A DNA stretch of 64,000 bases from Candidatus Hydrogenedentota bacterium (lineage in GTDB: Bacteria > Hydrogenedentota > Hydrogenedentia > Hydrogenedentales > SLHB01): contig BTVY01000017.1 in the NCBI GenBank assembly GCA_045863335.1, positions 32,001-96,000 of the forward strand, written 5' to 3'. This document shows, one piece after another, positions 1 to 64,000 of the stretch. The notes below the pieces were generated by a model. It had not been told where the DNA came from. It worked only from the letters and a program-made list of their open reading frames with translations, and searched no databases. The translations under genes were made by a program, and so were the position numbers. Numbering within the stretch: the stretch's first letter is position 1; every line of letters starts with the position of its first letter.

Positions 1-421
1 TCACCTCGTCGCCTTGGGACAGAACGAAACCGCCGCGAAGTACAGCGGCATCCGAACCGATGGAGTCATCATCGTCTCCTACGTGTTCTGTTCGCTGCTC
101 GCGGGACTGGGCGGAATTCTGTTCGCGCTCGACGTGAACTCCATTCAACCGTCCGGTCTTGGCGAATTCTACGAGCTTTACGCCATCGCGGCGGCGGTGT
201 TGGGTGGGTGCAGCTTGCGCGGCGGCGAAGGATCAATCGTGGGAGTCGTCATCGGTGCGGCCGTCATGCGCGTGCTGTACAACGCCATCAACATCCTCCA
301 CATTCCGACCCACCTGGAGTTCGCCATCATCGGCGCGGTGATTTTGACCGGTGTGATTGTCGACGAAGTGGTAAAACGCGTCGTTGCGAAGCGGCGCGCG
401 CGGATGGAAGCCGCAGCCTGA
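1..421 (+). CDS. Sugar (ribose/xylose-type) ABC transporter permease, 5'-partial
   Basis: Frame is open from base 2. Motifs LGQNETAAKYSGI and YELYAIAAAVLGGCSLRGGEGS are typical of RbsC-type permeases. Confidence 0.9.
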   Translation, partial: HLVALGQNETAAKYSGIRTDGVIIVSYVFCSLLAGLGGILFALDVNSIQPSGLGEFYELYAIAAAVLGGCSLRGGEGSIVGVVIGAAVMRVLYNAINILHIPTHLEFAIIGAVILTGVIVDEVVKRVVAKRRARMEAAA

Positions 422-423
422 CG

Positions 424-1872
424 CTACACAAGCAACTTGTGCAACACGTTGCCCGCGACATCGGTCAAACGAAAATCGCGGCCCTTGAACCGGTAGGTCA
501 GTTTCAGGTGATCGATTCCAAGCAGGTGCAGCACCGTCGCCTGAATGTCGTGAACGTGAACCGGATCTTCCGTGGGGGAGAATCCAAGCTCGTCGGTCTC
601 TCCCAAGGTGAATCCTGCTTTCACACCACCGCCCGCCATCCACATGGTCGAGCATTCGATGTGATGGTTCCGCCCTACCGTATCGCGCACTTCGCCCATG
701 GGCGTGCGTCCGAACTCGCCGCCCCAGATGACCAGCGTGTCGTCGAGCAGCCCCCGCGCCTTCAAATCCTTGACGAGCGCCGCGCCGCCTTGATCCACGT
801 CAAGACAGACCTCATCCAACGAGTTGGTCAAGTTCTCCGTGTTGCCGCCGTGGTGGTCCCAATTTGTGTGGTAAAGCTGCACGAACCGCACGCCCCGCTC
901 GACCAGACGCCGCGCGAGCAAACAGTTGTACGCAAACGAGGGCTTGCCCGGTTCGATACCATACAAGTCCAGTGTCGCTTGCGTTTCCTGGGAAAGATCC
1001 ATCAGTTCCGGCGCGCTGCTCTGCATGCGATAGGCCATCTCGTACGACGAAATACGCGTGGCAATCTCTGAATCGCCGGTTACGTCCAGATGCTCCCGGT
1101 TGAGCTGATTGACCGCGTCGATGATGCGGCGCTGATCCGCGTCGTCCACGCCTTCGGGCCGGCTGAGATTGAGGATCGGATCGCCCGTGGAGCGGAACGG
1201 CACGCCCTGATGGGCGGAGGGCAGAAAGCCGCTGCCCCAGAGCGGCGCGCCACCTCGGGGTCCGCGGGGTCCGCTCTGCAAGACCACGAACCCCGGCAGG
1301 TCGTTCGACTCGCTGCCGATCCCGTAAGTGACCCAGGAACCCATGCTCGGACGCCCGAATTGCGCCGAGCCGGTGTTCATGAAGATCTTGGCCGGCGCGT
1401 GGTTCGGCACGTCGGTGGCCACGGTCTTGATAAAGGACACATCGTCGACAATACCGGCCGTGTGAGGAAAACACTCCGACACCCACGCGCCGCATTGTCC
1501 GTGTTGCGCGAACTTGCGCACCGTACCGAGCAGTTTCGGCTTCTCTTTGGTAAACGTGTCCATGAAGGCGAAGCGCTTGCCTTCGAGGTACGATTCCGGG
1601 ATGGGTTGATCGTTGTACTTCTGCAATTGCGGTTTGTAGTCGAACAACTCCAACTGGCTCGGTCCGCCCGCCATGAAGAGAAAGATCACGTTCTTCGCGC
1701 GCGCGGGGAGATGCCCCGTCTTCACGGCCAGCGGGTTGACCTCCGCAGCGGAAGCGAGCCCCGGCCCCATCAACGACCCCAGGGCGATCGACGCCAGTCC
1801 CACGCCGCATTGCTGGAAGAAGTGACGCCGGGTGACCTCATGCAACAGTTTTTCGGGTGCCTTCCTTTGCAT
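424..1872 (-). CDS. DUF1501 domain-containing protein (Tat-exported, sulfatase-like fold)
   Basis: TRRHFF Tat motif; NVIFLFMAGGPSQLELFDYKP, GRPSMGSWVTYGIG, WDHHG, GEFGRTP; paired with a DUF1553 gene. Confidence 0.92.
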   Translation of the reverse strand: MQRKAPEKLLHEVTRRHFFQQCGVGLASIALGSLMGPGLASAAEVNPLAVKTGHLPARAKNVIFLFMAGGPSQLELFDYKPQLQKYNDQPIPESYLEGKRFAFMDTFTKEKPKLLGTVRKFAQHGQCGAWVSECFPHTAGIVDDVSFIKTVATDVPNHAPAKIFMNTGSAQFGRPSMGSWVTYGIGSESNDLPGFVVLQSGPRGPRGGAPLWGSGFLPSAHQGVPFRSTGDPILNLSRPEGVDDADQRRIIDAVNQLNREHLDVTGDSEIATRISSYEMAYRMQSSAPELMDLSQETQATLDLYGIEPGKPSFAYNCLLARRLVERGVRFVQLYHTNWDHHGGNTENLTNSLDEVCLDVDQGGAALVKDLKARGLLDDTLVIWGGEFGRTPMGEVRDTVGRNHHIECSTMWMAGGGVKAGFTLGETDELGFSPTEDPVHVHDIQATVLHLLGIDHLKLTYRFKGRDFRLTDVAGNVLHKLLV

Positions 1873-1889
1873 ACTGGAGTTCGTCTCCC

Positions 1890-4493
1890 TTACTCGCGCG
1901 TGATGAATTCGTCCAGGTTCAACAGCGTCCGCGCTACTGCCAACCAGGGGTCGCGGCCCTCGTCGGTTTGCCGGTCCATCAACTGCGCCACGATCTGCTG
2001 TTCGCGGGTGCTGGGCTCTCTGCCAAGGCTCACTTCGAAGGCGTAGTCGATGGACGCTTCGCGAGCGTCAGCGTTCTGTTCGGCAATGCGTTTTGCCAGC
2101 GCCTTGGCCACCTCGAAGAAGGCTTGATCGTTCAGCAGGGTCAACGCCTGCAACGGCGTATTCGAACGCGTGCGGCGCGTGCACGCCATCATCGCGTTCG
2201 GCGCGTCGAAGACCATCAACGACGGATACGGCGTCGCGCGCCAGAAGTAGGTGTACATGCCGCGGCGGTAGCGGTCCCCACCCTCGCTCACGTCCCAGGG
2301 CCGATTGCGCTGTCCCAGCGACATGACCCCATCCGGTTGGGGCGGATGCACGCCCGGGCCGCCAATCCTCGGATCGAGCAGCGCGGATACCTGGAGTCCA
2401 GCGTCGCGGATAATCTCCGCGTCCAACCGTACGCGGGACTGACGGGCCAGCCAGCGGTTCGTGGGGTCGATTTCATCCAAATCATCCCGCGCGGTCGAAG
2501 CTTGGCGGTACGTTGCGGAGGTGACCATTGTGCGGAGAATGCTCTTCACGCCCCAGCCTTGTTCCACGAACTCCGTCGCGAGCCAGTCCAGCAACTCCGG
2601 ATGCGTCGGCGGCGTGCCCTGCGTGCCGAAGTCATTCTCGGTTTCGACAATGCCACGGCCGAAGAGGCGCTGCCAGAACCGGTTTACTGTAACCCGGGCG
2701 GTCAGCGGATTCTCCGGCGCCATCAACCACGCCGCCAGATCGAGCCGGGTCGCAGGTTTGGAGCCCTCGTAGGGATGAAGTACTGCAAGCGTCCCCGGCG
2801 TAACCGGATCGCCGTGCCGCGTGAAGTCGCCTTGGACGTGGACCGTCGTTTCGCGCGGCTCCGTGCGCTGCCGTAGCACCATCGTTTTCGTGATGGTCGG
2901 CGCCTCTTTCTTTGCTGCGTCGAGCTCCCCCGCCAGACGCAGATACTCTGCGTCGGTCTTCTTGAACGCTTCCTGAACGAGCTTGATATGCTCTTCGGAT
3001 CGCTCCGGCGCCGCAACACCCAAGGCGGCGCGTTCCTCGTCGCTGAGCTTCGCGCGCTGCGCTTCGGTCAACGTAGCTTCCCACGTCGTATCGCCCCGCT
3101 CCAGCGTTTCCGCGAGATAGGCGTCCAACTCCTGCTGCAAACCCGCGACGGCGGCGTTCACTTCCGCGCGTTTTTCGGTCTGTTCGGGCGTTGGCAGTTC
3201 CAGATCGACTTCGTCGTCGTTATTGAAGAACGCGAAAAACCGGTAGTACTCCGTTTGCGTAATCGGGTCGTATTTGTGCGTGTGGCACTCCGCGCAACCC
3301 ATGGTCAGTCCCAGCAGCACGGAACCTGTCGTATTCACGCGATCGACGACCGCCTCGACGCGGAACTCTTCCACGTCGATTCCGCCTTCCTGATTGATCA
3401 TGGTGTTGCGGTGAAAGCCCGTCGCCACCTTCTGGTCCCGCGTGGAGTCGGGCAGCAAATCGCCCGCGAGTTGCTCCGTGACGAACCGATCGAAAGGCAT
3501 ATCCTGGTTGAACGCGTTGATGACCCAATCGCGATAGGGCCAGATCGTGCGAGGTCCGTCGATGCTGTACCCATTGGAATCCGCATACCGCGCCGCATCC
3601 AGCCAGTGGCGTCCCCAGCGCTCGCCGAAGTGGGGGGAGGCCAGCAACTCGTCCACGAAGCGCTCGTAGGCATCGGGACGATTGTCGCGCAGAAACGCAT
3701 CCACCTGTTCAACGGTTGGTGGGAGCCCAATCAAATCCAGGTAAGCGCGCCGAATCAGCGTGCGCCGATCCGCTTCCGCAGACGGCCGCACCTCCAAATC
3801 ATCCAGCTTTGCGAGAATGAAGTAGTCGATAGCATTGCGCGGCCACGCAGGATTGGACACCTCCGGAAGCTCAGGAGGCACCGGCGGCACGAAAGCCCAG
3901 TGCTTCTCATAGTGCGCGCCCTCGTCGATCCACGTGCCCAATGTTTCGATCGCTTCCGGCGTCAAGGAATGGTTGGATTCGGGAGGCGGCATGATATCGT
4001 TGGGGTCTTCCGCCGTGATGCGCGCGAACAATACGCTTGCCGTGCGGTCTCCGGGGACTACTGCCGCATTGCCCGATTTCAGCGTTGCCACCGCGCCTTC
4101 CGGCAGGTCCAGTCGCAGTCCCGCTTTGCGCTGTCCTTCGTCAGGGCCGTGACACGCGAAGCAGTTCTCCGACAGGATGGGTTTGACGTCCCGGTCGAAG
4201 CGCACGGTAAGATCCGCCGCGTCCGTCGATTGACGCGTTGCAGCTTCTTGCGATCGCAGCTCATTGATCTGCCGCTCGATGGCGCCGCGCAGTTCATTCC
4301 GCAGCGCGGAATCCTGCTGCGCCCGTTCGAGGGTGCCAATTAACGAGTCCGCGGCTTGCTCCGGATCGATCGGGTCGGCGCTTACCAACGGCACCGATAG
4401 CAACGAAAAGAACACGGTGGCCGTCATGCCGAAGAAGGATCGCCCAATTCGACGGGACAGAGCAGTAACGCTATGGATACGATGTCGTCGCAT
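1890..4493 (-). CDS. Planctomycete cytochrome c / DUF1549 / DUF1553 (PSD1) protein
   Basis: ENCFACHGPD heme motif, HWAFVPP, GERWGRHWLDAARYADS, CAECHTHKYDPI, TPLQALTLLND. Start codon uncertain. Confidence 0.92.
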   Translation of the reverse strand: MRRHRIHSVTALSRRIGRSFFGMTATVFFSLLSVPLVSADPIDPEQAADSLIGTLERAQQDSALRNELRGAIERQINELRSQEAATRQSTDAADLTVRFDRDVKPILSENCFACHGPDEGQRKAGLRLDLPEGAVATLKSGNAAVVPGDRTASVLFARITAEDPNDIMPPPESNHSLTPEAIETLGTWIDEGAHYEKHWAFVPPVPPELPEVSNPAWPRNAIDYFILAKLDDLEVRPSAEADRRTLIRRAYLDLIGLPPTVEQVDAFLRDNRPDAYERFVDELLASPHFGERWGRHWLDAARYADSNGYSIDGPRTIWPYRDWVINAFNQDMPFDRFVTEQLAGDLLPDSTRDQKVATGFHRNTMINQEGGIDVEEFRVEAVVDRVNTTGSVLLGLTMGCAECHTHKYDPITQTEYYRFFAFFNNDDEVDLELPTPEQTEKRAEVNAAVAGLQQELDAYLAETLERGDTTWEATLTEAQRAKLSDEERAALGVAAPERSEEHIKLVQEAFKKTDAEYLRLAGELDAAKKEAPTITKTMVLRQRTEPRETTVHVQGDFTRHGDPVTPGTLAVLHPYEGSKPATRLDLAAWLMAPENPLTARVTVNRFWQRLFGRGIVETENDFGTQGTPPTHPELLDWLATEFVEQGWGVKSILRTMVTSATYRQASTARDDLDEIDPTNRWLARQSRVRLDAEIIRDAGLQVSALLDPRIGGPGVHPPQPDGVMSLGQRNRPWDVSEGGDRYRRGMYTYFWRATPYPSLMVFDAPNAMMACTRRTRSNTPLQALTLLNDQAFFEVAKALAKRIAEQNADAREASIDYAFEVSLGREPSTREQQIVAQLMDRQTDEGRDPWLAVARTLLNLDEFITRE

Positions 4494-4594
4494 GCAGCTT
4501 GCTTCGCGCCCATTGGGGGCGGGTTCACCAAAAGCCTTCGCTGCATCCTACCATGAAACGGGCGAAGCGCCCAAGCGGCCATAGCGCGGAGCGG

Positions 4595-4873
4595 TTACTC
4601 GGAAGTGTCCGATTCGAGAATTCGCGCCAGGTACTCCGGCGTAAATTCCCTGTAGCGCGGGTGTGTCATGAAAATTCGCTGCATCTCGACGAGCCCGCTG
4701 GTGGTCCGCGGCGGGCCATCGTAAGATTCCGCAAGTTGTAGCAAGGCATCGACATGCCGCCAGTCGTAGAGCATCCCGCGCAACTTTTCGCGGCGAAGGC
4801 GTTCCAGTTCCTCGCCGGTCTCCTTCCAGCGCCGCACCAGTTCCCGCTGTTCTTCATGGCTGGGATGCTTCAC
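4595..4873 (-). CDS. Small hypothetical protein, possibly antitoxin-like
   Basis: 92-aa charged helical ORF with WKETGEELERLRRE and SGLVEMQRIF; fills the intergenic gap. Confidence 0.6.
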   Translation of the reverse strand: MKHPSHEEQRELVRRWKETGEELERLRREKLRGMLYDWRHVDALLQLAESYDGPPRTTSGLVEMQRIFMTHPRYREFTPEYLARILESDTSE

Positions 4874-5037
4874 GGATTTTCCTCGAGTAACTCATGCCAG
4901 AACGTCGAATACTCTTCCATTCTACACCGCCAGCGCCCCGAGGGGAGTTAATCGAATTCCCGCGCGTTCCTGCGGATGATTTCTTCAGGGCGGCGCCACT
5001 ACAATAAAATCGACATCTTGATACGCGAGGCCAAGTC

Positions 5038-5439
5038 ATGGATGAGCACGAAAAAGCGGCATTGAACTCCGGTCTACCTGGAGAGCCTCCACGAATCGAC
5101 GCGGGTTCCATGATGGCCTGCGGCGCCTGCGGACGCGTGATCCATGCGGGCGACAGCTTCTGCCGGTATTGCGGGAAACCGCAGGTACAGAAGAAAGCCA
5201 GGACCAGATGGTACTACGAACCCGTCTGGATTCTGATCCTGGGTTTCGCAGTGATTGGTCCCTTGGTGCTGCCGCTCGTGTTCAAGTCGCCGAAGCTCAG
5301 CCGAGGGGCGAAGTGGGGGATTTCCGTCGCGGTGATACTGTATACCCTGGTGACCGTATACTTTGGCTACGTCCTGATCGCGATAATCTGGAGTTACATC
5401 AGCGAATTCAACTCGCAGGTTGATTCAATCTATCGGTAA
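5038..5439 (+). CDS. Zinc-ribbon membrane protein
   Basis: CGACG...FCRYCG double CxxC followed by two hydrophobic helices. Confidence 0.8.
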   Translation: MDEHEKAALNSGLPGEPPRIDAGSMMACGACGRVIHAGDSFCRYCGKPQVQKKARTRWYYEPVWILILGFAVIGPLVLPLVFKSPKLSRGAKWGISVAVILYTLVTVYFGYVLIAIIWSYISEFNSQVDSIYR

Positions 5440-5457
5440 GGTCGTCTTGCATTGCGC

Positions 5458-7170
<1,713 letters not shown>

Positions 7171-7920
7171 TTACTTGGACGCGGCCGCTTGCTTCGCAAC
7201 GGCCTCGGCGGCCTTCGCCGCGGCTTCAGGATCGCCGAGATACGTGTGGCAAATCGGTTTCAAATCCTTGTCCAGTTCGTACAGCAGCGGAATGCCAGTC
7301 GGAATGTTGAGTTCAAGAATCTCGGCTTCGGACATGTTGTCAAGATGCTTGACCAGCGCGCGCAGGCTGTTGCCATGCGCCACAATGATCACACGCTTCC
7401 CCGCCTTTACCTGCGGCGCGATGGTCTCCTGCCAGTAGGGCACGAAGCGCGCAACGGTGTCCTTCAGGCTCTCCGTCAGCGGCAATTCGTCCTTCGTGAG
7501 ATCCGCATAACGCCGATCCTTGCCTGGATACCGGTCGTCCGTCTCTTCCAGCGGAGGGGGCGGCGTGTCGTAGGAGCGACGCCAAATCTTGACCTGCTCC
7601 GCGCCGTGTTTCTCGGCGGTCTCGGCCTTATTCAACCCCTGAAGTCCGCCATAATGCCGCTCGTTCAAGCGCCAATGGCGAATGACCGGCAACCACATCT
7701 GGTCCAGTTCGTCGAGCGTAAGCCACATGGTACGAATGGCGCGCTTCAGCACGGACGTGTAAACAAGGTCGAATTCATAGCCTTCTTCACGCAACAGCTT
7801 GCCTGCCGCGCGCGCTTCCTCGATACCTTGCTCGCTCAAATCGACGTCCGTCCAGCCGGTGAAACGGTTCTCGAGGTTCCACGTGCTCTGGCCGTGCCGC
7901 AACAGAATGATCTTGTACAT
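7171..7920 (-). CDS. gpmA: 2,3-bisphosphoglycerate-dependent phosphoglycerate mutase
   Basis: [30 protein letters not shown]. Confidence 0.98.
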
Positions 7921-8129
7921 AATTCGCTCCTAATCGTGGGCTTGGTGTTTCGCGAGTCCGGCGGGCGAAGCAGCGCCCGTTGTGCAAGCAACGCCTTGCG
8001 GCGGCCGACAACGCCGGATTTGCGCCCCTGAGTTGCTCACCGTCGTGTTTCAGGTCTCAGCCGACCTGCACAGACTATAGAATATCACAATCGCGAATCC
8101 CGCTTCCTCAATGAATCTCGCCCGGGAAA

Positions 8130-9137
8130 CTACGGGCCACCGATCGACAGACGCACCAGCCGCATCTGATTGAGCGGGCCGATGCCTGGCGTTTGCCCAA
8201 ATGCGGATTGGGCAAAGAAGACCATGAGATCCCCATTCTCCGCTTCGACCAGGGACGTGTAGTGGCACCCGGGCCCCCTGTAAAGCGTAATCGGCGCACT
8301 CCAGCCATGGCCGGTGCCATCGGCGGATAGCATCAAATCCACGTTGGGCCGGCCGTAGCTGAGCGCGAGCATGCCGTTGCTTAACAGGAGCAAATCCGGA
8401 TCCACGCCGTGATCGGCCACGGCCACCGGGTCTGACCAGGTCCGGCCGTCGTCGGTCGAACGCGTCAGATGCAACGGCCCGCCCACGCGCATGGCGCATA
8501 GCAAGTCCCCGTTTGCAAGACGCGCCAAAGCCGGTTCGCAAAATCCCTCCGTACCCGCGTCCTCCGAATGGCCGATGAGCGAGCGGAATTGCCACGAACG
8601 CCCGCCGTCCGGGGTCTCAATCAGGACCGACGAGTATTTCTCATGACCTTCCTGATGACCGTAAATCGTGGCGAGCAGGGTTCCGTCCGGCAGTTCAACG
8701 ATACTCCGGTGAAAATGCGGCGGCATAACAAAAGGAAGCGTCAGGCTACCGGCGACCTTTGCGTCAAGCGTTTGGCCGCCGTCCGTGTAAAAGAGCGTGG
8801 TAATAGGGTACGTCCCGTCCGCGGATCGTTCCGGTCCCCAGCAGGACAGATCGACGGCCCTCCCATCGTTCAGGCGCGTTCCCATGCCGCCTACGGCGTC
8901 CTCCCGGGGCGATTCCCAGGTTTCACCGTCATCATTGGAGATGAGCGCCATGCCACGTTCCGTAACGGTGTGGTGCCCTATGGAACAACTCATGGACAGG
9001 AACCCGTCTGGACCGCGGAACACCCAGGGGAAGTTCAAGTGGTCTTCGGATTCAAATACGGTCACGGTCCGAAGTGCCGTGACCTCGGGTTCATCCGCGC
9101 CTGCGGCGCACAGCATCACTACGAGTATTGCTATCAT
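8130..9137 (-). CDS. Exported sialidase-like (BNR/Asp-box) beta-propeller protein
   Basis: Asp-boxes SNDDGETW, TPDGGRSW, STDDGRTW; signal peptide from the ATG at 9137. Confidence 0.8.
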   Translation of the reverse strand: MIAILVVMLCAAGADEPEVTALRTVTVFESEDHLNFPWVFRGPDGFLSMSCSIGHHTVTERGMALISNDDGETWESPREDAVGGMGTRLNDGRAVDLSCWGPERSADGTYPITTLFYTDGGQTLDAKVAGSLTLPFVMPPHFHRSIVELPDGTLLATIYGHQEGHEKYSSVLIETPDGGRSWQFRSLIGHSEDAGTEGFCEPALARLANGDLLCAMRVGGPLHLTRSTDDGRTWSDPVAVADHGVDPDLLLLSNGMLALSYGRPNVDLMLSADGTGHGWSAPITLYRGPGCHYTSLVEAENGDLMVFFAQSAFGQTPGIGPLNQMRLVRLSIGGP

Positions 9138-9318
9138 CGTTGGTTCCCCCGATCGGCGTTGTGATTCTGGCGCACATGGTACCACGTTCAGCCGGATCCG
9201 CGGAGCGGTCGGAGGTGCCTGCATATTGAACGCGTTGCGGCAAACGGGCTACGACAAGCTCTTCGTGGATAGGTTTCAGGATTGAACTTCATGGGTAATC
9301 CATAGGGAGGACAGGGCG

Positions 9319-10149
9319 ATGAGTCCAACACGACGCGAGGCGTTTCGAATCACTGCGGCATCCTTGTGCGGGATGGCCTTCGCCGGGGTGGGCGTTCGCG
9401 CGGACGATCGCGCGGAGCCCGAGATGATTCCCCTCGACTATGGACGGTCCTTCATCTGCAACACGGCAGAGTTCAACTCCGTACGATTCTGGGTGGAGAG
9501 CCGCACGCGGATTATCGACGATGCGGCGGGCACGTGGACGGATTACTACCAGTGCGGTTCCTGCAAGAGCGAGCATACCTTCGCCGAGCGCGATTTGTTC
9601 CAGCAGGACAACTACGATTTCCTGCCCATCCTGGGGAAAGGCGAATGGCTGGTCTTTCGCCGGCCGGTGGGGGAGTTCGACCGGTATCGCACCGTAGCCA
9701 AGACGACGGAGATGTGGGGCGAACCAGTCCTGAAACTGGTGGAAGCCTCGAAGATTTCCGAGTTGGACACGTGGGAAAAAATCCGCGATGCAACGGCCGT
9801 AGCGGCGCCCATCGTCACGCAAACAGAAATCGCGAATGAAGAAACGGGACTGCGCGCCATCATCGAATGCCCGACCAAAACCATGAACGTCAGTCTGGAC
9901 AAGCAGATGTATCAGGTGGACACCGGCCCTGTCGCGTACCCCGATTTGACGAAGCGGCATGAACCGGAGATCGATTGCCTGAGTCTCGCCTTTATTGCGT
10001 TCAATGCGCCGGACTTCGCCGACTTCGTCGTGGAGCAGCTTACGCCGGTCGGCTCCGGCGCGGCGGAGACGTGTAAGGTCTACCATTACTCCGGTCCCTT
10101 CAGTGTCCCGGCGAAGAACCGCGTGTACGCGCTGGAGGGGTTGTCGTGA
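9319..10149 (+). CDS. Tat-exported hypothetical protein with CxxC
   Basis: TRREAF signal, YQCGSCKSEH, GGAGG RBS. Confidence 0.75.
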   Translation: MSPTRREAFRITAASLCGMAFAGVGVRADDRAEPEMIPLDYGRSFICNTAEFNSVRFWVESRTRIIDDAAGTWTDYYQCGSCKSEHTFAERDLFQQDNYDFLPILGKGEWLVFRRPVGEFDRYRTVAKTTEMWGEPVLKLVEASKISELDTWEKIRDATAVAAPIVTQTEIANEETGLRAIIECPTKTMNVSLDKQMYQVDTGPVAYPDLTKRHEPEIDCLSLAFIAFNAPDFADFVVEQLTPVGSGAAETCKVYHYSGPFSVPAKNRVYALEGLS

Positions 10150-11384
10150 TTCGCGGTCTCCTTCTGGCCACGCTGCTTGCGAGCGCGCCCCTCGCCGGTC
10201 ATGCGCAGGAGGAAGGCGCGGTCTCCTTGCCGGGAACGCGTCGCGCGCTGGAAGAGGGGACGGGTCCGGTGCGGATTGTCTGTTTCGGCGATAGCGTGAC
10301 GGGCGTCTATTACCACACCGGCGGGCGTCGTGCGTATGCGGACATGTTGGAAATAGCGCTGCAGCGGCTTTACCCCGACGCAGAAATTGAAGTGGTCAAC
10401 GCGGGCATCAGCGGCCACGCCACGCCAGACGCACTGGCGCGTATCGATACCGACGTGCTCAGCCATCGTCCGCATCTCGTGACGGTCATGTTCGGGCTGA
10501 ACGACATGACGCGCGTGCCCATCGACGAGTATGCCGCGAACCTGAGCGCCATCGCGTCCAGATGCCGCGATGTGGGAGCCGAAGTGCTGTTCTGTACGCC
10601 CAACGCCGTATTCGACACGGAAGGACGCCCGGAATCGGTACTCGAAGAGTACGTGGCGGCAATACATCGCGTGGGCGCGGAAATGCACGTTCCAGTCGCG
10701 GACTGCTTCGCCGCTTTCAAGGCCGTACGAATCGCGGATCGCTTCGCTTTCGCATTGCTTATGAGCGACGAGATTCATCCCAACATGGATGGCCACAAGC
10801 TGTTCGCGGAACTCCTCGCGCAGGCAATCGGTGGACGTGAGGTTTCGCTGGGCGACGTAGGCTATCCGGAGCCCGCCATGCCCAAGACGCGCGCCTTGTT
10901 GCACTCAGGGGAACCGGTCCGGATCTATGCAATGCCGCCCTATGACACACTTGTGCCCGACGCGATCCGTGCCTGCGTTTCTAACGCGCAACTCGAGGTC
11001 ACAGTGTGGCTCGTGGAAGGCAAGAGCCTCTCCGAAATCGAAGCGGATGCGAAGGCGGTTCGCGGGATGGGCGTTGATTTGGTCGTCGTCGCAGTTCCCC
11101 CCGGTGCAAGCGCCGATTCACCCGAACAATTCGTGCGCTCCTATTCCTGGATCATGAACTACGCCCTGAGCTTCGGCCATCAGGAATGGGACGTAATCGC
11201 GTTGCCGCCTTCCCTCGCCACGAGTGAATTGACAGGCGAAGCCGCGGAACATGACCGCCTGGCACAGGGTCTCATCCATTCCCAGGACCTGGGGACGGTC
11301 GTTCGTGCGGCGGCAGACCAAAGGCCAGCGGGCGAGTTGCTGGCGGAGTGGCTGCGCACGCAGATCGCGGATACGGCTAGATAG
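10146..11384 (+). CDS. SGNH/GDSL hydrolase family protein
   Basis: FGDSVT, NAGISG, FGLND and DEIHPN blocks. Confidence 0.9.
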   Translation: MIRGLLLATLLASAPLAGHAQEEGAVSLPGTRRALEEGTGPVRIVCFGDSVTGVYYHTGGRRAYADMLEIALQRLYPDAEIEVVNAGISGHATPDALARIDTDVLSHRPHLVTVMFGLNDMTRVPIDEYAANLSAIASRCRDVGAEVLFCTPNAVFDTEGRPESVLEEYVAAIHRVGAEMHVPVADCFAAFKAVRIADRFAFALLMSDEIHPNMDGHKLFAELLAQAIGGREVSLGDVGYPEPAMPKTRALLHSGEPVRIYAMPPYDTLVPDAIRACVSNAQLEVTVWLVEGKSLSEIEADAKAVRGMGVDLVVVAVPPGASADSPEQFVRSYSWIMNYALSFGHQEWDVIALPPSLATSELTGEAAEHDRLAQGLIHSQDLGTVVRAAADQRPAGELLAEWLRTQIADTAR

Positions 11385-12531
11385 CGTCTTCCATGCCGGC
11401 GTTTTCGCCTTCGAGATCCATCTTCAGCGAAAGAAATTTCAAGAGGTCCTTCAGTGTCACCACGCCCAGTAATTGACCGTTATCTGTCACTAGAAAGCGG
11501 CTGTTGCCGGTTTGATTCATCCGCATCAACGCCTTCATCGCGTCTTCCCGCGGCGAAACCGTGTTGTCCTTGTCGCAGGGTTTGAACACGTCCGCAACGC
11601 GCGTGGCGGCCCATTCTTCCCGTGGAATGTCTTTCACTTCCCGCGTGGTAATGCAGCCCACCAGCTTGCCGTCTTCAACTACCGGAAGCATCTTGTAATG
11701 GTGCCGGTAAATGTAATCTTCGACGAGTTCGGCAACGGAGGTTTGCGTGTCGACATACACGGGCGCGCTGTGCATGAACTTCGCCAGCGGCTCGCCTTCC
11801 AGCGCGCGCCGCACGAGCAATTGGCGGTACGACATCTGGGACGCGCTCCGCATAAACATGCCGATCATGAACCACCACAGTCCACCGATGGGATTTCCTC
11901 CGATGAAGGCGAACACGCCAAGCACGATCAGGCCGGTGCCGAAAAAAGTGCCGATGCCCGACGAGATGCGCGTCGCCCAGCGCAAGTTGTCGCGCGCCGC
12001 CCACAGGGCCGCGCGCAATACCCGGCCGCCGTCGAGAGGAAACGCGGGCACCATGTTGAAGACGGCCAGTATGCCGTTCAGCCAGGCGAGGTACCCCATC
12101 ACGCCGCCAATCGCCGCCATGGCGGGCTGTTGGCGCATGACGACAAATGCGGCCCCGAAAAGCCCGGCGAGCAACACACTCACGATGGGCCCCGCGATGG
12201 CCATGAGAAATTCGGATTTCGCGCTGCGCGGCTCTTCCTCCATCTCCGCCACACCGCCGAAGAGGAAGAGCGTGATGCCGCGGATGGGAATGCCGTACTT
12301 GCGCGCGACTACGGCATGGCCCAGTTCGTGGAGCACGATGGAAACGAAAAGCCCTGCTGCTCCCGCGGCCCCCATAAACCAGTACGCCTGGACGGGCAAG
12401 TCCGGGTACCACTGCGGAAACCAACCCTGGGCCAATGACCACGTGATCAAAATGGCCAGGATAATCCACGTGGCATCGCAATATATTGGAAATCCGAGCA
12501 GGTTAAACAGCTTTGCTCGCTTCGTGAACAT
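11377..12531 (-). CDS. Site-2 protease (M50) with CBS pair
   Basis: HELGH, NMVPAFPLDGGR, C-terminal CBS repeats. Confidence 0.93.
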   Translation of the reverse strand: MFTKRAKLFNLLGFPIYCDATWIILAILITWSLAQGWFPQWYPDLPVQAYWFMGAAGAAGLFVSIVLHELGHAVVARKYGIPIRGITLFLFGGVAEMEEEPRSAKSEFLMAIAGPIVSVLLAGLFGAAFVVMRQQPAMAAIGGVMGYLAWLNGILAVFNMVPAFPLDGGRVLRAALWAARDNLRWATRISSGIGTFFGTGLIVLGVFAFIGGNPIGGLWWFMIGMFMRSASQMSYRQLLVRRALEGEPLAKFMHSAPVYVDTQTSVAELVEDYIYRHHYKMLPVVEDGKLVGCITTREVKDIPREEWAATRVADVFKPCDKDNTVSPREDAMKALMRMNQTGNSRFLVTDNGQLLGVVTLKDLLKFLSLKMDLEGENAGMEDAI

Positions 12532-12642
12532 GTGTATCCATCCTCCGTGCATGCTCGCCCTGGGCAATCCCGGACCAGGCCGTTACCCAGTTAACACAAC
12601 ACGAAGCCCGTTGATTCGCGGTTTTCTATGAGCGCCGTATCG

Positions 12643-14100
12643 TCAGACCGTTTCCACGTCCGAGTTCCGGCCGGCTTCATCGACCAGCGTGACCGACTTG
12701 TACCGGCAGAAGCGCTCCAAATCCTGCCGGACGTCGCCGTAACACGTGACACGGTGCAGACCGCTCGACCAATTGCGCCACAGCGTTCGGATGTCGCCAT
12801 CCACCGCAACTTCGATCTTCGTGCGGCATCCGCGCTCCGTTTCCGGCGTGTCGATGATCGTGCCCGTGAAATACTGGATGCGGTCGGCCCCCACGAGGAT
12901 CGCCTGCGTGACCGGCTGGTTCTTGTCCATGTACACCTGCGTCACCGCGCCTTCCTGCCGCTCCATGATCGTGCGGATGCGGTATGGGCACGCCTTGCCG
13001 TCGGGCCCGTCCATGCGGGTGGATCCGAGGCAATGGGCGAGGATGATGCTGTCCCGCGACTCGTCCACGGTCGGATCGCTGATGAATCCTGGTTTTCCGG
13101 TCAGCCCTTGCAGCATGACAAAGGTCATGGCGCTGGCCAGATCCGATTCGCAGATCCCGGCGAGGCCCATATCGTTGAGCCGCGTGAATCCGATGCACGG
13201 GAAAGCGGGCAACTGCCGGTACATGGAGCCATAGCAGTCGACCGTCATCACCGTCGCGTTTGCCTCGTTCAACAGGTTCTCGAAGGCCAGCGCCAGGCGG
13301 CACGATCGGACGATCTCGTCCTTCGGCGGTTCCACCACCTCACGCGCATTGCCGATCCAACGGCCGGCTTCATTCGCCGCGTCAGACTCGGTCACGGCTT
13401 CGTACGCCGCGAGCATGCGATCGCGATCGACAACTTCGATGGTCGTTCCGAATCGGTCGGCAATAGATTGGAGGTAGTCGGCCTTCAACTCGCGGCTGGT
13501 GACGTTGAGGATCTTCGCTTCGCGCAGGTGATGAATGGCGCGGAACGGGCGCACTGCCGTCGCGAGTTCGTCAAAGTCGCTGGTGAGCGAGCATTCGAAC
13601 AAAGCGCCTTCGGGTTGTTCGCGGAGCTGGCCCATGCGCGTCCACTCGTGCCCCGAGTATGGAGCCGCGAACAAGAAGGTCGGCCGTCCCGCCGTCAGGA
13701 TGTCCCGAACCCACTCATGGACGCCCATCGACAGATGGATACACAACACGCCATCGGCCTCGGCAAGCTGCGGAACGATGGCCTGCACTTCCTCGCGCGA
13801 CGTGATGATCGTATCCGGCACGAATTCCACATCCGCGAATGCGTCGGCCCGCTTGTCGAACTCGGCCTGGTACCGCAGCGCCTCCGCGTTCAGGTCCATG
13901 GATGGCGTCGGCCAATGGGCCTGTGGCACCCCCAAATACAACCGGGCCACCTTCACCTTCGACCCGCGACACCCGGGACTCACCAGCCCCGGATAGAGAT
14001 TCGATTCGTTGCCCAAGGACGGCATGGCCGGCGCCAGATACAGCACCGCCCCCGCGCCCGCCAGTTGAAGGAATTGCCTGCGTTGAATCCCGCGACCCAT
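12643..14100 (-). CDS. Tat-exported L-fucose/L-arabinose isomerase-fold protein
   Basis: RRQFLQ signal; FPCIG, ICESDL, ILAHC, GCRTK and LHRV motifs of the FucI/AraA-like superfamily. Confidence 0.7.
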   Translation of the reverse strand: MGRGIQRRQFLQLAGAGAVLYLAPAMPSLGNESNLYPGLVSPGCRGSKVKVARLYLGVPQAHWPTPSMDLNAEALRYQAEFDKRADAFADVEFVPDTIITSREEVQAIVPQLAEADGVLCIHLSMGVHEWVRDILTAGRPTFLFAAPYSGHEWTRMGQLREQPEGALFECSLTSDFDELATAVRPFRAIHHLREAKILNVTSRELKADYLQSIADRFGTTIEVVDRDRMLAAYEAVTESDAANEAGRWIGNAREVVEPPKDEIVRSCRLALAFENLLNEANATVMTVDCYGSMYRQLPAFPCIGFTRLNDMGLAGICESDLASAMTFVMLQGLTGKPGFISDPTVDESRDSIILAHCLGSTRMDGPDGKACPYRIRTIMERQEGAVTQVYMDKNQPVTQAILVGADRIQYFTGTIIDTPETERGCRTKIEVAVDGDIRTLWRNWSSGLHRVTCYGDVRQDLERFCRYKSVTLVDEAGRNSDVETV

Positions 14101-14297
14101 AGTCCACCCCCTTGACGCGGCATACACCGCCCCTCGAACGAGGTGCAATCACCGCGCCGCTACGAGTACGTGCCCCCACCCATCAGCATACGGCGAAACG
14201 GCGGGTGTGTAAAGCGCCGCATTTGTGTCCACGGGCACCAGGGGCGTAGCATACCCCGTGGCGGTCCCGACCACGGGCAGACCACAAGGGGGAAACC

Positions 14298-15602
14298 ATG
14301 AATACATCTACACGACGGGATTTCCTGCGCGACACGGCCCGCGCGGGCGCGGCATCAGTGGCATTCGGCATGGCGGCGGGTTCGGCGCGGGCCTTCGGCG
14401 CGAACGAACGCGTGCGCGTCGGGATCGTCGGTTGCGGCGGAATGGGCATCGGCGACCTCGCGACCTTCCTGCGCAATCCGGAAGTCGATTGTCCTGTCGT
14501 ATGCGACGTGGACGATGCGCGAATCGCGAAGGCAGTCGAGTTGGTCGAAGGCCAACGCAACAAAAAGCCCGACACGGTGAAGGATTTCAGGCGCGTCATC
14601 GATCGCGACGATGTGGACGTGGTCCTCGTGGTGACGCCAGACCATTGGCACGCCTTGCCCACCATCTACGCCTGCCAGGCCGGCAAGGATGTCTATTGCG
14701 AGAAGCCTCTCGCCACGACCATCCAGGAAGGCCGCGCCATGGTCGAAGCCGTCAAGCAGAACAACCGCGTGTTGCAGATGGGCACCCAATGGCGCAGCGG
14801 CGAACACTACCGCGCGGCCATCGAGTTCGTGCAGTCCGGTAAGCTCGGCGGTATCCGCATGGTGCGCGTGTGGGCCTACCTCGACTGGGTGGGCGGCATC
14901 GGCAATCCGCCCGACGGCGATCCGCCGCCCGGAGTCGACTACGACATGTGGCTCGGTCCCACGCCGAAACGGCCCTTCAATCCCAACCGGTTCCACTTCA
15001 ATTTTCGCTGGTTCTGGGACTACGCAGGCGGTCTCATGACCGACTGGGGCGTGCACCTCATCAACATTGCCTTCTGGGGCATGGGCACCGAATGGCCGCG
15101 ATCCGTTTACTCCTCCGGCGGCAAACGCGTCATCGACGACAATGCCGAGACGCCGGACACGCAGATCACCGTCTTTGACTTTCCCAGCTACACCATGATC
15201 TTCGAACACCAGATGGTCGGCGGCGTCGGCATCGGCGGGCGGCCCCACGGCATCCTCTTCAGCGGCACCGAAGGGACCCTCGTCATCGACGAACAGGGCT
15301 GGGAAGTGATCCCCGAGCCGAAGAAGAACTCGCTGGAACCCTTGAAGACCGGACCCGGCCCCGACGCGCGGCCCGCGCACGTGCGCAACTTTCTCGATTG
15401 CGTCAAAAGCCGCGAACTGCCGGTCGAACACGTCGAACTCGGGCACTTCGTGTCCACCGTCGCCCACCTCGGTAACCTGGCCCTTCGCACCCAAAGCCAG
15501 ATCGACTGGGACCCCGAAACCGAATCCGCCAAAGGCAACCGCGCCGCAGACGAATTGATCCAAGCCCATTACCGGAAACCGTGGAAACTGCCGTACACGT
15601 GA
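14298..15602 (+). CDS. Gfo/Idh/MocA family oxidoreductase (Tat)
   Basis: TRRDFL, GIVGCGGMG, TPDHWH, DVYCEKP, DWGVHL. Confidence 0.95.
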   Translation: MNTSTRRDFLRDTARAGAASVAFGMAAGSARAFGANERVRVGIVGCGGMGIGDLATFLRNPEVDCPVVCDVDDARIAKAVELVEGQRNKKPDTVKDFRRVIDRDDVDVVLVVTPDHWHALPTIYACQAGKDVYCEKPLATTIQEGRAMVEAVKQNNRVLQMGTQWRSGEHYRAAIEFVQSGKLGGIRMVRVWAYLDWVGGIGNPPDGDPPPGVDYDMWLGPTPKRPFNPNRFHFNFRWFWDYAGGLMTDWGVHLINIAFWGMGTEWPRSVYSSGGKRVIDDNAETPDTQITVFDFPSYTMIFEHQMVGGVGIGGRPHGILFSGTEGTLVIDEQGWEVIPEPKKNSLEPLKTGPGPDARPAHVRNFLDCVKSRELPVEHVELGHFVSTVAHLGNLALRTQSQIDWDPETESAKGNRAADELIQAHYRKPWKLPYT

Positions 15603-15643
15603 TAGCAGCCGAAGCCCAATTGAAAGGCCGAACACGTTGAAAT

Positions 15644-15666
15644 GTAGCGCAGGCGTCCTCGCCTGC
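15644..15666 (+). repeat. Single REP-like element (GTAG + hairpin)
   Basis: GTAG-C-GCAGGCG-TCCT-CGCCTGC downstream of the oxidoreductase stop codon. Confidence 0.55.
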
Positions 15667-15845
15667 AACTAAAGGGGAGAAGCGAAGTCGAGCGTAGACT
15701 TTTCCGTACAATTTGCTGTGAATCCGGCAAGATCGAACGAGGCACTCCGGACGGGGTATCCGTTATTTGAAATAGAGACACAAGGACTTACGTGACCTGG
15801 CAAAAGAGGCGAAGCCAACGCGCAACACAAAGTCGCGTGCGCAAT

Positions 15846-15874
15846 TTGACTTCGCATCATCCAAGTCGTAAAAT
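15846..15874 (+). promoter_or_regulatory. Sigma70-type promoter of the tRNA gene
   Basis: TTGACT-17 nt-TAAAAT, 17 nt upstream of the tRNA. Confidence 0.8.
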
Positions 15875-15891
15875 ACCTCTTCGATAGTTGA

Positions 15892-15969
<78 letters not shown>

Positions 15970-15978
15970 TGAATTCCA

Positions 15979-16010
15979 AGGACTTACGCAGCAGCGTAAG
16001 TCCTCTTTTT
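15979..16010 (+). terminator. Intrinsic terminator after the tRNA (island-supplied)
   Basis: AGGACTTACGC-AGCA-GCGTAAGTCCT followed by CTTTTT. Confidence 0.8.
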
Positions 16011-16024
16011 GTGTCCGGACCCCC

Positions 16025-16052
16025 GAGATGTGGCACTTTGTGTGCCACTTTT
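16025..16052 (+). repeat. 28-bp island-end repeat, copy 1 (putative integrase arm site)
   Basis: GAGATGTGGCACTTTGTGTGCCACTTTT, identical to 41377-41404; contains the inverted repeat GTGGCAC-N5-GTGCCAC. Confidence 0.85.
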
Positions 16053-16206
16053 TTCGGTAAACATGTTCCCCATGTGGACTTGTAATGCCTCCCGGATCGC
16101 AAAAGGAGCGCTGCCCCGCGGTCGTGCCCGTGCGCATTGCCGCGTCCGCGCCGGTCTATCCGATTGGGACTTACCGCCAACCACGCCACCGAAAAGGAGC
16201 ATGGGT

Positions 16207-16390
16207 ATGGCCAGCCTCAATTCGTATCTGAAGAAACGCGGACGCACGTACTACCTCCACTACTTCGAGAACGGCGTGCGCCAGCGCCTCAGTCTCGGCA
16301 CGGAGGACGTACAGGTCGCCAAGGAGAAGCAGCGCGTCTTTGACTCGACCCGAGTCCGGGGCGAGGACAATCCGCTGCCCACCCAGACGC
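16207..16390 (+). pseudogene. Tyrosine recombinase/integrase, N-terminal arm-binding fragment only
   Basis: AAGGAG RBS; MASLNSYLKKRGRTYYLHYFENGVRQRLSLGTEDVQVAKEK...PLPTQT; no catalytic domain follows. Confidence 0.72.
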
Positions 16391-16760
16391 TCATCGGTAT
16401 AGATGGCCTGGTAGACGGCCTCGTGGCTGATGCGCATGCTCGGGTCGTCCGGGTATTCCAGGGGCAGGCTGTTGGCCACCTGCTCGGGCGTCCACCGGCT
16501 GGTGATTCGCTCAATGACGTGGTTCCAAAGGTGCCGATTCTGGAGTTTCTTTCTGGGCCGGCACGCTTTACGGCGTTGTTCATACCGCTGCTGGCCGGAT
16601 TGCGCCGTGTAGCCATTGCGGTTGCTATTGCGCCGAAGTTCCCGGGAAACCGTGCTGTGGGACCGGTTCAGAATCCGAGCAATGGCCCGGGTCCCAAATC
16701 CTGCTTCCAAAGGGCTTCTATCTGGCCACGTTCCATTGGTGTAAGATGATGAGAAGGTAT
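16385..16760 (-). pseudogene. IS30-family transposase fragment (N-terminal HTH only)
   Basis: AGGAG RBS followed by ATA (decayed start), HHLTPMERGQIEAL, a frameshift, then RAIARILNRSHSTVSRELRRN...WTPEQVA...ISHEAVYQAIY; no DDE domain. Confidence 0.85.
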
Positions 16761-17016
16761 CGAGACTCCTTTCGGCTGTTGTTTGGCAAAACCACTGTAC
16801 CGAATTGACGCCTCGATGCCTTCCTCTTTCTCTTCTCGCCTCTTCTCGCTCCAAACTCTCCAACAGGAAAAGGGCCGCCCTTACCCTCTGTCACTCGTTC
16901 GTCGCCAATTCAGGTGAGCGACGAACGGCTCCGACGGGAAAGGGCTCAGGCCACTCCCTTCTCCAAAACTCTCCTCTGGTGCGTTTAGAATATGAATGCG
17001 CGTACGAGTTAGCGTA

Positions 17017-17046
17017 TTGACAAAACTGAGCAACTTGCTCTATTCT
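17017..17046 (+). promoter_or_regulatory. Sigma70-type promoter of the left island operon, with palindrome
   Basis: TTGACA-18 nt-TATTCT; the spacer contains GAGCAA-C-TTGCTC. Confidence 0.55.
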
Positions 17047-17202
17047 CTGAACGGGGTCAATCAGTGAATTCTGCAAGAAGCGCGTCTTGGGTGAAACCGG
17101 TTTCTTTCTTGGCTGCTTAGTTACCGGATCAAACGAAGTGTGGCTGGCCGTGGTGCGCTGCGCGTACCTCGCGTCGCCGTATCATGTGTGGGAGGGACCA
17201 GC

Positions 17203-18963
17203 GTGCTTTGCAAGGCTCTAAATCGTTTTGTTTCAGTTTTGTTGTGCATATCCATGGTGGTCATCTCACCTGGTTGTGCCGGAATCCAGCAGGTCGCGCC
17301 ACCCACGTCAAAACAAGCCGTTCTTGAAATGGAACTCCAGGAAGCGGAGGAGATCCGGGCGGACAAGAAGCGGGCGCAGGATATCATCGATCAGCAGTTG
17401 CGAATCGCATCGATGGCGCTGGATGCGGGCGACCCGGTTCTGGCGCGAGAGACCTTGGTTGACGCTACGGGTTGGATGGCGGCAAACAATGCCACGCCCG
17501 AAGACTTTGATGAACGAGCAGACCGCGCCACACGGATGATTGGCGGCGAAGAGCGCGACAAATACTTCCTCGGCGATCCCTACGAACAATTCGCTGCCTA
17601 CTTTCTCTTAGGTGTCCTGGACTTTCAAGCCGGCGACTACGAGAACGCCGCATCGTCATTCCGAAGTGCTTCGCTATCCGATACCTTGTCCCGTCAACCC
17701 GGATACCAATCCGACAGCTATCTCGCGTTCCTCCTGGAAGGCGTCAGCCAGCGCATGGCGGGAAACAGTGCGGCCGCGGAAGAAGCATTCCGGCTCGCGG
17801 CCAATGCCCACGGATTCCGGCAACGCATGCCCTTGGTGGCTCAGGCGATGTATCTTGGCGGCTACCACTATCTGGAAGCGCGCAAAGCCGAAGGTGGGGA
17901 CGAAAAAGAAACTGATGCCCGCTTTGACGTGGTGTTTCCGCTGGTCTTCAACCACTTGCCTCTTGCCACAGCATTGGGTAAAGACGATCTCGCGACCGTC
18001 ATTCAGCAAGCGGCCGATAGCGCGAGCGGCGCGCTTGATGCCGAGGAATTTGAGAAAGACTCGATCGAGGAAAGCGTCGCGAAAGAGTACAAGAAGGAAC
18101 TGCCTGCGGCCAAGGCGGACATTCAGGCAATTTGCGATCAGGCAGTTACCGCGTTGACGCCCGAGATGCTTGCTGCACTGGACGCAGCTGAAACCTACTT
18201 CTCCAAACTGGTCGACGAGTGCCGGAACCCGCTTACCAATACCTTTGTCATTCAGCAAACCGGAAATGCGCCGTACAAGATCCGTATGGGCGCATATGGC
18301 GAAGCGCTGCAGTTTCGTTCAGTGCCCAATCCCGTGGATCGTGCGCTGATCGCGCTCCGGCCCAGTGACGGGGCGGCATCCCAGGGGGAACGAGTCCTGC
18401 TCGCCGCGAACGGAGATTCCCTCGATTACCAGGCGCGCACGCGCGGGGGCCGCGAGATGGATCACATCTTGAAGGGAAAGGCGCAGTTCAAAGATGCCAT
18501 GTCCGTGTCGAATAACTTGGCGGCATGGGGCGGCACCGTAGCAACCACGATCGCACTAGCGCAAGCGATGACCGTTGTGACGACGGTGACGACAACAACC
18601 ACCTACACCGTCTCCTCGACGGGGGCGGTCACCGCGACGACCACGACCACGACCAGTTCTGGCATGGCCGGTTTTGGCGCCGCCGGTACGGCACTGGGAG
18701 TTGCGGCAGCCATGTACGGCATCTATGTCGTGACGATGGTGATTATGGACAGTCTGCATCCGGAAGGCGATGTCCGCGGATGGCACGAATTGCCGGACCG
18801 CTATTACTTTGCCTGCGACTCACTCGCGCCCGGCAGCTATGAGATCGAGTCCAATTACTTCGATAAGCTCGGCCAGCCGCTCGACGAAAAGACGGAGCGA
18901 TACCGCTTCACCGTAGACGGCGAGCGTCCGGCTTTGCTGTATTTGGGGACCCCATGGAGTTGA
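17203..18963 (+). CDS. TPR-containing lipoprotein, COG3014-like
   Basis: GGAGG RBS + GTG; SPGC lipobox-like motif; YFLGDPYEQ, RGGREMDHILKGKAQFK and GDVRGWHELP (compare ADTRxWxxLP); context with LpoB/YcfL. Confidence 0.65.
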   Translation: MLCKALNRFVSVLLCISMVVISPGCAGIQQVAPPTSKQAVLEMELQEAEEIRADKKRAQDIIDQQLRIASMALDAGDPVLARETLVDATGWMAANNATPEDFDERADRATRMIGGEERDKYFLGDPYEQFAAYFLLGVLDFQAGDYENAASSFRSASLSDTLSRQPGYQSDSYLAFLLEGVSQRMAGNSAAAEEAFRLAANAHGFRQRMPLVAQAMYLGGYHYLEARKAEGGDEKETDARFDVVFPLVFNHLPLATALGKDDLATVIQQAADSASGALDAEEFEKDSIEESVAKEYKKELPAAKADIQAICDQAVTALTPEMLAALDAAETYFSKLVDECRNPLTNTFVIQQTGNAPYKIRMGAYGEALQFRSVPNPVDRALIALRPSDGAASQGERVLLAANGDSLDYQARTRGGREMDHILKGKAQFKDAMSVSNNLAAWGGTVATTIALAQAMTVVTTVTTTTTYTVSSTGAVTATTTTTTSSGMAGFGAAGTALGVAAAMYGIYVVTMVIMDSLHPEGDVRGWHELPDRYYFACDSLAPGSYEIESNYFDKLGQPLDEKTERYRFTVDGERPALLYLGTPWS

Positions 18964-19007
18964 GTGGCTCGAACGCGCGACTGGAAATGGAGGCTGAGGA
19001 GATCGCA

Positions 19008-20060
19008 ATGAAACATGAGATTTGGCTATGGTGCGGCGCGCGCGCCTTTCGTCGGATGCATTTTGTATTGGCAGGAGTACTCGTCCTTACGGCGGCAAGC
19101 GGTTGCGCGACGACACGGCAGATTAGCAAGGCAGAAAAAGCATACGAGGCCGGCAACCACCAAGCGGTCCTGGAAAACTTCGAAGAGGTCATTGACACGA
19201 AACCGGAGGTGCTGAACCGGGGCCACCGGCAAGATGAGGTCGCCCACTACCGGGACAGCCAAATCGCGTATGGATTCGACCAGGCAAAACAGGCGGAGGC
19301 CCAGGGCGAACTTGTCCATGCCTGGATTTGGTACATCCAGACGTCGGCGGTGGACGGGGAGCGCGAGGAATGCAAGCAGGCGTTGGACGAAGCAAAACGC
19401 GTGAAGCAGGCCATCGCAGATCGCTACATGGAAGAGGCGTCGAACGCCCTCGCTCGTGGGGCCAGAGTGGAAGCCGCGACCGCCGCCAGCCAAAGTGTAT
19501 GGTACGGCAACGATGCCGCCCGCGATCTGTTCCGAGAAGCCTCCCAAAGCCAGGAATTGCCGCCTTGGTTTGAGGGAGATATCACGAATGCCGACGTCCA
19601 GGGTGTCGTGCGGACCGACAGCATCGAGCGATTCCAGATTCGCGAAGTATTTGCGCCGTACGGTATCCCGGTGTATTTCGGCGAACCGCCCCGCTACTAC
19701 GTATCCATGGGTGAAATGAAGGTTGAAGGCACGCACTACACGAGAGAGGCCCCCGCGGAGTTTGCCCAATACGATGCTCTTTTCAAGATGAGCCGCAAGG
19801 CCAAGAAGAAAGGCGCTGACGCGATTATCAACGTGCAGTTCTGGACGAAGCGCAAAAAGCCATTCACACGGGGCGAGTTTGTCAAGTTTGCCGTGCTTCC
19901 GGAAGACAACGGCGATACAAAAGAAGCGATCACGCGTATCGGCGACGGCGGCCTGCCCGTGGAATCGATTGTCGCTGCCTTCGCCGGTTCGGCCGGCGCC
20001 GAATCGGCCGCTGAAGCGGATGCTTCATCTGGAATTACCGTGTCGGAGGCATCGCAATGA
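19008..20060 (+). CDS. Lipoprotein with TPR-like helices and a C-terminal YbjQ-like (GADAIINV) module
   Basis: AASGC lipobox; helical repeats; KAKKKGADAIINVQF. Confidence 0.6.
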   Translation: MKHEIWLWCGARAFRRMHFVLAGVLVLTAASGCATTRQISKAEKAYEAGNHQAVLENFEEVIDTKPEVLNRGHRQDEVAHYRDSQIAYGFDQAKQAEAQGELVHAWIWYIQTSAVDGEREECKQALDEAKRVKQAIADRYMEEASNALARGARVEAATAASQSVWYGNDAARDLFREASQSQELPPWFEGDITNADVQGVVRTDSIERFQIREVFAPYGIPVYFGEPPRYYVSMGEMKVEGTHYTREAPAEFAQYDALFKMSRKAKKKGADAIINVQFWTKRKKPFTRGEFVKFAVLPEDNGDTKEAITRIGDGGLPVESIVAAFAGSAGAESAAEADASSGITVSEASQ

Positions 20061-20716
20061 TTCGCATAGCTTTGTTCAGTCCCGGAAGCTGTCGTTCGGT
20101 TTTGATGCTGTCCGGGCTACTGGTCCTGGCGCTGGGTTGTGCGTCGGGCGGCGGGACGGCGACTCCGGCTGCTCCGCAATCCTCGAAGTACCAAGACGTG
20201 GATCGGGATTCGGGCCTTCGCGTTACCGAGATCGAAGCCCAAGACATTTCCGCCGCGGCACAACACTTCGTACGAAGCATGCTGGCAGATGACGATGTCA
20301 TGGGGTACGGCAGCGCTCCACACGTGGTGATGGAAGCGGAAGATTTTGTTGTGAATGTATCCGGGCGGCTCAACAAGGAAATGCTCATTTCTCGCCTTCG
20401 AGGTGTCATGGATCAGGAAGCAAAAGGACAGATGATTCTAGTGACACGGGAACAAATGGACCGAATTCTCAAAGAGGCCGAACTCGAACGGCAAGGGCTT
20501 GTCGGCAGTGGAACGCTGCCACGCGCAACGCGAATGTTGGGTTCGGACTTCCTGCTGCGCGGACGTATCGAGGACCACGATACGACGGACGGAACGGCCG
20601 TCGAGAAATTTACCCAGATTTCTATCGAACTCTACGACAAATCAAGTGCGCAAATCGTTTTCAGCGATTTCTACGATTTCAAGAAAAGAGCCGCGATACA
20701 TCCCGCGAATCGATAG
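20057..20716 (+). CDS. LpoB/CsgG-like lipoprotein
   Basis: LALGC lipobox; IEAQDISAAAQHFVRSML and LGSDFLLRGRIED...QISIELYDKSSAQIVFSD match the LpoB pattern. Confidence 0.75.
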   Translation: MIRIALFSPGSCRSVLMLSGLLVLALGCASGGGTATPAAPQSSKYQDVDRDSGLRVTEIEAQDISAAAQHFVRSMLADDDVMGYGSAPHVVMEAEDFVVNVSGRLNKEMLISRLRGVMDQEAKGQMILVTREQMDRILKEAELERQGLVGSGTLPRATRMLGSDFLLRGRIEDHDTTDGTAVEKFTQISIELYDKSSAQIVFSDFYDFKKRAAIHPANR

Positions 20717-20742
20717 CGCCGCACGATGACCTGGAGTTAGCC

Positions 20743-21198
20743 ATGCGAAATTGTCAGTCGGTAGTAAGGTTTCTGATCGTCCCCGTCCTCGTTGTCGGCG
20801 GCCTGTTCGGCTGCCGTTCGACGCCGGACGACGCGAAGGTGCGACAGGAAGCGACCGGTGCGCCGCTTTACGTCGAGCACCCGGCTGTCCAAATTCGCCT
20901 TAACAGCGTTGGCTTCCTGCAACCGTACCTGAACAAGGTCGTGGCCGTGGAACAAACCGGCGCGGACCGCACGGACACAAACTCGTTGCAAGCCTATGCC
21001 GTATTGCGCAATCGAACGGGACAGAACGTCGCCCTGCAAGCGCGAACCCAGTTCTTCTCGACCGAGCGAATACCGTCCGAGGGGCCGGGTGAATGGCGGT
21101 CTGTATTTCTGTCGCCACGATCGGTCGAAACCGTTCGGATGAACTCCATTGGAAAAGACCATGCATACTACTACATCGAAATCCAGGAACATCCATGA
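20743..21198 (+). CDS. YcfL (DUF1425)-like lipoprotein
   Basis: LFGC lipobox; LRNRTGQNVALQARTQFF...WRSVFLSPRS; adjacent to the LpoB-like gene. Confidence 0.75.
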   Translation: MRNCQSVVRFLIVPVLVVGGLFGCRSTPDDAKVRQEATGAPLYVEHPAVQIRLNSVGFLQPYLNKVVAVEQTGADRTDTNSLQAYAVLRNRTGQNVALQARTQFFSTERIPSEGPGEWRSVFLSPRSVETVRMNSIGKDHAYYYIEIQEHP

Positions 21199-21209
21199 GG
21201 TGCCGCGCC

Positions 21210-22499
21210 ATGACCATAGGTAAGATCAGCCGGATTGCGGGTGTCGTCTTGCTGGCCCTGGGATGTGCGACGATTGACCCGACTTCGGCGGCGGCCGCAT
21301 CAAACGAAACTAACGCGCTGGAGCCCTACGAGACAGAGACCCCTCCGGGGACCGTTGCGCCTCCAAAAACAACGATTCCCCGAAGGCCATACCGGCCGGA
21401 CGGCGTGGTTGAACTGCCCGAAGACCGCCCCGGCATCATGGAGTACCTGGAAGCTCAGGAGAAGGCGCGACAGGAGCAGGAGCGCCAGCAGTACGAACTG
21501 GATCGGATGCGGGTAGAGACTGAGTTGCTTAAGGAACTCAATATCTACAATGCGAACGAAAAAGGGGTCTCGAGTTCCAGTCAGTCATCCAATCCTTCCG
21601 GTGCCGCCCTCTCCACGGTTTCCCCGTCTCCGGGGCAAAGGCCTAGCGCGAGCCCGTCGGGTCCACCAGTTTCGGGGCAAGAAGGCTGGGCGGTCATAGT
21701 CGGTGTTTCCAAGTACCAGAAATCCGCATTGGACCTGACGTACGCCGCATCTGACGCGCAACAGCTTTATCGCTGGCTGATCTCGCCGGCGGGCGGAAAC
21801 TACGACGCCGAACGGGTCACATTACTTCTCGACGAGCATGCGACGAAGGCTGAGATCTCCCAGGCAATCCGGGGGCTCGAAAAGGCCCTTCCGGAAGATA
21901 TCGTCGTGTTCTTCTTCTCCGGCCACGGAGCCCCTCTCGATGACACGAGCGACATCCTATACTTTCTCCCATATGAGGCGGACAACGAGAACCTCGCCGA
22001 AACTGGATACAAGATGCGAACTCTGCTGGGCGACCTTCAAGACAATGTCAAAGCGGAGAAGCTCATTGTCGTGGCCGATGCGTGCCATTCCGGAGGCATT
22101 GGTAAGTTGCGCGGCGATCCCCGCGCTATCGTCGTTGAGAAAGTGCAAAAGGAGATGACCAAGAAAGTCAACGACGGTATGCACGAGTTGCTTCGCGGAG
22201 AGGATCGCGCGGAGACGCCGTCACTTGATGGAACCGTTATGTTTACCGCGTCGAACGCGGAAGAGGTGTCTCGCGAAGCGGCCGATTGGGGTGGCGGGGT
22301 GTTTACCCACGCGATGCTGCGGGGTTTGACGGGAAAAGCGGATCAAGATGCGAACGGGCATGTGACAGTTGGAGAACTCTCCGCTTACGTATCCCGCGAA
22401 GTACGGGAAGCAACGAACGATGCGCAGGTGCCGCGCCTTTCCGGGGACGCCGATGCGGAGTTCATTGACCGCGTAACCGTCCGCCTGATTGATGAATAG
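21210..22499 (+). CDS. Caspase-family (peptidase C14) lipoprotein
   Basis: GAGGTG RBS; LALGC lipobox; WAVIVGVSKY, catalytic dyad FFSGHG and ADACHSGG, GGVFTHAMLRGL. Confidence 0.9.
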   Translation: MTIGKISRIAGVVLLALGCATIDPTSAAAASNETNALEPYETETPPGTVAPPKTTIPRRPYRPDGVVELPEDRPGIMEYLEAQEKARQEQERQQYELDRMRVETELLKELNIYNANEKGVSSSSQSSNPSGAALSTVSPSPGQRPSASPSGPPVSGQEGWAVIVGVSKYQKSALDLTYAASDAQQLYRWLISPAGGNYDAERVTLLLDEHATKAEISQAIRGLEKALPEDIVVFFFSGHGAPLDDTSDILYFLPYEADNENLAETGYKMRTLLGDLQDNVKAEKLIVVADACHSGGIGKLRGDPRAIVVEKVQKEMTKKVNDGMHELLRGEDRAETPSLDGTVMFTASNAEEVSREAADWGGGVFTHAMLRGLTGKADQDANGHVTVGELSAYVSREVREATNDAQVPRLSGDADAEFIDRVTVRLIDE

Positions 22500-22677
22500 C
22501 GGAATCCGTCAGGGAATCGGGAGCGACACCGGCAGGGCGAGATGCTGGAAATACATGAACGTCATGTCGTTCGCGAGCGCAATCATGATCATGATGCCGA
22601 TCGCAAATAGGGCAGTGATCAATACGTATTCTAGCGCCATGATGAGGTTCCTTCATACCGTAACCGGGAGGCCGTTT

Positions 22678-23595
22678 GTGCATCGCATTATTGCTGGATA
22701 CCCGCGGAAACGCAAGCGGAATAGGGTCGCTGCCGAGTTCCTAATCCTATTGTGGTTTGTGTTTGGCGTTTGTTCCGCTGGCGCAGTTGCCCCGGCGGGG
22801 CACCAATCGCTCCGGGTGGCGTTGAATGGCGTGGCGGCGCCACCCGTTGCGCCAACTGCGTCAACGGCACTTCCAACCACGCCGCAAGACGTGGTGGCAC
22901 GTGTCGTCGCCGAGAAGAGCGACTGGTTCGAGTGGGTCGGGACGAGCGACGCCCCGGACGTGGTGGTGGACATCGCAGACCACCTAGATTCCGAGACCGG
23001 AGCATCGACTTGGGCCATGCGCGTGACGTCTCGCCTCGAAACGACCCAAGAAAAGAATGTGCCAGAACATTTTCCCGCGATTATTGCTATTGAACCGTTC
23101 CTTCGAATTGAGTTGCGGCGGCTGTACACCATCAAGAATCTAGCGGTCCTTGATCGTTCGGACGTACCGATCCGCTTCGGTCTGGTCGAATCGAATTCGA
23201 AAGTGCTCCAAGAAGGCAGCGAAGTCCGGTTTCGGTTCTTGTCCCCTGTTGCCGGATATATCAGCCTCGTCAATGTGGACGCGGCCGGGAACATGCATGT
23301 CATATTTCCAATCGGAGACGAGTCGAACAAAGTTAGGGCTAACGAGGAACTTGTCATCCCGCCGAGCGACCCATCGGAAGCAACCTACAAATACACAGTA
23401 GGCGGCGATCAGTTCGGTCGCGAGTACGTCAAGGTAGTCTTTTCCACGGTCCCATTGCAGATCAAAGGTGAGTTTACGGAACCGAGCGCCTACGTCAGCC
23501 GGGTGAAGTCGGACTTGGAAGGGTATCGCGACCCGCTCATTCGAATCGCGACCCAGAGCGTCTCCTACACCACGGAACCGAAGAACGGACGTTAG
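22678..23595 (+). CDS. Exported DUF4384 domain protein
   Basis: GGGAGG RBS + GTG; signal-like N-terminus; GSEVRFRF...GYISLVNVDAAGNMHVIFP...GREYVKVVFS. Confidence 0.75.
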   Translation: MHRIIAGYPRKRKRNRVAAEFLILLWFVFGVCSAGAVAPAGHQSLRVALNGVAAPPVAPTASTALPTTPQDVVARVVAEKSDWFEWVGTSDAPDVVVDIADHLDSETGASTWAMRVTSRLETTQEKNVPEHFPAIIAIEPFLRIELRRLYTIKNLAVLDRSDVPIRFGLVESNSKVLQEGSEVRFRFLSPVAGYISLVNVDAAGNMHVIFPIGDESNKVRANEELVIPPSDPSEATYKYTVGGDQFGREYVKVVFSTVPLQIKGEFTEPSAYVSRVKSDLEGYRDPLIRIATQSVSYTTEPKNGR

Positions 23596-23643
23596 TGGCG
23601 AAGAACCGAATCCGTGGAACAGGGGCAGTAAAGGAGAAGGTCA

Positions 23644-24696
23644 TTGAAGGTGGAACAGCCTGCCGGCTTTCGGCTAATCCGTATCTGCGCGTTGTATCTG
23701 CTCGCAATCACGTGTCTATGCGGTTTCGCGTTCTCGCAAGACAATTCCGAGGACAACGAAGTGGACCAACAACTCACTCCACATCAAAAGAGGCTATTGG
23801 AAATCCTGGCCTTTGGAAACGAGTTTCGAGTCCTGGCTGCGGGAGATAGCTTTGGGACGATCGAGGCGTTTGCATCCCCGGACTTTCGGGGCCAATGGGC
23901 AACAGAAATCAAGCCCCAATTTGATGGGGATTCCGTGCTGCTTGAAGACTTCTTCTCGTCTGCGGTTCTGTTTGCGGGACGAATTGGACCCACCCGTTGC
24001 ATCCTGGTTTTCTACAATCCGTGGAGCGATGCTGCATTCTGTATGGGCGCGGATTTCGGCGAACACACCATCCTCGATGGCGCAATCCTGGCGGGCGAAC
24101 GGCTCCGTGGCGAACCGATCAACGAGAAGGCAGTCATGCCGTCATGGCAGCGCGTGGACGCCACGATCGCGGAAGGGATGGCAAAGGTGTACGTCGAGAC
24201 CGAAAAGGCGATTTCGCGCCTCTACCCGCCCACGGACAGTTACCAGCTTCTCCCCCTCTCCTTAAAGGCCTCACTTGAGCCACTCGACGTGGAGGTCTTG
24301 CCAGTGATCTTTCGCATGCGCGCCCGCATGACGATGTTCCAGGACTTTCTGTCGCCCGAGCCGGGCAGTTTCGGCGCAGAGGCGCTGGCGAATGTCGGTA
24401 GTGTGCTGGAAGCCGTGCAGGAAGGGGATAAGGAGACCTTTTTGGCGCTTACACAAGTGGATGAAACAGAAACCGCTACAGAGAACCTATTCGAGTTACC
24501 GGAATTAGTCCGGTCCCGCATGGCGCCGAATTTCTTCCTGACACGGCCTGGAGAGGGCGCGATTGCGGGCCTAGTGAATCCGGAAACACCGCAGTGGTTC
24601 GTGGTGCTTACGTTGGAGACAGGTGCATCCGGACCCGTGACCACCCGCGCCGATGTATACAAATTCGATCTGTTGCATATTTTGCTGAATGGGTGA
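23644..24696 (+). CDS. Exported hypothetical protein
   Basis: 350-aa ORF within the operon; AGGAG RBS; signal peptide ending GFAFS. Confidence 0.7.
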   Translation: MKVEQPAGFRLIRICALYLLAITCLCGFAFSQDNSEDNEVDQQLTPHQKRLLEILAFGNEFRVLAAGDSFGTIEAFASPDFRGQWATEIKPQFDGDSVLLEDFFSSAVLFAGRIGPTRCILVFYNPWSDAAFCMGADFGEHTILDGAILAGERLRGEPINEKAVMPSWQRVDATIAEGMAKVYVETEKAISRLYPPTDSYQLLPLSLKASLEPLDVEVLPVIFRMRARMTMFQDFLSPEPGSFGAEALANVGSVLEAVQEGDKETFLALTQVDETETATENLFELPELVRSRMAPNFFLTRPGEGAIAGLVNPETPQWFVVLTLETGASGPVTTRADVYKFDLLHILLNG

Positions 24697-24718
24697 AAAG
24701 ACAGGGGGCGGTATTACG

Positions 24719-25699
24719 ATGTTTAACGGCACGCGCTTCCCGGTGTACCTAGTGGTCGTGCTCGCACTGGGGCTTCTTCCCTATGTGCAGCCCGCATTCC
24801 TTCCGGCCGCTTCCGCTCAGGGCGTACAGAACGGCTCCCTAACGCAAGGTAGTACGCTGCAGGAAGCCCGAATCCACCCCGACAGCTCTCCGTCGCGAAT
24901 TCGAACCGCCCTCCCCCGCACGACGAGCAACAAGACGTTCCTGGACCACCTTGCTACGGCCACGAAAGCCGGGAAAATCATTACCAAGGTTGGTGAATTT
25001 GAAACGAAGAAGACCGAGCTCCTGGTCAACACGGTCGAGACGCTGGACAAGCTCTCAGATGCGGCGCTCGATGCAGATCAGGTACAAGAGTTAATCAAGA
25101 AGATTGAGAAGCGCGGCGCCTTTGGCAAGTGGGTGGGTGCCATCGCCAAGGTCGTTGATCTGGCGGACATCGCAACGCGCATCGCAAAGAAGCACCAAGA
25201 TGAAGGCCGGGTTGAGGCGCTAAACCTCGCCGTGAAGGAAGCAATAAAGTTCGGCGCAAAGAAATTGGCAGGCATGGGCGGCAAGTACGCCGGCCACACT
25301 GTCGGTGGGGCGGGCGCGACCGCGCTTACCGGTGGGGTGCCCGGCCCTCACACGGTGGCCGGAGCCGTGGCAGCGGGGTACCTCGGAGAAGAAATCAGCA
25401 AATTGGCCGCGGGAAAACTTGTAGACGAATTCTACGAGCCGTTGCTCGGCAAAATCGTACGGAAATACATACGCGAGTGGCTGGGAGACGATGGAAGGCC
25501 GCCGTCTCGCCGCGACCCCATACAACCCGTGCCGACGCCTGGGATTCAGGCAACGAGACCGCCGCCGGAGTCGGAGTTCGAAACTAACGCCAACCATGCG
25601 GACGGTGGCGAATACGATGGACCGAGTCTAGGAGACACGGCCCAAGGCGACGACTGGTACAACCAGTACCTCCGCGATCGGTTCTCAAGCTCAAAATGA
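24719..25699 (+). CDS. Exported helical protein with a glycine-zipper hairpin (candidate effector)
   Basis: Signal peptide; GMGGKYAGHTVGGAGATALTGG...AGAVAAGYLG; Pro/acidic tail. Confidence 0.6.
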   Translation: MFNGTRFPVYLVVVLALGLLPYVQPAFLPAASAQGVQNGSLTQGSTLQEARIHPDSSPSRIRTALPRTTSNKTFLDHLATATKAGKIITKVGEFETKKTELLVNTVETLDKLSDAALDADQVQELIKKIEKRGAFGKWVGAIAKVVDLADIATRIAKKHQDEGRVEALNLAVKEAIKFGAKKLAGMGGKYAGHTVGGAGATALTGGVPGPHTVAGAVAAGYLGEEISKLAAGKLVDEFYEPLLGKIVRKYIREWLGDDGRPPSRRDPIQPVPTPGIQATRPPPESEFETNANHADGGEYDGPSLGDTAQGDDWYNQYLRDRFSSSK

Positions 25700-25739
25700 T
25701 GCGGTTTGGGCGTAGCATACGGAGGCGACAAGAGCGATC

Positions 25740-26729
25740 ATGAAGACGGCAAGACTAACATGCGCAGTTATTCTGGGTTTCGTGGTTTCCGCGACGTCGC
25801 TCATTGCGCAGGCAGACGAGAAGTCGGCCCAACGAAGTGAGGCCGAGGCATTGGTGTCGAAGGGTATTGCCCTGAGCGACGGGTCACAGCAAGAGGAAGA
25901 GCTTTATCTTCAGGCCTACTCGCTCGACCCTACCTATACGAAGCCCCTGTTCAACCTGGGGCTCGTCTACACTGATCGGCGTCTCTATAATCTTGCGATT
26001 ACCTATTTCAAGCAATACGAAATGCTTGAGGTAGACTCGCTGGGCGTCTTGTACCAATTGGGCGCCTGCTACGATAATCTGGATGGCACGGAGAAAGCCG
26101 TCGACTACTACACCCAGTATCTGGACGCGGCTAAAGGCTCCAACGATCCCGAAGAAACCATGTACATGGAAGCTGCCGCGACCGCGCTGCGCCGCCTCGA
26201 TCCTTCGGCCGGTACATCGTATCGGGAATATATCGAGCACATCGTGAAAGTTCATAACGCCGCGACAGGCAAGGAGATTGACGCGATCCTGAGTCGCCCC
26301 CGAGTACGTGGAATGTACAAGTACGATGGGCCGCGACTCATGAAGAATATCCAGTTTGAACAGGATTCGGCAGAGTTGCTCCCGGAAGCGCGCGCGATGC
26401 TGGATCAAGTTGGCGAAAGGCTCGTCGCCGAGACACTGGCAGACAACAAGATCGGAATCGAGGGCCATACGAGCACGGAGGGCGACGAACCTTACAACAT
26501 GGGCCTGTCAGAGGCTCGCGCAAACGCGGTAAAAGAATACTTGCGCGAAAGGTTCAATATTCCCGCCGAACGACTCGACGTGTCCGCATATGGTGAATCA
26601 GTACCGCTGATTGCCGAAGATACTACTGAAGATACGCGGCGAATGAACCGCCGGGTTGAGTTCGACAACAAGGGGAGTCTTGAGCTATCGCCGGATTCCT
26701 CCGATCGTAAGAAGGTTGCGCCCCAATAA
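25740..26729 (+). CDS. TPR + OmpA-like peptidoglycan-binding protein
   Basis: Signal peptide; TPRs (LFNLGLVY, LYQLGACY); IQFEQDSAEL, IEGHTS, NMGLSEARANAVK, YGES, NRRVEF. Confidence 0.92.
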   Translation: MKTARLTCAVILGFVVSATSLIAQADEKSAQRSEAEALVSKGIALSDGSQQEEELYLQAYSLDPTYTKPLFNLGLVYTDRRLYNLAITYFKQYEMLEVDSLGVLYQLGACYDNLDGTEKAVDYYTQYLDAAKGSNDPEETMYMEAAATALRRLDPSAGTSYREYIEHIVKVHNAATGKEIDAILSRPRVRGMYKYDGPRLMKNIQFEQDSAELLPEARAMLDQVGERLVAETLADNKIGIEGHTSTEGDEPYNMGLSEARANAVKEYLRERFNIPAERLDVSAYGESVPLIAEDTTEDTRRMNRRVEFDNKGSLELSPDSSDRKKVAPQ

Positions 26730-27886
26730 TGACTGAATCGAACGGCGATAACGGGCAACTGCAGGACGTCGCCGCGGCAGTCACCCAGCGCGAGATTTAC
26801 GAACACACTCTCCGGTACTTCTTCCGTTTTGTGGAGGAGCATCTCGACGACGCAACGGTATCGGAAATCATGATCAACGGACCGCGAGAGGTGTATATCG
26901 AGCGGCAAGGCCGCGTGGAAAAATCGCCTCTGAGCTTCCCCGGCCACGAAGCATTGTACGCGTCGGTGAAGAACCTGGCGCAATATGTCGGGCGTGTTCT
27001 GACGCCGGATGTCGCGCGGTTTGACGCCCGATTGCCCGATGGATCTCGAGTCCATGTGACCCTGCCTCCCTGTTCCCGCAATGGCATATGCATCGCCATC
27101 CGGAAGTTCTCAAACGTGAACTTCACGGTCGCCGACTTGGTTTCCCGGGATTCCATCAGCGAAGAAGGCGCCGAGTTTCTTCGGATATGCGTGCTGATGG
27201 AAAAGAACATGCTCGTTTCAGGCGGGACCGGCAGCGGCAAGACCTCATTGTTAAACGCCCTGTCCGGATTCATCCCCAGCACGGATCGAATCCTCGTTCT
27301 CGAGGATTCCAGCGAGTTGCGAATGCAGCAGGAGCACGTTCTATATTACGAGGCAGTTTCGGGCGATAAGCACGGGAAAGGGAGAGTCACAATCCGGGAT
27401 TTGTTTCATTCCGCCCTGCGCATGCGGCCCACGCGCGTCGTCATTGGTGAGATTCGGGGTGGGGAAGCGCTGGACTTGCTCCAGGCCATGACCTCGGGGC
27501 ACAGCGGTTCCATGTCAACGATTCACGCGAACACACCAAAAGACGCGTTGAACCGTTTGGAAACGCTTGCGCTCATGGGCGGCCTCGATCTACCCCTTCG
27601 CGCGATACGGACGCAGGTCGCGTCCGCGATTGACGTCATTGTCCAGATCAGCCGTTTTCGCGATGGTTCCCGTCGTCTCGTAGAGATCGCCGAAGTTCTG
27701 GACCTGGACCCGCAGGGCAACTACCAAACCCGGCCGATGTACGTTTTTGAATTGGAAGGGCGCCCTACCAAGTCGAAAGTCGAAGGCGTCATGCGTTGGA
27801 CGGGCAACTTGCCGACGTTTGCCGAAGAGTTACGCGCTCTCGGCTATTCGGACGAGGTGAATCTGACACGTCAGTTGTTCGACTGA
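26729..27886 (+). CDS. cpaF: CpaF/TadA-family ATPase (short form, second copy)
   Basis: SEIMINGP, DARLPDGSRVH, Walker A GGTGSGKT, LRMRPTRVVIGEIRG, GHSGSMSTIHAN. Confidence 0.92.
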   Translation: MTESNGDNGQLQDVAAAVTQREIYEHTLRYFFRFVEEHLDDATVSEIMINGPREVYIERQGRVEKSPLSFPGHEALYASVKNLAQYVGRVLTPDVARFDARLPDGSRVHVTLPPCSRNGICIAIRKFSNVNFTVADLVSRDSISEEGAEFLRICVLMEKNMLVSGGTGSGKTSLLNALSGFIPSTDRILVLEDSSELRMQQEHVLYYEAVSGDKHGKGRVTIRDLFHSALRMRPTRVVIGEIRGGEALDLLQAMTSGHSGSMSTIHANTPKDALNRLETLALMGGLDLPLRAIRTQVASAIDVIVQISRFRDGSRRLVEIAEVLDLDPQGNYQTRPMYVFELEGRPTKSKVEGVMRWTGNLPTFAEELRALGYSDEVNLTRQLFD

Positions 27887-27889
27887 TCG

Positions 27890-30664
27890 TCAGGAAGCTT
27901 CGGCAGAAACAACTTTTCCGGGCGCCCCTTCGGCGCTGGACTGTATCTTTTGGTACACGCTGAAGTTATTCTCTTCATCCAGGAACGCATAGCGTCGGTT
28001 CGCATAGGATTCCTCGAATTTCGAAAGGTAGTAGTCGAATTTCTCCGGGTCTTCCTCCTGGTACGTCATTGCTAGGGTGAAATACGCGCACGGAAAATCG
28101 TCCCAGAACAGGAGCGCCATTTCACACGCTTGGCGGGCTCCCACGGAATCGCCCAGATTCAGCAGCGCAAATGCCCGCTCTTCAGCAGCGCGAGCACCCC
28201 ACCACCGAAACCGCTCGTTCTCAGGCATGCCGTCGACCGCCAGCGAGAATTGTTGAAGCGCAGTTTCGTAGTCGTCGATCAACCGGTAAATGTGGGCGAG
28301 TCGGTAATGACACTCCGCCCAATGCGGGTAGTCCTCCAACAACGTTTCATAGGTCTGCGCCACCTGGCTCAACACTGTGTCGCGAACCTCCGGATTCGCG
28401 CTCGCGCTGACCTCGGCCTGGCGAGCCGACCAATAGGCCCGATCTCCTTCCGTAAGCCAATCCTGGATGCCGTCCAGACCGGACGCGGCATCGGTCACGT
28501 CCCCGGATTCCAGCGCCATGCGGAAAGAGAGGATTTCGAGATCCACAAGAAGCTGTTGGTAGTACTTTCTGGAATCTTCGATTGGAAACTGAATGGCATC
28601 GAGTAGTGCATGATCCAGTTCGCCGTATAGATCCTCTGCGCGAATCAGTCCGGCCAGTTCGTTCCGGAGAGATTCCAGCGCAGGGAAGAAGCCCTGAACT
28701 TCGTTGTCAAGCCCAGGGTGATCCAGGTCGTATTTGCGTACAAACAGCCCCGTCAGTTCATATTCGATACGAAGTAGTCGAGTCTCGACGGAATCCGGCC
28801 AAGCCTTTAAGGCATTCGCGAACTCCGAGATTCCTGGGTCCATGGAGCACCGCGCCCACAACCGAATCTTTTCGAGATAATAGAGCGCCTCCAGCGATCT
28901 CCCGCCGGACCGTTCGAAGGCATCCGCGAAGTTCAACTCCGCTTCATTGAACCGCTTCTCCCGGTAGGCGGTCCGGCCCGCATTCAGGTAATCCACGACT
29001 GGTTGTACTCCCGCCACAAGTTCATCGCGCCGGGACTTGTCCAAGTCCGACACCAGAGCAAAGTGGAGGGCCTGTCGGTACTTACCAGCCACTATGAAGG
29101 GCTCCAGATCTCCGGCCACAGCTTCCATGGTCGCATCCTTGGCATTTTCCTCCGCAACCCAGGACTTCAGATCCTGGGCACGTGCCTGCACCGACTCGAT
29201 CTTCGAACCAGTCCGTTGATCGATGTTGTCGCTGCGATGCTCCCGGTCGTACTTGACAGCCAACAATTCGTCCGCGATTAATGAACTCTGCGTACGATCT
29301 CCCGCTTCCTTGGCTTCAAGCGCTTCCGCAAGACGTTGCTCCAACCCCTCCACCCAATCTGAGTCGCTTTGCAAATACTCAAACGATTGCACGAATCCCG
29401 CGAACTTCGCTTCTTTGTTGACGGACTCGATATACGCAATACCCTCTCCCGCATACGATCGCGTCGCATCGTAGGCCGATGAGTCGTAGGCTCCTAGCGT
29501 TTCCTTATACAGGTTCTGGACCTTCGCCGATATCGCTACATTAACGCGATGCAAATAGGCGATATATCCTCCTCCAGCAATCAGCAATACGATAGCGCCG
29601 CACACAACCGCAATTGTGGCAATCTTTTTCTTTGTCTTGCGGTCGGTCGTTGACAAGACCCCGGCGTCAGTCGCCTTATCTTCGTCAGGCGCATGGTCGG
29701 ATGCCGTCGTCGAATCTTCTGAGATCCGATATGAGCCGGGGTCGCGCCAGTATTCAGGAGATATGTACTGGGTGACGATGATACTCAGCACGTCTCTATC
29801 TTCGCGGGCGTCCGCGGCAAGATCCCCGAGAACATCGTCAATCGACTGGTACCGATCCGTCAGCCGCTTGGCCGTCATCTTGCTCACAATACTCGAGAGG
29901 TACTCAGGGATCTCGGGGCGGACATCGTTCAAGGGCCGTAGGATAGCATTCTCATCGCAATGCCAGTTGATCCAGCGCATCGTGTTCTGCCGGGCATCAT
30001 CGGTGAGCAGACCAGAGAACTCCGCTTCAAAACGGTCCCGGCCGCACAGGAGCTGGTAGGCCATAAATCCGATCGAGTAGATATCCGTAGCGAAATTGGC
30101 GCCCTTACTCCCTTGGTAAAGTTCCGGAGCAGCATACTGCGTCGAGATATCGTCCATGCTCAGCGTAATGTCCATACCAATCTGGACGGCAATACTGAGG
30201 TCGATAATCTTGGGAACGCCCTTGCTGTCCAGCATTACATTCGACGGCTTAATGTCGCGATGGTTAATTCCGTGTTGATGAAACGCGTTGGCCCCATTCA
30301 GCACTTGCACGGTCCACCCCGCGACGTCCTGCGGGTCGAGCACTTCTTCCCGTTGATAGAGCTGATTCAACGATACATCCAAATGCTCCATCACGAGCAC
30401 CGGGGTTTCCCGTTCAGGTCCGGGCTTGATAACCTCCAGGGCCTTGATAATGTTTGGGTGGTTAATGTGCGTCAGCCAATCGCACTCGCTCAGGTATCGC
30501 GCAACGTACTTCGGACGAAACTCTGGTAGCGTGTCCGCCGGGATGACGAACTCCTTGAGAATCACGCGCAATCCGTCATGCTTTCTCGTCCCGATGTACA
30601 ATGTAGCGCGCGGACTTCTCCCAAGTTCACGTTCCACCTCGTACTGTCCGATGATTTGCGTCAT
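27890..30664 (-). CDS. Membrane Ser/Thr (Hanks) kinase with an extracytoplasmic TPR region, atypical motifs
   Basis: VILK, HPNII, HRDIKPSN, YAAPE, TDIYSIG; one TM helix; C-terminal TPRs. The Gly-loop and DFG are altered. Confidence 0.88.
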   Translation of the reverse strand: MTQIIGQYEVERELGRSPRATLYIGTRKHDGLRVILKEFVIPADTLPEFRPKYVARYLSECDWLTHINHPNIIKALEVIKPGPERETPVLVMEHLDVSLNQLYQREEVLDPQDVAGWTVQVLNGANAFHQHGINHRDIKPSNVMLDSKGVPKIIDLSIAVQIGMDITLSMDDISTQYAAPELYQGSKGANFATDIYSIGFMAYQLLCGRDRFEAEFSGLLTDDARQNTMRWINWHCDENAILRPLNDVRPEIPEYLSSIVSKMTAKRLTDRYQSIDDVLGDLAADAREDRDVLSIIVTQYISPEYWRDPGSYRISEDSTTASDHAPDEDKATDAGVLSTTDRKTKKKIATIAVVCGAIVLLIAGGGYIAYLHRVNVAISAKVQNLYKETLGAYDSSAYDATRSYAGEGIAYIESVNKEAKFAGFVQSFEYLQSDSDWVEGLEQRLAEALEAKEAGDRTQSSLIADELLAVKYDREHRSDNIDQRTGSKIESVQARAQDLKSWVAEENAKDATMEAVAGDLEPFIVAGKYRQALHFALVSDLDKSRRDELVAGVQPVVDYLNAGRTAYREKRFNEAELNFADAFERSGGRSLEALYYLEKIRLWARCSMDPGISEFANALKAWPDSVETRLLRIEYELTGLFVRKYDLDHPGLDNEVQGFFPALESLRNELAGLIRAEDLYGELDHALLDAIQFPIEDSRKYYQQLLVDLEILSFRMALESGDVTDAASGLDGIQDWLTEGDRAYWSARQAEVSASANPEVRDTVLSQVAQTYETLLEDYPHWAECHYRLAHIYRLIDDYETALQQFSLAVDGMPENERFRWWGARAAEERAFALLNLGDSVGARQACEMALLFWDDFPCAYFTLAMTYQEEDPEKFDYYLSKFEESYANRRYAFLDEENNFSVYQKIQSSAEGAPGKVVSAEAS

Positions 30665-30731
30665 GATCTCTCCATCTCTTTGGTACGCCAACTATCGATT
30701 CCAAAGAAAGCCATGTGGACGCGGCGAAGGA

Positions 30732-31478
30732 CTAACTTTTCGAATCCTCCGATTGACGCATCTCCTGGCGCCGTAATTCCTCGACGATAAACTGGTACAA
30801 CTTGTCGTTTACCAAACCGTCACGGGTCGTATCGTTGTGCTCATACGTCAATTGAAGGACCGCGCGAAGCTGCTCAATGGTAACCTTCCGATCGACGAGT
30901 CGGGTGTCGTGAACGAGTATCTCCCGAAGCGAGTTGCGCAATTCATCCTTGTGCGGCAATGAACTTCTGGCGTGGGCGGAATCCAGCATCTGAATGCGTT
31001 CCTTAACCGGGACCTCCCACCACTCTTGACCGGGATTCATGAGAAAGTATCCCATGACGCCGAATGCGAAAACGAGGTAGATTGCAACGAGTGTAAAACG
31101 CACACTCGCGTTCTTGGACCGAACGCGGACCTCGTCGCCCGGCGCGGCGACTTCCGGTTTTGCTTCCGTTCCCGCCCGGGCCGCACCGTGCAAAAACGTC
31201 AGAACGGATTCACCAATACGCAACTCGTCACCGTGCGACAACACCGCCTGGACCGTCTGGCGTTCATTAACATAGAACGGCGCCTTGCCCTTGCGAATGG
31301 CGACAAACTGTTCACCAGACCGTTGAAGCATGACCTGTATCGGCGAGACGTCTGCGCCTTCAAGGTGCACGTCGCATTTGGGACTGCTCCCCAGGAGGAT
31401 CGTGTCCTTGTTTAATGCGTAGTCAGTCTGGCGAAGGCGCCCCTTCTTGGCCTTCAAAACTGGTTGATGCGAAGCCAT
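30732..31478 (-). CDS. FHA-like domain membrane protein
   Basis: ILLGSSPKCDVHL...VSPIQV...FYVN...LSHGDELRIG, then a TM helix. Confidence 0.8.
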   Translation of the reverse strand: MASHQPVLKAKKGRLRQTDYALNKDTILLGSSPKCDVHLEGADVSPIQVMLQRSGEQFVAIRKGKAPFYVNERQTVQAVLSHGDELRIGESVLTFLHGAARAGTEAKPEVAAPGDEVRVRSKNASVRFTLVAIYLVFAFGVMGYFLMNPGQEWWEVPVKERIQMLDSAHARSSLPHKDELRNSLREILVHDTRLVDRKVTIEQLRAVLQLTYEHNDTTRDGLVNDKLYQFIVEELRRQEMRQSEDSKS

Positions 31479-31503
31479 AATCGTATGCTCTGTCTCCTGA
31501 TGG

Positions 31504-32415
31504 CTATTGGAACGACGATGAATTGAACTGAATAACGGCAGGGCCCAGTACGAGAATGAAGGTTGCCACCATGATTAGCACAACGGGAAACGTCATTTTG
31601 GATGCGGCTTCTTTCGCAAGCTTTTCCGCCCGCTGGGTTCGCTTCAGACGTAGCAAATCCGATTGCTCTTGAAGAACACGGGCCAGCGGCGTACCCATTC
31701 TGATCCCTTGACCGATTGCTTGTACGATGACCACGATGTCATCTGATGGAATCCGACGAGCGAGATTGCCAAGTGCATCGACCAACACGGCGCCATGCGC
31801 TACCTCCTGGTTGACCAGCGCGAATTCTTCGCGCAATGCTCCGTAGCTGGACTCCCGCGCCACCACCTCAAGCCCTTCCTGCACGCTCCCGCCGCCTTCA
31901 ATAATCAATAGGAGCATATCGAGCGCGTAGGGAAGATCTTTATTGATGCTTCGTACACGTTCGCTCGCGTCAGACGAAAGGTAAAACCATGGTAGGCCGA
32001 ATCCGGCCGCCACGCCGAACACTCCCACAGCCAGTGCGATTTTAATTGAGGTACCCATCAAGTAGCCGACCGCCGCGCCCGCCAGAACACCGAATAATCC
32101 CAGCGCTACCGACGCAATCATGCAGATCGCGAGAAAGTCGGCATAGGTTAATCGGAGTGGGTTCCCGAGTGTCTCGAGCAACTGGTAGACCCGTTTGCTC
32201 GTACTGCTTCCCTCGAAGCGGCTGAAGAGGGGGGCCAATACGCGAATCACCGGAAAGAACGGTTTCCAGCTTGTCGACTCCCAGCGGCTGCTTGCCATCT
32301 CGTCGATGTTCGTAGCGAGTTGTAGGATGTGACGCATGCGATACAGCAGAGCGACAAGAATGCACGTTACGCTCGCGCCGGTCCAAATGGATAAAATGAG
32401 TTCTTCGGTATTCAT
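31504..32415 (-). CDS. tadC: TadC-like T2SSF platform protein
   Basis: DLPYALDMLLL, MGTPLARVLQEQS, RAEKLAKEAASKMTFP. Confidence 0.9.
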   Translation of the reverse strand: MNTEELILSIWTGASVTCILVALLYRMRHILQLATNIDEMASSRWESTSWKPFFPVIRVLAPLFSRFEGSSTSKRVYQLLETLGNPLRLTYADFLAICMIASVALGLFGVLAGAAVGYLMGTSIKIALAVGVFGVAAGFGLPWFYLSSDASERVRSINKDLPYALDMLLLIIEGGGSVQEGLEVVARESSYGALREEFALVNQEVAHGAVLVDALGNLARRIPSDDIVVIVQAIGQGIRMGTPLARVLQEQSDLLRLKRTQRAEKLAKEAASKMTFPVVLIMVATFILVLGPAVIQFNSSSFQ

Positions 32416-33263
32416 ACGTCCTCGTTTATAATCTTTTGAATCCAGTAGAACGAGACAAACATGAGGGCCGCGGCAAAAAGGACCATGACAATGCCGATTG
32501 GGGTACGAAAAAGCTGACTCACTAACTCAGGTTGTACAATGGAGAACATGAGCAGAATGACCGGGGGCACAAACATCATGGCTTGCGCCTCAAATCGCGG
32601 ACCTGCAGTTTCGGTACGGATCTTCTCCTCCAGGCGGTAAAGCTCCCGCAACGACGCCTCGATGCGTTCAAGAATGTGCACAACATCTCCACCACGCTCG
32701 CGGTTGATGATCAACGCATTGCACACGAGGTTGAAGTGGCGGCTGTTCACCCGCTTCTGCACCGTCCGCAAGACCTCATCCAGGGGAAGCCCCGTCTTGT
32801 ATTGCCGCACAATAAGGGCGAATTCCTGGGCAATCGGATTAGGAAGATTCTCGGCCACCTCTTCTATAGCCTGGGGCAACGACAATCCCGCTCGGACAGA
32901 AGACGCGACGGATGTCAACGCATCCGGTAATTGCAGGTCAAATTTCTCGTGCCGCACACGTACGCGACGGCGAATCAGCACGCTGGGAACCAGGTACCCC
33001 GCGACTGCCCCAATCAATGTCAGAACCACTGCTCCGAAAACGACATGAATGACCGCACCCACTACGAACATGGATGCTATCTCCAGAAAGAAGTAGTAGG
33101 CGGGATTCTCCTCGAACTCCTGCAGTTCGTCGAGGCTCGCCGAATAGTATCGGCGCCGACGGTCACCGATACGGTTCAGAAGCTCGATTGCACTCGGCAT
33201 CAGTAGAAAGAACAGTCCCACAGCCGTGCCCACCGCGACCGACAAAATCAAAGGTTCGTTCAC
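32412..33263 (-). CDS. tadB: TadB-like T2SSF platform protein
   Basis: QLPDALTSVASSVRAGLSLPQA, PIAQEF, GGDVVHILE. Confidence 0.92.
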   Translation of the reverse strand: MNEPLILSVAVGTAVGLFFLLMPSAIELLNRIGDRRRRYYSASLDELQEFEENPAYYFFLEIASMFVVGAVIHVVFGAVVLTLIGAVAGYLVPSVLIRRRVRVRHEKFDLQLPDALTSVASSVRAGLSLPQAIEEVAENLPNPIAQEFALIVRQYKTGLPLDEVLRTVQKRVNSRHFNLVCNALIINRERGGDVVHILERIEASLRELYRLEEKIRTETAGPRFEAQAMMFVPPVILLMFSIVQPELVSQLFRTPIGIVMVLFAAALMFVSFYWIQKIINEDV

Positions 33264-35137
33264 TACTTGCTCTCCTGTCCTGCGCTGAACAGCACGTCCA
33301 ACGACACTCCCCCCTTTCGCATGAGTTCGTTGAAGAACGAAGGCACGTAGCCGGTATGGCATAGCAGCCCTTCCGATCGCCCCTCGGTGTAACTGTAACT
33401 GAAGATGTCTTCGACCACGATTTCTCCGCTCTCGGGATCGATCCCAACGATTTCAGCAATTTTCGTGACCTTCCGGGTTCCGTCTCCGAAGCGGGTATAT
33501 TGAATAACCAAGTCGATCGCCGACGCAATCTGTTCGCGTATTGCGCGGATTGGCATGTCCGCCGCCAGCAGAACCATTGTTTCCAGCCGACGCATCATAT
33601 CGGCGGGAGTATTGGCGTGACCGGTCGTCATTGAACCATCGTGCCCGGTATTCATTGCTTGCAGCATATCCAGCGCCTCGGCGCCCCGGCATTCGCCGAC
33701 GATAACCCGGTCCGGCCGCATTCGCAACGCGTTCTTTACCAAATCGCGGATTGTGTACGCGCCCTTCCCTTCCACATTAGCGGGACGCGACTCCAGGGAT
33801 ACCACGTGCTCCTGACGAAGCTGCAATTCCGCGGAATCTTCAATGGTCACGATGCGTTCGCGCGCCGATATGTACTCCGAAAGGCAATTCAGGAGAGTTG
33901 TCTTACCGGCGCCGGTGCCTCCCGAGATAATGATATTTTTTCGAGCCGCCACACATGCCTTCAGAAACTCCGCGACCTGCTGGTTGAATGCCCTCTTCTC
34001 ATGGATAAGGGAATCGACGCTTAACGGGATCTTGGAAAACCGGCGAATGGTGATACAGGGACCCCGTAGCGCCAGAGGAGGAATAATCACATTGACACGA
34101 CTACCATCAGGAAGCCGGGCATCGACCAGCGGCTTGCTTCGATCCACGCGCAACCCCAACGGGGCAACAATGCGTTCCACCACCGCCATGGCCACACTGT
34201 CGGAGATAAACTGGCGGCCGGTCTTTTGCAGAACACCGTTCTTTTCCACGTAAATCAGCCGTGGATGAACGACCATGATCTCGGAGATGTTCGGCAGATG
34301 GAGCAATGGTTCGAGGGGACCAAAACCAAACACCGTGTCCATCAGATTCCGTTTGAGCAGAGCCCGCAACAGTTGGCTCTTCAGCCCCTTCATGAGTTCG
34401 TATCGAAAATCTGCATAGTGCGTGTCGACCCACACTTCCAGATCTTCCGTGTGAAGTGACGACCTGCCTCCGTTCATCAAGTCCATCTTGGCATTCGCGT
34501 AAACCTGCGCGACGAGTCGACGCAACTGAGGAACGCCGAGCCGTTCGAAGAAATCGAATGTTGCGTCCGCTGCCGCATCTTGCATATGGACCGCGGCAAC
34601 AGCTTCCTTCAAGTTCGTACGGCAGACATACTCCACAATGTCCGGCGAAATCGAATCGCACTTCTCGTCGATAATCTCCTTCACCTGTACCTCGACCATC
34701 TTGCGATACTCGCCCTTGGGAAGCGTCTTCGGATCGATTTTCCGGAGATCAAGCCGCTGAAGAAGTTCGTCGTGAATCCCTTTCTCGAGATCGCGAAGTC
34801 CGTCGGCGCTCGCATCATCGACCTTGTCATGGAGGGCGCGGGCGTCCTCGACCATAACCTTTAAGACATACTGCCCAATTCCGATCTCATCGTTCCGTTG
34901 GATGGTATACGTCTTGTGATTTGGAATGACCTGGTCGTTGACCTTTGTTGGCGCGCTGCCCACCGGACGGATGGCCACGAGATCCCGTTCGAATTTCAGG
35001 ATCGCCTGCCGCTGAGACACGAAAAAGTTATCAAGCACGATATCGTTGTCGACATCCCTGCCAATGATGTAATTGCGCTCCTCCAGGTCGATTTCCTGGC
35101 GGGTATTGAGGATCATGTTGGTGATCAGCAGCTTCAT
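33263..35137 (-). CDS. cpaF: FHA-fused CpaF/TadA ATPase
   Basis: N-terminal IIGRDVDNDIVL...VSQRQA FHA domain; GFGPLEPLL, GGTGAGKT, LRMRPDRVIVGECRG, MNTGHDGS. Confidence 0.93.
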   Translation of the reverse strand: MKLLITNMILNTRQEIDLEERNYIIGRDVDNDIVLDNFFVSQRQAILKFERDLVAIRPVGSAPTKVNDQVIPNHKTYTIQRNDEIGIGQYVLKVMVEDARALHDKVDDASADGLRDLEKGIHDELLQRLDLRKIDPKTLPKGEYRKMVEVQVKEIIDEKCDSISPDIVEYVCRTNLKEAVAAVHMQDAAADATFDFFERLGVPQLRRLVAQVYANAKMDLMNGGRSSLHTEDLEVWVDTHYADFRYELMKGLKSQLLRALLKRNLMDTVFGFGPLEPLLHLPNISEIMVVHPRLIYVEKNGVLQKTGRQFISDSVAMAVVERIVAPLGLRVDRSKPLVDARLPDGSRVNVIIPPLALRGPCITIRRFSKIPLSVDSLIHEKRAFNQQVAEFLKACVAARKNIIISGGTGAGKTTLLNCLSEYISARERIVTIEDSAELQLRQEHVVSLESRPANVEGKGAYTIRDLVKNALRMRPDRVIVGECRGAEALDMLQAMNTGHDGSMTTGHANTPADMMRRLETMVLLAADMPIRAIREQIASAIDLVIQYTRFGDGTRKVTKIAEIVGIDPESGEIVVEDIFSYSYTEGRSEGLLCHTGYVPSFFNELMRKGGVSLDVLFSAGQESK

Positions 35138-35170
35138 ATCACTCCGTCGTCGAAATAGACAGGCTGCGAT

Positions 35171-36073
35171 TCATGATGCGTCCTCAGCCCCATCGGAAAG
35201 CCGCTCCTGCTCAAAGGTCCGAAACGTTCCGAAATCCATATCGCCAATCTCCGCGTGCTCCATGTCCGCGTCGTCTCGAAGCGTCAGGGTCAGCTTTCCA
35301 CCAAGTTCACGGGCAAAGACAAGCAGTTCCGCCTCTTCAGGAGTCGCCCGCAAGGTGACCACGCTGTACGCGTTTCGCTCGGGAGCAACGAGACGGTATT
35401 CACGTTCTCCGAAGTTCTGTCCGACGCCCAAAACGTACATGCGCTGTAGCAGCGTTCGGGTAAAAAGCCCGCCTTGAATCGGGGCCGAAGGAAAGGCACG
35501 CGGCATCGTTGAGGCCGACTGCGCTCCCCCTAGCAAATCTCGGGTCGAGGCTGCGCCCGGTGCGCCTTCCTCCTCGGTTTGAGGATTTTGCCTCGGCATT
35601 CTTGATAAGGCGGCTGGCTGCTGCAATTGATCTGCGTCCGTTTCAAAAGTGGCGACGACATCGACGTAGTCCCCGGGTTCGATGATGTTCGCAACTGACG
35701 ATTCCATGCTGACCGAGATCGATATGGCGCGTTCGCCAGGGTTCAGACGCTCGAGAACTTCCCGCTTCGGAGCCCGTTGGTCAAAGAACTCGTAAAGAAC
35801 CGGCTCGCCCGCGGGGATATCGACGGTCGGGGTTTGACCAATGACCACGACGCTGTCCTCTCGTTTCACGGCGAATCGTGAAATGGCGTCGAACGCAATC
35901 GGGATGGCGACGCGCTGCAGTTGTTCGGCCGCAATGGGTTTTCCTGCTGGCAACATCTCCCGAGCCACGAGTATCTCCAGACTCTTCGTCTGGCGCTCGA
36001 TATATAGATGCGTCGCGAAGGCCGCGCCGAGACCGGCCACGATAGCAACCAGCAGGAGCACTTTTGATGTCAT
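35171..36073 (-). CDS. cpaB: Flp pilus assembly protein CpaB/RcpC
   Basis: N-terminal TM, SAF domain (ILVAREMLPAG), GERAISI, PGDYVDVV, VTLRATPEEAELL. Confidence 0.9.
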   Translation of the reverse strand: MTSKVLLLVAIVAGLGAAFATHLYIERQTKSLEILVAREMLPAGKPIAAEQLQRVAIPIAFDAISRFAVKREDSVVVIGQTPTVDIPAGEPVLYEFFDQRAPKREVLERLNPGERAISISVSMESSVANIIEPGDYVDVVATFETDADQLQQPAALSRMPRQNPQTEEEGAPGAASTRDLLGGAQSASTMPRAFPSAPIQGGLFTRTLLQRMYVLGVGQNFGEREYRLVAPERNAYSVVTLRATPEEAELLVFARELGGKLTLTLRDDADMEHAEIGDMDFGTFRTFEQERLSDGAEDAS

Positions 36074-36978
36074 CGTTTCACGCTCTCCATTGTTGACGCA
36101 GATTGCGATACCTGTTGGATTTTCAACAAGCTTGTTGTCTCGGGGTCCGTCTCGCGCGGAACGTGGAAGAACCGCGCGCGCAACCCGTCTCCTTCCCACT
36201 CTTGAACAACCGGTCCGTCCTCGCCAAGTGGCCGCGCGGTTTGAATCCCCGAATAGGCGGTCCCATAGAACGACACCACGTCAGGGGTTGCGGCGAGGTG
36301 TTCGACAAGGTAGGTTGTGAACGAATCTCCCGATGAGATGTGTTCGACTGATTCCACGACTCGGGCTTCGGGATGAAGCACAACCTGATGGCCAACCGCA
36401 GTATCCAGTGCCCGCTCTTCGGAAGGCACGGCCATATTCCAAAAGGACTTCCGGCTTTGCAGTCGAAGGGTGGTCAGCACGCACCCTTGCCGTGTTTCTC
36501 GGGCAATTGCCATCAGTATTCGACGGGGTTCGGGGTATGCCAGATCGGCATAGGTGCGGACTACCGTGTGGGCGCCGACATTGTACGAATGGAAAGGGAT
36601 AGATGTCGTCGCCATCGCTTCGAAATGCTCCATGCTTGCGGCCGCAGGTGCGGCTGCGTCGGATGGCGGTAACCCGCCGTACCGTTCGTCCAGACGATCG
36701 ATGGCCTCCGCAGGTGAACAATCGAGGAATTGGGTCTGCGCATCCCAGGTCATCCCGCGAAAACGGAACTCCGTGCTTGTAATGCGTCGCTCTGTTTCCA
36801 CCGGATTTCGCCACGCACGACTGGCGTCAGCGCTTCCGCTAAGCAAATACACGTCGGCAAGGGCGCGACGCGCTGCCGGGTCGCCAAGAAAGATCCCGGC
36901 CAAAGCCGCAAGCGCCACGGCCGATGCGGTCGCGAACCGCAGGATGGGGATTCGGCTCTTCGGCGCGCGATAGCTCAT
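36070..36978 (-). CDS. Membrane-anchored hypothetical protein in the Tad operon
   Basis: 302-aa ORF coupled by ATGA overlaps to both neighbours; N-terminal TM. Confidence 0.75.
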   Translation of the reverse strand: MSYRAPKSRIPILRFATASAVALAALAGIFLGDPAARRALADVYLLSGSADASRAWRNPVETERRITSTEFRFRGMTWDAQTQFLDCSPAEAIDRLDERYGGLPPSDAAAPAAASMEHFEAMATTSIPFHSYNVGAHTVVRTYADLAYPEPRRILMAIARETRQGCVLTTLRLQSRKSFWNMAVPSEERALDTAVGHQVVLHPEARVVESVEHISSGDSFTTYLVEHLAATPDVVSFYGTAYSGIQTARPLGEDGPVVQEWEGDGLRARFFHVPRETDPETTSLLKIQQVSQSASTMESVKR

Positions 36979-37541
36979 TCCGAGGCCGGCCCCGACTCAG
37001 CTGCGGCGTTTAGCTCATCCATAAATGTACGAAATCCCTCCCACGCTTCGAGCGCGCTCTGGTGCATCTCTCCTGGCTCAACATCGTAATGATGGGGTCG
37101 CCGCTTCATCATGCGAAGCCGGGCTTGGATGCTCCGATTTTCGAAGCCAATGGATCTCCGATACGGCGCATTGAACTGAACCGTGGCTACCACGTCGACC
37201 TCCGTGGAATTGGCATCGACTGCAGACGGACTCAGAATCTGCCCCTGCCTGCGCGGATAGTACGCTATATCCTCCTGAACGTCGCGGTCCGCGCTCTCGC
37301 TGACATCGTTATCGCCATCTTGATCCTCATACCGCGGCACTCCGGCGACCGACTCGGTGAATGCGCCATGGCGCGCAGACGCGATTGCGTTATGCACCGT
37401 AGCGGTCGATTGCAAGAGCACCCACGAAAGCATCGCGACGGGAATCAAGAAAAAGGTGGAGAATAGGATTGCTTCGATTGCAGCCGCCCCCCATCGGTCA
37501 TTTTGGCTCGGAATTGCTCTCGTCGGCAAGGCCAGTCGCAT
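36975..37541 (-). CDS. TadE/TadF-like pseudopilin
   Basis: G|AAAIEAILF prepilin motif, ASARHGAF. Confidence 0.75.
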   Translation of the reverse strand: MRLALPTRAIPSQNDRWGAAAIEAILFSTFFLIPVAMLSWVLLQSTATVHNAIASARHGAFTESVAGVPRYEDQDGDNDVSESADRDVQEDIAYYPRRQGQILSPSAVDANSTEVDVVATVQFNAPYRRSIGFENRSIQARLRMMKRRPHHYDVEPGEMHQSALEAWEGFRTFMDELNAAAESGPASE

Positions 37542-37542
37542 G

Positions 37543-38754
37543 TCAGTGATAGATCCCCCGGCCCGTTGCGCCGCTCTGTTGGAGCAGCGGTGCTGTCGTT
37601 TCGTCGGACACGTCGGGCAGTTTCTTCACCCGCGTCAGCTTGATGTCCCAATACTGTGTGGAGAGATCCCAACTGACGGGATTAAAGACTTGGGCTTGGG
37701 CTACCGTAACCGTTCCCAAATCCTGGGGTTGATCGAATCCCGACAAACGCCGGCTGAAAGGTGACAGATTTCGACTGCCGCTGCCGGCAACGAGCACAGC
37801 CGGTCTTGATTTGCCGTATGCTACTACGACGATCCCCAGTTCCTCGTAGGCGGATTCGAAGTCATACAAGGTCCAGGCCGGATCGAGATCGTCAAGGTTC
37901 TCGTAGAGGTGCACATACGCCTCCCCTTCCAAAGGACCCCTCCCCGAAATCGCTTCGATCTTCTCGATGTTCACCCGGTCCAGCCACGCAGTAAACGGCC
38001 CTTCCCCTAAGGCGTAATCGTCTTCCCGCAAACTGTACAAATAGTGATACCCGCGCCGGTTCGAATCGCCCGAGCCGGACTGTGAGCCGTACACCGTCGG
38101 CGATTCCCAATCCTGAGCGCCGCCCTCTCCTTCAAAGGCGGGGATATGTAGGGGGTAGGAAGAATCGGATTCGTGTGTGGGTCCCGCGATAATGGCCCCA
38201 CGGGCTCCGTTCTGCCGCGCGACGTTGTCTGCCGCCTGAACGGCCGCCTTGGGTGCGCTCGCTGTAATGCTCCGGTTATCACTCATCATAGCGCTAATGG
38301 CGGAACTGCAATTTCCCGGAACTGTGTTGTTGAAGTAGCTGCTGTTATTGATGATGAGTTCTTCCAGGTTTCGCGCCTTACGGTACTGTTCCTTCAAGGG
38401 AAACAAGTCCGGCGAATCCTCCATGGCTTCAAGAAGCTCGTTGTAGGTGGCATCATGGCTCTCGAACAAGGCCTCAGCCATGGGAACCATCGCCTCGGAC
38501 AAGGATTTCAGTGCCACGAACTCCGTAATCGCCACATTATTGTCCGAAATGGTGTTCATGCCGTCGGCGATCTCCTGAGCCGCTGCCAGACAAGCTGCGT
38601 CGGCTGCGGCCTGCATCCGCATCTTCTCGTGAAGGTTGGCGCTCATATTGAGGAAAAGCGCTAGAATGAAGACGAAACCGAAGGCCCCGAACATACCGAT
38701 GAATATCAGTTGTCCTTGCTGATCCTCATGGAATCTTTGCGCCACACGGCTCAT
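37543..38754 (-). CDS. TadG-like large pseudopilin
   Basis: RFHEDQQG|QLIF...MQAAADAACLAAA. Confidence 0.85.
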   Translation of the reverse strand: MSRVAQRFHEDQQGQLIFIGMFGAFGFVFILALFLNMSANLHEKMRMQAAADAACLAAAQEIADGMNTISDNNVAITEFVALKSLSEAMVPMAEALFESHDATYNELLEAMEDSPDLFPLKEQYRKARNLEELIINNSSYFNNTVPGNCSSAISAMMSDNRSITASAPKAAVQAADNVARQNGARGAIIAGPTHESDSSYPLHIPAFEGEGGAQDWESPTVYGSQSGSGDSNRRGYHYLYSLREDDYALGEGPFTAWLDRVNIEKIEAISGRGPLEGEAYVHLYENLDDLDPAWTLYDFESAYEELGIVVVAYGKSRPAVLVAGSGSRNLSPFSRRLSGFDQPQDLGTVTVAQAQVFNPVSWDLSTQYWDIKLTRVKKLPDVSDETTAPLLQQSGATGRGIYH

Positions 38755-38805
38755 CGGGCCCTCCATATCCAAGATGATCTGACGACAGCCGTCCCCATGG
38801 GTCCC

Positions 38806-39546
38806 TCAGAAGTCGGACGGTTTCTCGCCGGATCCTTCGTTCATCATCACGCAACGCGATCGAAGCACGGCGTACCCGCCCAAAGCATTCTCGCCCTGGC
38901 GCAACAGGCGGTTCGCGAACGGTAAGTTCAGGTGATATTCGTAGACCACTTCGACGACCACCGGATCGAATACGCCATAGCTGGTCCCACTCAGTACACG
39001 CACGTCCGTTTGCGCAAGCGCATTGCCATACTTGGTCCACCACATGTCAGACCGCGCGTATTGCCCCACGACCCGCCTGCTCAGCACCGGCCCGGCGATT
39101 ACTTCGATGCCTTCCGCGTAAGTGGCATTGCGACCGGATGCGTCAGCCCCCCCAACTTTCGCGGTCGTCGGTGAAACCGGGGAAACAGCAAATGCTGCCG
39201 CTTCCCGAATGATCTCCTCCTTCGCGGAAGTAAGTTCGTTACGTTCGCCGCCACTCGACTCTGGGATGACCACAATCGCGGCGCGAGCGGCATAGTACGA
39301 GCTGTATTTCACAAACTGGTACGCGTTGAGGAGCAAAAAGAACTGAACCGTGCACATGACGATCGGGAGATAAACGATGGACGTCATGGCAAAATCCAGC
39401 GATCCCGAAGCGCCGTTCTCGTCGCCAAGAAACGCGGCAAAGTTGCGACGCCTGCGCTCCGCCGAACCTCGCCGCCGCCACAACACGAGCCAAACGGCGC
39501 CCACTAGCACGACCAGCAGGTATCGGATAAAGAGAACGGCACTCAC
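38806..39546 (-). CDS. TadE-like pseudopilin with an N-terminal TM extension
   Basis: GTG start; FLGDENG|ASGSLDFAM...YSSYYAARAAIVVIP; VVVEVVYEY. Confidence 0.8.
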   Translation of the reverse strand: MSAVLFIRYLLVVLVGAVWLVLWRRRGSAERRRRNFAAFLGDENGASGSLDFAMTSIVYLPIVMCTVQFFLLLNAYQFVKYSSYYAARAAIVVIPESSGGERNELTSAKEEIIREAAAFAVSPVSPTTAKVGGADASGRNATYAEGIEVIAGPVLSRRVVGQYARSDMWWTKYGNALAQTDVRVLSGTSYGVFDPVVVEVVYEYHLNLPFANRLLRQGENALGGYAVLRSRCVMMNEGSGEKPSDF

Positions 39547-39548
39547 GA

Positions 39549-40079
39549 TTAACCCACCAACGTCGTTTGCATTAATCCCGACTCCTCGAGGATGAGACAC
39601 ACCATGACTGCAAGAAAGGCGGCGAGCCCAAACGGGATCCTCGTGTTGTCCATTTCCCGTGGCGGCTGCGGGAATGCGCGCAAGAGCACCATGCTCTTCA
39701 GATTGGTCAAGACAAAGCACGATGCTTTCCATATGCCCAATCGCATTATCAGTACGAACAACACGACCACCAGGGAGAATGAAAGTGCGTAAAACAGGAA
39801 GTGCAGCAGAAACGCCGTGCCCTTGAATGCGCCCACCATCATAGCGAGCTTCACGTCGCCGCCACCGATCATCTGCCAGTACCAGAACAGAATGAGCGAG
39901 GCGAACCCAAACACCACCGCCGCGAGATTTCCCGTGAACCGGTCCCAGCCCTGCCACGCAGCCAACGCAAGCCCGAGCGCAATTCCGGTGTACGTCAAGC
40001 GATTCGCGATCTTCCCGCTGGTCGTATCCGTCCACCCGGCCCAGGCGCAAAGCCCGGACAGCACGAGATTCGGCACCAC
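39549..40079 (-). CDS. cpaA: A24 prepilin peptidase (CpaA/TadV)
   Basis: Catalytic aspartates in WTDTTSGKIAN and GGGDVKL; C-terminal IPFG. Confidence 0.9.
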   Translation of the reverse strand: MVPNLVLSGLCAWAGWTDTTSGKIANRLTYTGIALGLALAAWQGWDRFTGNLAAVVFGFASLILFWYWQMIGGGDVKLAMMVGAFKGTAFLLHFLFYALSFSLVVVLFVLIMRLGIWKASCFVLTNLKSMVLLRAFPQPPREMDNTRIPFGLAAFLAVMVCLILEESGLMQTTLVG

Positions 40080-40246
40080 TTTCCCACTCCCTATTCGACT
40101 TCCATCGGATCGCAGCAGCACTCAAGGCGTGGATATGCCGCCGGTAAATGCCGGCAACACGAGGTTTCATAGACGCGAAGTCGCGCCGCTTACGTGCCTA
40201 AGGCTCAGCACCCCGGAGATTCCAATCACCGGTTCAGACCCAGTGA

Positions 40247-40438
40247 TCAGGGGTCGATCGTCGTACCTTCGATCTCGCTTTCGGCATCCTGAAACCAACC
40301 GATAATACTCTGTCCGAAGTAAATGATTCCGATGATAAGCGGGATTGCGACGAGGGCGACTATCATGATGGTGGACATTTCCGGCGCACCGGTTTCGTCA
40401 TCGTGGAAGCGCTTCACAAGTGCAGCAAGTGTTGGCAT
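40247..40438 (-). CDS. Flp-type pilin 1
   Basis: KRFHDDETG|APEMSTIMIVALVAIPLIIG; AGGAG RBS; lies upstream of the peptidase. Confidence 0.85.
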   Translation of the reverse strand: MPTLAALVKRFHDDETGAPEMSTIMIVALVAIPLIIGIIYFGQSIIGWFQDAESEIEGTTIDP

Positions 40439-40604
40439 TCTACCTCTCCTTCTCTTAATTCCCTACTCACCCCGAAAGTCCGCGTGTAGACACGGTTTAC
40501 CCACAGATCCGCAATGATAAGAAGGTACCCCTCATAGACCCCACGGGGCACAATCACCGAACACCCAAGAGCGATGCGCGACTCCAGATACGGCAGCCGT
40601 CGCT

Positions 40605-40633
40605 AGACTAGCAGAATTCACAGTGTCCGTCAA
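40605..40633 (-). promoter_or_regulatory. Sigma70-type promoter for pilin 1 / Tad operon
   Basis: Minus strand TTGACG-17 nt-TAGTCT between the two pilin genes. Confidence 0.55.
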
Positions 40634-40684
40634 CGGGGTTTCAAGCGTCAGGTTGAAGCGAAATGGCACCCTTGGCTCCTAACA

Positions 40685-40855
40685 TCACTCCATCGACGCG
40701 GCGCCTTTCAGCCATCCCAATATACGTCGGCCAAAAAGGATTAACCCAATGACGAGTGGAATCGCGACGAGTGCAACGATCAAAATGGTAGACATTTCCG
40801 GAGCGCCTGTTTCGTCGCGGTGAAAGCGCCGAAATACTATCGCGAGGGTATTCAT
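40685..40855 (-). CDS. Flp-type pilin 2 (56 aa, absent from the ORF track)
   Basis: Hand translation MNTLAIVFRRFHRDETGAPEMSTILIVALVAIPLVIGLILFGRRILGWLKGAASME*; paralog of pilin 1. Confidence 0.85.
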   Translation of the reverse strand: MNTLAIVFRRFHRDETGAPEMSTILIVALVAIPLVIGLILFGRRILGWLKGAASME

Positions 40856-41376
40856 CGTCCCCGTCCTCGACTAGTCCCGCCGGAAACTTGCCAATCCCAC
40901 TCGTAACACGAAAGAATCCAGGCCAACCATTAGCGTTAGAAGAATGAATCGTAACTCTTTCCATTTTCGCACGTCGCCACCAAACGCGCCAAGTACGATC
41001 ACTGCTGGAAACTACCAGAACCAGCACCGCGAATCAATACCGCCCGTGTCCGGTCTTGCCCAATCTGTGCGATCGACGGAACTTCACGGGCACGAATTCC
41101 AGGGCCAAGTCCGGCGGCGGGGTCGGGCAGTCGGCACGGCGGTTGGGGATTCCGTAGGTAGCATCCGCACGAGCCCCGAATTTCCCTTCGGAATGAGGTG
41201 CGAGGAAATAGGGTCACGTCGCATCTGTCGGCCATTCGGCTGGGCGTTCGAATTAGCGGTGAACTCCTCCAACTTGCGTAAACGGAATAGCCGTGCCCTT
41301 GACAACCGATTGAATCGGGCGGGTGTCCAGGCTGTCTACAACGAGCGAAAATTGAGTATTCAGGACAGGTGGCTAA

Positions 41377-41404
41377 GAGATGTGGCACTTTGTGTGCCAC
41401 TTTT
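41377..41404 (+). repeat. 28-bp island-end repeat, copy 2
   Basis: Identical to 16025-16052. Confidence 0.85.
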
Positions 41405-41521
41405 CTTGATGAACATGCGTACCATCGCGTAGCATGTGGTGCAGAGTTGAAGAACGCCAAGTGGTTGGCGCTGCGCTCATTGCCTGGAATTCAGCGGGTT
41501 ACACGGGATCTCGATCCCGGC

Positions 41522-41567
41522 CTCATAACCCAAAGGTCGCAGGTTCGAATCCTGCCCCCGCTACCAT
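41522..41567 (+). repeat. attR core (displaced tRNA-fMet 3' half)
   Basis: Identical to 15924-15969; the tRNA 5' half is absent here. Confidence 0.95.
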
Positions 41568-41577
41568 GTGTCTTATA

Positions 41578-41616
41578 CGGCTGGACTTACGTAAAGCGAA
41601 AGTCCAGCCGTTTTTT
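41578..41616 (+). terminator. Intrinsic terminator after attR (probable original tRNA terminator)
   Basis: CGGCTGGACTT...AAGTCCAGCCG followed by TTTTTT. Confidence 0.8.
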
Positions 41617-41786
41617 ATTTTTGTAGCACACGCTGAATTCGTCAGGGCATTAGGTCGTTAGCGTGAAAGGCAAAGTGGTCGTCATACCTAATGTCGGCGG
41701 GACCTGGGTCACTGCGAGAAGACAAGGGGCATGACCTCTGAAAAGCGGTCCGCTTTTCGGGGCCTTCAATGCGTTATCTGCGCATA

Positions 41787-44030
41787 TCAAATCCCATCTG
41801 AGTCCTTTACCGCGAAGTAGAAACCCCATCCGCCCCCAAGCTGGTCAATTTTGAGTAGTACGGAGTTCGTGCCTTTCTTAAGAGCCAGGCTCACCGTTTC
41901 GTCACCGGGTCGCGCGGTACGACTAGCCTTCGAAGCCAGAAGCAAATCACCGTTCAACCACAACTTGACGCCGTCGTTTGACCCTAGCTCCACGGTCATC
42001 TCGGTGTCCGCGTCGGCCTCATACTCACGATATGCGTAGGCAACGCCTTCCTCGACACCCGGCATGAGTTCCGTCAGATCAACGTAGCCGATACGGCCGT
42101 TCTTAGTGACGGTCCATCGCAACTCCCGTCCACCAATGCCGGCGCACGTCATTTCGGTACGGAATTCCTTCTCCGGCGGGTAGGCCGTGTCGAATCCGCT
42201 ACGGTCCAGGTTGTCGAATGGACCCATGATCTGCCAATCCGTGACGTATGTGGGCGCGTTTGCAGCGCTCTGGATGAATTCCGCGATTTCGTCCTTATCG
42301 CCCTGTTCACTCAACTGGGTGATTTCGTGTTCTTCGACGATGCGTGCGAACGCTTCAAGCACTATCGGCATTTCTGAGGGGTCGAGATACGCGGTACCCC
42401 CTATGGTGAAGAAGTAGAGTCGCGTGTAGTGAATCGGTAGGTGGGCGAGTTCCACACGTTTCAGCAAGGCCGCATCTCCCTGGCACGCCGCTTCCGCCCT
42501 GCGAAACAGGTCTTCGGCGCGCTCCAGAAACTCGGGGGTGAGAAACTCCATCTCGTACGGCGGCGAGAAGATGCTGAACTTTATCTCCTTCGGTTTGACG
42601 GCGTCGTGGGCCATTCGTATGTACTCGGCGATATAAGGAGCCGCCGGCCCGTAGACATTCTCAACGTACTCGTTGATCAAGGACCATCCATCTTGACGGG
42701 GATCCCACATGAGTTGCGCGAAGACCCAGGCGCGCAAGCTCGAAAACTCGCCGCCGCCATGGGCGCGGACGTTATTGCCCTGCGCGAACAGGCCGATGCA
42801 GTTCCGATCTGCGTAGAAACGCGGATGGTTTACGACGGATTCGAAATTCGGATAAGGAACGAGATAATGGCGCAAATCCGTGAAGTAGTCCCAGATCGTG
42901 ATGGAGTCCGTAATCTTGCTCCACCTTTCGAGTCGCTCCACAAAGGGCAGATGATCGTGGCACTGCCCGATGGCGTGGGCTTGACAGTACTCATAGTGGC
43001 ACAATCGAACGGTTACGTTCGGACGGGGCCGAATAGTCTTCGGGGGCGCCTCTGAGTAGACGTACGCGAAGGTTTGCAGGCGTACGTCCGGGTGCCGCTC
43101 GGCAACGACGTCGGCAATCTGGTTCACGAAATGCAGGATGGTTCCTGCGTGACTTTCTTCGGCCGCATCGAGCGCCGCACAGGACTCGCACTCGCAGTAC
43201 CCGTACCCGTCGTTCTGGTCTACGGAAAACACGTTCACTTCAGGATGCTCCGCGATCCAGTTCAAAACGCTGTCCGTGGCGATCCGCACCACCTCCGGGT
43301 TGGTCAGGCATAGTTGCGCTCCGGTGTGTTTTCCCTGCCGCTCTCCGTCCACCAATGAGAAGTATTCGGGGTGTTCCTCGAAGTAGCGATCGACCGGCAC
43401 CAGGTTGTTGAATGTGTGCGCAAAGGGATAGATGATGAAACTGCCGCCCTTGTCTTCGGGGATTGGAACCATGGACGGATTCAGCCGGTTATGCACGGCG
43501 AACTCTGTATCGTAGGCTTCCCGGTACCACGGTTCACGGTACGCGAAAGCGGGGGATTGACGATCGGGCAGTCCGTCCACCTGCAGAGTCGGCTGTTTCG
43601 GAATCTTCGAGAACATTGGGGTATACCAACGGCAGCCGAAGTGGTCGCGGAGCAAGCCCACCACCCCGTACAACGTCCCTCGTGGGGCCCCTCCCGCGAC
43701 AAGCAGCGCGTCGCCAACGCGCTGGATGATGTACTCTTCCGGGCCGAAGGACGCCGGGGTCAAATCGCCGAGCACCGCCGGTGGCACGTCCTGGAAACCG
43801 ACGTAGATCACCTTCGCACCGGCGGCGACGGTCTGGACGATAGGCAGCTCGCAGTCGCTGATCTGCGCGATGTACTTCTGGAGTTCCCGCGCGGCAAACT
43901 GCTCCGTCTCGGTCGCTACGGTCGACGCATGAATCACGTAGTCGCTTTGTCCATTCTCCACGAGTTGCGCCGAGGTGCAAAGGCCGGTCGCCCACAAAAG
44001 AACTGCGAGGCATGTGGATTTAGATTTCAT
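41787..44030 (-). CDS. DUF4838 domain-containing exported protein (glycoside hydrolase-like)
   Basis: GH67-N-like start (FAARELQKYI, RGTLYGV), HPEYFSLVDG, QLCLTNPEV, NDGYGYCECESC; C-terminal beta-sandwich. Confidence 0.85.
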   Translation of the reverse strand: MKSKSTCLAVLLWATGLCTSAQLVENGQSDYVIHASTVATETEQFAARELQKYIAQISDCELPIVQTVAAGAKVIYVGFQDVPPAVLGDLTPASFGPEEYIIQRVGDALLVAGGAPRGTLYGVVGLLRDHFGCRWYTPMFSKIPKQPTLQVDGLPDRQSPAFAYREPWYREAYDTEFAVHNRLNPSMVPIPEDKGGSFIIYPFAHTFNNLVPVDRYFEEHPEYFSLVDGERQGKHTGAQLCLTNPEVVRIATDSVLNWIAEHPEVNVFSVDQNDGYGYCECESCAALDAAEESHAGTILHFVNQIADVVAERHPDVRLQTFAYVYSEAPPKTIRPRPNVTVRLCHYEYCQAHAIGQCHDHLPFVERLERWSKITDSITIWDYFTDLRHYLVPYPNFESVVNHPRFYADRNCIGLFAQGNNVRAHGGGEFSSLRAWVFAQLMWDPRQDGWSLINEYVENVYGPAAPYIAEYIRMAHDAVKPKEIKFSIFSPPYEMEFLTPEFLERAEDLFRRAEAACQGDAALLKRVELAHLPIHYTRLYFFTIGGTAYLDPSEMPIVLEAFARIVEEHEITQLSEQGDKDEIAEFIQSAANAPTYVTDWQIMGPFDNLDRSGFDTAYPPEKEFRTEMTCAGIGGRELRWTVTKNGRIGYVDLTELMPGVEEGVAYAYREYEADADTEMTVELGSNDGVKLWLNGDLLLASKASRTARPGDETVSLALKKGTNSVLLKIDQLGGGWGFYFAVKDSDGI

Positions 44031-44280
44031 TGGTCCCCCTGATAAAACGTCGTGTATGTGGGCAAGCCACGATACAAGCTACTCCTGGTGAGCCAAGTAT
44101 ACGATCCCAGCCGGCGCAGGCTGCAAACATCCAATGACCGCGTGGCGGCGCCGCGAAGAATGACCGGACCCGGTGGTTTCAGCTACACTAGGTACGTTGA
44201 TCGAAACACGGTCGCATCAGGTGCGGGAATGTTGGATTCTGCGTTCGTTGCGGCTTTAGCTGCCGGGAGTTATCGACGCC

Positions 44281-46035
44281 ATGGGGGAACAAGACGTGCG
44301 TGTTGTGACGAGCAGATTGGCCTTCCTGAAACCAGCATTATTCTTGGCTGCGACCTTGGCATGCGTCCTGTCATCGCTTGCTGCCTTCGCATACGAGCCC
44401 GGCGGCCCTGAGGACCAGGGCTACGTAATCAGCGAGGAAGACCGGGCGAAGATTGAATCAGCCTTGCCGGAAAAGGCGCCCGTGCCGCCCAAGGAGGCGA
44501 GGAAGTTGCTCATCTTCGACGTCAACGTCGTTTACGGCGGCCATCCTTCACGGTTCTATGCGAATTTGGCGTTCCAGGAGATGAGCAAGAAGACCGGCGC
44601 ATTCGACGTGGTGATCAGCCGTGACCCATCGGTCTTCGAGAAAGAAAACCTGGCCGAATTCGACGCCGTCTTTCTCAACAACGCCGTGGGAAACCAGTTC
44701 GAGGATCCGGCCCTCCGGCAGAATCTAATTGAGTTTGTCTATGGCGGCGGGGGACTCATGGGCGTGCATGGTACGTCGGTTGCCTTCTGGAACTGGGGTC
44801 CCGAGGGTGGCGACGACTGGCAGGAGTTTGGGCGTATGCTGGGCGGAAGGGGCGCGAACCATCGCGACGCCCAGGAACGGGCCTATATAAAAGTGGATTC
44901 GCCCGGCCACCCTCTCATGGCGCCGTTTCCGGACGAGGGTTTCGAACTGAGCGACGAGTTCTTTCGTGTCGGCGATCCGTACTCCCGAGACCGGGTGCGC
45001 GTGCTCTTCAGTATCGACGTCGACAAGACCGACCTCAGCGCGAAGCCGCACGAACGGGAAGACCAGGACTACGCCGCAGCGTGGGTGCGTCACTACGGCC
45101 GCGGACGCGTGTTCTATTCGACCGTCGCCCACAATCCGTACCAGTTTTGGGACCCCGCGATGCTGCAATTCTACTTGGGCGCGGCCCAGTTTGTCCTCGG
45201 CGATCTGTCCGCGCCGACTATTCCCAGCGCCCGCCTGACGCCGGCCATCGAGGCGCAGGAACAGCTCGGATGGCGGCTGGGCATCGTTGCCTATACGTTC
45301 CACCGGTATACGTTGTTCGAGACCATCGAGAAGACCGATCAGCTGGGATTGGCTTACTTGGGAGGTCTGGATTTCCAGAAGGTCAGCGCGGACATCGACA
45401 AGAACTTCAACGCGGATCTGAGCGATGAGGAACTGAAGGCGATCCGCCTGAAGCTGGATGATGCGGGCGTGCGCATGCTGACCTGTTTCTACTCCGTCAT
45501 CCCGGGGGACGAGGAAGGCTGCCGCAAGGTCTTCGAGTTCGCGCGGAAGATGGGTATCGAAACCCTCATCTCGGAACCGCCGCTCGAGGCGTTAGATATG
45601 ATCGAGCGTTTTTGCAACGAGTACGACATCGACCTTGCCATCCACAACCATGATCAGAAGGCGTCTCCCCATTACTGGAGCCCCGAGGCGGTCATGCAGG
45701 TCTGCGAAGGCCGCGGTCCCCACATCGGGGTGTGCGCCGACATGGGGTATTGGATGCGGAGCGGCATCGACCCCGTCGCCGCGGTCGGCACGATCGGGCA
45801 CCGTCTGTTTGAGGTCCAGATGCATGACCTGAATGAACTGAGCGCGGACGGCCATGACGTGCCCTGGGGAACAGGTGTCGGCCGCGTACGGGAGTTTCTG
45901 GAGGAGGTTCACCGCCTGGGGATCAAGCCCAAGATGTTCGGATTGGAGTATTCCTACGATTGGCTGGATTCCATGCCGGAAGTCGAGCAATCGGCACGGT
46001 TCTTTGACGAGGTAACGCTGGACCTGGTGAAGTAG
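44281..46035 (+). CDS. ThuA-like domain + sugar-phosphate isomerase/epimerase TIM barrel fusion
   Basis: GGGLMGVH, DEFF, YGRGRVFYST; then AYTFHRYT, AIHNH, CADMGYW, MHDL, LEY. Confidence 0.88.
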   Translation: MGEQDVRVVTSRLAFLKPALFLAATLACVLSSLAAFAYEPGGPEDQGYVISEEDRAKIESALPEKAPVPPKEARKLLIFDVNVVYGGHPSRFYANLAFQEMSKKTGAFDVVISRDPSVFEKENLAEFDAVFLNNAVGNQFEDPALRQNLIEFVYGGGGLMGVHGTSVAFWNWGPEGGDDWQEFGRMLGGRGANHRDAQERAYIKVDSPGHPLMAPFPDEGFELSDEFFRVGDPYSRDRVRVLFSIDVDKTDLSAKPHEREDQDYAAAWVRHYGRGRVFYSTVAHNPYQFWDPAMLQFYLGAAQFVLGDLSAPTIPSARLTPAIEAQEQLGWRLGIVAYTFHRYTLFETIEKTDQLGLAYLGGLDFQKVSADIDKNFNADLSDEELKAIRLKLDDAGVRMLTCFYSVIPGDEEGCRKVFEFARKMGIETLISEPPLEALDMIERFCNEYDIDLAIHNHDQKASPHYWSPEAVMQVCEGRGPHIGVCADMGYWMRSGIDPVAAVGTIGHRLFEVQMHDLNELSADGHDVPWGTGVGRVREFLEEVHRLGIKPKMFGLEYSYDWLDSMPEVEQSARFFDEVTLDLVK

Positions 46036-46084
46036 TGGTACCTGTACTTCGGCAGTTAGCTTCCAATGAGGGGGATGCGACGTC

Positions 46085-46573
46085 GTGGATGAGTTGATTG
46101 CAGCGCTTAAGACGTATGATTGGGGCGGCGACCGGGGGGCCTTGGCCGGCATCGATCAGCGAATTGTCGATGCGCGTGGCGCCAAGAAGGAGTTGGCCGA
46201 CATCGAACAAGCCTTGCTCGAGGTCCTGCAATCCGATGCGAAACTTCCTGCGAAAGAGTACATCTGCCGCCAACTGGCCCTGATTGGCAGTGATCGAAGT
46301 GTTCCCGTGCTTTCCGAAATGCTCATCGATCCGGCACTGTCGGATTGTGCGCGCATGGCGCTCGAGGCAATTCCGGATCCCTCGGCAGGCAAAGCCCTGC
46401 GGCGCGCGTTGGACAAGGCCGATGGCGTTCAACGCGTCGGAATTGTCAATGCCTTGGGCGAGCGCCGCGACCGGAAGTCCATTCCCATGCTTTCAAAAAT
46501 GCGAAACAGCCCGGATTCGACGTTGTCCGCGGCTGCCGACGCCGCACTACGGAAAATCGAGGCTGGCAATTAG
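46085..46573 (+). CDS. HEAT-repeat protein
   Basis: CRQLALIGSDRSVPVL, ARMALEAIP, IVNALGERRD. Confidence 0.85.
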   Translation: MDELIAALKTYDWGGDRGALAGIDQRIVDARGAKKELADIEQALLEVLQSDAKLPAKEYICRQLALIGSDRSVPVLSEMLIDPALSDCARMALEAIPDPSAGKALRRALDKADGVQRVGIVNALGERRDRKSIPMLSKMRNSPDSTLSAAADAALRKIEAGN

Positions 46574-46626
46574 AAGGGGGCGCGCCGATTGAAGCATCCG
46601 ATCGTGTGCTGCCGCGGAGATGAGCA

Positions 46627-48078
46627 GTGACAAGAAGCATTGGAAAAAATGAGGTAGTCAGTCGCCGCACTTTCATGCGGCAGACCGCCGCTGTGACGGG
46701 CGCCATTGCCGCGCCGATGATTATCCCGGCTTCCGCACGGGGTGCCGACGGACATGTAGCCCCAAGCAATCGGATCACAATGGGGCAGATTGGGCGCGGG
46801 ATCATGGGGCGGGGGCATGTAAACCATCTCGCGCAGAACCCATCGGTCGAGGTTCTCGCACTCTGCGACGTGGATCGGACCCGGCTCGATGAGGGCGTGG
46901 CGCAGGTCGCGGCTCACTACGCCGAACGCGCCGCGACTGGGACCTATCGCGGCTGCGAGGCCTATAACGACTATCGCGAATTGCTGGCCCGCGAAGACAT
47001 CGACGCCGTACTTATCGCTACCCCGGACCATTGGCATACACCCCTGTCCATTCATGCCGCGGAATCCGGCAAAGATGTGTACTGCGAGAAGCCGATATCC
47101 ATCAACGTTGACGAAGGCCGCCAACTCGTCGAAACCATGCATCGCCATGGTCGCGTCTTCCAGAATGGGAGCCAGTACCGGACGAACCCCGCCATTCGAC
47201 GGGCCTGCGACTTCATCCGCAATGGCGGACTGGGCAAGATAACAGCCGCGTTCACCCTATGGCGTCCCATCGGGGAGTCGATCGGAAGCGGACGTTTTCA
47301 ACCTTACGCCGCGTGTGTGAACGCTGCGGTCATGGGCCGCTACTATACGACGCTGGACTTCGCTCTGCCGGGCGAGCCCGTGCCGGAAGGGCTGGATTGG
47401 GATCTATGGGTAGGACCAGCGCCATGGCGTCCCTATAACTCGCTCTACCACGTCAATCCCATGCCGGGAGTCGTGCCATGGTCGTTCTGCGAAGACTTTG
47501 GCGTAGGGCCATCCACCTGGTATCACTCGCACGCGGCGGATGTGCTCCAGTACGCCCTTGGATATGAAGAGAGCGGCCCCGTCGAGTTCATTCACCCCAG
47601 CAGCAACGAATTCCCGACTCTTACGTACCGGTATGCTGACGGCACATTGCTCCATTTGGTGGACGGATGGGGCCAGGTCAAGGAACTGTATGGCGCCGTG
47701 CCGGAAGAGGCCCGGCTGGATGGAAACTTCGGCGGCGTCGTCGTGGGCGAGCGAGGCTGGCTCACCACCATGTCGGACAACCCGGGAATCACGGGCGGTC
47801 CCGAGGATCTCATGGCCGAGTACAACTCCCCGGCGCACGATGTCGACCTTGGCGGCAAAGACCATCATGCCAATTGGATCGAGTGCATCAAGACGCGTGA
47901 GAAGCCCCACTCTCATGAAGAAATCGGACATCGCGCGGCCTCGCTGGGGCACCTGTCAATGATCGCGTACAAGCTGGGCCGCTCGCTACAGTGGGACCCT
48001 GCCCGGGAAGTGTTTCCAAAAGACGAACAGGCAAATCGTCTGTTGCGACGCGCCAAACGCGCCCCTTGGCATACCTGA
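46627..48078 (+). CDS. Gfo/Idh/MocA family oxidoreductase (Tat)
   Basis: SRRTFM, IGRGIMG, ATPDHWH, DVYCEKP. Confidence 0.93.
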   Translation: MTRSIGKNEVVSRRTFMRQTAAVTGAIAAPMIIPASARGADGHVAPSNRITMGQIGRGIMGRGHVNHLAQNPSVEVLALCDVDRTRLDEGVAQVAAHYAERAATGTYRGCEAYNDYRELLAREDIDAVLIATPDHWHTPLSIHAAESGKDVYCEKPISINVDEGRQLVETMHRHGRVFQNGSQYRTNPAIRRACDFIRNGGLGKITAAFTLWRPIGESIGSGRFQPYAACVNAAVMGRYYTTLDFALPGEPVPEGLDWDLWVGPAPWRPYNSLYHVNPMPGVVPWSFCEDFGVGPSTWYHSHAADVLQYALGYEESGPVEFIHPSSNEFPTLTYRYADGTLLHLVDGWGQVKELYGAVPEEARLDGNFGGVVVGERGWLTTMSDNPGITGGPEDLMAEYNSPAHDVDLGGKDHHANWIECIKTREKPHSHEEIGHRAASLGHLSMIAYKLGRSLQWDPAREVFPKDEQANRLLRRAKRAPWHT

Positions 48079-48265
48079 GAAACATCAAACTTTCGGCGTC
48101 ATTACCAGACGAGGGGTACGCGGACGCGCAGGTCTTTGACGTACGACGGCGGGCCACGCGTTTGTGCACGGCAACGTAAAGATGGCACCATAGCATTTCC
48201 GCCCGTCTTGGGTGCGGAGTTTCAACGGCCTTCGGGGGAAGGCCGGTTTAGTTGGGGGTAGCAGT

Positions 48266-49198
48266 ATGTCTTGTTCGCGTTCCCGCGGTTTCACATTGAT
48301 CGAATTACTCGTGGTCATTGCCATCATCGGAATTCTGTCCGCGATTCTATTGCCCGCATTGGCTCGCGCACGGGAAGCCGCGCGCAGGGCGGTCTGTCAG
48401 AACAACCTCAAACAGATGGGGCTCGTCTTCAAGATGTATGCGTCGGAATCGCGGGGATCAACATTTCCCCCGCGGCAGATTCTGGACGTCCATGGCAACC
48501 TCTCCGACACAATGATATTCAATGGTCCCTCCGTCATGCCGGAGTATTTGACGGATGTAAACGTCGTGTGGTGTCCCTCGTGGGTTGGGGCGGGCGCAAC
48601 ACCGGTGGAGCGGTACGACCAGGGCGTGCGCGCCAACGGAACTCCCATGGGCAACCAGAATGGGAGCGTGGAGCCGGAAGAACTGTTGAAGGCTCCTTAC
48701 AACTACACGGGATGGCTATTCATCGAGTCGATGAACTTCCTGGGTTTCGACCTCGTGGGCGTTCCGGGAAGTGGAATCAACGGAAGGTACGAAGGCAGCG
48801 ACTGGGACGGTACCCCACTGGGAGAACTGGGCGCCGCAAATGCGGCGTCTGGAGACGGCCATGTCTCCGATGAGGATTTCACCGTTTCGGCCGCGAACGC
48901 TGGGACCCAGGCCGGTGGCGGGGACGTGATACTTCGTTTGCGCGAAGGCATCGAGCGATTTCTGATAACCGACATCAACAATCCCGCGTCTGGATCGCAC
49001 GCACAGAGCGACGTTCCCATCATGTGGGATCACCTCACCCCTCAAATCATGGGGTCGTGCCACGTCCCGGCTGGCATGAATGTGTTGTATATGGACGGCC
49101 ACGTACGGTTCGAAAAGTACTTGGGCGCGGACAAGCCCTGGATGATTACGATAGACGGGCCGCGCATCATGGGCCGGTACGATCGGGAATTCCGGTAG
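48266..49198 (+). CDS. Prepilin-type N-terminal cleavage / DUF1559 protein with H-X9-DG motif
   Basis: [45 protein letters not shown]. Confidence 0.93.
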
Positions 49199-49339
49199 GC
49201 GTCCCATGATCGCATTGGCTACGGTCAGATTTCGGTCAGAAGTTTCCTCCCCTCGATTCGGTTTGCGTGTCGTTACTGCCGAGCGTCCATGCCCCCGCAG
49301 GCGCGGCGATGGTATGTCCCCCTTGCGAAGGAGCGAAGT

Positions 49340-52300
49340 ATGTTTCGCGCGATCGGTCCGGTTGTAGCGGCATTCGTCATTGCCAGTGCGTGCGTTTCCA
49401 CCGCCGAAGACTGGCCCACATGGCGCTTCGACGGCGGCCGCACGGCTGCTTCGCCCGAAGCATTGCCTGCCGATCTACACCTGCTATGGATCCGCCAATA
49501 CACGCCGCGGGAACCCGTGTGGGACGATCCGTTGAACCGGGACCTCATGCCCTATGACGAGATCTTTGAGCCGATTGTATCTCGCCAAACACTCTTTCAG
49601 GGCTTTAACGACAGCGACAAAGTCGTAGCTTTAGACACCGGCTCTGGTGAGGAGCGGTGGCGGCGATACTTCGACGGGCCGGTACGGTTCGCCCCGCTGG
49701 CCTGGAATGACAAGCTCTACGTATGCTGCGACGATGGATATCTCTACTGCTTGCAGGCGCACGACGGAGCGATCGTCTGGAGGTTCAGGGGCGGACCATC
49801 TGACCGGAAGATCCTCGGCAACAAGCGGCTGATCTCCACCTGGCCCGTCCGGGGTGCGCCGGTCATCGCAGACGGTGTCATCTACTTCGGGGCCAGCATC
49901 TGGCCCATGATGGGGATCTTCATCTACGCGCTTGACGCGGAGACCGGCGACCCACTCTGGGTGAACGACGGGCAGAGCATGGACTACATCTTGCAGCCGC
50001 ACAATTCCCCGGCTTTCGCAGGCGTCGCGCCTCAAGGGTACTTCGTCATGGCAGGGGAGCGGCTTCTGGTGCCCGGCGGCCGATCCGTTCCTGCCGGTTT
50101 CAACCGGAAAACCGGGACGCTGGATTACTACCGGTTTGCCGAACACAACAAGACCGGCGGCGCGTTTGTCGCCGCCATTGGAGGCATTTACTTCAATCAC
50201 TATCGCGAAGGCGAAGTGAACATGTACGCCGCAGCCACGGGCGACGCGTTGCTTTCTCGCATAGGCATTCAGCCGGTCTTGACGCCTGATACGGTCTTCT
50301 TCCGCGGTGACTCCGTTCGTGCTTTCTCGCTGAGTTCTCTCGTTGCCCCGCCCGAGGGTTCCCAGACAACGCCGCGCTGGGAAATACCGGTAGACGCCAC
50401 AGCAGATCTTATCAAGGCCGGCAACCGGCTTTACGCCGCAGGCGGAGATTCCGTGACAGCCCTGGAACTGAACGATTCCGGTCAGCAACCAAAGATTGCC
50501 TGGCGAAAGCGCGTGCAGGGCGATGTGCGGCGTTTGATCGCGGCGGACGCCAAGCTGTTCGCAGTAACCGCAGAAGGCGGGATTCTATGCTTCGGGTCTA
50601 CTTCCGAACCGGCCCGGCACCATCTTTCGTCGCCGGTATACACCGGCCCGGCTCAGGACGCCGATGCCGCGTCCCGTCACATTCTCGAAGCAACGGATGT
50701 TCGCGACGGCTATGCACTGGTCCACAACGCGGACAATGTCTCCACGCTGATCGCCTTGGCCCAACGTTCGGATTTGCAAATCATCTCAATCCAGCCTGAT
50801 GAAGCGCATGTACATGCATGGCGGCGCACGCTGGACGATGAAGGACTCTACGGTGTCCGCGTGGCGGTGCTCCACGGTACACCCATGACCTTAGACCTTC
50901 CTCCGTACCTCGCATCCCTGACCGTCGTCGACAATCGAGAATCCAGCAGCATCTTGAAGGACCAAGAGCTTCTGAATCGACTGTTCCATTCCACGCGGCC
51001 CTATGGCGGAAAGCTCTGCTTACTCTCCAATCCAGGGAACGATCCCGCTGACTTTACCAACTGGATCCAGTCCGGCCAGTCTCCCGGATTCACCATTGTG
51101 GACGCGCAGTTACAGGTCGCGTCGCGGGAGGGCCCCCTGCCGGGTGCGGGGCAGTGGACGCACATGTACGGGAACATTGCGAACACCACCAAGTCGGACG
51201 ACCAACTGGTTCGGCTTCCGCTGGGCCTCCTGTGGTTCGGCGGCAGCAGCAACCTTGATGTGTTGCCGAGGCACGGACATGGTCCTCCGGAGCAAGTCAT
51301 CGGCGGCCGCCTGTTCATCCAGGGGATGGACTGCATGAGCGCGCGCGATGTCTACACGGGCCGGGTGCTCTGGAAAACCGAACTTCACGACCTCGGAACC
51401 TACGGCGTGTATTTCGACGAAACGTACAAAGATACACCCACCGACACGCGCTACAACCAGGTGCACATTCCCGGCGCCAACATCCGGGGATCGAATTTCG
51501 TGGCGACGGAGGACCGCGTGTACGTCGCGCAAGGCAGCGCATGCACGGTACTCGACGCCGCGGACGGCGAGATCCTACAAACGATTAATCTGCCGCCCGT
51601 GGACCCCACGGCCCGGCGTCCTCAAGGCCCGCCATGGGCCTACATCGGTTGCTATGATGACCTTCTCTTCGGCGGCTACGGATTCATGGCTTTTTCCGAT
51701 CTGCTTGACAGCAGGAAGGAGGAGTACTCGATCTGGACGGACTTCGATACCAGTGCCAGCAAAGGGATCATCGCCTTCGACCGCTACACCGGCGAGCAAC
51801 GGTGGCGCGTCGATGCAGTCCACGGGTTTCTTCACAACGGGATTGCGGTCGGCGGCGGAACCATGTATTGCCTCGATCGGTTGCCGTTATTCCTGGAAGA
51901 GCAACTGGAACGCCGGGGTATCGAACCGCCGGACAACTACAGGCTCATCGCAATTGATGTATCGACCGGGAAAATCCGATGGGAGAAGCATCAGGATGTG
52001 TTCGGGTCATTCCTGGCCTATTCCGAGGAAGACGACATCTTGCTACAGTCGACCCGGCCATCAAGAGACATGACCGAAGGTGAGGACGGAGCGCGCATGC
52101 TCGCCTACACCGGCGCCAGCGGTCGGAAGCTTTGGGATACCGATACCACGTATTCGTCCGTTCCCATGTTGCACAACGGCCGTGTCGTGACCCAGGACGG
52201 CATGCTCGCGCTGCACACTGGGGAACCCGTAATGCGCGTGAATCCGCTTACCGGCATCGAAGAACCCTGGACATGGCAACGGCACTACGGATGCAACTAT

Positions 52301-53080
52301 CCCATTGCCAGCGAGCACCTGCTCACGTTTCGTTCAGCCGCTGCAGGCTTCTACGACTTCGAGCATGACGGCGGAACAGGCAACTTCGGAGGCTTCAAGT
52401 CGAGTTGTTCCTCCAATCTCGTGGCAGCGGACGGTGTCCTCAACGCGCCCGACTATACCCGGACGTGCAGTTGCAGCTACCAGAATCAGACGTCCCTGGC
52501 AATGGTCCACATGCCGGAGTCTGAACTGTGGACATTCAACGCGTACACCACCGGCAACGCACCGGTGACACGCGTGGGCATCAACTTCGGCGCGCCGGGC
52601 GATCGGCGTGCTGATGACGGTACGCTTTGGTTGGAGTATCCCAGCGTGGGAGGGCTCTCACCGGAGATTCCGGTAGAGATCACGTATGCCGAATCGGAAC
52701 CGGAACTCTTTCGTCATCATTCGTCGGAGTTCGGTGGCGCGGGTTTCCCCTGGGTCAATGCGTCCGGCGTCGCGAATGTAGAGTCTTTGCGCCTCACGCT
52801 TGCGGAAGGCGGGAGCGAGGAGCGGCCCTACACGGTCCGGCTGCACTTTGCCGAGCCTGAAGCGGCCCAACCCGGAGCACGGGTGTTCGATGTCGCATTG
52901 CAGGGAACGAATGTGCTTGAACAGTTCGACATCATTCGTGAAGCCGGCCAGGAGCGACACGGCGTCGTAAAGGAGTTCAGAAACGTTCCTGTGAAGTCCG
53001 TGCTGGATCTGGAATTCGAATCATCCGGTGCAAACGCGCCACTGCTTTGCGGCATCGAAATGATCGCAGAGGGGGGCTGA
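49340..53080 (+). CDS. PQQ-like beta-propeller protein with an internal MTase-like domain and C-terminal malectin domain
   Basis: EDWPTWRFDGGRT; repeated ALDxxxG..W blades; LPPYLASL...RPYGG; YTVRLHFAEP...RVFDVALQG. Confidence 0.85.
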   Translation: MFRAIGPVVAAFVIASACVSTAEDWPTWRFDGGRTAASPEALPADLHLLWIRQYTPREPVWDDPLNRDLMPYDEIFEPIVSRQTLFQGFNDSDKVVALDTGSGEERWRRYFDGPVRFAPLAWNDKLYVCCDDGYLYCLQAHDGAIVWRFRGGPSDRKILGNKRLISTWPVRGAPVIADGVIYFGASIWPMMGIFIYALDAETGDPLWVNDGQSMDYILQPHNSPAFAGVAPQGYFVMAGERLLVPGGRSVPAGFNRKTGTLDYYRFAEHNKTGGAFVAAIGGIYFNHYREGEVNMYAAATGDALLSRIGIQPVLTPDTVFFRGDSVRAFSLSSLVAPPEGSQTTPRWEIPVDATADLIKAGNRLYAAGGDSVTALELNDSGQQPKIAWRKRVQGDVRRLIAADAKLFAVTAEGGILCFGSTSEPARHHLSSPVYTGPAQDADAASRHILEATDVRDGYALVHNADNVSTLIALAQRSDLQIISIQPDEAHVHAWRRTLDDEGLYGVRVAVLHGTPMTLDLPPYLASLTVVDNRESSSILKDQELLNRLFHSTRPYGGKLCLLSNPGNDPADFTNWIQSGQSPGFTIVDAQLQVASREGPLPGAGQWTHMYGNIANTTKSDDQLVRLPLGLLWFGGSSNLDVLPRHGHGPPEQVIGGRLFIQGMDCMSARDVYTGRVLWKTELHDLGTYGVYFDETYKDTPTDTRYNQVHIPGANIRGSNFVATEDRVYVAQGSACTVLDAADGEILQTINLPPVDPTARRPQGPPWAYIGCYDDLLFGGYGFMAFSDLLDSRKEEYSIWTDFDTSASKGIIAFDRYTGEQRWRVDAVHGFLHNGIAVGGGTMYCLDRLPLFLEEQLERRGIEPPDNYRLIAIDVSTGKIRWEKHQDVFGSFLAYSEEDDILLQSTRPSRDMTEGEDGARMLAYTGASGRKLWDTDTTYSSVPMLHNGRVVTQDGMLALHTGEPVMRVNPLTGIEEPWTWQRHYGCNYPIASEHLLTFRSAAAGFYDFEHDGGTGNFGGFKSSCSSNLVAADGVLNAPDYTRTCSCSYQNQTSLAMVHMPESELWTFNAYTTGNAPVTRVGINFGAPGDRRADDGTLWLEYPSVGGLSPEIPVEITYAESEPELFRHHSSEFGGAGFPWVNASGVANVESLRLTLAEGGSEERPYTVRLHFAEPEAAQPGARVFDVALQGTNVLEQFDIIREAGQERHGVVKEFRNVPVKSVLDLEFESSGANAPLLCGIEMIAEGG

Positions 53081-54243
53081 TGCGCGGATTCGCAGCGGTC
53101 GCATGTGCATGGTGTGTGATTCTGGCGCAACCGGTTCTGGCGTGTGATGTGCCCGTGTTTCGCTACGCCCTGGAGCGTTGGCAACCCGACGCGTACGAGG
53201 TAGTCCTATTGCACGAGTCGCCGCTGAACGCGGATGCCGCGGCACTTTGGCAGACCATCACACAGGCCGCGTCCGTTCCGGATTCGCTGAACCTTCGCAT
53301 TCGAGGAGCGGATTCTGGACGCGTTCCGGACCCAGGACTCAAAACCCGCTGGAGGTCGGAAACGAACGGGGCCACGCCGTGGTTGGCCCTGTATTACCCG
53401 GCATCGGCTTCGCGGCAATCCTACCTCTGGGCGGGTCCGATTACAGAGTCGAACTGCGAGGCCCTATTGGACTCGCCAGCCCGGCGCGCAATCGCACAGG
53501 CGCTCCTGGATGGTGAATCCGCGGTTTTTGTTTTGGTCGAATCCGGTGATGAAACGGCTGATCTAGTTGCCGCCGAAACCTTGGAGCGCGAGTTGGCTGC
53601 AGCCGAATCCTCGCTCGAATTGCCCGGGCGGGTAGATGACGAAGTGCCCGACATCGACGAGCAGAAGGTCCGCATTGCCTTCTCCATGGAGCGCGTATCG
53701 CGCAAAGATCCCAGCGAGCAGATCTTCGTCGAAATGCTTCTCGGAAGCGAACCCGGTCTGCGCAGTATCGACGCGCCGATGGTGTTCCCGATTTACGGCC
53801 GGGGCCGCTCGTTGTATGCGCTGGCGGGAAACGGCATCAACCCCAAAACCATTCGTCAGGCTTGTACACTGGTCGCGGGTCCGTGCAGTTGCGACATTAA
53901 GGATGAGAATCCCGGCATCGACCTCCTTTTTGCCGTGAACTGGGATGCGCGCATTCACGAATTCCTGTTGGGAAACCCGGAACCGGCGGTAGTTCCTGGT
54001 CCGGCCCTGCTCCAAGCCTCCGATCCGAAGACTGCCGAAGGAAACAGCGAGAATGACGTTTCCACTGGGACGGTTGCAGTGGGTATCGCCAAAGACAGCG
54101 AAATCGCCAGTGAAGAAGATGTTTCCCGTGGCCGGACATTCTCTCCGCTTGTGAGTGTCGCGCTCGCGATTGCGGTCGCCATAGTCGCGGTACTCGCGGG
54201 TTCGGTCGCGTTGGCGTATCGGAAAGGCGGGAGGGAAGCATGA
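53080..54243 (+). CDS. Exported hypothetical protein with a C-terminal TM anchor
   Basis: Signal peptide then CDVPVFRYALERW; FPIYGRGR, GPCSCDIK. Confidence 0.8.
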   Translation: MRGFAAVACAWCVILAQPVLACDVPVFRYALERWQPDAYEVVLLHESPLNADAAALWQTITQAASVPDSLNLRIRGADSGRVPDPGLKTRWRSETNGATPWLALYYPASASRQSYLWAGPITESNCEALLDSPARRAIAQALLDGESAVFVLVESGDETADLVAAETLERELAAAESSLELPGRVDDEVPDIDEQKVRIAFSMERVSRKDPSEQIFVEMLLGSEPGLRSIDAPMVFPIYGRGRSLYALAGNGINPKTIRQACTLVAGPCSCDIKDENPGIDLLFAVNWDARIHEFLLGNPEPAVVPGPALLQASDPKTAEGNSENDVSTGTVAVGIAKDSEIASEEDVSRGRTFSPLVSVALAIAVAIVAVLAGSVALAYRKGGREA

Positions 54244-55529
54244 GTCTTTGGCGGCTAGTGCTTTGCGAAATCCGCTACCGCAAGATTGATTTCTGTGTGA
54301 GTGCCACCGTAGTTACGCTCGCCGTTGCTTTCTTTGTCGCGGTCATGACCTTGCTCAGGGCTCATGAAGCCAGGGCCGCAGACCTTGCCTCCATTCGACA
54401 TGAAGAGACGCTCGCGTTAATGCGTGCCGTTGAAGACGATTACCGCAAGATTACACTGAAATCCGGATACAACGTTCTGATTCTGAGTCAAGACCAGAAT
54501 CTCGCCGAATTCTATGCACAGGGATTTGCAACGAAGGTCATTCCGGAAACCTACGTGACTCGGCTCGCGGAATCGCCGCTCGTCACGGTACGACACCTGA
54601 TGCCGACCTTGAGTGAGACCATTGCCTGGCCCGGACGAGAGGATGTGCGAGTAATTCTGATGGGCGTGCGAAGCGAGATCCCGCAGACTCATCTCGATCC
54701 AAAGGCGCCCCTCTCGCAACCCGTCGAACCGGGCGCCGCGCGATTAGGTCATGTGATTGCGGCGCAACTGGGTCTCTATCCTGGCGATACCTTTGACCTG
54801 CGAGGCCACGCATTCACGGTCGCGGAGATCCAGTCCGAGCGGGGAAACGCGGACGACGTTACGGTCTGGTTGCACCTTGAAGATGCACAAGCGGTGCTTG
54901 GTGAGCCCGGACGAATCAACGCAATCATGGCCTTGAGTTGCCATTGCGCGGGAGCATCATTGGAAGGCCTTCGCAGTGAGATCGCCAAGGTCCTCCCCGA
55001 TACGCAGGTCATTCAGCTCGCCGCGCAAACCGACGTCCGCGCGCTCGCTCGCGACCGCGCCGCCGCATTGAGTGGAGAAACTGTTGCGGCCGAAGAGACC
55101 TATCATCGCGCGCAGCAGTCTCAACGAGAAGCGTTGGCTACCTGGCTATTCCCCGTCGTATTGCTGGGATCGGGCGCGTGGGTGGGTCTACAGTTCCTCT
55201 CCAACGTCCGGACCCGGCGCTCCGAAATCGGCATCTGGCGCGCCCTGGGTTTGCAGTCGCGCCAGATTACATGCATCTTTCTGACAAAGGCAGTTCTGTT
55301 GGGTGTATTGGGCGCGATAACCGGCTATCTACTTGGGTTCGCTACCGGATTGGCATGGAGCCATCACGAGGGCGTGAACGTGGGTGAGTACGGCGCCTGG
55401 ACACTCTTCGACGAGCGGCTCTTGATTGGGGCCTTGGCGCTCGCGCCCCTGCTAAGCGTGTTGGCAAGTTGGCTCCCAACCCAGATGGCGGCACGGCAAG
55501 ATCCTGTCGTCGCGCTGCGAAACGACTAA
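54240..55529 (+). CDS. FtsX/MacB-like ABC permease
   Basis: NVRTRRSEIGIWRALG, AARQDPVVAL. Confidence 0.88.
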   Translation: MSLWRLVLCEIRYRKIDFCVSATVVTLAVAFFVAVMTLLRAHEARAADLASIRHEETLALMRAVEDDYRKITLKSGYNVLILSQDQNLAEFYAQGFATKVIPETYVTRLAESPLVTVRHLMPTLSETIAWPGREDVRVILMGVRSEIPQTHLDPKAPLSQPVEPGAARLGHVIAAQLGLYPGDTFDLRGHAFTVAEIQSERGNADDVTVWLHLEDAQAVLGEPGRINAIMALSCHCAGASLEGLRSEIAKVLPDTQVIQLAAQTDVRALARDRAAALSGETVAAEETYHRAQQSQREALATWLFPVVLLGSGAWVGLQFLSNVRTRRSEIGIWRALGLQSRQITCIFLTKAVLLGVLGAITGYLLGFATGLAWSHHEGVNVGEYGAWTLFDERLLIGALALAPLLSVLASWLPTQMAARQDPVVALRND

Positions 55530-55532
55530 CTC

Positions 55533-56213
55533 ATGATATTGCTCCAGGCGAACAATCTCAGAAAATCATTCCCAGGACCCGCGGGGCCCGTCCACGCCTT
55601 GGACGGCGTCTCGCTAACACTGAATGCAGGCGGTTTTATAGCCGTGAAGGGTCCGAGCGGTTGCGGGAAATCAACGCTGCTTTTCACACTTGGCGCCCTG
55701 CTTCGCCCTGACTCCGGCAGTCTCAGGCTGCTGGAGTCCGACCCATACGGTCTGACGAGCGACGCGCGCGCCCAATTGCGTGCGAGCACCATTGGTTTCG
55801 TCTTTCAACAGTTCCACCTGGCGCCCTACCTGACCGTGTTGGACAACGTCCGGGCGCCTGCCTTGGCATTGTCGTCAGGCGACTCTCTCACGCGGGCAAA
55901 GGAATTGGTAGAACAATTCGGCTTGACTCGTCGGGCAAGCCACGTGCCATCCATGCTCAGTACCGGCGAACGCCAACGGACCGCGCTGGCCCGCGCGCTT
56001 CTGAACCGTCCCAAGATCCTCCTTGCCGATGAGCCGACGGGCAATCTGGACGAGGACAACACCACGATCGTGTTGGAAGCGCTGAAGCAGTTCGCAGACC
56101 AAGGCGGAGGCGTTATCCTCGTGACACACGAAAGCCGCGCAAGCAATCAAGCGGGAACAATTCTGGAAATGCGCGACGGCCGGCTGGGTACGACCGCGGC
56201 AACCCTCGTCTAA
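55533..56213 (+). CDS. ABC transporter ATP-binding protein (LolD/MacB-like)
   Basis: GPSGCGKST, LSTGERQR, LADEPTGNLD. Confidence 0.95.
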   Translation: MILLQANNLRKSFPGPAGPVHALDGVSLTLNAGGFIAVKGPSGCGKSTLLFTLGALLRPDSGSLRLLESDPYGLTSDARAQLRASTIGFVFQQFHLAPYLTVLDNVRAPALALSSGDSLTRAKELVEQFGLTRRASHVPSMLSTGERQRTALARALLNRPKILLADEPTGNLDEDNTTIVLEALKQFADQGGGVILVTHESRASNQAGTILEMRDGRLGTTAATLV

Positions 56214-56261
56214 GCCCCATATCCGGGTGCGCAAGAACCCTACGTGTAAACCGCGGCCACC

Positions 56262-56504
56262 TCAGTGGTCGCAGCAATTATCCGTGACTTCAAGCGCCCC
56301 CGCGATAGAGGAACGGGCGCTGGCGATCGGATCGGCCGACGCCGCGCCGACGACAACCTGGATGCCGTGGCCTTGGAGCAGTTGCAGCGCGCGCTGGCCC
56401 ATTCCGCCTGCGATAACGTGCGTTATTCCCTGGGTGTGCAGCCACGCCGGCAACACGCCCGGCTCGTGCGGCGGCGGGGTCGCGTATTGAGCTTCGGGGA
56501 ACAA
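56262..56504 (-). pseudogene. NifB/NifX-family (FeMo-co binding-like) protein, N-terminally truncated
   Basis: PPPHEPGVLPAWL...VIAGGMGQRA...NCCDH; no KIAIP...HFGH N-terminus found upstream. Confidence 0.7.
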
Positions 56505-56695
56505 TTCACCGTCCCCATCGACCGCCTGCTACGGTCCGCCAGAACTCCATCGTGTCCGTCAAAATAGGGTATCCCAAAACCCGAATTCCCATCCCCTCCG
56601 CCCAGAAGCAGGACGAAGAGGCCATTTCTACTTTGCACCGGGCGGACACTTTCCACTTGCGCCTGCCGAACAACCGCACGAACAACCGCACGGTC

Positions 56696-56724
56696 TTGAC
56701 AAATCGATAGTAAAGTTCTATTCT
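56696..56724 (+). promoter_or_regulatory. Sigma70-type promoter upstream of the aminotransferase
   Basis: TTGACA-17 nt-TATTCT. Confidence 0.65.
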
Positions 56725-56763
56725 AAACACCTGTGGGGGCCACGAAAGGGGCTGTGCCGGGCC

Positions 56764-57903
56764 ATGCCTGGAGGATCTGCGGTGGGGGTCCCATTTCTCG
56801 ATCTTCAGTCCCAATACCAGTCTATCCGAGACGAAATCGCATCAACCATCCACGAAGTTCTTGAATCGTGTGCATTCGCCGGCGGACCGTACGTCGAACG
56901 ATTCGAGCGCGAGTTTGCGACCTATTGCGGGAGACAGTTTGCAATCGGTGTCGGGAGCGGTACTGACGCCCTCTGGCTGGCGATGACCGCCTTGGGCGTG
57001 GGCCCCGAGGATGAGGTCATTACCATTCCTACCACTTTCTTTGCTACGGCTGAAGCAATCAGCCTGTGCGGGGCGAAACCTGTATTCGTTGATATCGACC
57101 CGTACACCTACACGATGCAACCGGAATTGCTAGAAGATGCCATTGGTCCTCGGACGAAGGCCATTGTGCCAGTCCACATGTTCGGGCAACCAACGGACAT
57201 GGATCCCGTGTTGGAAGTTGCTGCCCGGCATGGACTCAGAGTAATTGAGGACGCCTGCCAGGCACATGGTGCGGAGTACAATGGCCGCCGCGCAGGCTCG
57301 TTCGGAGACGCCGGATGTTTCAGCTTTTATCCGGGTAAGAACCTTGGTGCCTATGGTGAGGCCGGCGCTGTCGTTGTAGACGACGAAGCGTTGGCGCAAG
57401 TCCTCCGCACGTTGCGTGACCACGGACAGTCTCGAAAACACGACCACGTGCGCATTGGCTGGAACGCGCGCATGGATGGCATCCAGGGCGCGGTGCTGTC
57501 CGTGAAACTGAAGTATCTTGAATCATGGACGGACGCTCGTCGCCGCCACGCGCGTGAGTACTCCCGCGCGCTGGCGGAATTGGAGGAACTCGTACCACCA
57601 TTCGAGGCCCCGAATGTCCGCCATGTCTACCACATTTACGCAATCCGTGCGTCAAATCGTGACCGATTGGCAGGCGCACTCCGTAGTGACGGAGTGCAAT
57701 GTGCGATTCATTACCCGACACCAATTCATCTGCAGCCTGCATACCGGTGTCTCGGGTACGTGGAGAATAGCTTCCCGGTGGCGGAAGCATGCGCCGACGA
57801 GTTCTTGTCGTTGCCAATGTACCCCGAATTGGTCGAGTCGCAAATTGAAGAAGTTGTTTCATCGCTCAGTAGGCACCGTTCGGCAGTGGCACATCCAGCG
57901 TAG
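56764..57903 (+). CDS. DegT/DnrJ/EryC1/StrS aminotransferase
   Basis: VPFLDL, GSGTDAL, IEDACQAHG, SFYPGKNLGAYGEAG. Confidence 0.95.
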   Translation: MPGGSAVGVPFLDLQSQYQSIRDEIASTIHEVLESCAFAGGPYVERFEREFATYCGRQFAIGVGSGTDALWLAMTALGVGPEDEVITIPTTFFATAEAISLCGAKPVFVDIDPYTYTMQPELLEDAIGPRTKAIVPVHMFGQPTDMDPVLEVAARHGLRVIEDACQAHGAEYNGRRAGSFGDAGCFSFYPGKNLGAYGEAGAVVVDDEALAQVLRTLRDHGQSRKHDHVRIGWNARMDGIQGAVLSVKLKYLESWTDARRRHAREYSRALAELEELVPPFEAPNVRHVYHIYAIRASNRDRLAGALRSDGVQCAIHYPTPIHLQPAYRCLGYVENSFPVAEACADEFLSLPMYPELVESQIEEVVSSLSRHRSAVAHPA

Positions 57904-57987
57904 TCGACGCGGTGAGGAACTCACGAGTGCTTTCGTGTTTCATCGCCACGCACAGCGGTGACGCAACAATTGAAGGAGGGAAGAGTA

Positions 57988-58392
57988 ATGGTTCGCAAAC
58001 AAATCACCGTCTTTCTACTTGTAGCGGGCTTTGTCGGGGTATTGGGCGCGTCTGCCTGCGAAATCGACATCAAACCCGGAAGCGATCCGAACACCATAAA
58101 CATTTCGAGCAATGGAATGGTCGCGGTGGCGCTTTTCTCAATGGGCACGATCTATGTGCCGAACTTCGTTGATTTCGACACAGTCGTATTCGCGGGTGCC
58201 GTGCCGGTGCGCTGGGGCCTTGAGGACGTGGACGGCGATGGGGTGGATGATGCTGTATTCCACTTTGCAGTGCAGGAGCTGGACGTGGACGCAACAAGCA
58301 CGTCAGCGTCGTTGACATTCTCGAACCTGTGGGGAAACCAGTATACATGCACCGACACGGTGAGGATCGTCGACGCTAACGCCAAAAACTGA
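57988..58392 (+). CDS. Small secreted protein (IDIKPGSDPN domain, acidic Ca-binding loop)
   Basis: GGAGG RBS, signal peptide, EIDIKPGSDPNTIN, EDVDGDGVDD. Confidence 0.8.
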   Translation: MVRKQITVFLLVAGFVGVLGASACEIDIKPGSDPNTINISSNGMVAVALFSMGTIYVPNFVDFDTVVFAGAVPVRWGLEDVDGDGVDDAVFHFAVQELDVDATSTSASLTFSNLWGNQYTCTDTVRIVDANAKN

Positions 58393-58568
58393 GGCGCGCA
58401 CGTGCATGCCAACATCTCGAAAACTTTAGGTGTGATCCAAGTTAAAAGCACGGGGAACCAGCCCGCCAGACCAGTCCCGCCGTGCTTTCCAGACCTCTCC
58501 GTCGCGCTTGATGGTACCGGTGCGAACAGGCGGTCAGAAAGTGACTTGCCACATTAGTGCTTCTTCCG

Positions 58569-59258
58569 CTACCCCCCGTTTCCTGACTGCACACGCACCG
58601 TTGTGCTTCGAAGTATCCGCGCAGGATTTCCCGCGACGACGGCATTGGGCGGTACGTCTCGCGTGACCACGCTTCCCGCCCCAACCATGGCGCCTTGGCC
58701 CACGGTTACACCACACAAGATCGTCGCTCCCGAACCGATGGATGCGCCCTCGCATATTCGGGTTGGGATGCATTCCCAATCCACTTCAGTTTGAGGCCGG
58801 CCATCATCGCAGGTTGCGCGCGGGTACGCGTCGTTAATGAATGTCACGCCGTGGCCAATGAAAACATTGTTCTCGATGGTTACGCCTTCGCAAATGAAGG
58901 TGTGACTTGAGATCTTACAGCTCCTTCCGATTCGGACCCCTTTCTGAATCTCAACAAACGTGCCGATTCGGCTGTCATCCCCAATCTGACATCCATAGAG
59001 ATTGACGAAGTCCCGCAGGACAACCCGCTCGCCAATCTCCACATCCGGCGCGATGACCTGCCGACTGCCGCGCGCAATTGCGGGCGCCCCCGGTCGACTC
59101 GATGGAATCGTTGGACCGTTTGATTTCCAAATCGTGGGCGGCGATGTCAAGTGAAGCAGAGGCGAGTCCAATTGAGTCTTCGCACCCCGCGAAACCGCCC
59201 AAACAGAAATGATCCCTCGAAACAACCCGGTCGAACGGCGTCGGGCTAATGTAAACAT
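58569..59258 (-). CDS. Hexapeptide-repeat sugar N-acetyltransferase (WbpD-like)
   Basis: NLYGCQIG, FVEIQKG, FICEGVTI, GAMVGAGSVVTRDVP, GNPAR. Confidence 0.9.
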   Translation of the reverse strand: MFTLARRRSTGLFRGIISVWAVSRGAKTQLDSPLLHLTSPPTIWKSNGPTIPSSRPGAPAIARGSRQVIAPDVEIGERVVLRDFVNLYGCQIGDDSRIGTFVEIQKGVRIGRSCKISSHTFICEGVTIENNVFIGHGVTFINDAYPRATCDDGRPQTEVDWECIPTRICEGASIGSGATILCGVTVGQGAMVGAGSVVTRDVPPNAVVAGNPARILRSTTVRVQSGNGG

Positions 59259-59718
59259 GATTCCTCCTTCGTACGAACCGATACACCATCTGCGTCATAC
59301 TCCACATCAGGACACGGCCTCCCGGCTTTGGCAAACGCCCGCTCGTACGCCAAGCACAGGGGTCGCTTCGAATGCTGCCACGAAAGAGATTGCCGGATAC
59401 GGGCGAGACCCCGCGCGCCCAGCGTCGCGCGAAGCGACGGGTTGTCCAGCAGGTGCGCGATCGAATCGCCAAACGCACGATAGTCGTTCCCCGGAGCGTA
59501 CAGCGCAGCGTCCGCGGCGGAGGCGCGGGTCTCAACCAATTCAAATGCCACGACAGGCTTGCCCACTGCCATATACTCCATCGTCTTATTCATCGTCGAG
59601 ACATCATTGAGCGGATTCTTCGGATCGGGGCACACACAAACGTCTGCCGTAGACAAGGCCTCAAGAAGTGCTTCGTCCGGCACGCGGCCCGTGAACGTCA
59701 CGCGGTCTTCCAGGTCTA
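59246..59718 (-). pseudogene. Glycosyltransferase family 4, C-terminal fragment cut by IS630
   Basis: DLEDRVTFTGRVPD, NKTMEYMAVGKPVVAF, LSWQHS; the frame begins at the IS end. Confidence 0.85.
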
Positions 59719-60886
59719 AATAGCCTGTGATCGAATTCGATCAAATGTAATGAGAGAAGCCCCAAGGGTTTATACTTTTCGTGTTCGAAGCGAAGGTAAC
59801 AAACCCAGGGAGCTTCTCCACATGAAGATACGCGTTCAGCTTGGTACGGAGCAACACTATGAGATCGCGAAGATGATGCAGAAGACTAAGAGCCGGGTCG
59901 AGGCACTTCGATGCCGCATCATTTTGTTGTTGGCTGACGGCGAATCTCCCGGCGAAGTTCAGAAACGCGCGGGCTGTGTACGTTCCACGATCTATACCAC
60001 GTTGTATCGCTTTGAGGACGAAGGTATTGATGGTCTTCGGGATAAGCGCCTGTGCCCGCCGGCACGTAAGGCCACTCCAGAGGTACGAGAACAATTGCTG
60101 GTTTATCTGGAGAAGGTTCCCAAAGACTACGGATGGCGACCAAGCAGTTGGACCTTGGAACTGCTGTCGCTCCAACTGAAGGAAGATACGGGCGTCGAGA
60201 TTTCGCCGTCTCATCTTCGCCAAGTGCTTAAACAAGAGAAATGCCGCCGCGGACGCCCACGACCGGCACTGCAGATGCCTGTGCGGGGAAGGCAGGAAAT
60301 CCTTCGCAATATTGAGCGATTGGTGGAGCGGGCAGGACCCGACGAAGAAGTCGTGTACGTGGATGAAGCCGACATCGACCTGAACCCGCGCATTGGCTTG
60401 ACCTATATGAAGCCAGGACAACAGCAACTCGTTCTCACGCCGGGCAAGAACGTCAAGTACTACATTGCCGGCGCGTTGAACTCCCGCACGGGCCGCATTC
60501 TCTATAGCCATGGCACGCGCAAGAACTCCACACTGTTAATCGATCTGCTTCGAGTACTCAACAACGCGTACCGCCGGGCACGGCAAATTCAGGTTATCCT
60601 TGACAACTACGTCATTCATAAATCGCAGGTTACCCATAAGGCTCTCGAAGCGGTGCCGAGAATCCAACTGCACTTCCTGCCACCTTACTCACCGGAACAT
60701 AACCCCACTGAGAGGCTATGGAAGCAGATGCACGACAACGTGACCCGCAACCATCGCCATCCCATAATGCAAGCGCTATGGGCGGATGTAACAACGTTCC
60801 TCGAAGATGTGCAGCCATTCCCGGGCACAAAAGTTTCTGTGCAAAGAGCAGTTGCATAAAATGTCCGAGAACAATCACAAGCTATT
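59719..60886 (+). mobile_element. IS630-family insertion sequence
   Basis: Imperfect TIRs AATAGCCTGTGATCG (59719-59733) and CAATCACAAGCTATT (60872-60886); TA on the left flank only. Confidence 0.85.
59822..60859 (+). CDS. IS630-family transposase (apparently intact)
   Basis: HTH N-terminus; DDE residues in YVDEAD, ILDNYVIHKS and YSPEHNPTERLW. Confidence 0.95.
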   Translation: MKIRVQLGTEQHYEIAKMMQKTKSRVEALRCRIILLLADGESPGEVQKRAGCVRSTIYTTLYRFEDEGIDGLRDKRLCPPARKATPEVREQLLVYLEKVPKDYGWRPSSWTLELLSLQLKEDTGVEISPSHLRQVLKQEKCRRGRPRPALQMPVRGRQEILRNIERLVERAGPDEEVVYVDEADIDLNPRIGLTYMKPGQQQLVLTPGKNVKYYIAGALNSRTGRILYSHGTRKNSTLLIDLLRVLNNAYRRARQIQVILDNYVIHKSQVTHKALEAVPRIQLHFLPPYSPEHNPTERLWKQMHDNVTRNHRHPIMQALWADVTTFLEDVQPFPGTKVSVQRAVA

Positions 60887-60995
60887 CAGCCCGCTTAACT
60901 CACCGCTCGAAGGACATCGATTGATGCGAATCATCTCGCGTGACAGTTAGAAATCCGGGATCAGGCCGCGGTAACGGATATCGCAAACCTCCGCC

Positions 60996-62294
60996 CTACC
61001 GCGTCGCGGGCTGGGTCCACGCTTGTTCCTTTTCGCCTTCAAGGGGGACGTTGTCTTTCAATTTGGACGAGACGATGTGTGCGCGCACGTACAACTCGTC
61101 GCCCTGGAACCGGTAGACAGCGGGGTTATCTGTGGTCTCCAACAACACCTCGCCGATGTCTTCAGAGTATTTCGCAGTGACGTTCGTCAATTCCTTTCCA
61201 TCCGCATCGGCTCGCGGAGTGGCGGTGCGGTCGAAGCCTTTTCGGGTGCCGATGAACCGTGTCGTGTACGTGACGCCCGCTTCTTCCTGAATGCGCACTT
61301 CGTACTGCTCCGCGTTGTATGCGACCTCGCCCAGGAGAACACCTGTGGTGGCATAGAAATGGCCGTCTTGCATCGCTTCGATGAGGGTGTTTGTTTCGAG
61401 TTCCTTCGCGAGCACCATAATCCAGCCACGGCCTGCATTGGAATTGCCCGGCTTCCATTCGTAGTACTCATGGGTATCGTCAGTGGCGAGGCCGTAAAGC
61501 ACGGCGCCGGGGCCGGCGTCGAGCCGGAGCGTAAGGGCGATATCCCAGAGGCGGTCGCAGGAAACGCGTTGTTGCTCCTCACGGCCCGCGTTGTAAACGG
61601 CCGGATGACCGTTGTAGACCTCGAAGAACCGCTCTTCACGAACCGCCGCGATGTCCTCGGCGCGAACACCCGCGTCGAAATTCGGATGGTTCAGATGGAC
61701 GAGCATGGGCACGCCATAACGCTCGCTCTGTGCGGCCACCTGGTCGACGGCCATCTGGATGGCCTGGACCATGGGAACCTCGTGTCCCGGCCAGATTAAC
61801 TCGCGCGTATTGAGCGCATTCAAGTGCAGACCGGGAACGAAGCCGGTGACTTCCTCGCCAGGAATGAGCACGAACTCGCCAGGCGATTCAAAATGGGCCT
61901 TCAACTCCGGAAGCGCTTTCAATTTCATGTACGTGCGGCCGTTGATTTCTTTTTCCTCAACCCACTTGTCTCCGAAGGAAGTTTTTATCTCGGCCACGCG
62001 CTCGGCCGTGACGTACGTATCCGCGTGAACGGGCATGTACCGCGCCGCGGAACCGTCATTCATGATGTTGTGGTCGGACAAGCATAGAAAATCGTAGCCG
62101 TGGTGTTTGTACCAGCCGACGAGCAACTCGGGAGCCATGTCGCCATCGCTCCACAGCGTGTGGCAGTGCGTATTGCCCTTGTACCATTGCAGGCCGTCGC
62201 CCGCGCGCAATGCCATTTCGGTCTGTGCCGAAAGCGCGGGAAGGAACGCCGCGGCGGCCACACCCAGCACGACAAGAAGCGACCGGATTCTCAT
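60996..62294 (-). CDS. Exported PHP-domain metallohydrolase (CehA/McbA-like)
   Basis: WYKGNTHCHTLWSDG, LSDHN, GEEVT, LNHPN, EVYNGH, ATDDTH. Confidence 0.85.
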   Translation of the reverse strand: MRIRSLLVVLGVAAAAFLPALSAQTEMALRAGDGLQWYKGNTHCHTLWSDGDMAPELLVGWYKHHGYDFLCLSDHNIMNDGSAARYMPVHADTYVTAERVAEIKTSFGDKWVEEKEINGRTYMKLKALPELKAHFESPGEFVLIPGEEVTGFVPGLHLNALNTRELIWPGHEVPMVQAIQMAVDQVAAQSERYGVPMLVHLNHPNFDAGVRAEDIAAVREERFFEVYNGHPAVYNAGREEQQRVSCDRLWDIALTLRLDAGPGAVLYGLATDDTHEYYEWKPGNSNAGRGWIMVLAKELETNTLIEAMQDGHFYATTGVLLGEVAYNAEQYEVRIQEEAGVTYTTRFIGTRKGFDRTATPRADADGKELTNVTAKYSEDIGEVLLETTDNPAVYRFQGDELYVRAHIVSSKLKDNVPLEGEKEQAWTQPATR

Positions 62295-62630
62295 TGTTGA
62301 CAACTCCCTGGCGGTACCGAACAGTTCTTCAGGTTGCAGCGAGTACGCAGCAGCGCCTGATCCTTTGGTGGCGTCTGGTCCCGTTGACGCGCAAGATACG
62401 GTACCACATATTGCCAGCGTGACGTTGATTTCGAAACCGTTGATTTCGAAACCGGCACCCGCGACCCGTCCTTTCTGCACCGGCTTTCTCCTCGTCAAAA
62501 TCGCAAAGAACCTGCGGCCACGTTTTGCGGGACACGTGCATGAGCCCCCAAAAAAAGATGGCGTCCTCCGCGAGCGTGTGTGTCGCTCTGCGGGAGCGCT
62601 ACCGCGTTACAGTTCCCTTGCCTGTAGTTT

Positions 62631-64000
62631 CTAACGTTCGGACGACGCGGTCAGTTCGTAGATTCTCCCGGAACCAGTCTCGAAATGCAGTTTCCCGTCC
62701 TCCTTAGATACGGCGACTTCCGTCCCGCTCGTCGCGTCTGCCACAATCCCGTCCCGGCCGGGCCACGGCACGTGAACGGTACAGGCGTTTCCCGCCAGGG
62801 ACTGGATCGTGATGTCGTAGGGTCCGCGCGCGTCGTGTTTCGCGCTCACGACGAACGCACCCTGTGCGCCAAGATTCTCGAATCCGCCTTCAAAATCTTC
62901 GGGCACGGCGGGGAACAACCGAATCACCCCCGTGTGGGACTGGAGCAGGTTCTCCACGTTCATACCGTCTTCCGGTTTGTGAATGCCGAGCCGCCGCCGC
63001 ACGGTCTTGAGATAGCCCTGATGCGGTTCCCATACGTCGATCTGTTCCAGCGTGCGCTTCGCCAATTCGACCTGATCCGCCGGTGAGTCCAGCCCGATAT
63101 CGTCACCCCAGAACACCGCCGTCAGCGGCACGGCGATGTTGTATTCCATGGGCTCAGCTCCGGCCACGTCGATGTAGATTGGTCCTTCGGGCGTATCCAC
63201 GGTGGGGTACTCCGGCATGCGTTCGGCGATGGACTGCCACTCAGATGCTACGTCCTGGTCCACATTCAGGATCGCCGCCGCCCGAGCCGCCGCTCGGAGA
63301 TGATAACGAATGAGGGTGATTCCGGATTGCGTATTCTTGTTCAACGCGAGATCTTTGGTGATGCCGCGATGCTCCGGCGAGACGGTGGGGAAGACGTGAT
63401 ACAGGCCGTCGTCTTCCAGTTTCAAATAGTCCGCATAGAAGCGAGCGCCTTCACGGAGTACGGGGTATGCCTGCGTGGCGAGAAAGTCCTTGTCCCACGT
63501 GTACAAGAAACGCAGCCAGAACGGCCGGGCCAGCAAGGCCGTAATCTCCATGCTCTGTTCCCAAGTCACGCTGGTGTGGATCACGGATTCGGCCTTCAAC
63601 GGATAATGCACGAGCGGGTACATGGCGCCGGCACAGCCATAAACCTCCCGCGCGTTCATCTGCGCCATGGGTAGCATGGTCTGAATCATGCGGAAGTACG
63701 GATCGAGCCAGTCAAACTGCCGTTGTATGCTCGGGACCGTGGCGTCGACCTCGTTGAGATGAAAATCGCCGTGCCACCGTCCCGAATCCTGAAAACAAAA
63801 CTTCGTGCTGTCCACAGAGCAGAGGGGAACATCGCCGTAGTACCCCGCCGGACGCACGCGATACGGAATGCCGCCCCACGGCATATCTAAGGCAATTGAG
63901 CCGTCGGCAGACCACGCCCGGGCATGAGGCCTATCTTCGTACGCGTCAAGTTGCGCATTGTGCTCGTCCCACAAGTACGCCGTGCCGGGTTTGGCCGCTT
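62631..64000 (-). CDS. Glycoside hydrolase family 95-like protein, 5'-partial
   Basis: WHGDFHLN, YPVLREGARFY, PTVSPEH, LLQSHTGVIRLFPAVP, AQGAFVVSA; frame is open to the window end. Confidence 0.8.
   Translation of the reverse strand, partial: AAKPGTAYLWDEHNAQLDAYEDRPHARAWSADGSIALDMPWGGIPYRVRPAGYYGDVPLCSVDSTKFCFQDSGRWHGDFHLNEVDATVPSIQRQFDWLDPYFRMIQTMLPMAQMNAREVYGCAGAMYPLVHYPLKAESVIHTSVTWEQSMEITALLARPFWLRFLYTWDKDFLATQAYPVLREGARFYADYLKLEDDGLYHVFPTVSPEHRGITKDLALNKNTQSGITLIRYHLRAAARAAAILNVDQDVASEWQSIAERMPEYPTVDTPEGPIYIDVAGAEPMEYNIAVPLTAVFWGDDIGLDSPADQVELAKRTLEQIDVWEPHQGYLKTVRRRLGIHKPEDGMNVENLLQSHTGVIRLFPAVPEDFEGGFENLGAQGAFVVSAKHDARGPYDITIQSLAGNACTVHVPWPGRDGIVADATSGTEVAVSKEDGKLHFETGSGRIYELTASSER

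Follow-up and report, generated by a model that had tools for sequence, protein, structure and literature searches.

A tRNA-Met island of a Hydrogenedentota bacterium combining a predicted two-motor Tad-type machine, no secretin gene and a conserved block of exported proteins

We examined a stretch of 64,000 nucleotides (the window) from a Candidatus Hydrogenedentota bacterium, probably an inhabitant of bioreactors or sludge, in which two operons converge, the left one on the plus strand and the right one on the minus strand, their ends lying 3 nt apart (27886/27890). All 23 genes that an earlier sequence-only reading had listed at 17140-40855 were recovered by Pfam scans and ORF calls in the same order and on the same strands, confirming that the two-operon gene set is real; all 23 frames are open (Table 1). 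Genes A1-A10 and B3-B13 overlap their neighbours or are spaced by less than 50 nt. Island proteins were scanned against Pfam, those of the left operon also against NCBIfam, while lipoboxes and signal peptides were assigned by eye, without a predictor. In the literature searched, no description was found of such a machine combined with an exported set that includes a caspase-like protease.

Table 1. Features of the island and its ends (window positions)
Feature	Position	Strand	Basis or remark
tRNA-Met (CAT)	15892..15968	+	ARAGORN
Left copy of direct repeat (tRNA-Met 3' half)	15921-15969		alignment
HTH_38 fragment	16171..16863	-	Pfam HTH_38 8.7e-11
A1, TPR-like lipoprotein, 607 aa	17140 (alternative start 17203)-18963	+	lipoprotein-like signal
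A2, lipoprotein, 368 aa	18954-20060	+	no family in Pfam scan
A3, LpoB-like lipoprotein	20057-20716	+	LpoB PF13036 7.9e-12
A4, small lipoprotein, 151 aa	20743-21198	+	no family in Pfam scan
A5, caspase-like (C14) lipoprotein	21093-22499	+	Peptidase_C14 PF00656 3.5e-19
A6, DUF4384 protein	22489-23595	+	PF14326 4.9e-14
A7, predicted exported, unnamed family	23644-24696	+	no Pfam/NCBIfam family
A8, predicted exported, Gly-rich	24689-25699	+	'glycine zipper' by eye
A9, TPR and OmpA peptidoglycan-binding protein	25740-26729	+	OmpA PF00691 4.3e-21; TPR sub-threshold
A10, CpaF2, short second CpaF-type ATPase	26729-27886	+	T2SSE 1.1e-51; Walker/His-box motifs by eye
B13, Ser/Thr kinase, TM, large TPR-like outer domain	27890-30691	-	Pkinase 4.9e-37
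B12, FHA-TM protein	30732-31478	-	FHA 9.1e-8
B11, TadC platform protein	31504-32415	-	T2SSF 1.7e-15
B10, TadB platform protein	32412-33362	-	T2SSF 2.8e-21
B9, FHA-CpaF motor ATPase	33263-35137	-	FHA 4.4e-11, T2SSE 1.4e-57
B8, CpaB/RcpC	35171-36199	-	RcpC PF16976 2.3e-21
B7, predicted membrane-anchored, no family	36070-36978	-	same-size gene in equivalent position at related loci
B6, TadE/F-like minor pilin	36975-37541	-	N-terminal motif by eye
B5, TadG-like large minor pilin	37543-38772	-	Tad PF13400 7e-8
B4, TadE-like minor pilin	38806-39570	-	true start inside this frame
B3, CpaA/TadV prepilin peptidase	39549-40121	-	Peptidase_A24 1.3e-13
B2, Flp-like pilin, 63 aa	40247-40438	-	ORF call
B1, Flp-like pilin, 56 aa	40685-40855	-	ORF call
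Right copy of 49-nt direct repeat (right end of island)	41519..41567	+	alignment

ORF and repeat mapping places both operons inside a 25.6-kb island at the tRNA-Met gene, whose 3' half recurs at the right end with 48 of 49 nt identical. The flanks match a congener (G005) at 89-90%, on the left up to position 15942 and on the right from 41806 onward. GC content is 0.54-0.59 within the island and 0.59-0.62 outside, and searches for three markers, A1, TadB and (by profile) A7, each found nothing in five same-genus genomes (72-93% complete). Repeats, lower GC and missing markers together uphold the earlier proposal that the island is mobile. Among the scanned island ORFs there is no integrase, only the HTH_38 fragment, which we take to be the N-terminus of an IS30-type transposase and in which Pfam found no catalytic domain. 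In a variant diverged by about 2.6%, a single 12.6-kb contig preserves the stretch from A1 to the beginning of the kinase gene. Coverage of the island in an RNA-library run is even and of low depth, and transcription is not distinguishable from such coverage.

The right operon encodes the predicted Tad components. Its Flp-like ORFs B1 and B2 are 68.5% identical across 54 residues and have no Pfam match; both are matched in G066, a genome of the same order as that of the window, and B2 also in three related loci (L108, L104, L111). B4 has phmmer matches in eight related loci and a 58% orthologue in G066, homologues of B5 were found at 55, 54 and 37%, and the G066 orthologue of B6 stands at 48%. 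For B7, a 30% orthologue in G066 and weak alignment with proteins of L028, L021 and L108 were obtained; its predicted structure (pLDDT 42) yields no usable model. B9 matches a solved CpaF structure at 3.8e-100. The position of B12 is occupied by an FHA-TM gene in L028 (FHA 2.5e-13) and G066, B13 is matched in G066 at 38% over residues 7-915, and kinase genes adjoin the related loci L104, L107, L113 and L068. In the whole genome, B8 is the sole RcpC, and tblastn found the TadB/TadC pair and the two CpaF-like ATPases of the window to be the only ones.

The left operon opens with four lipoprotein genes. A1 has no Pfam or NCBIfam match; ESM places it near TPR and 'COG3014 family' clusters (0.93-0.95), which is a lead only. 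A3 further matches CsgG weakly (0.0024) and TIGR02722 at 8.6e-10, under its cut-off. Orthologues of A1 (46-48% identity), A2 (47%), A3 (38%) and A4 (46%) stand alone in another genome, G019, and none of the four was found in G066. By this distribution, A1-A4 are a separable module, added in the island of the window.

A5 probably starts near 21195, and its GHG and D-x-C motifs are invariant in an alignment of four homologues. The A7 family recurs next to Tad genes, distant members being present at the Tad loci L176 and L196; it has homologues in 295 representative clusters at E<=1e-3, and its profile matched none of 401 genomes in the phylum of G065. NTF2-like matches (Z up to 9.3) of its predicted structure (pLDDT 51.8) are compatible with A7 possibly consisting of two NTF2-like domains. 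A8 belongs to no Pfam or NCBIfam family. Residues 42-375 of CpaF2 align with residues 158-491 of the 501-residue Caulobacter CpaF; ahead of this point CpaF2 has 41 residues and B9 about 281. As judged from this alignment, CpaF2 is an N-terminally truncated form of full-length CpaF. Among 149 related loci, A1-A6 and A8 were found in none and A7 in one.

Genome G066 carries equivalents of A5-A10 in the order of the window, with full-length orthologues: caspase (32%), DUF4384 protein (33%), A7 (41%), a homologue of A8 at the equivalent position (24-28% identity; 7e-15 for the 24% match), TPR-OmpA protein (41%) and CpaF2 (75%). The right operon is also complete there, in the same order and at 30-62% identity, on a different contig; neither contig holds a secretin, and both ATPases are sister to those of the window. 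G066 is the only other genome in which the caspase/DUF4384/A7/A8 block was seen to accompany the machine. Co-occurrence of the two operons holds for A5-A10 with the whole right operon and was not found for A1-A4. At three loci, namely L028, G066 and the window, an OmpA gene immediately precedes CpaF2. In L028 one strand bears OmpA, CpaF2, CpaA, TadE/G/E, an unknown gene, CpaB, FHA-CpaF, TadB/C and FHA-TM.

Phylogeny of the ATPases was inferred with IQ-TREE (58 rows), and a FastTree of 161 rows agrees. CpaF2 falls into a clade of 15 rows (support 100/99), and most partner ATPases of its members form another clade of 15 rows (98/98), with B9 inside a sub-clade of 10 rows (100/99). A second CpaF is present in the fetched locus of 17 of the 20 CpaF2-clade members, bearing out the suggestion that CpaF2 ties the operon halves together; two of the three exceptions have a contig start some 1 kb away, and L026 has neither a second CpaF nor any Tad gene within 10 kb. 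A supergroup of 26 rows (83/89) unites the ATPase of the window with two Bdellovibrionota loci and with a Myxococcaceae locus arranged like Kil cluster 1. The partner-ATPase clade adjoins the group containing this Kil-type locus but lies outside it.

No island protein scanned matches a secretin or a ParA/MinD-type domain. The genome, 99.4% complete, contains eight secretin-domain matches, none on the contig of the window; five secretin genes lie on four contigs without a T2SSE match, and any of these could serve the machine. The CpaC-type N-domain PF13629 was found nowhere in the genome, the Caulobacter control being positive. Our own secretin profile matches 54 of the 149 related loci, including all eight sister two-ATPase loci, and neither the window nor any of the ten other loci of its ATPase sub-clade, one of which, L021, belongs to a genome (G061) that is unpublished. 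A weak secretin tree (158 columns, support 83) separates the five secretin genes from those of Tad loci. There is no TadZ gene at the locus, an absence of locus scope, as the TadZ_N genome search matched no control either. The noted lack of secretin and TadZ genes at the locus therefore stands, and is true of all ten other loci as well. By this pattern, the lineage of the window appears to have lost the RcpA/CpaC secretin and to be without a TadZ gene.

The reading that we consider moderately probable is that of a mobile tRNA-Met island with a distinct Tad lineage, two motors, kinase/FHA gating, no secretin and a conserved exported block. By its gene content, the core is a predicted filament machine of Tad type (type IVc) belonging to a distinct lineage, whose filament might serve adhesion, secretion or attack. 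CpaA would cleave two Flp pilins, TadE-TadG-TadE would supply the minor-pilin 'tip' set, and TadB/TadC the platform, accompanied by CpaB. Of the two putative motors, full-length CpaF with its N-terminal FHA domain would be joined by truncated CpaF2. The membrane kinase B13 may sense an envelope signal through its large outer TPR domain and phosphorylate threonines bound by the FHA-TM protein and FHA-CpaF, this binding switching filament assembly on. CpaF2 might then act as a counter-motor for retraction or disassembly, by analogy with PilT next to PilB. The exported block A5-A9, presumably co-transcribed with CpaF2 in the window organism and in G066, most likely forms the periplasmic and outer-membrane side of the machine, or its clients, as we infer.

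Alternatively, the locus may encode a Kil-like weapon that assembles at contact sites and kills neighbours, with A8 as its pore-forming payload and the caspase as the protease that matures it. Its parts resemble Kil, its ATPase belongs to the supergroup with the Kil-layout and Bdellovibrionota loci, A8, predicted to be exported and Gly-rich, is conserved in G066 beside the genes for the caspase and the DUF4384 protein, and the system is mobile and patchy, like many antagonism systems. We nevertheless consider it unlikely: the ATPase falls outside the group with the Kil-type locus, A8 shows no detectable toxin kinship (ESM neighbours at 0.83-0.86 are at noise level), no immunity gene was identified, and Kil tip genes are reported, in the excerpt of PMC12075869, to be restricted to Myxococcota. 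The likeness to Kil that had been proposed is thus borne out in the parts and not in the phylogeny of the ATPase, which sits in a neighbouring clade, and the sequence-only interpretation as a whole is partly supported.

We give similarly little credence to an ordinary adhesive Tad pilus using an unlinked host secretin, the genes upstream of OmpA-CpaF2 being neighbours without shared function. The five secretin genes apart from T2SSE, the separability of A1-A4 and the absence of A5-A8 from other sub-clade loci would agree with it. However, such borrowing must also work in each of the records labelled Planctomycetota, Acidobacteriota or Gammaproteobacteria, all secretin-less at the locus, and no secretin of the genome carries the CpaC N-domain; the tight spacing of A1-A10 and the A5-A10 order kept in G066 speak against unrelated neighbours.

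Less probable still is a type II secretion-like endopilus, a periplasmic piston or scaffold that moves or exposes the lipoproteins, caspase and A8 without a surface pilus, as might be suggested by the secretin-less sub-clade, the OmpA peptidoglycan anchor adjoining CpaF2 and the sharing of one operon by exported proteins and motor. To our knowledge, however, known endopilus systems use a secretin. Moreover, the locus retains a complete tip set of minor pilins, a large TadG among them, and such tips are tied to extracellular interaction in the excerpt of PMC12075869. That the island is decaying, non-functional cargo, as its transposase remnant, missing integrase and uninformative RNA coverage might hint, is very improbable given the open frames, the retained variant and the full-length G066 orthologues.

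Compared with known systems, the machine which we favour, an island-borne Tad lineage with two motors, differs from Kil and also resembles it in its parts. As described in the available part of PMC8460266, Kil requires the secretin KilC, whereas the locus of the window is without a secretin gene. According to the same part, Kil possesses an FHA-fused ATPase, an extra FHA protein and lipoprotein genes, all of which have counterparts in the window. B9, in which CpaF is fused to FHA, also shares the architecture termed 'class III' in the available part of PMC12019362.

Every gene that the sequence-only reading had listed was recovered by ORF listing and profile searches, and in the same order (see the table). 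For signal peptides, lipoboxes, Walker motifs and kinase motifs, the assignment is by visual inspection.

Features of the two convergent operons of the island
Feature	Location	Strand	Content
Left operon	17140-27886	+	A1-A10
A1-A4	left operon	+	lipoprotein-type signals; family only for A3, LpoB-like (7.9e-12)
A5	left operon	+	caspase-like C14 lipoprotein, PF00656 (3.5e-19)
A6	left operon	+	DUF4384 protein
A7	left operon	+	exported, without family
A8	left operon	+	exported, Gly-rich, without family
A9	left operon	+	TPR-OmpA protein
A10 / CpaF2	left operon	+	385-aa CpaF-type ATPase
Right operon	40855-27890	-	two putative pilins of Flp size, CpaA, TadE-like, TadG, TadE-like, B7, CpaB, FHA-CpaF, TadB, TadC, FHA-TM, kinase-TM-TPR

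Both ATPases, FHA-CpaF (B9) and CpaF2, are T2SSE matches of the CpaF/TadA type, with Caulobacter CpaF as the best solved match (3.8e-100 and 9.2e-83, respectively). The platform is split into adjacent T2SSF proteins, TadB of 316 aa and TadC of 303 aa, and the Peptidase_A24 domain stands alone in the 190-aa CpaA. CpaB carries an RcpC match (2.3e-21), TadG a Tad domain (7e-8), and FHA domains were found in B9 (4.4e-11) and in the FHA-TM protein B12 (9.1e-8). Homology to related loci was the basis for naming the TadE-like genes. The Flp-like ORFs of 56 and 63 aa contain a hydrophobic core, and homologues of theirs accompany other Tad loci, but Pfam gave no match. The structure model of B7 was unusable (pLDDT 42). 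Within each operon, genes overlap or are separated by less than 50 nt; cpaF2 and the kinase gene converge, with 3 nt between their stop codons (27886/27890). A promoter and terminator scan found neither kind of site at this junction, and transcripts of the two operons may overlap there. Cover of the island by the RNA-library run X5 is even and low, the same as by DNA runs, and thus provides no evidence of expression.

The operons fill the 25.6 kb between two 49-nt direct repeats, the 3' half of a tRNA-Met gene (15921-15969) and a copy identical in 48 of 49 positions (41519-41567), with no third copy between them. GC content is 0.54-0.59 inside the island and 0.59-0.62 outside. Five genomes of the same genus (72-93% complete) were searched with A1, TadB and the A7 profile, and none of the three was found in any of them; the best matches of TadB, with 27-29% identity, occur in three of 36 same-family genomes. 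In the congener G005, sequence matching the left flank (89%) runs up to window position 15942, and sequence matching the right flank (90%) starts at 41806; these flanks lie on two different contigs, so that an empty site on a single contig was not seen. The tRNA 3'-end repeat, the shift in GC, the flanks kept in G005 and the non-detection of the markers in the five congeners bear out the earlier proposal that the region is mobile. No integrase was found among the scanned island ORFs, from which a 246-aa ORF (16009-16749, +) had been left out, and beside tRNA-Met there is only an N-terminal fragment of a transposase (HTH_38).

A second direct repeat, 41 nt long and 90% identical, lies just inside both island ends (16025-16065 and 41377-41417). 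Further places in the congeners G001, G004 and G005, several in number, match the unit composed of this repeat and the tRNA 3' half, which suggests a family of elements targeting tRNA-Met genes. In G066, a genome of the same order, tRNA-Gly and tRNA-Lys genes precede the start of the right operon by 1.6 kb (at L189 6176-6343), and this operon may also be an island. Near-identical copies of the window's island are present in sludge and bioreactor metagenomes from several studies, and in a variant diverged by about 2.6%, a single contig of 12.6 kb spans A1 to the kinase gene. Judging from these runs, the organism is a recurrent member of such communities. In a variant from the sequencing run X6, 91 nt of the window (18536-18628, in A1) are swapped for 88 other letters near the Thr-rich stretch of A1.

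Next, we examined the relationships of the two ATPases. Related loci were gathered with CpaF2 (69 loci) and FHA-CpaF (80 loci) as queries, and trees were built from 161 ATPase domains with FastTree and from 58 with IQ-TREE. The CpaF2-type proteins group together in a clade of 15 rows (100/99), separate from the 43 rows of all remaining CpaFs (100/99). A partner ATPase is in the tree for 13 of the 15 CpaF2 rows, and 11 of these partners fall into one clade as well (15 rows, 98/98); those of L030 and L176 fall outside it. Three loci in the partner clade (L105, L106, L107) have no CpaF2 in the fetched stretch. The window's FHA-CpaF belongs to a 10-row sub-clade (100/99), the other rows of which are labelled Planctomycetota (six), Chloroflexota (one), Acidobacteriota (one, L021, from the unpublished genome G061) and Halioglobus MAG (one). 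Seen from the other side, 17 of 20 members of the CpaF2 clade have a second CpaF in the fetched locus. Among the remaining three, L022 and L025 are about 1 kb from a contig start and L026 has none within 10 kb.

Residue 42 of CpaF2 aligns with residue 158 of Caulobacter CpaF. CpaF2 is therefore without the disordered region and the greater part of the three-helix bundle, which a structure paper of 2025, in the portions available, counts towards the minimum architecture; FHA-fused CpaFs constitute class III in the same scheme (PMC12019362). In the accessible sections of the literature, Tad is described as a machine with one bifunctional motor (doi 10.64898/2026.07.08.737194; PMC11300603), and the only counterpart of a second CpaF/TadA paralogue there was the dispersed tadA repertoire of Bdellovibrio (doi 10.64898/2026.07.08.737194); supplementary tables of the papers on Kil, CpaF and tips may list related loci.

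The surroundings of the ATPase pair recur in part. At locus L028, the core follows on one strand as OmpA, CpaF2, CpaA, TadE, TadG, TadE, unknown, CpaB, FHA-CpaF, TadB, TadC and FHA-TM, and membrane kinases adjoin L104, L107, L113 and L068. At L027 (13727-16363) and L032 (13637-15112), two of the sister two-ATPase loci with a secretin, a TPR protein comes after CpaF2, succeeded by a lipoprotein that bears MopE metal-binding motifs and FG-GAP repeats. L021 contains the CpaF2 that is closest among those from outside the host's phylum and, one gene downstream of it, an exported WD40 protein of 522 aa (11802-13370) with a CsgG-like C-terminal domain (1.5e-8), which recalls the LpoB/CsgG-like A3 of the window.

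The sequence-only reading had also claimed that the locus lacks a secretin. This held: none is present among the island proteins. A profile made from the host genome's own secretins and one Tad-locus secretin matches 54 of the 149 related loci, including the Kil-type locus L179 and all eight sister two-ATPase loci (L023, L024, L027, L031, L032, L111, L133, L167); in five loci of the L024 type, the secretin lies between CpaB and CpaF. The same profile matches nothing in the window and none of the ten loci of its sub-clade, three of which are less than 9 kb long. Judged from locus content, the apparent secretin loss is a property of this sub-clade.

It is conceivable that the machine uses a secretin encoded elsewhere. 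The host genome is 99.4% complete and contains eight secretin-domain matches, none on the window's contig, and 20 T2SSE matches. Five of its secretin genes, spread over four contigs, have no T2SSE match on the same contig, and the machine may therefore borrow an unlinked host secretin. The seven own secretins above the Pfam cut-off were not nested among Tad-locus secretins in a weakly supported tree, and the CpaC-type N-domain PF13629 was not found in the genome, the Caulobacter control being positive. In tblastn searches, the host showed no CpaF-like ATPase, TadB/TadC or Flp gene outside the window, and its only RcpC is the window copy. Type IV filament genes are unusually numerous in this genome; contig C46 has two short secretin genes in tandem, and others are located on contigs without an ATPase match. 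As for TadZ, no ParA/MinD-type Pfam match occurs among island proteins, and its absence is stated for these only, the genome search with TadZ_N having been silent in controls too.

Comparison of left operons gave a different picture. A1-A6 and A8 were found in none of the 149 related loci, A7 in one (L176) and OmpA in three; the A1 query retrieved no related loci. We considered A5-A8 as island-specific cargo on this ground, until G066, reached via a TadG homologue with 55% identity, overturned it. On one contig of G066, the right operon is complete and arranged as in the window (30-62% identity; the kinase 38% over its full length). A second one carries, in order, a caspase with Lcl_C, a small ORF, caspase (32%), DUF4384 (33%), A7 (41%), A8 (24%, 7e-15), TPR-OmpA (41%), CpaF2 (75%) and a third caspase. 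Both ATPases of G066 are sister to those of the window, and neither contig has a secretin match. So far, the block from caspase to CpaF2 thus accompanies the machine in a single genome besides the host's, one that belongs to the same order.

A search of G066 for A1 gave no match. Conversely, in the same-family genome G019, A1-A4 occur alone (38-47% identity), amid kinase-FGE-sulfatase genes and without a Tad gene, which makes the lipoprotein quartet a separable add-on. Its neighbours at this locus (L101, G019:C7, 1183-12939) are two Ser/Thr kinases whose outer domains are of the FGE-sulfatase type, and an FGE-sulfatase protein. Of the earlier picture of one device, in which both operons co-occur and the lipoprotein complex is a component, the pairing of the right operon with the caspase-to-CpaF2 block is retained, though in G066 on different contigs; the lipoproteins, present as they are in the window, are separable from it.

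Since the GHG and D-x-C motifs are invariant in all four aligned homologues, the A5 caspase is, by its motifs, a C14 domain with a His-Cys dyad, and a predicted peptidase. The A7 profile retrieved 295 representative clusters at E<=1e-3, 53 of them at E<=1e-30. All ten of the longest (fused) members scanned join this domain to ankyrin repeats, and once also to TPR (among P0020-P0079). Distant A7 copies stand next to a kinase in two other Tad loci, L176 and L196. The profile matches two of 135 genomes of the host's phylum and none of 401 from the phylum of another coded genome, G065. The A7 model, of low confidence (pLDDT 51.8), gave tandem NTF2-like matches with Z up to 9.3, near the tool's background of 7-8; as a lead, A7 may contain two NTF2-like domains. 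A8 showed no kinship to a named family in Pfam, NCBIfam or ESM Atlas; in the last, all scores were below 0.9, and clusters of glycine-zipper and colicin-pore proteins, at 0.83-0.84, were at noise level. Its G066 homologue keeps the Gly-rich stretch and a C-terminal GDDWY motif. An unnamed family of 295 representative clusters, as well as periplasmic caspase and DUF4384 lipoproteins, are now tied to a filament machine.

The best-supported interpretation is that of a mobile Tad-like machine with two motors and gating by phosphorylation, which has lost its secretin and, in the host's order, is coupled to an exported block of caspase, DUF4384, A7, A8 and OmpA proteins. The kinase and the FHA domains would gate the machine, CpaF2 might, by analogy, serve as a counter-motor for retraction, and the exported block would have a role in the envelope. 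One may go further and imagine a new type of self-contained, mobile envelope machine, in which two opposed CpaF motors would drive a Tad filament and Ser/Thr phosphorylation would fire it; the machine would dispense with a secretin and be equipped with its own exported module. The latter would comprise a peptidoglycan anchor, NTF2-like A7, caspase/DUF4384 lipoproteins and Gly-rich A8, the last of these acting either as the outer-membrane passage or as a caspase-processed pore-former delivered to neighbours. We consider this full scenario rather improbable.

A two-motor Tad-like machine without a secretin gene at the locus departs from the textbook. As far as the accessible text of the sources goes, Tad is taught as a one-motor machine crossing the outer membrane through a secretin (doi 10.64898/2026.07.08.737194; PMC6668835; PMC11300603). 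In contrast, the lineage described here is well supported, bears the labels of several diderm phyla, has a second, truncated CpaF and has no secretin gene at the locus. With such a lineage, Tad retraction and a secretin-free type IV filament in a diderm become testable questions.

Several known systems share part of this design. Type IVa pili likewise have two paralogous hexameric ATPases, PilB and PilT, per platform, the second without the N-terminal part, which may be an analogous arrangement; CpaF2 is, however, a CpaF paralogue (best solved match CpaF, 9.2e-83) and not a relative of PilT. In domain content only, the membrane Ser/Thr kinase and FHA proteins resemble PpkA and Fha1, which gate the Pseudomonas H1 type VI machine. 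That is another machine, and no phosphatase gene was seen with them in the window's island. A parallel with H1 type VI in threonine phosphorylation was drawn by the Kil authors too, in the part of their paper available (PMC8460266).

A Tad core without secretin is also found in monoderms, and secretin loss is reported, in the accessible part of one study, to have recurred as Tad moved to them (PMC6668835). The sub-clade records, though, are labelled with diderm phyla (Planctomycetota, Acidobacteriota, Gammaproteobacteria, Ca. Hydrogenedentes), and the window's ATPases do not group with those of Bacillota or Chloroflexota. With the classical Aggregatibacter Tad and Caulobacter Cpa, the machine shares putative pilins of Flp size, a peptidase with A24 alone, TadE/TadG, split TadB/TadC, CpaB/RcpC and a CpaF-type ATPase; it differs in that no RcpA/CpaC, TadZ or TadD gene was recognised in the island and in the extra truncated CpaF. 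A grouping of the ATPases with ordinary Tad systems, named beforehand as an argument against a distinct device, was not observed, for they stand apart from enterobacterial, alphaproteobacterial and Planctomycetota Tad ATPases with a locus secretin.

Kil of Myxococcus xanthus, a Tad-like system that kills prey on contact, comes closest. In the sections of its description at hand, the ATPase is fused to FHA, other FHA proteins are numerous, and there are two lipoproteins, one motor and a short secretin (KilC) that is essential, but no TadG; TadZ is absent from that text (PMC8460266). L179, from Citreicoccus (Myxococcaceae), encodes an FHA protein, a secretin, FHA-CpaF and a protein with two FHA domains, with no TadB/C within 10 kb; from this layout, not from a named M. 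xanthus sequence, we infer that it is Kil cluster 1. The window shares with Kil an N-terminal FHA domain on CpaF, additional FHA proteins and accompanying lipoprotein genes. Kil has one motor and a secretin, whereas the window has two CpaF-type motors, no secretin gene, TadG, a Ser/Thr kinase and the caspase/DUF4384/A7/A8 block. In the tree, a 26-row supergroup (83/89) holds the window's clade together with L179 and two Bdellovibrionota loci, all three outside the 15-row clade (98/98). The Kil-likeness proposed earlier is thus real for the FHA parts, whereas the ATPase, the only protein tested, lies in a separate clade beside the rows L179, L156 and L123, and the machine is not a member of Kil. 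Parts typical of Kil nevertheless occur here outside the three predatory orders (Myxococcales, Bdellovibrionales and Bradymonadales) to which, in the accessible text, Kil-like systems were reportedly restricted (PMC8460266; PMC12075869).
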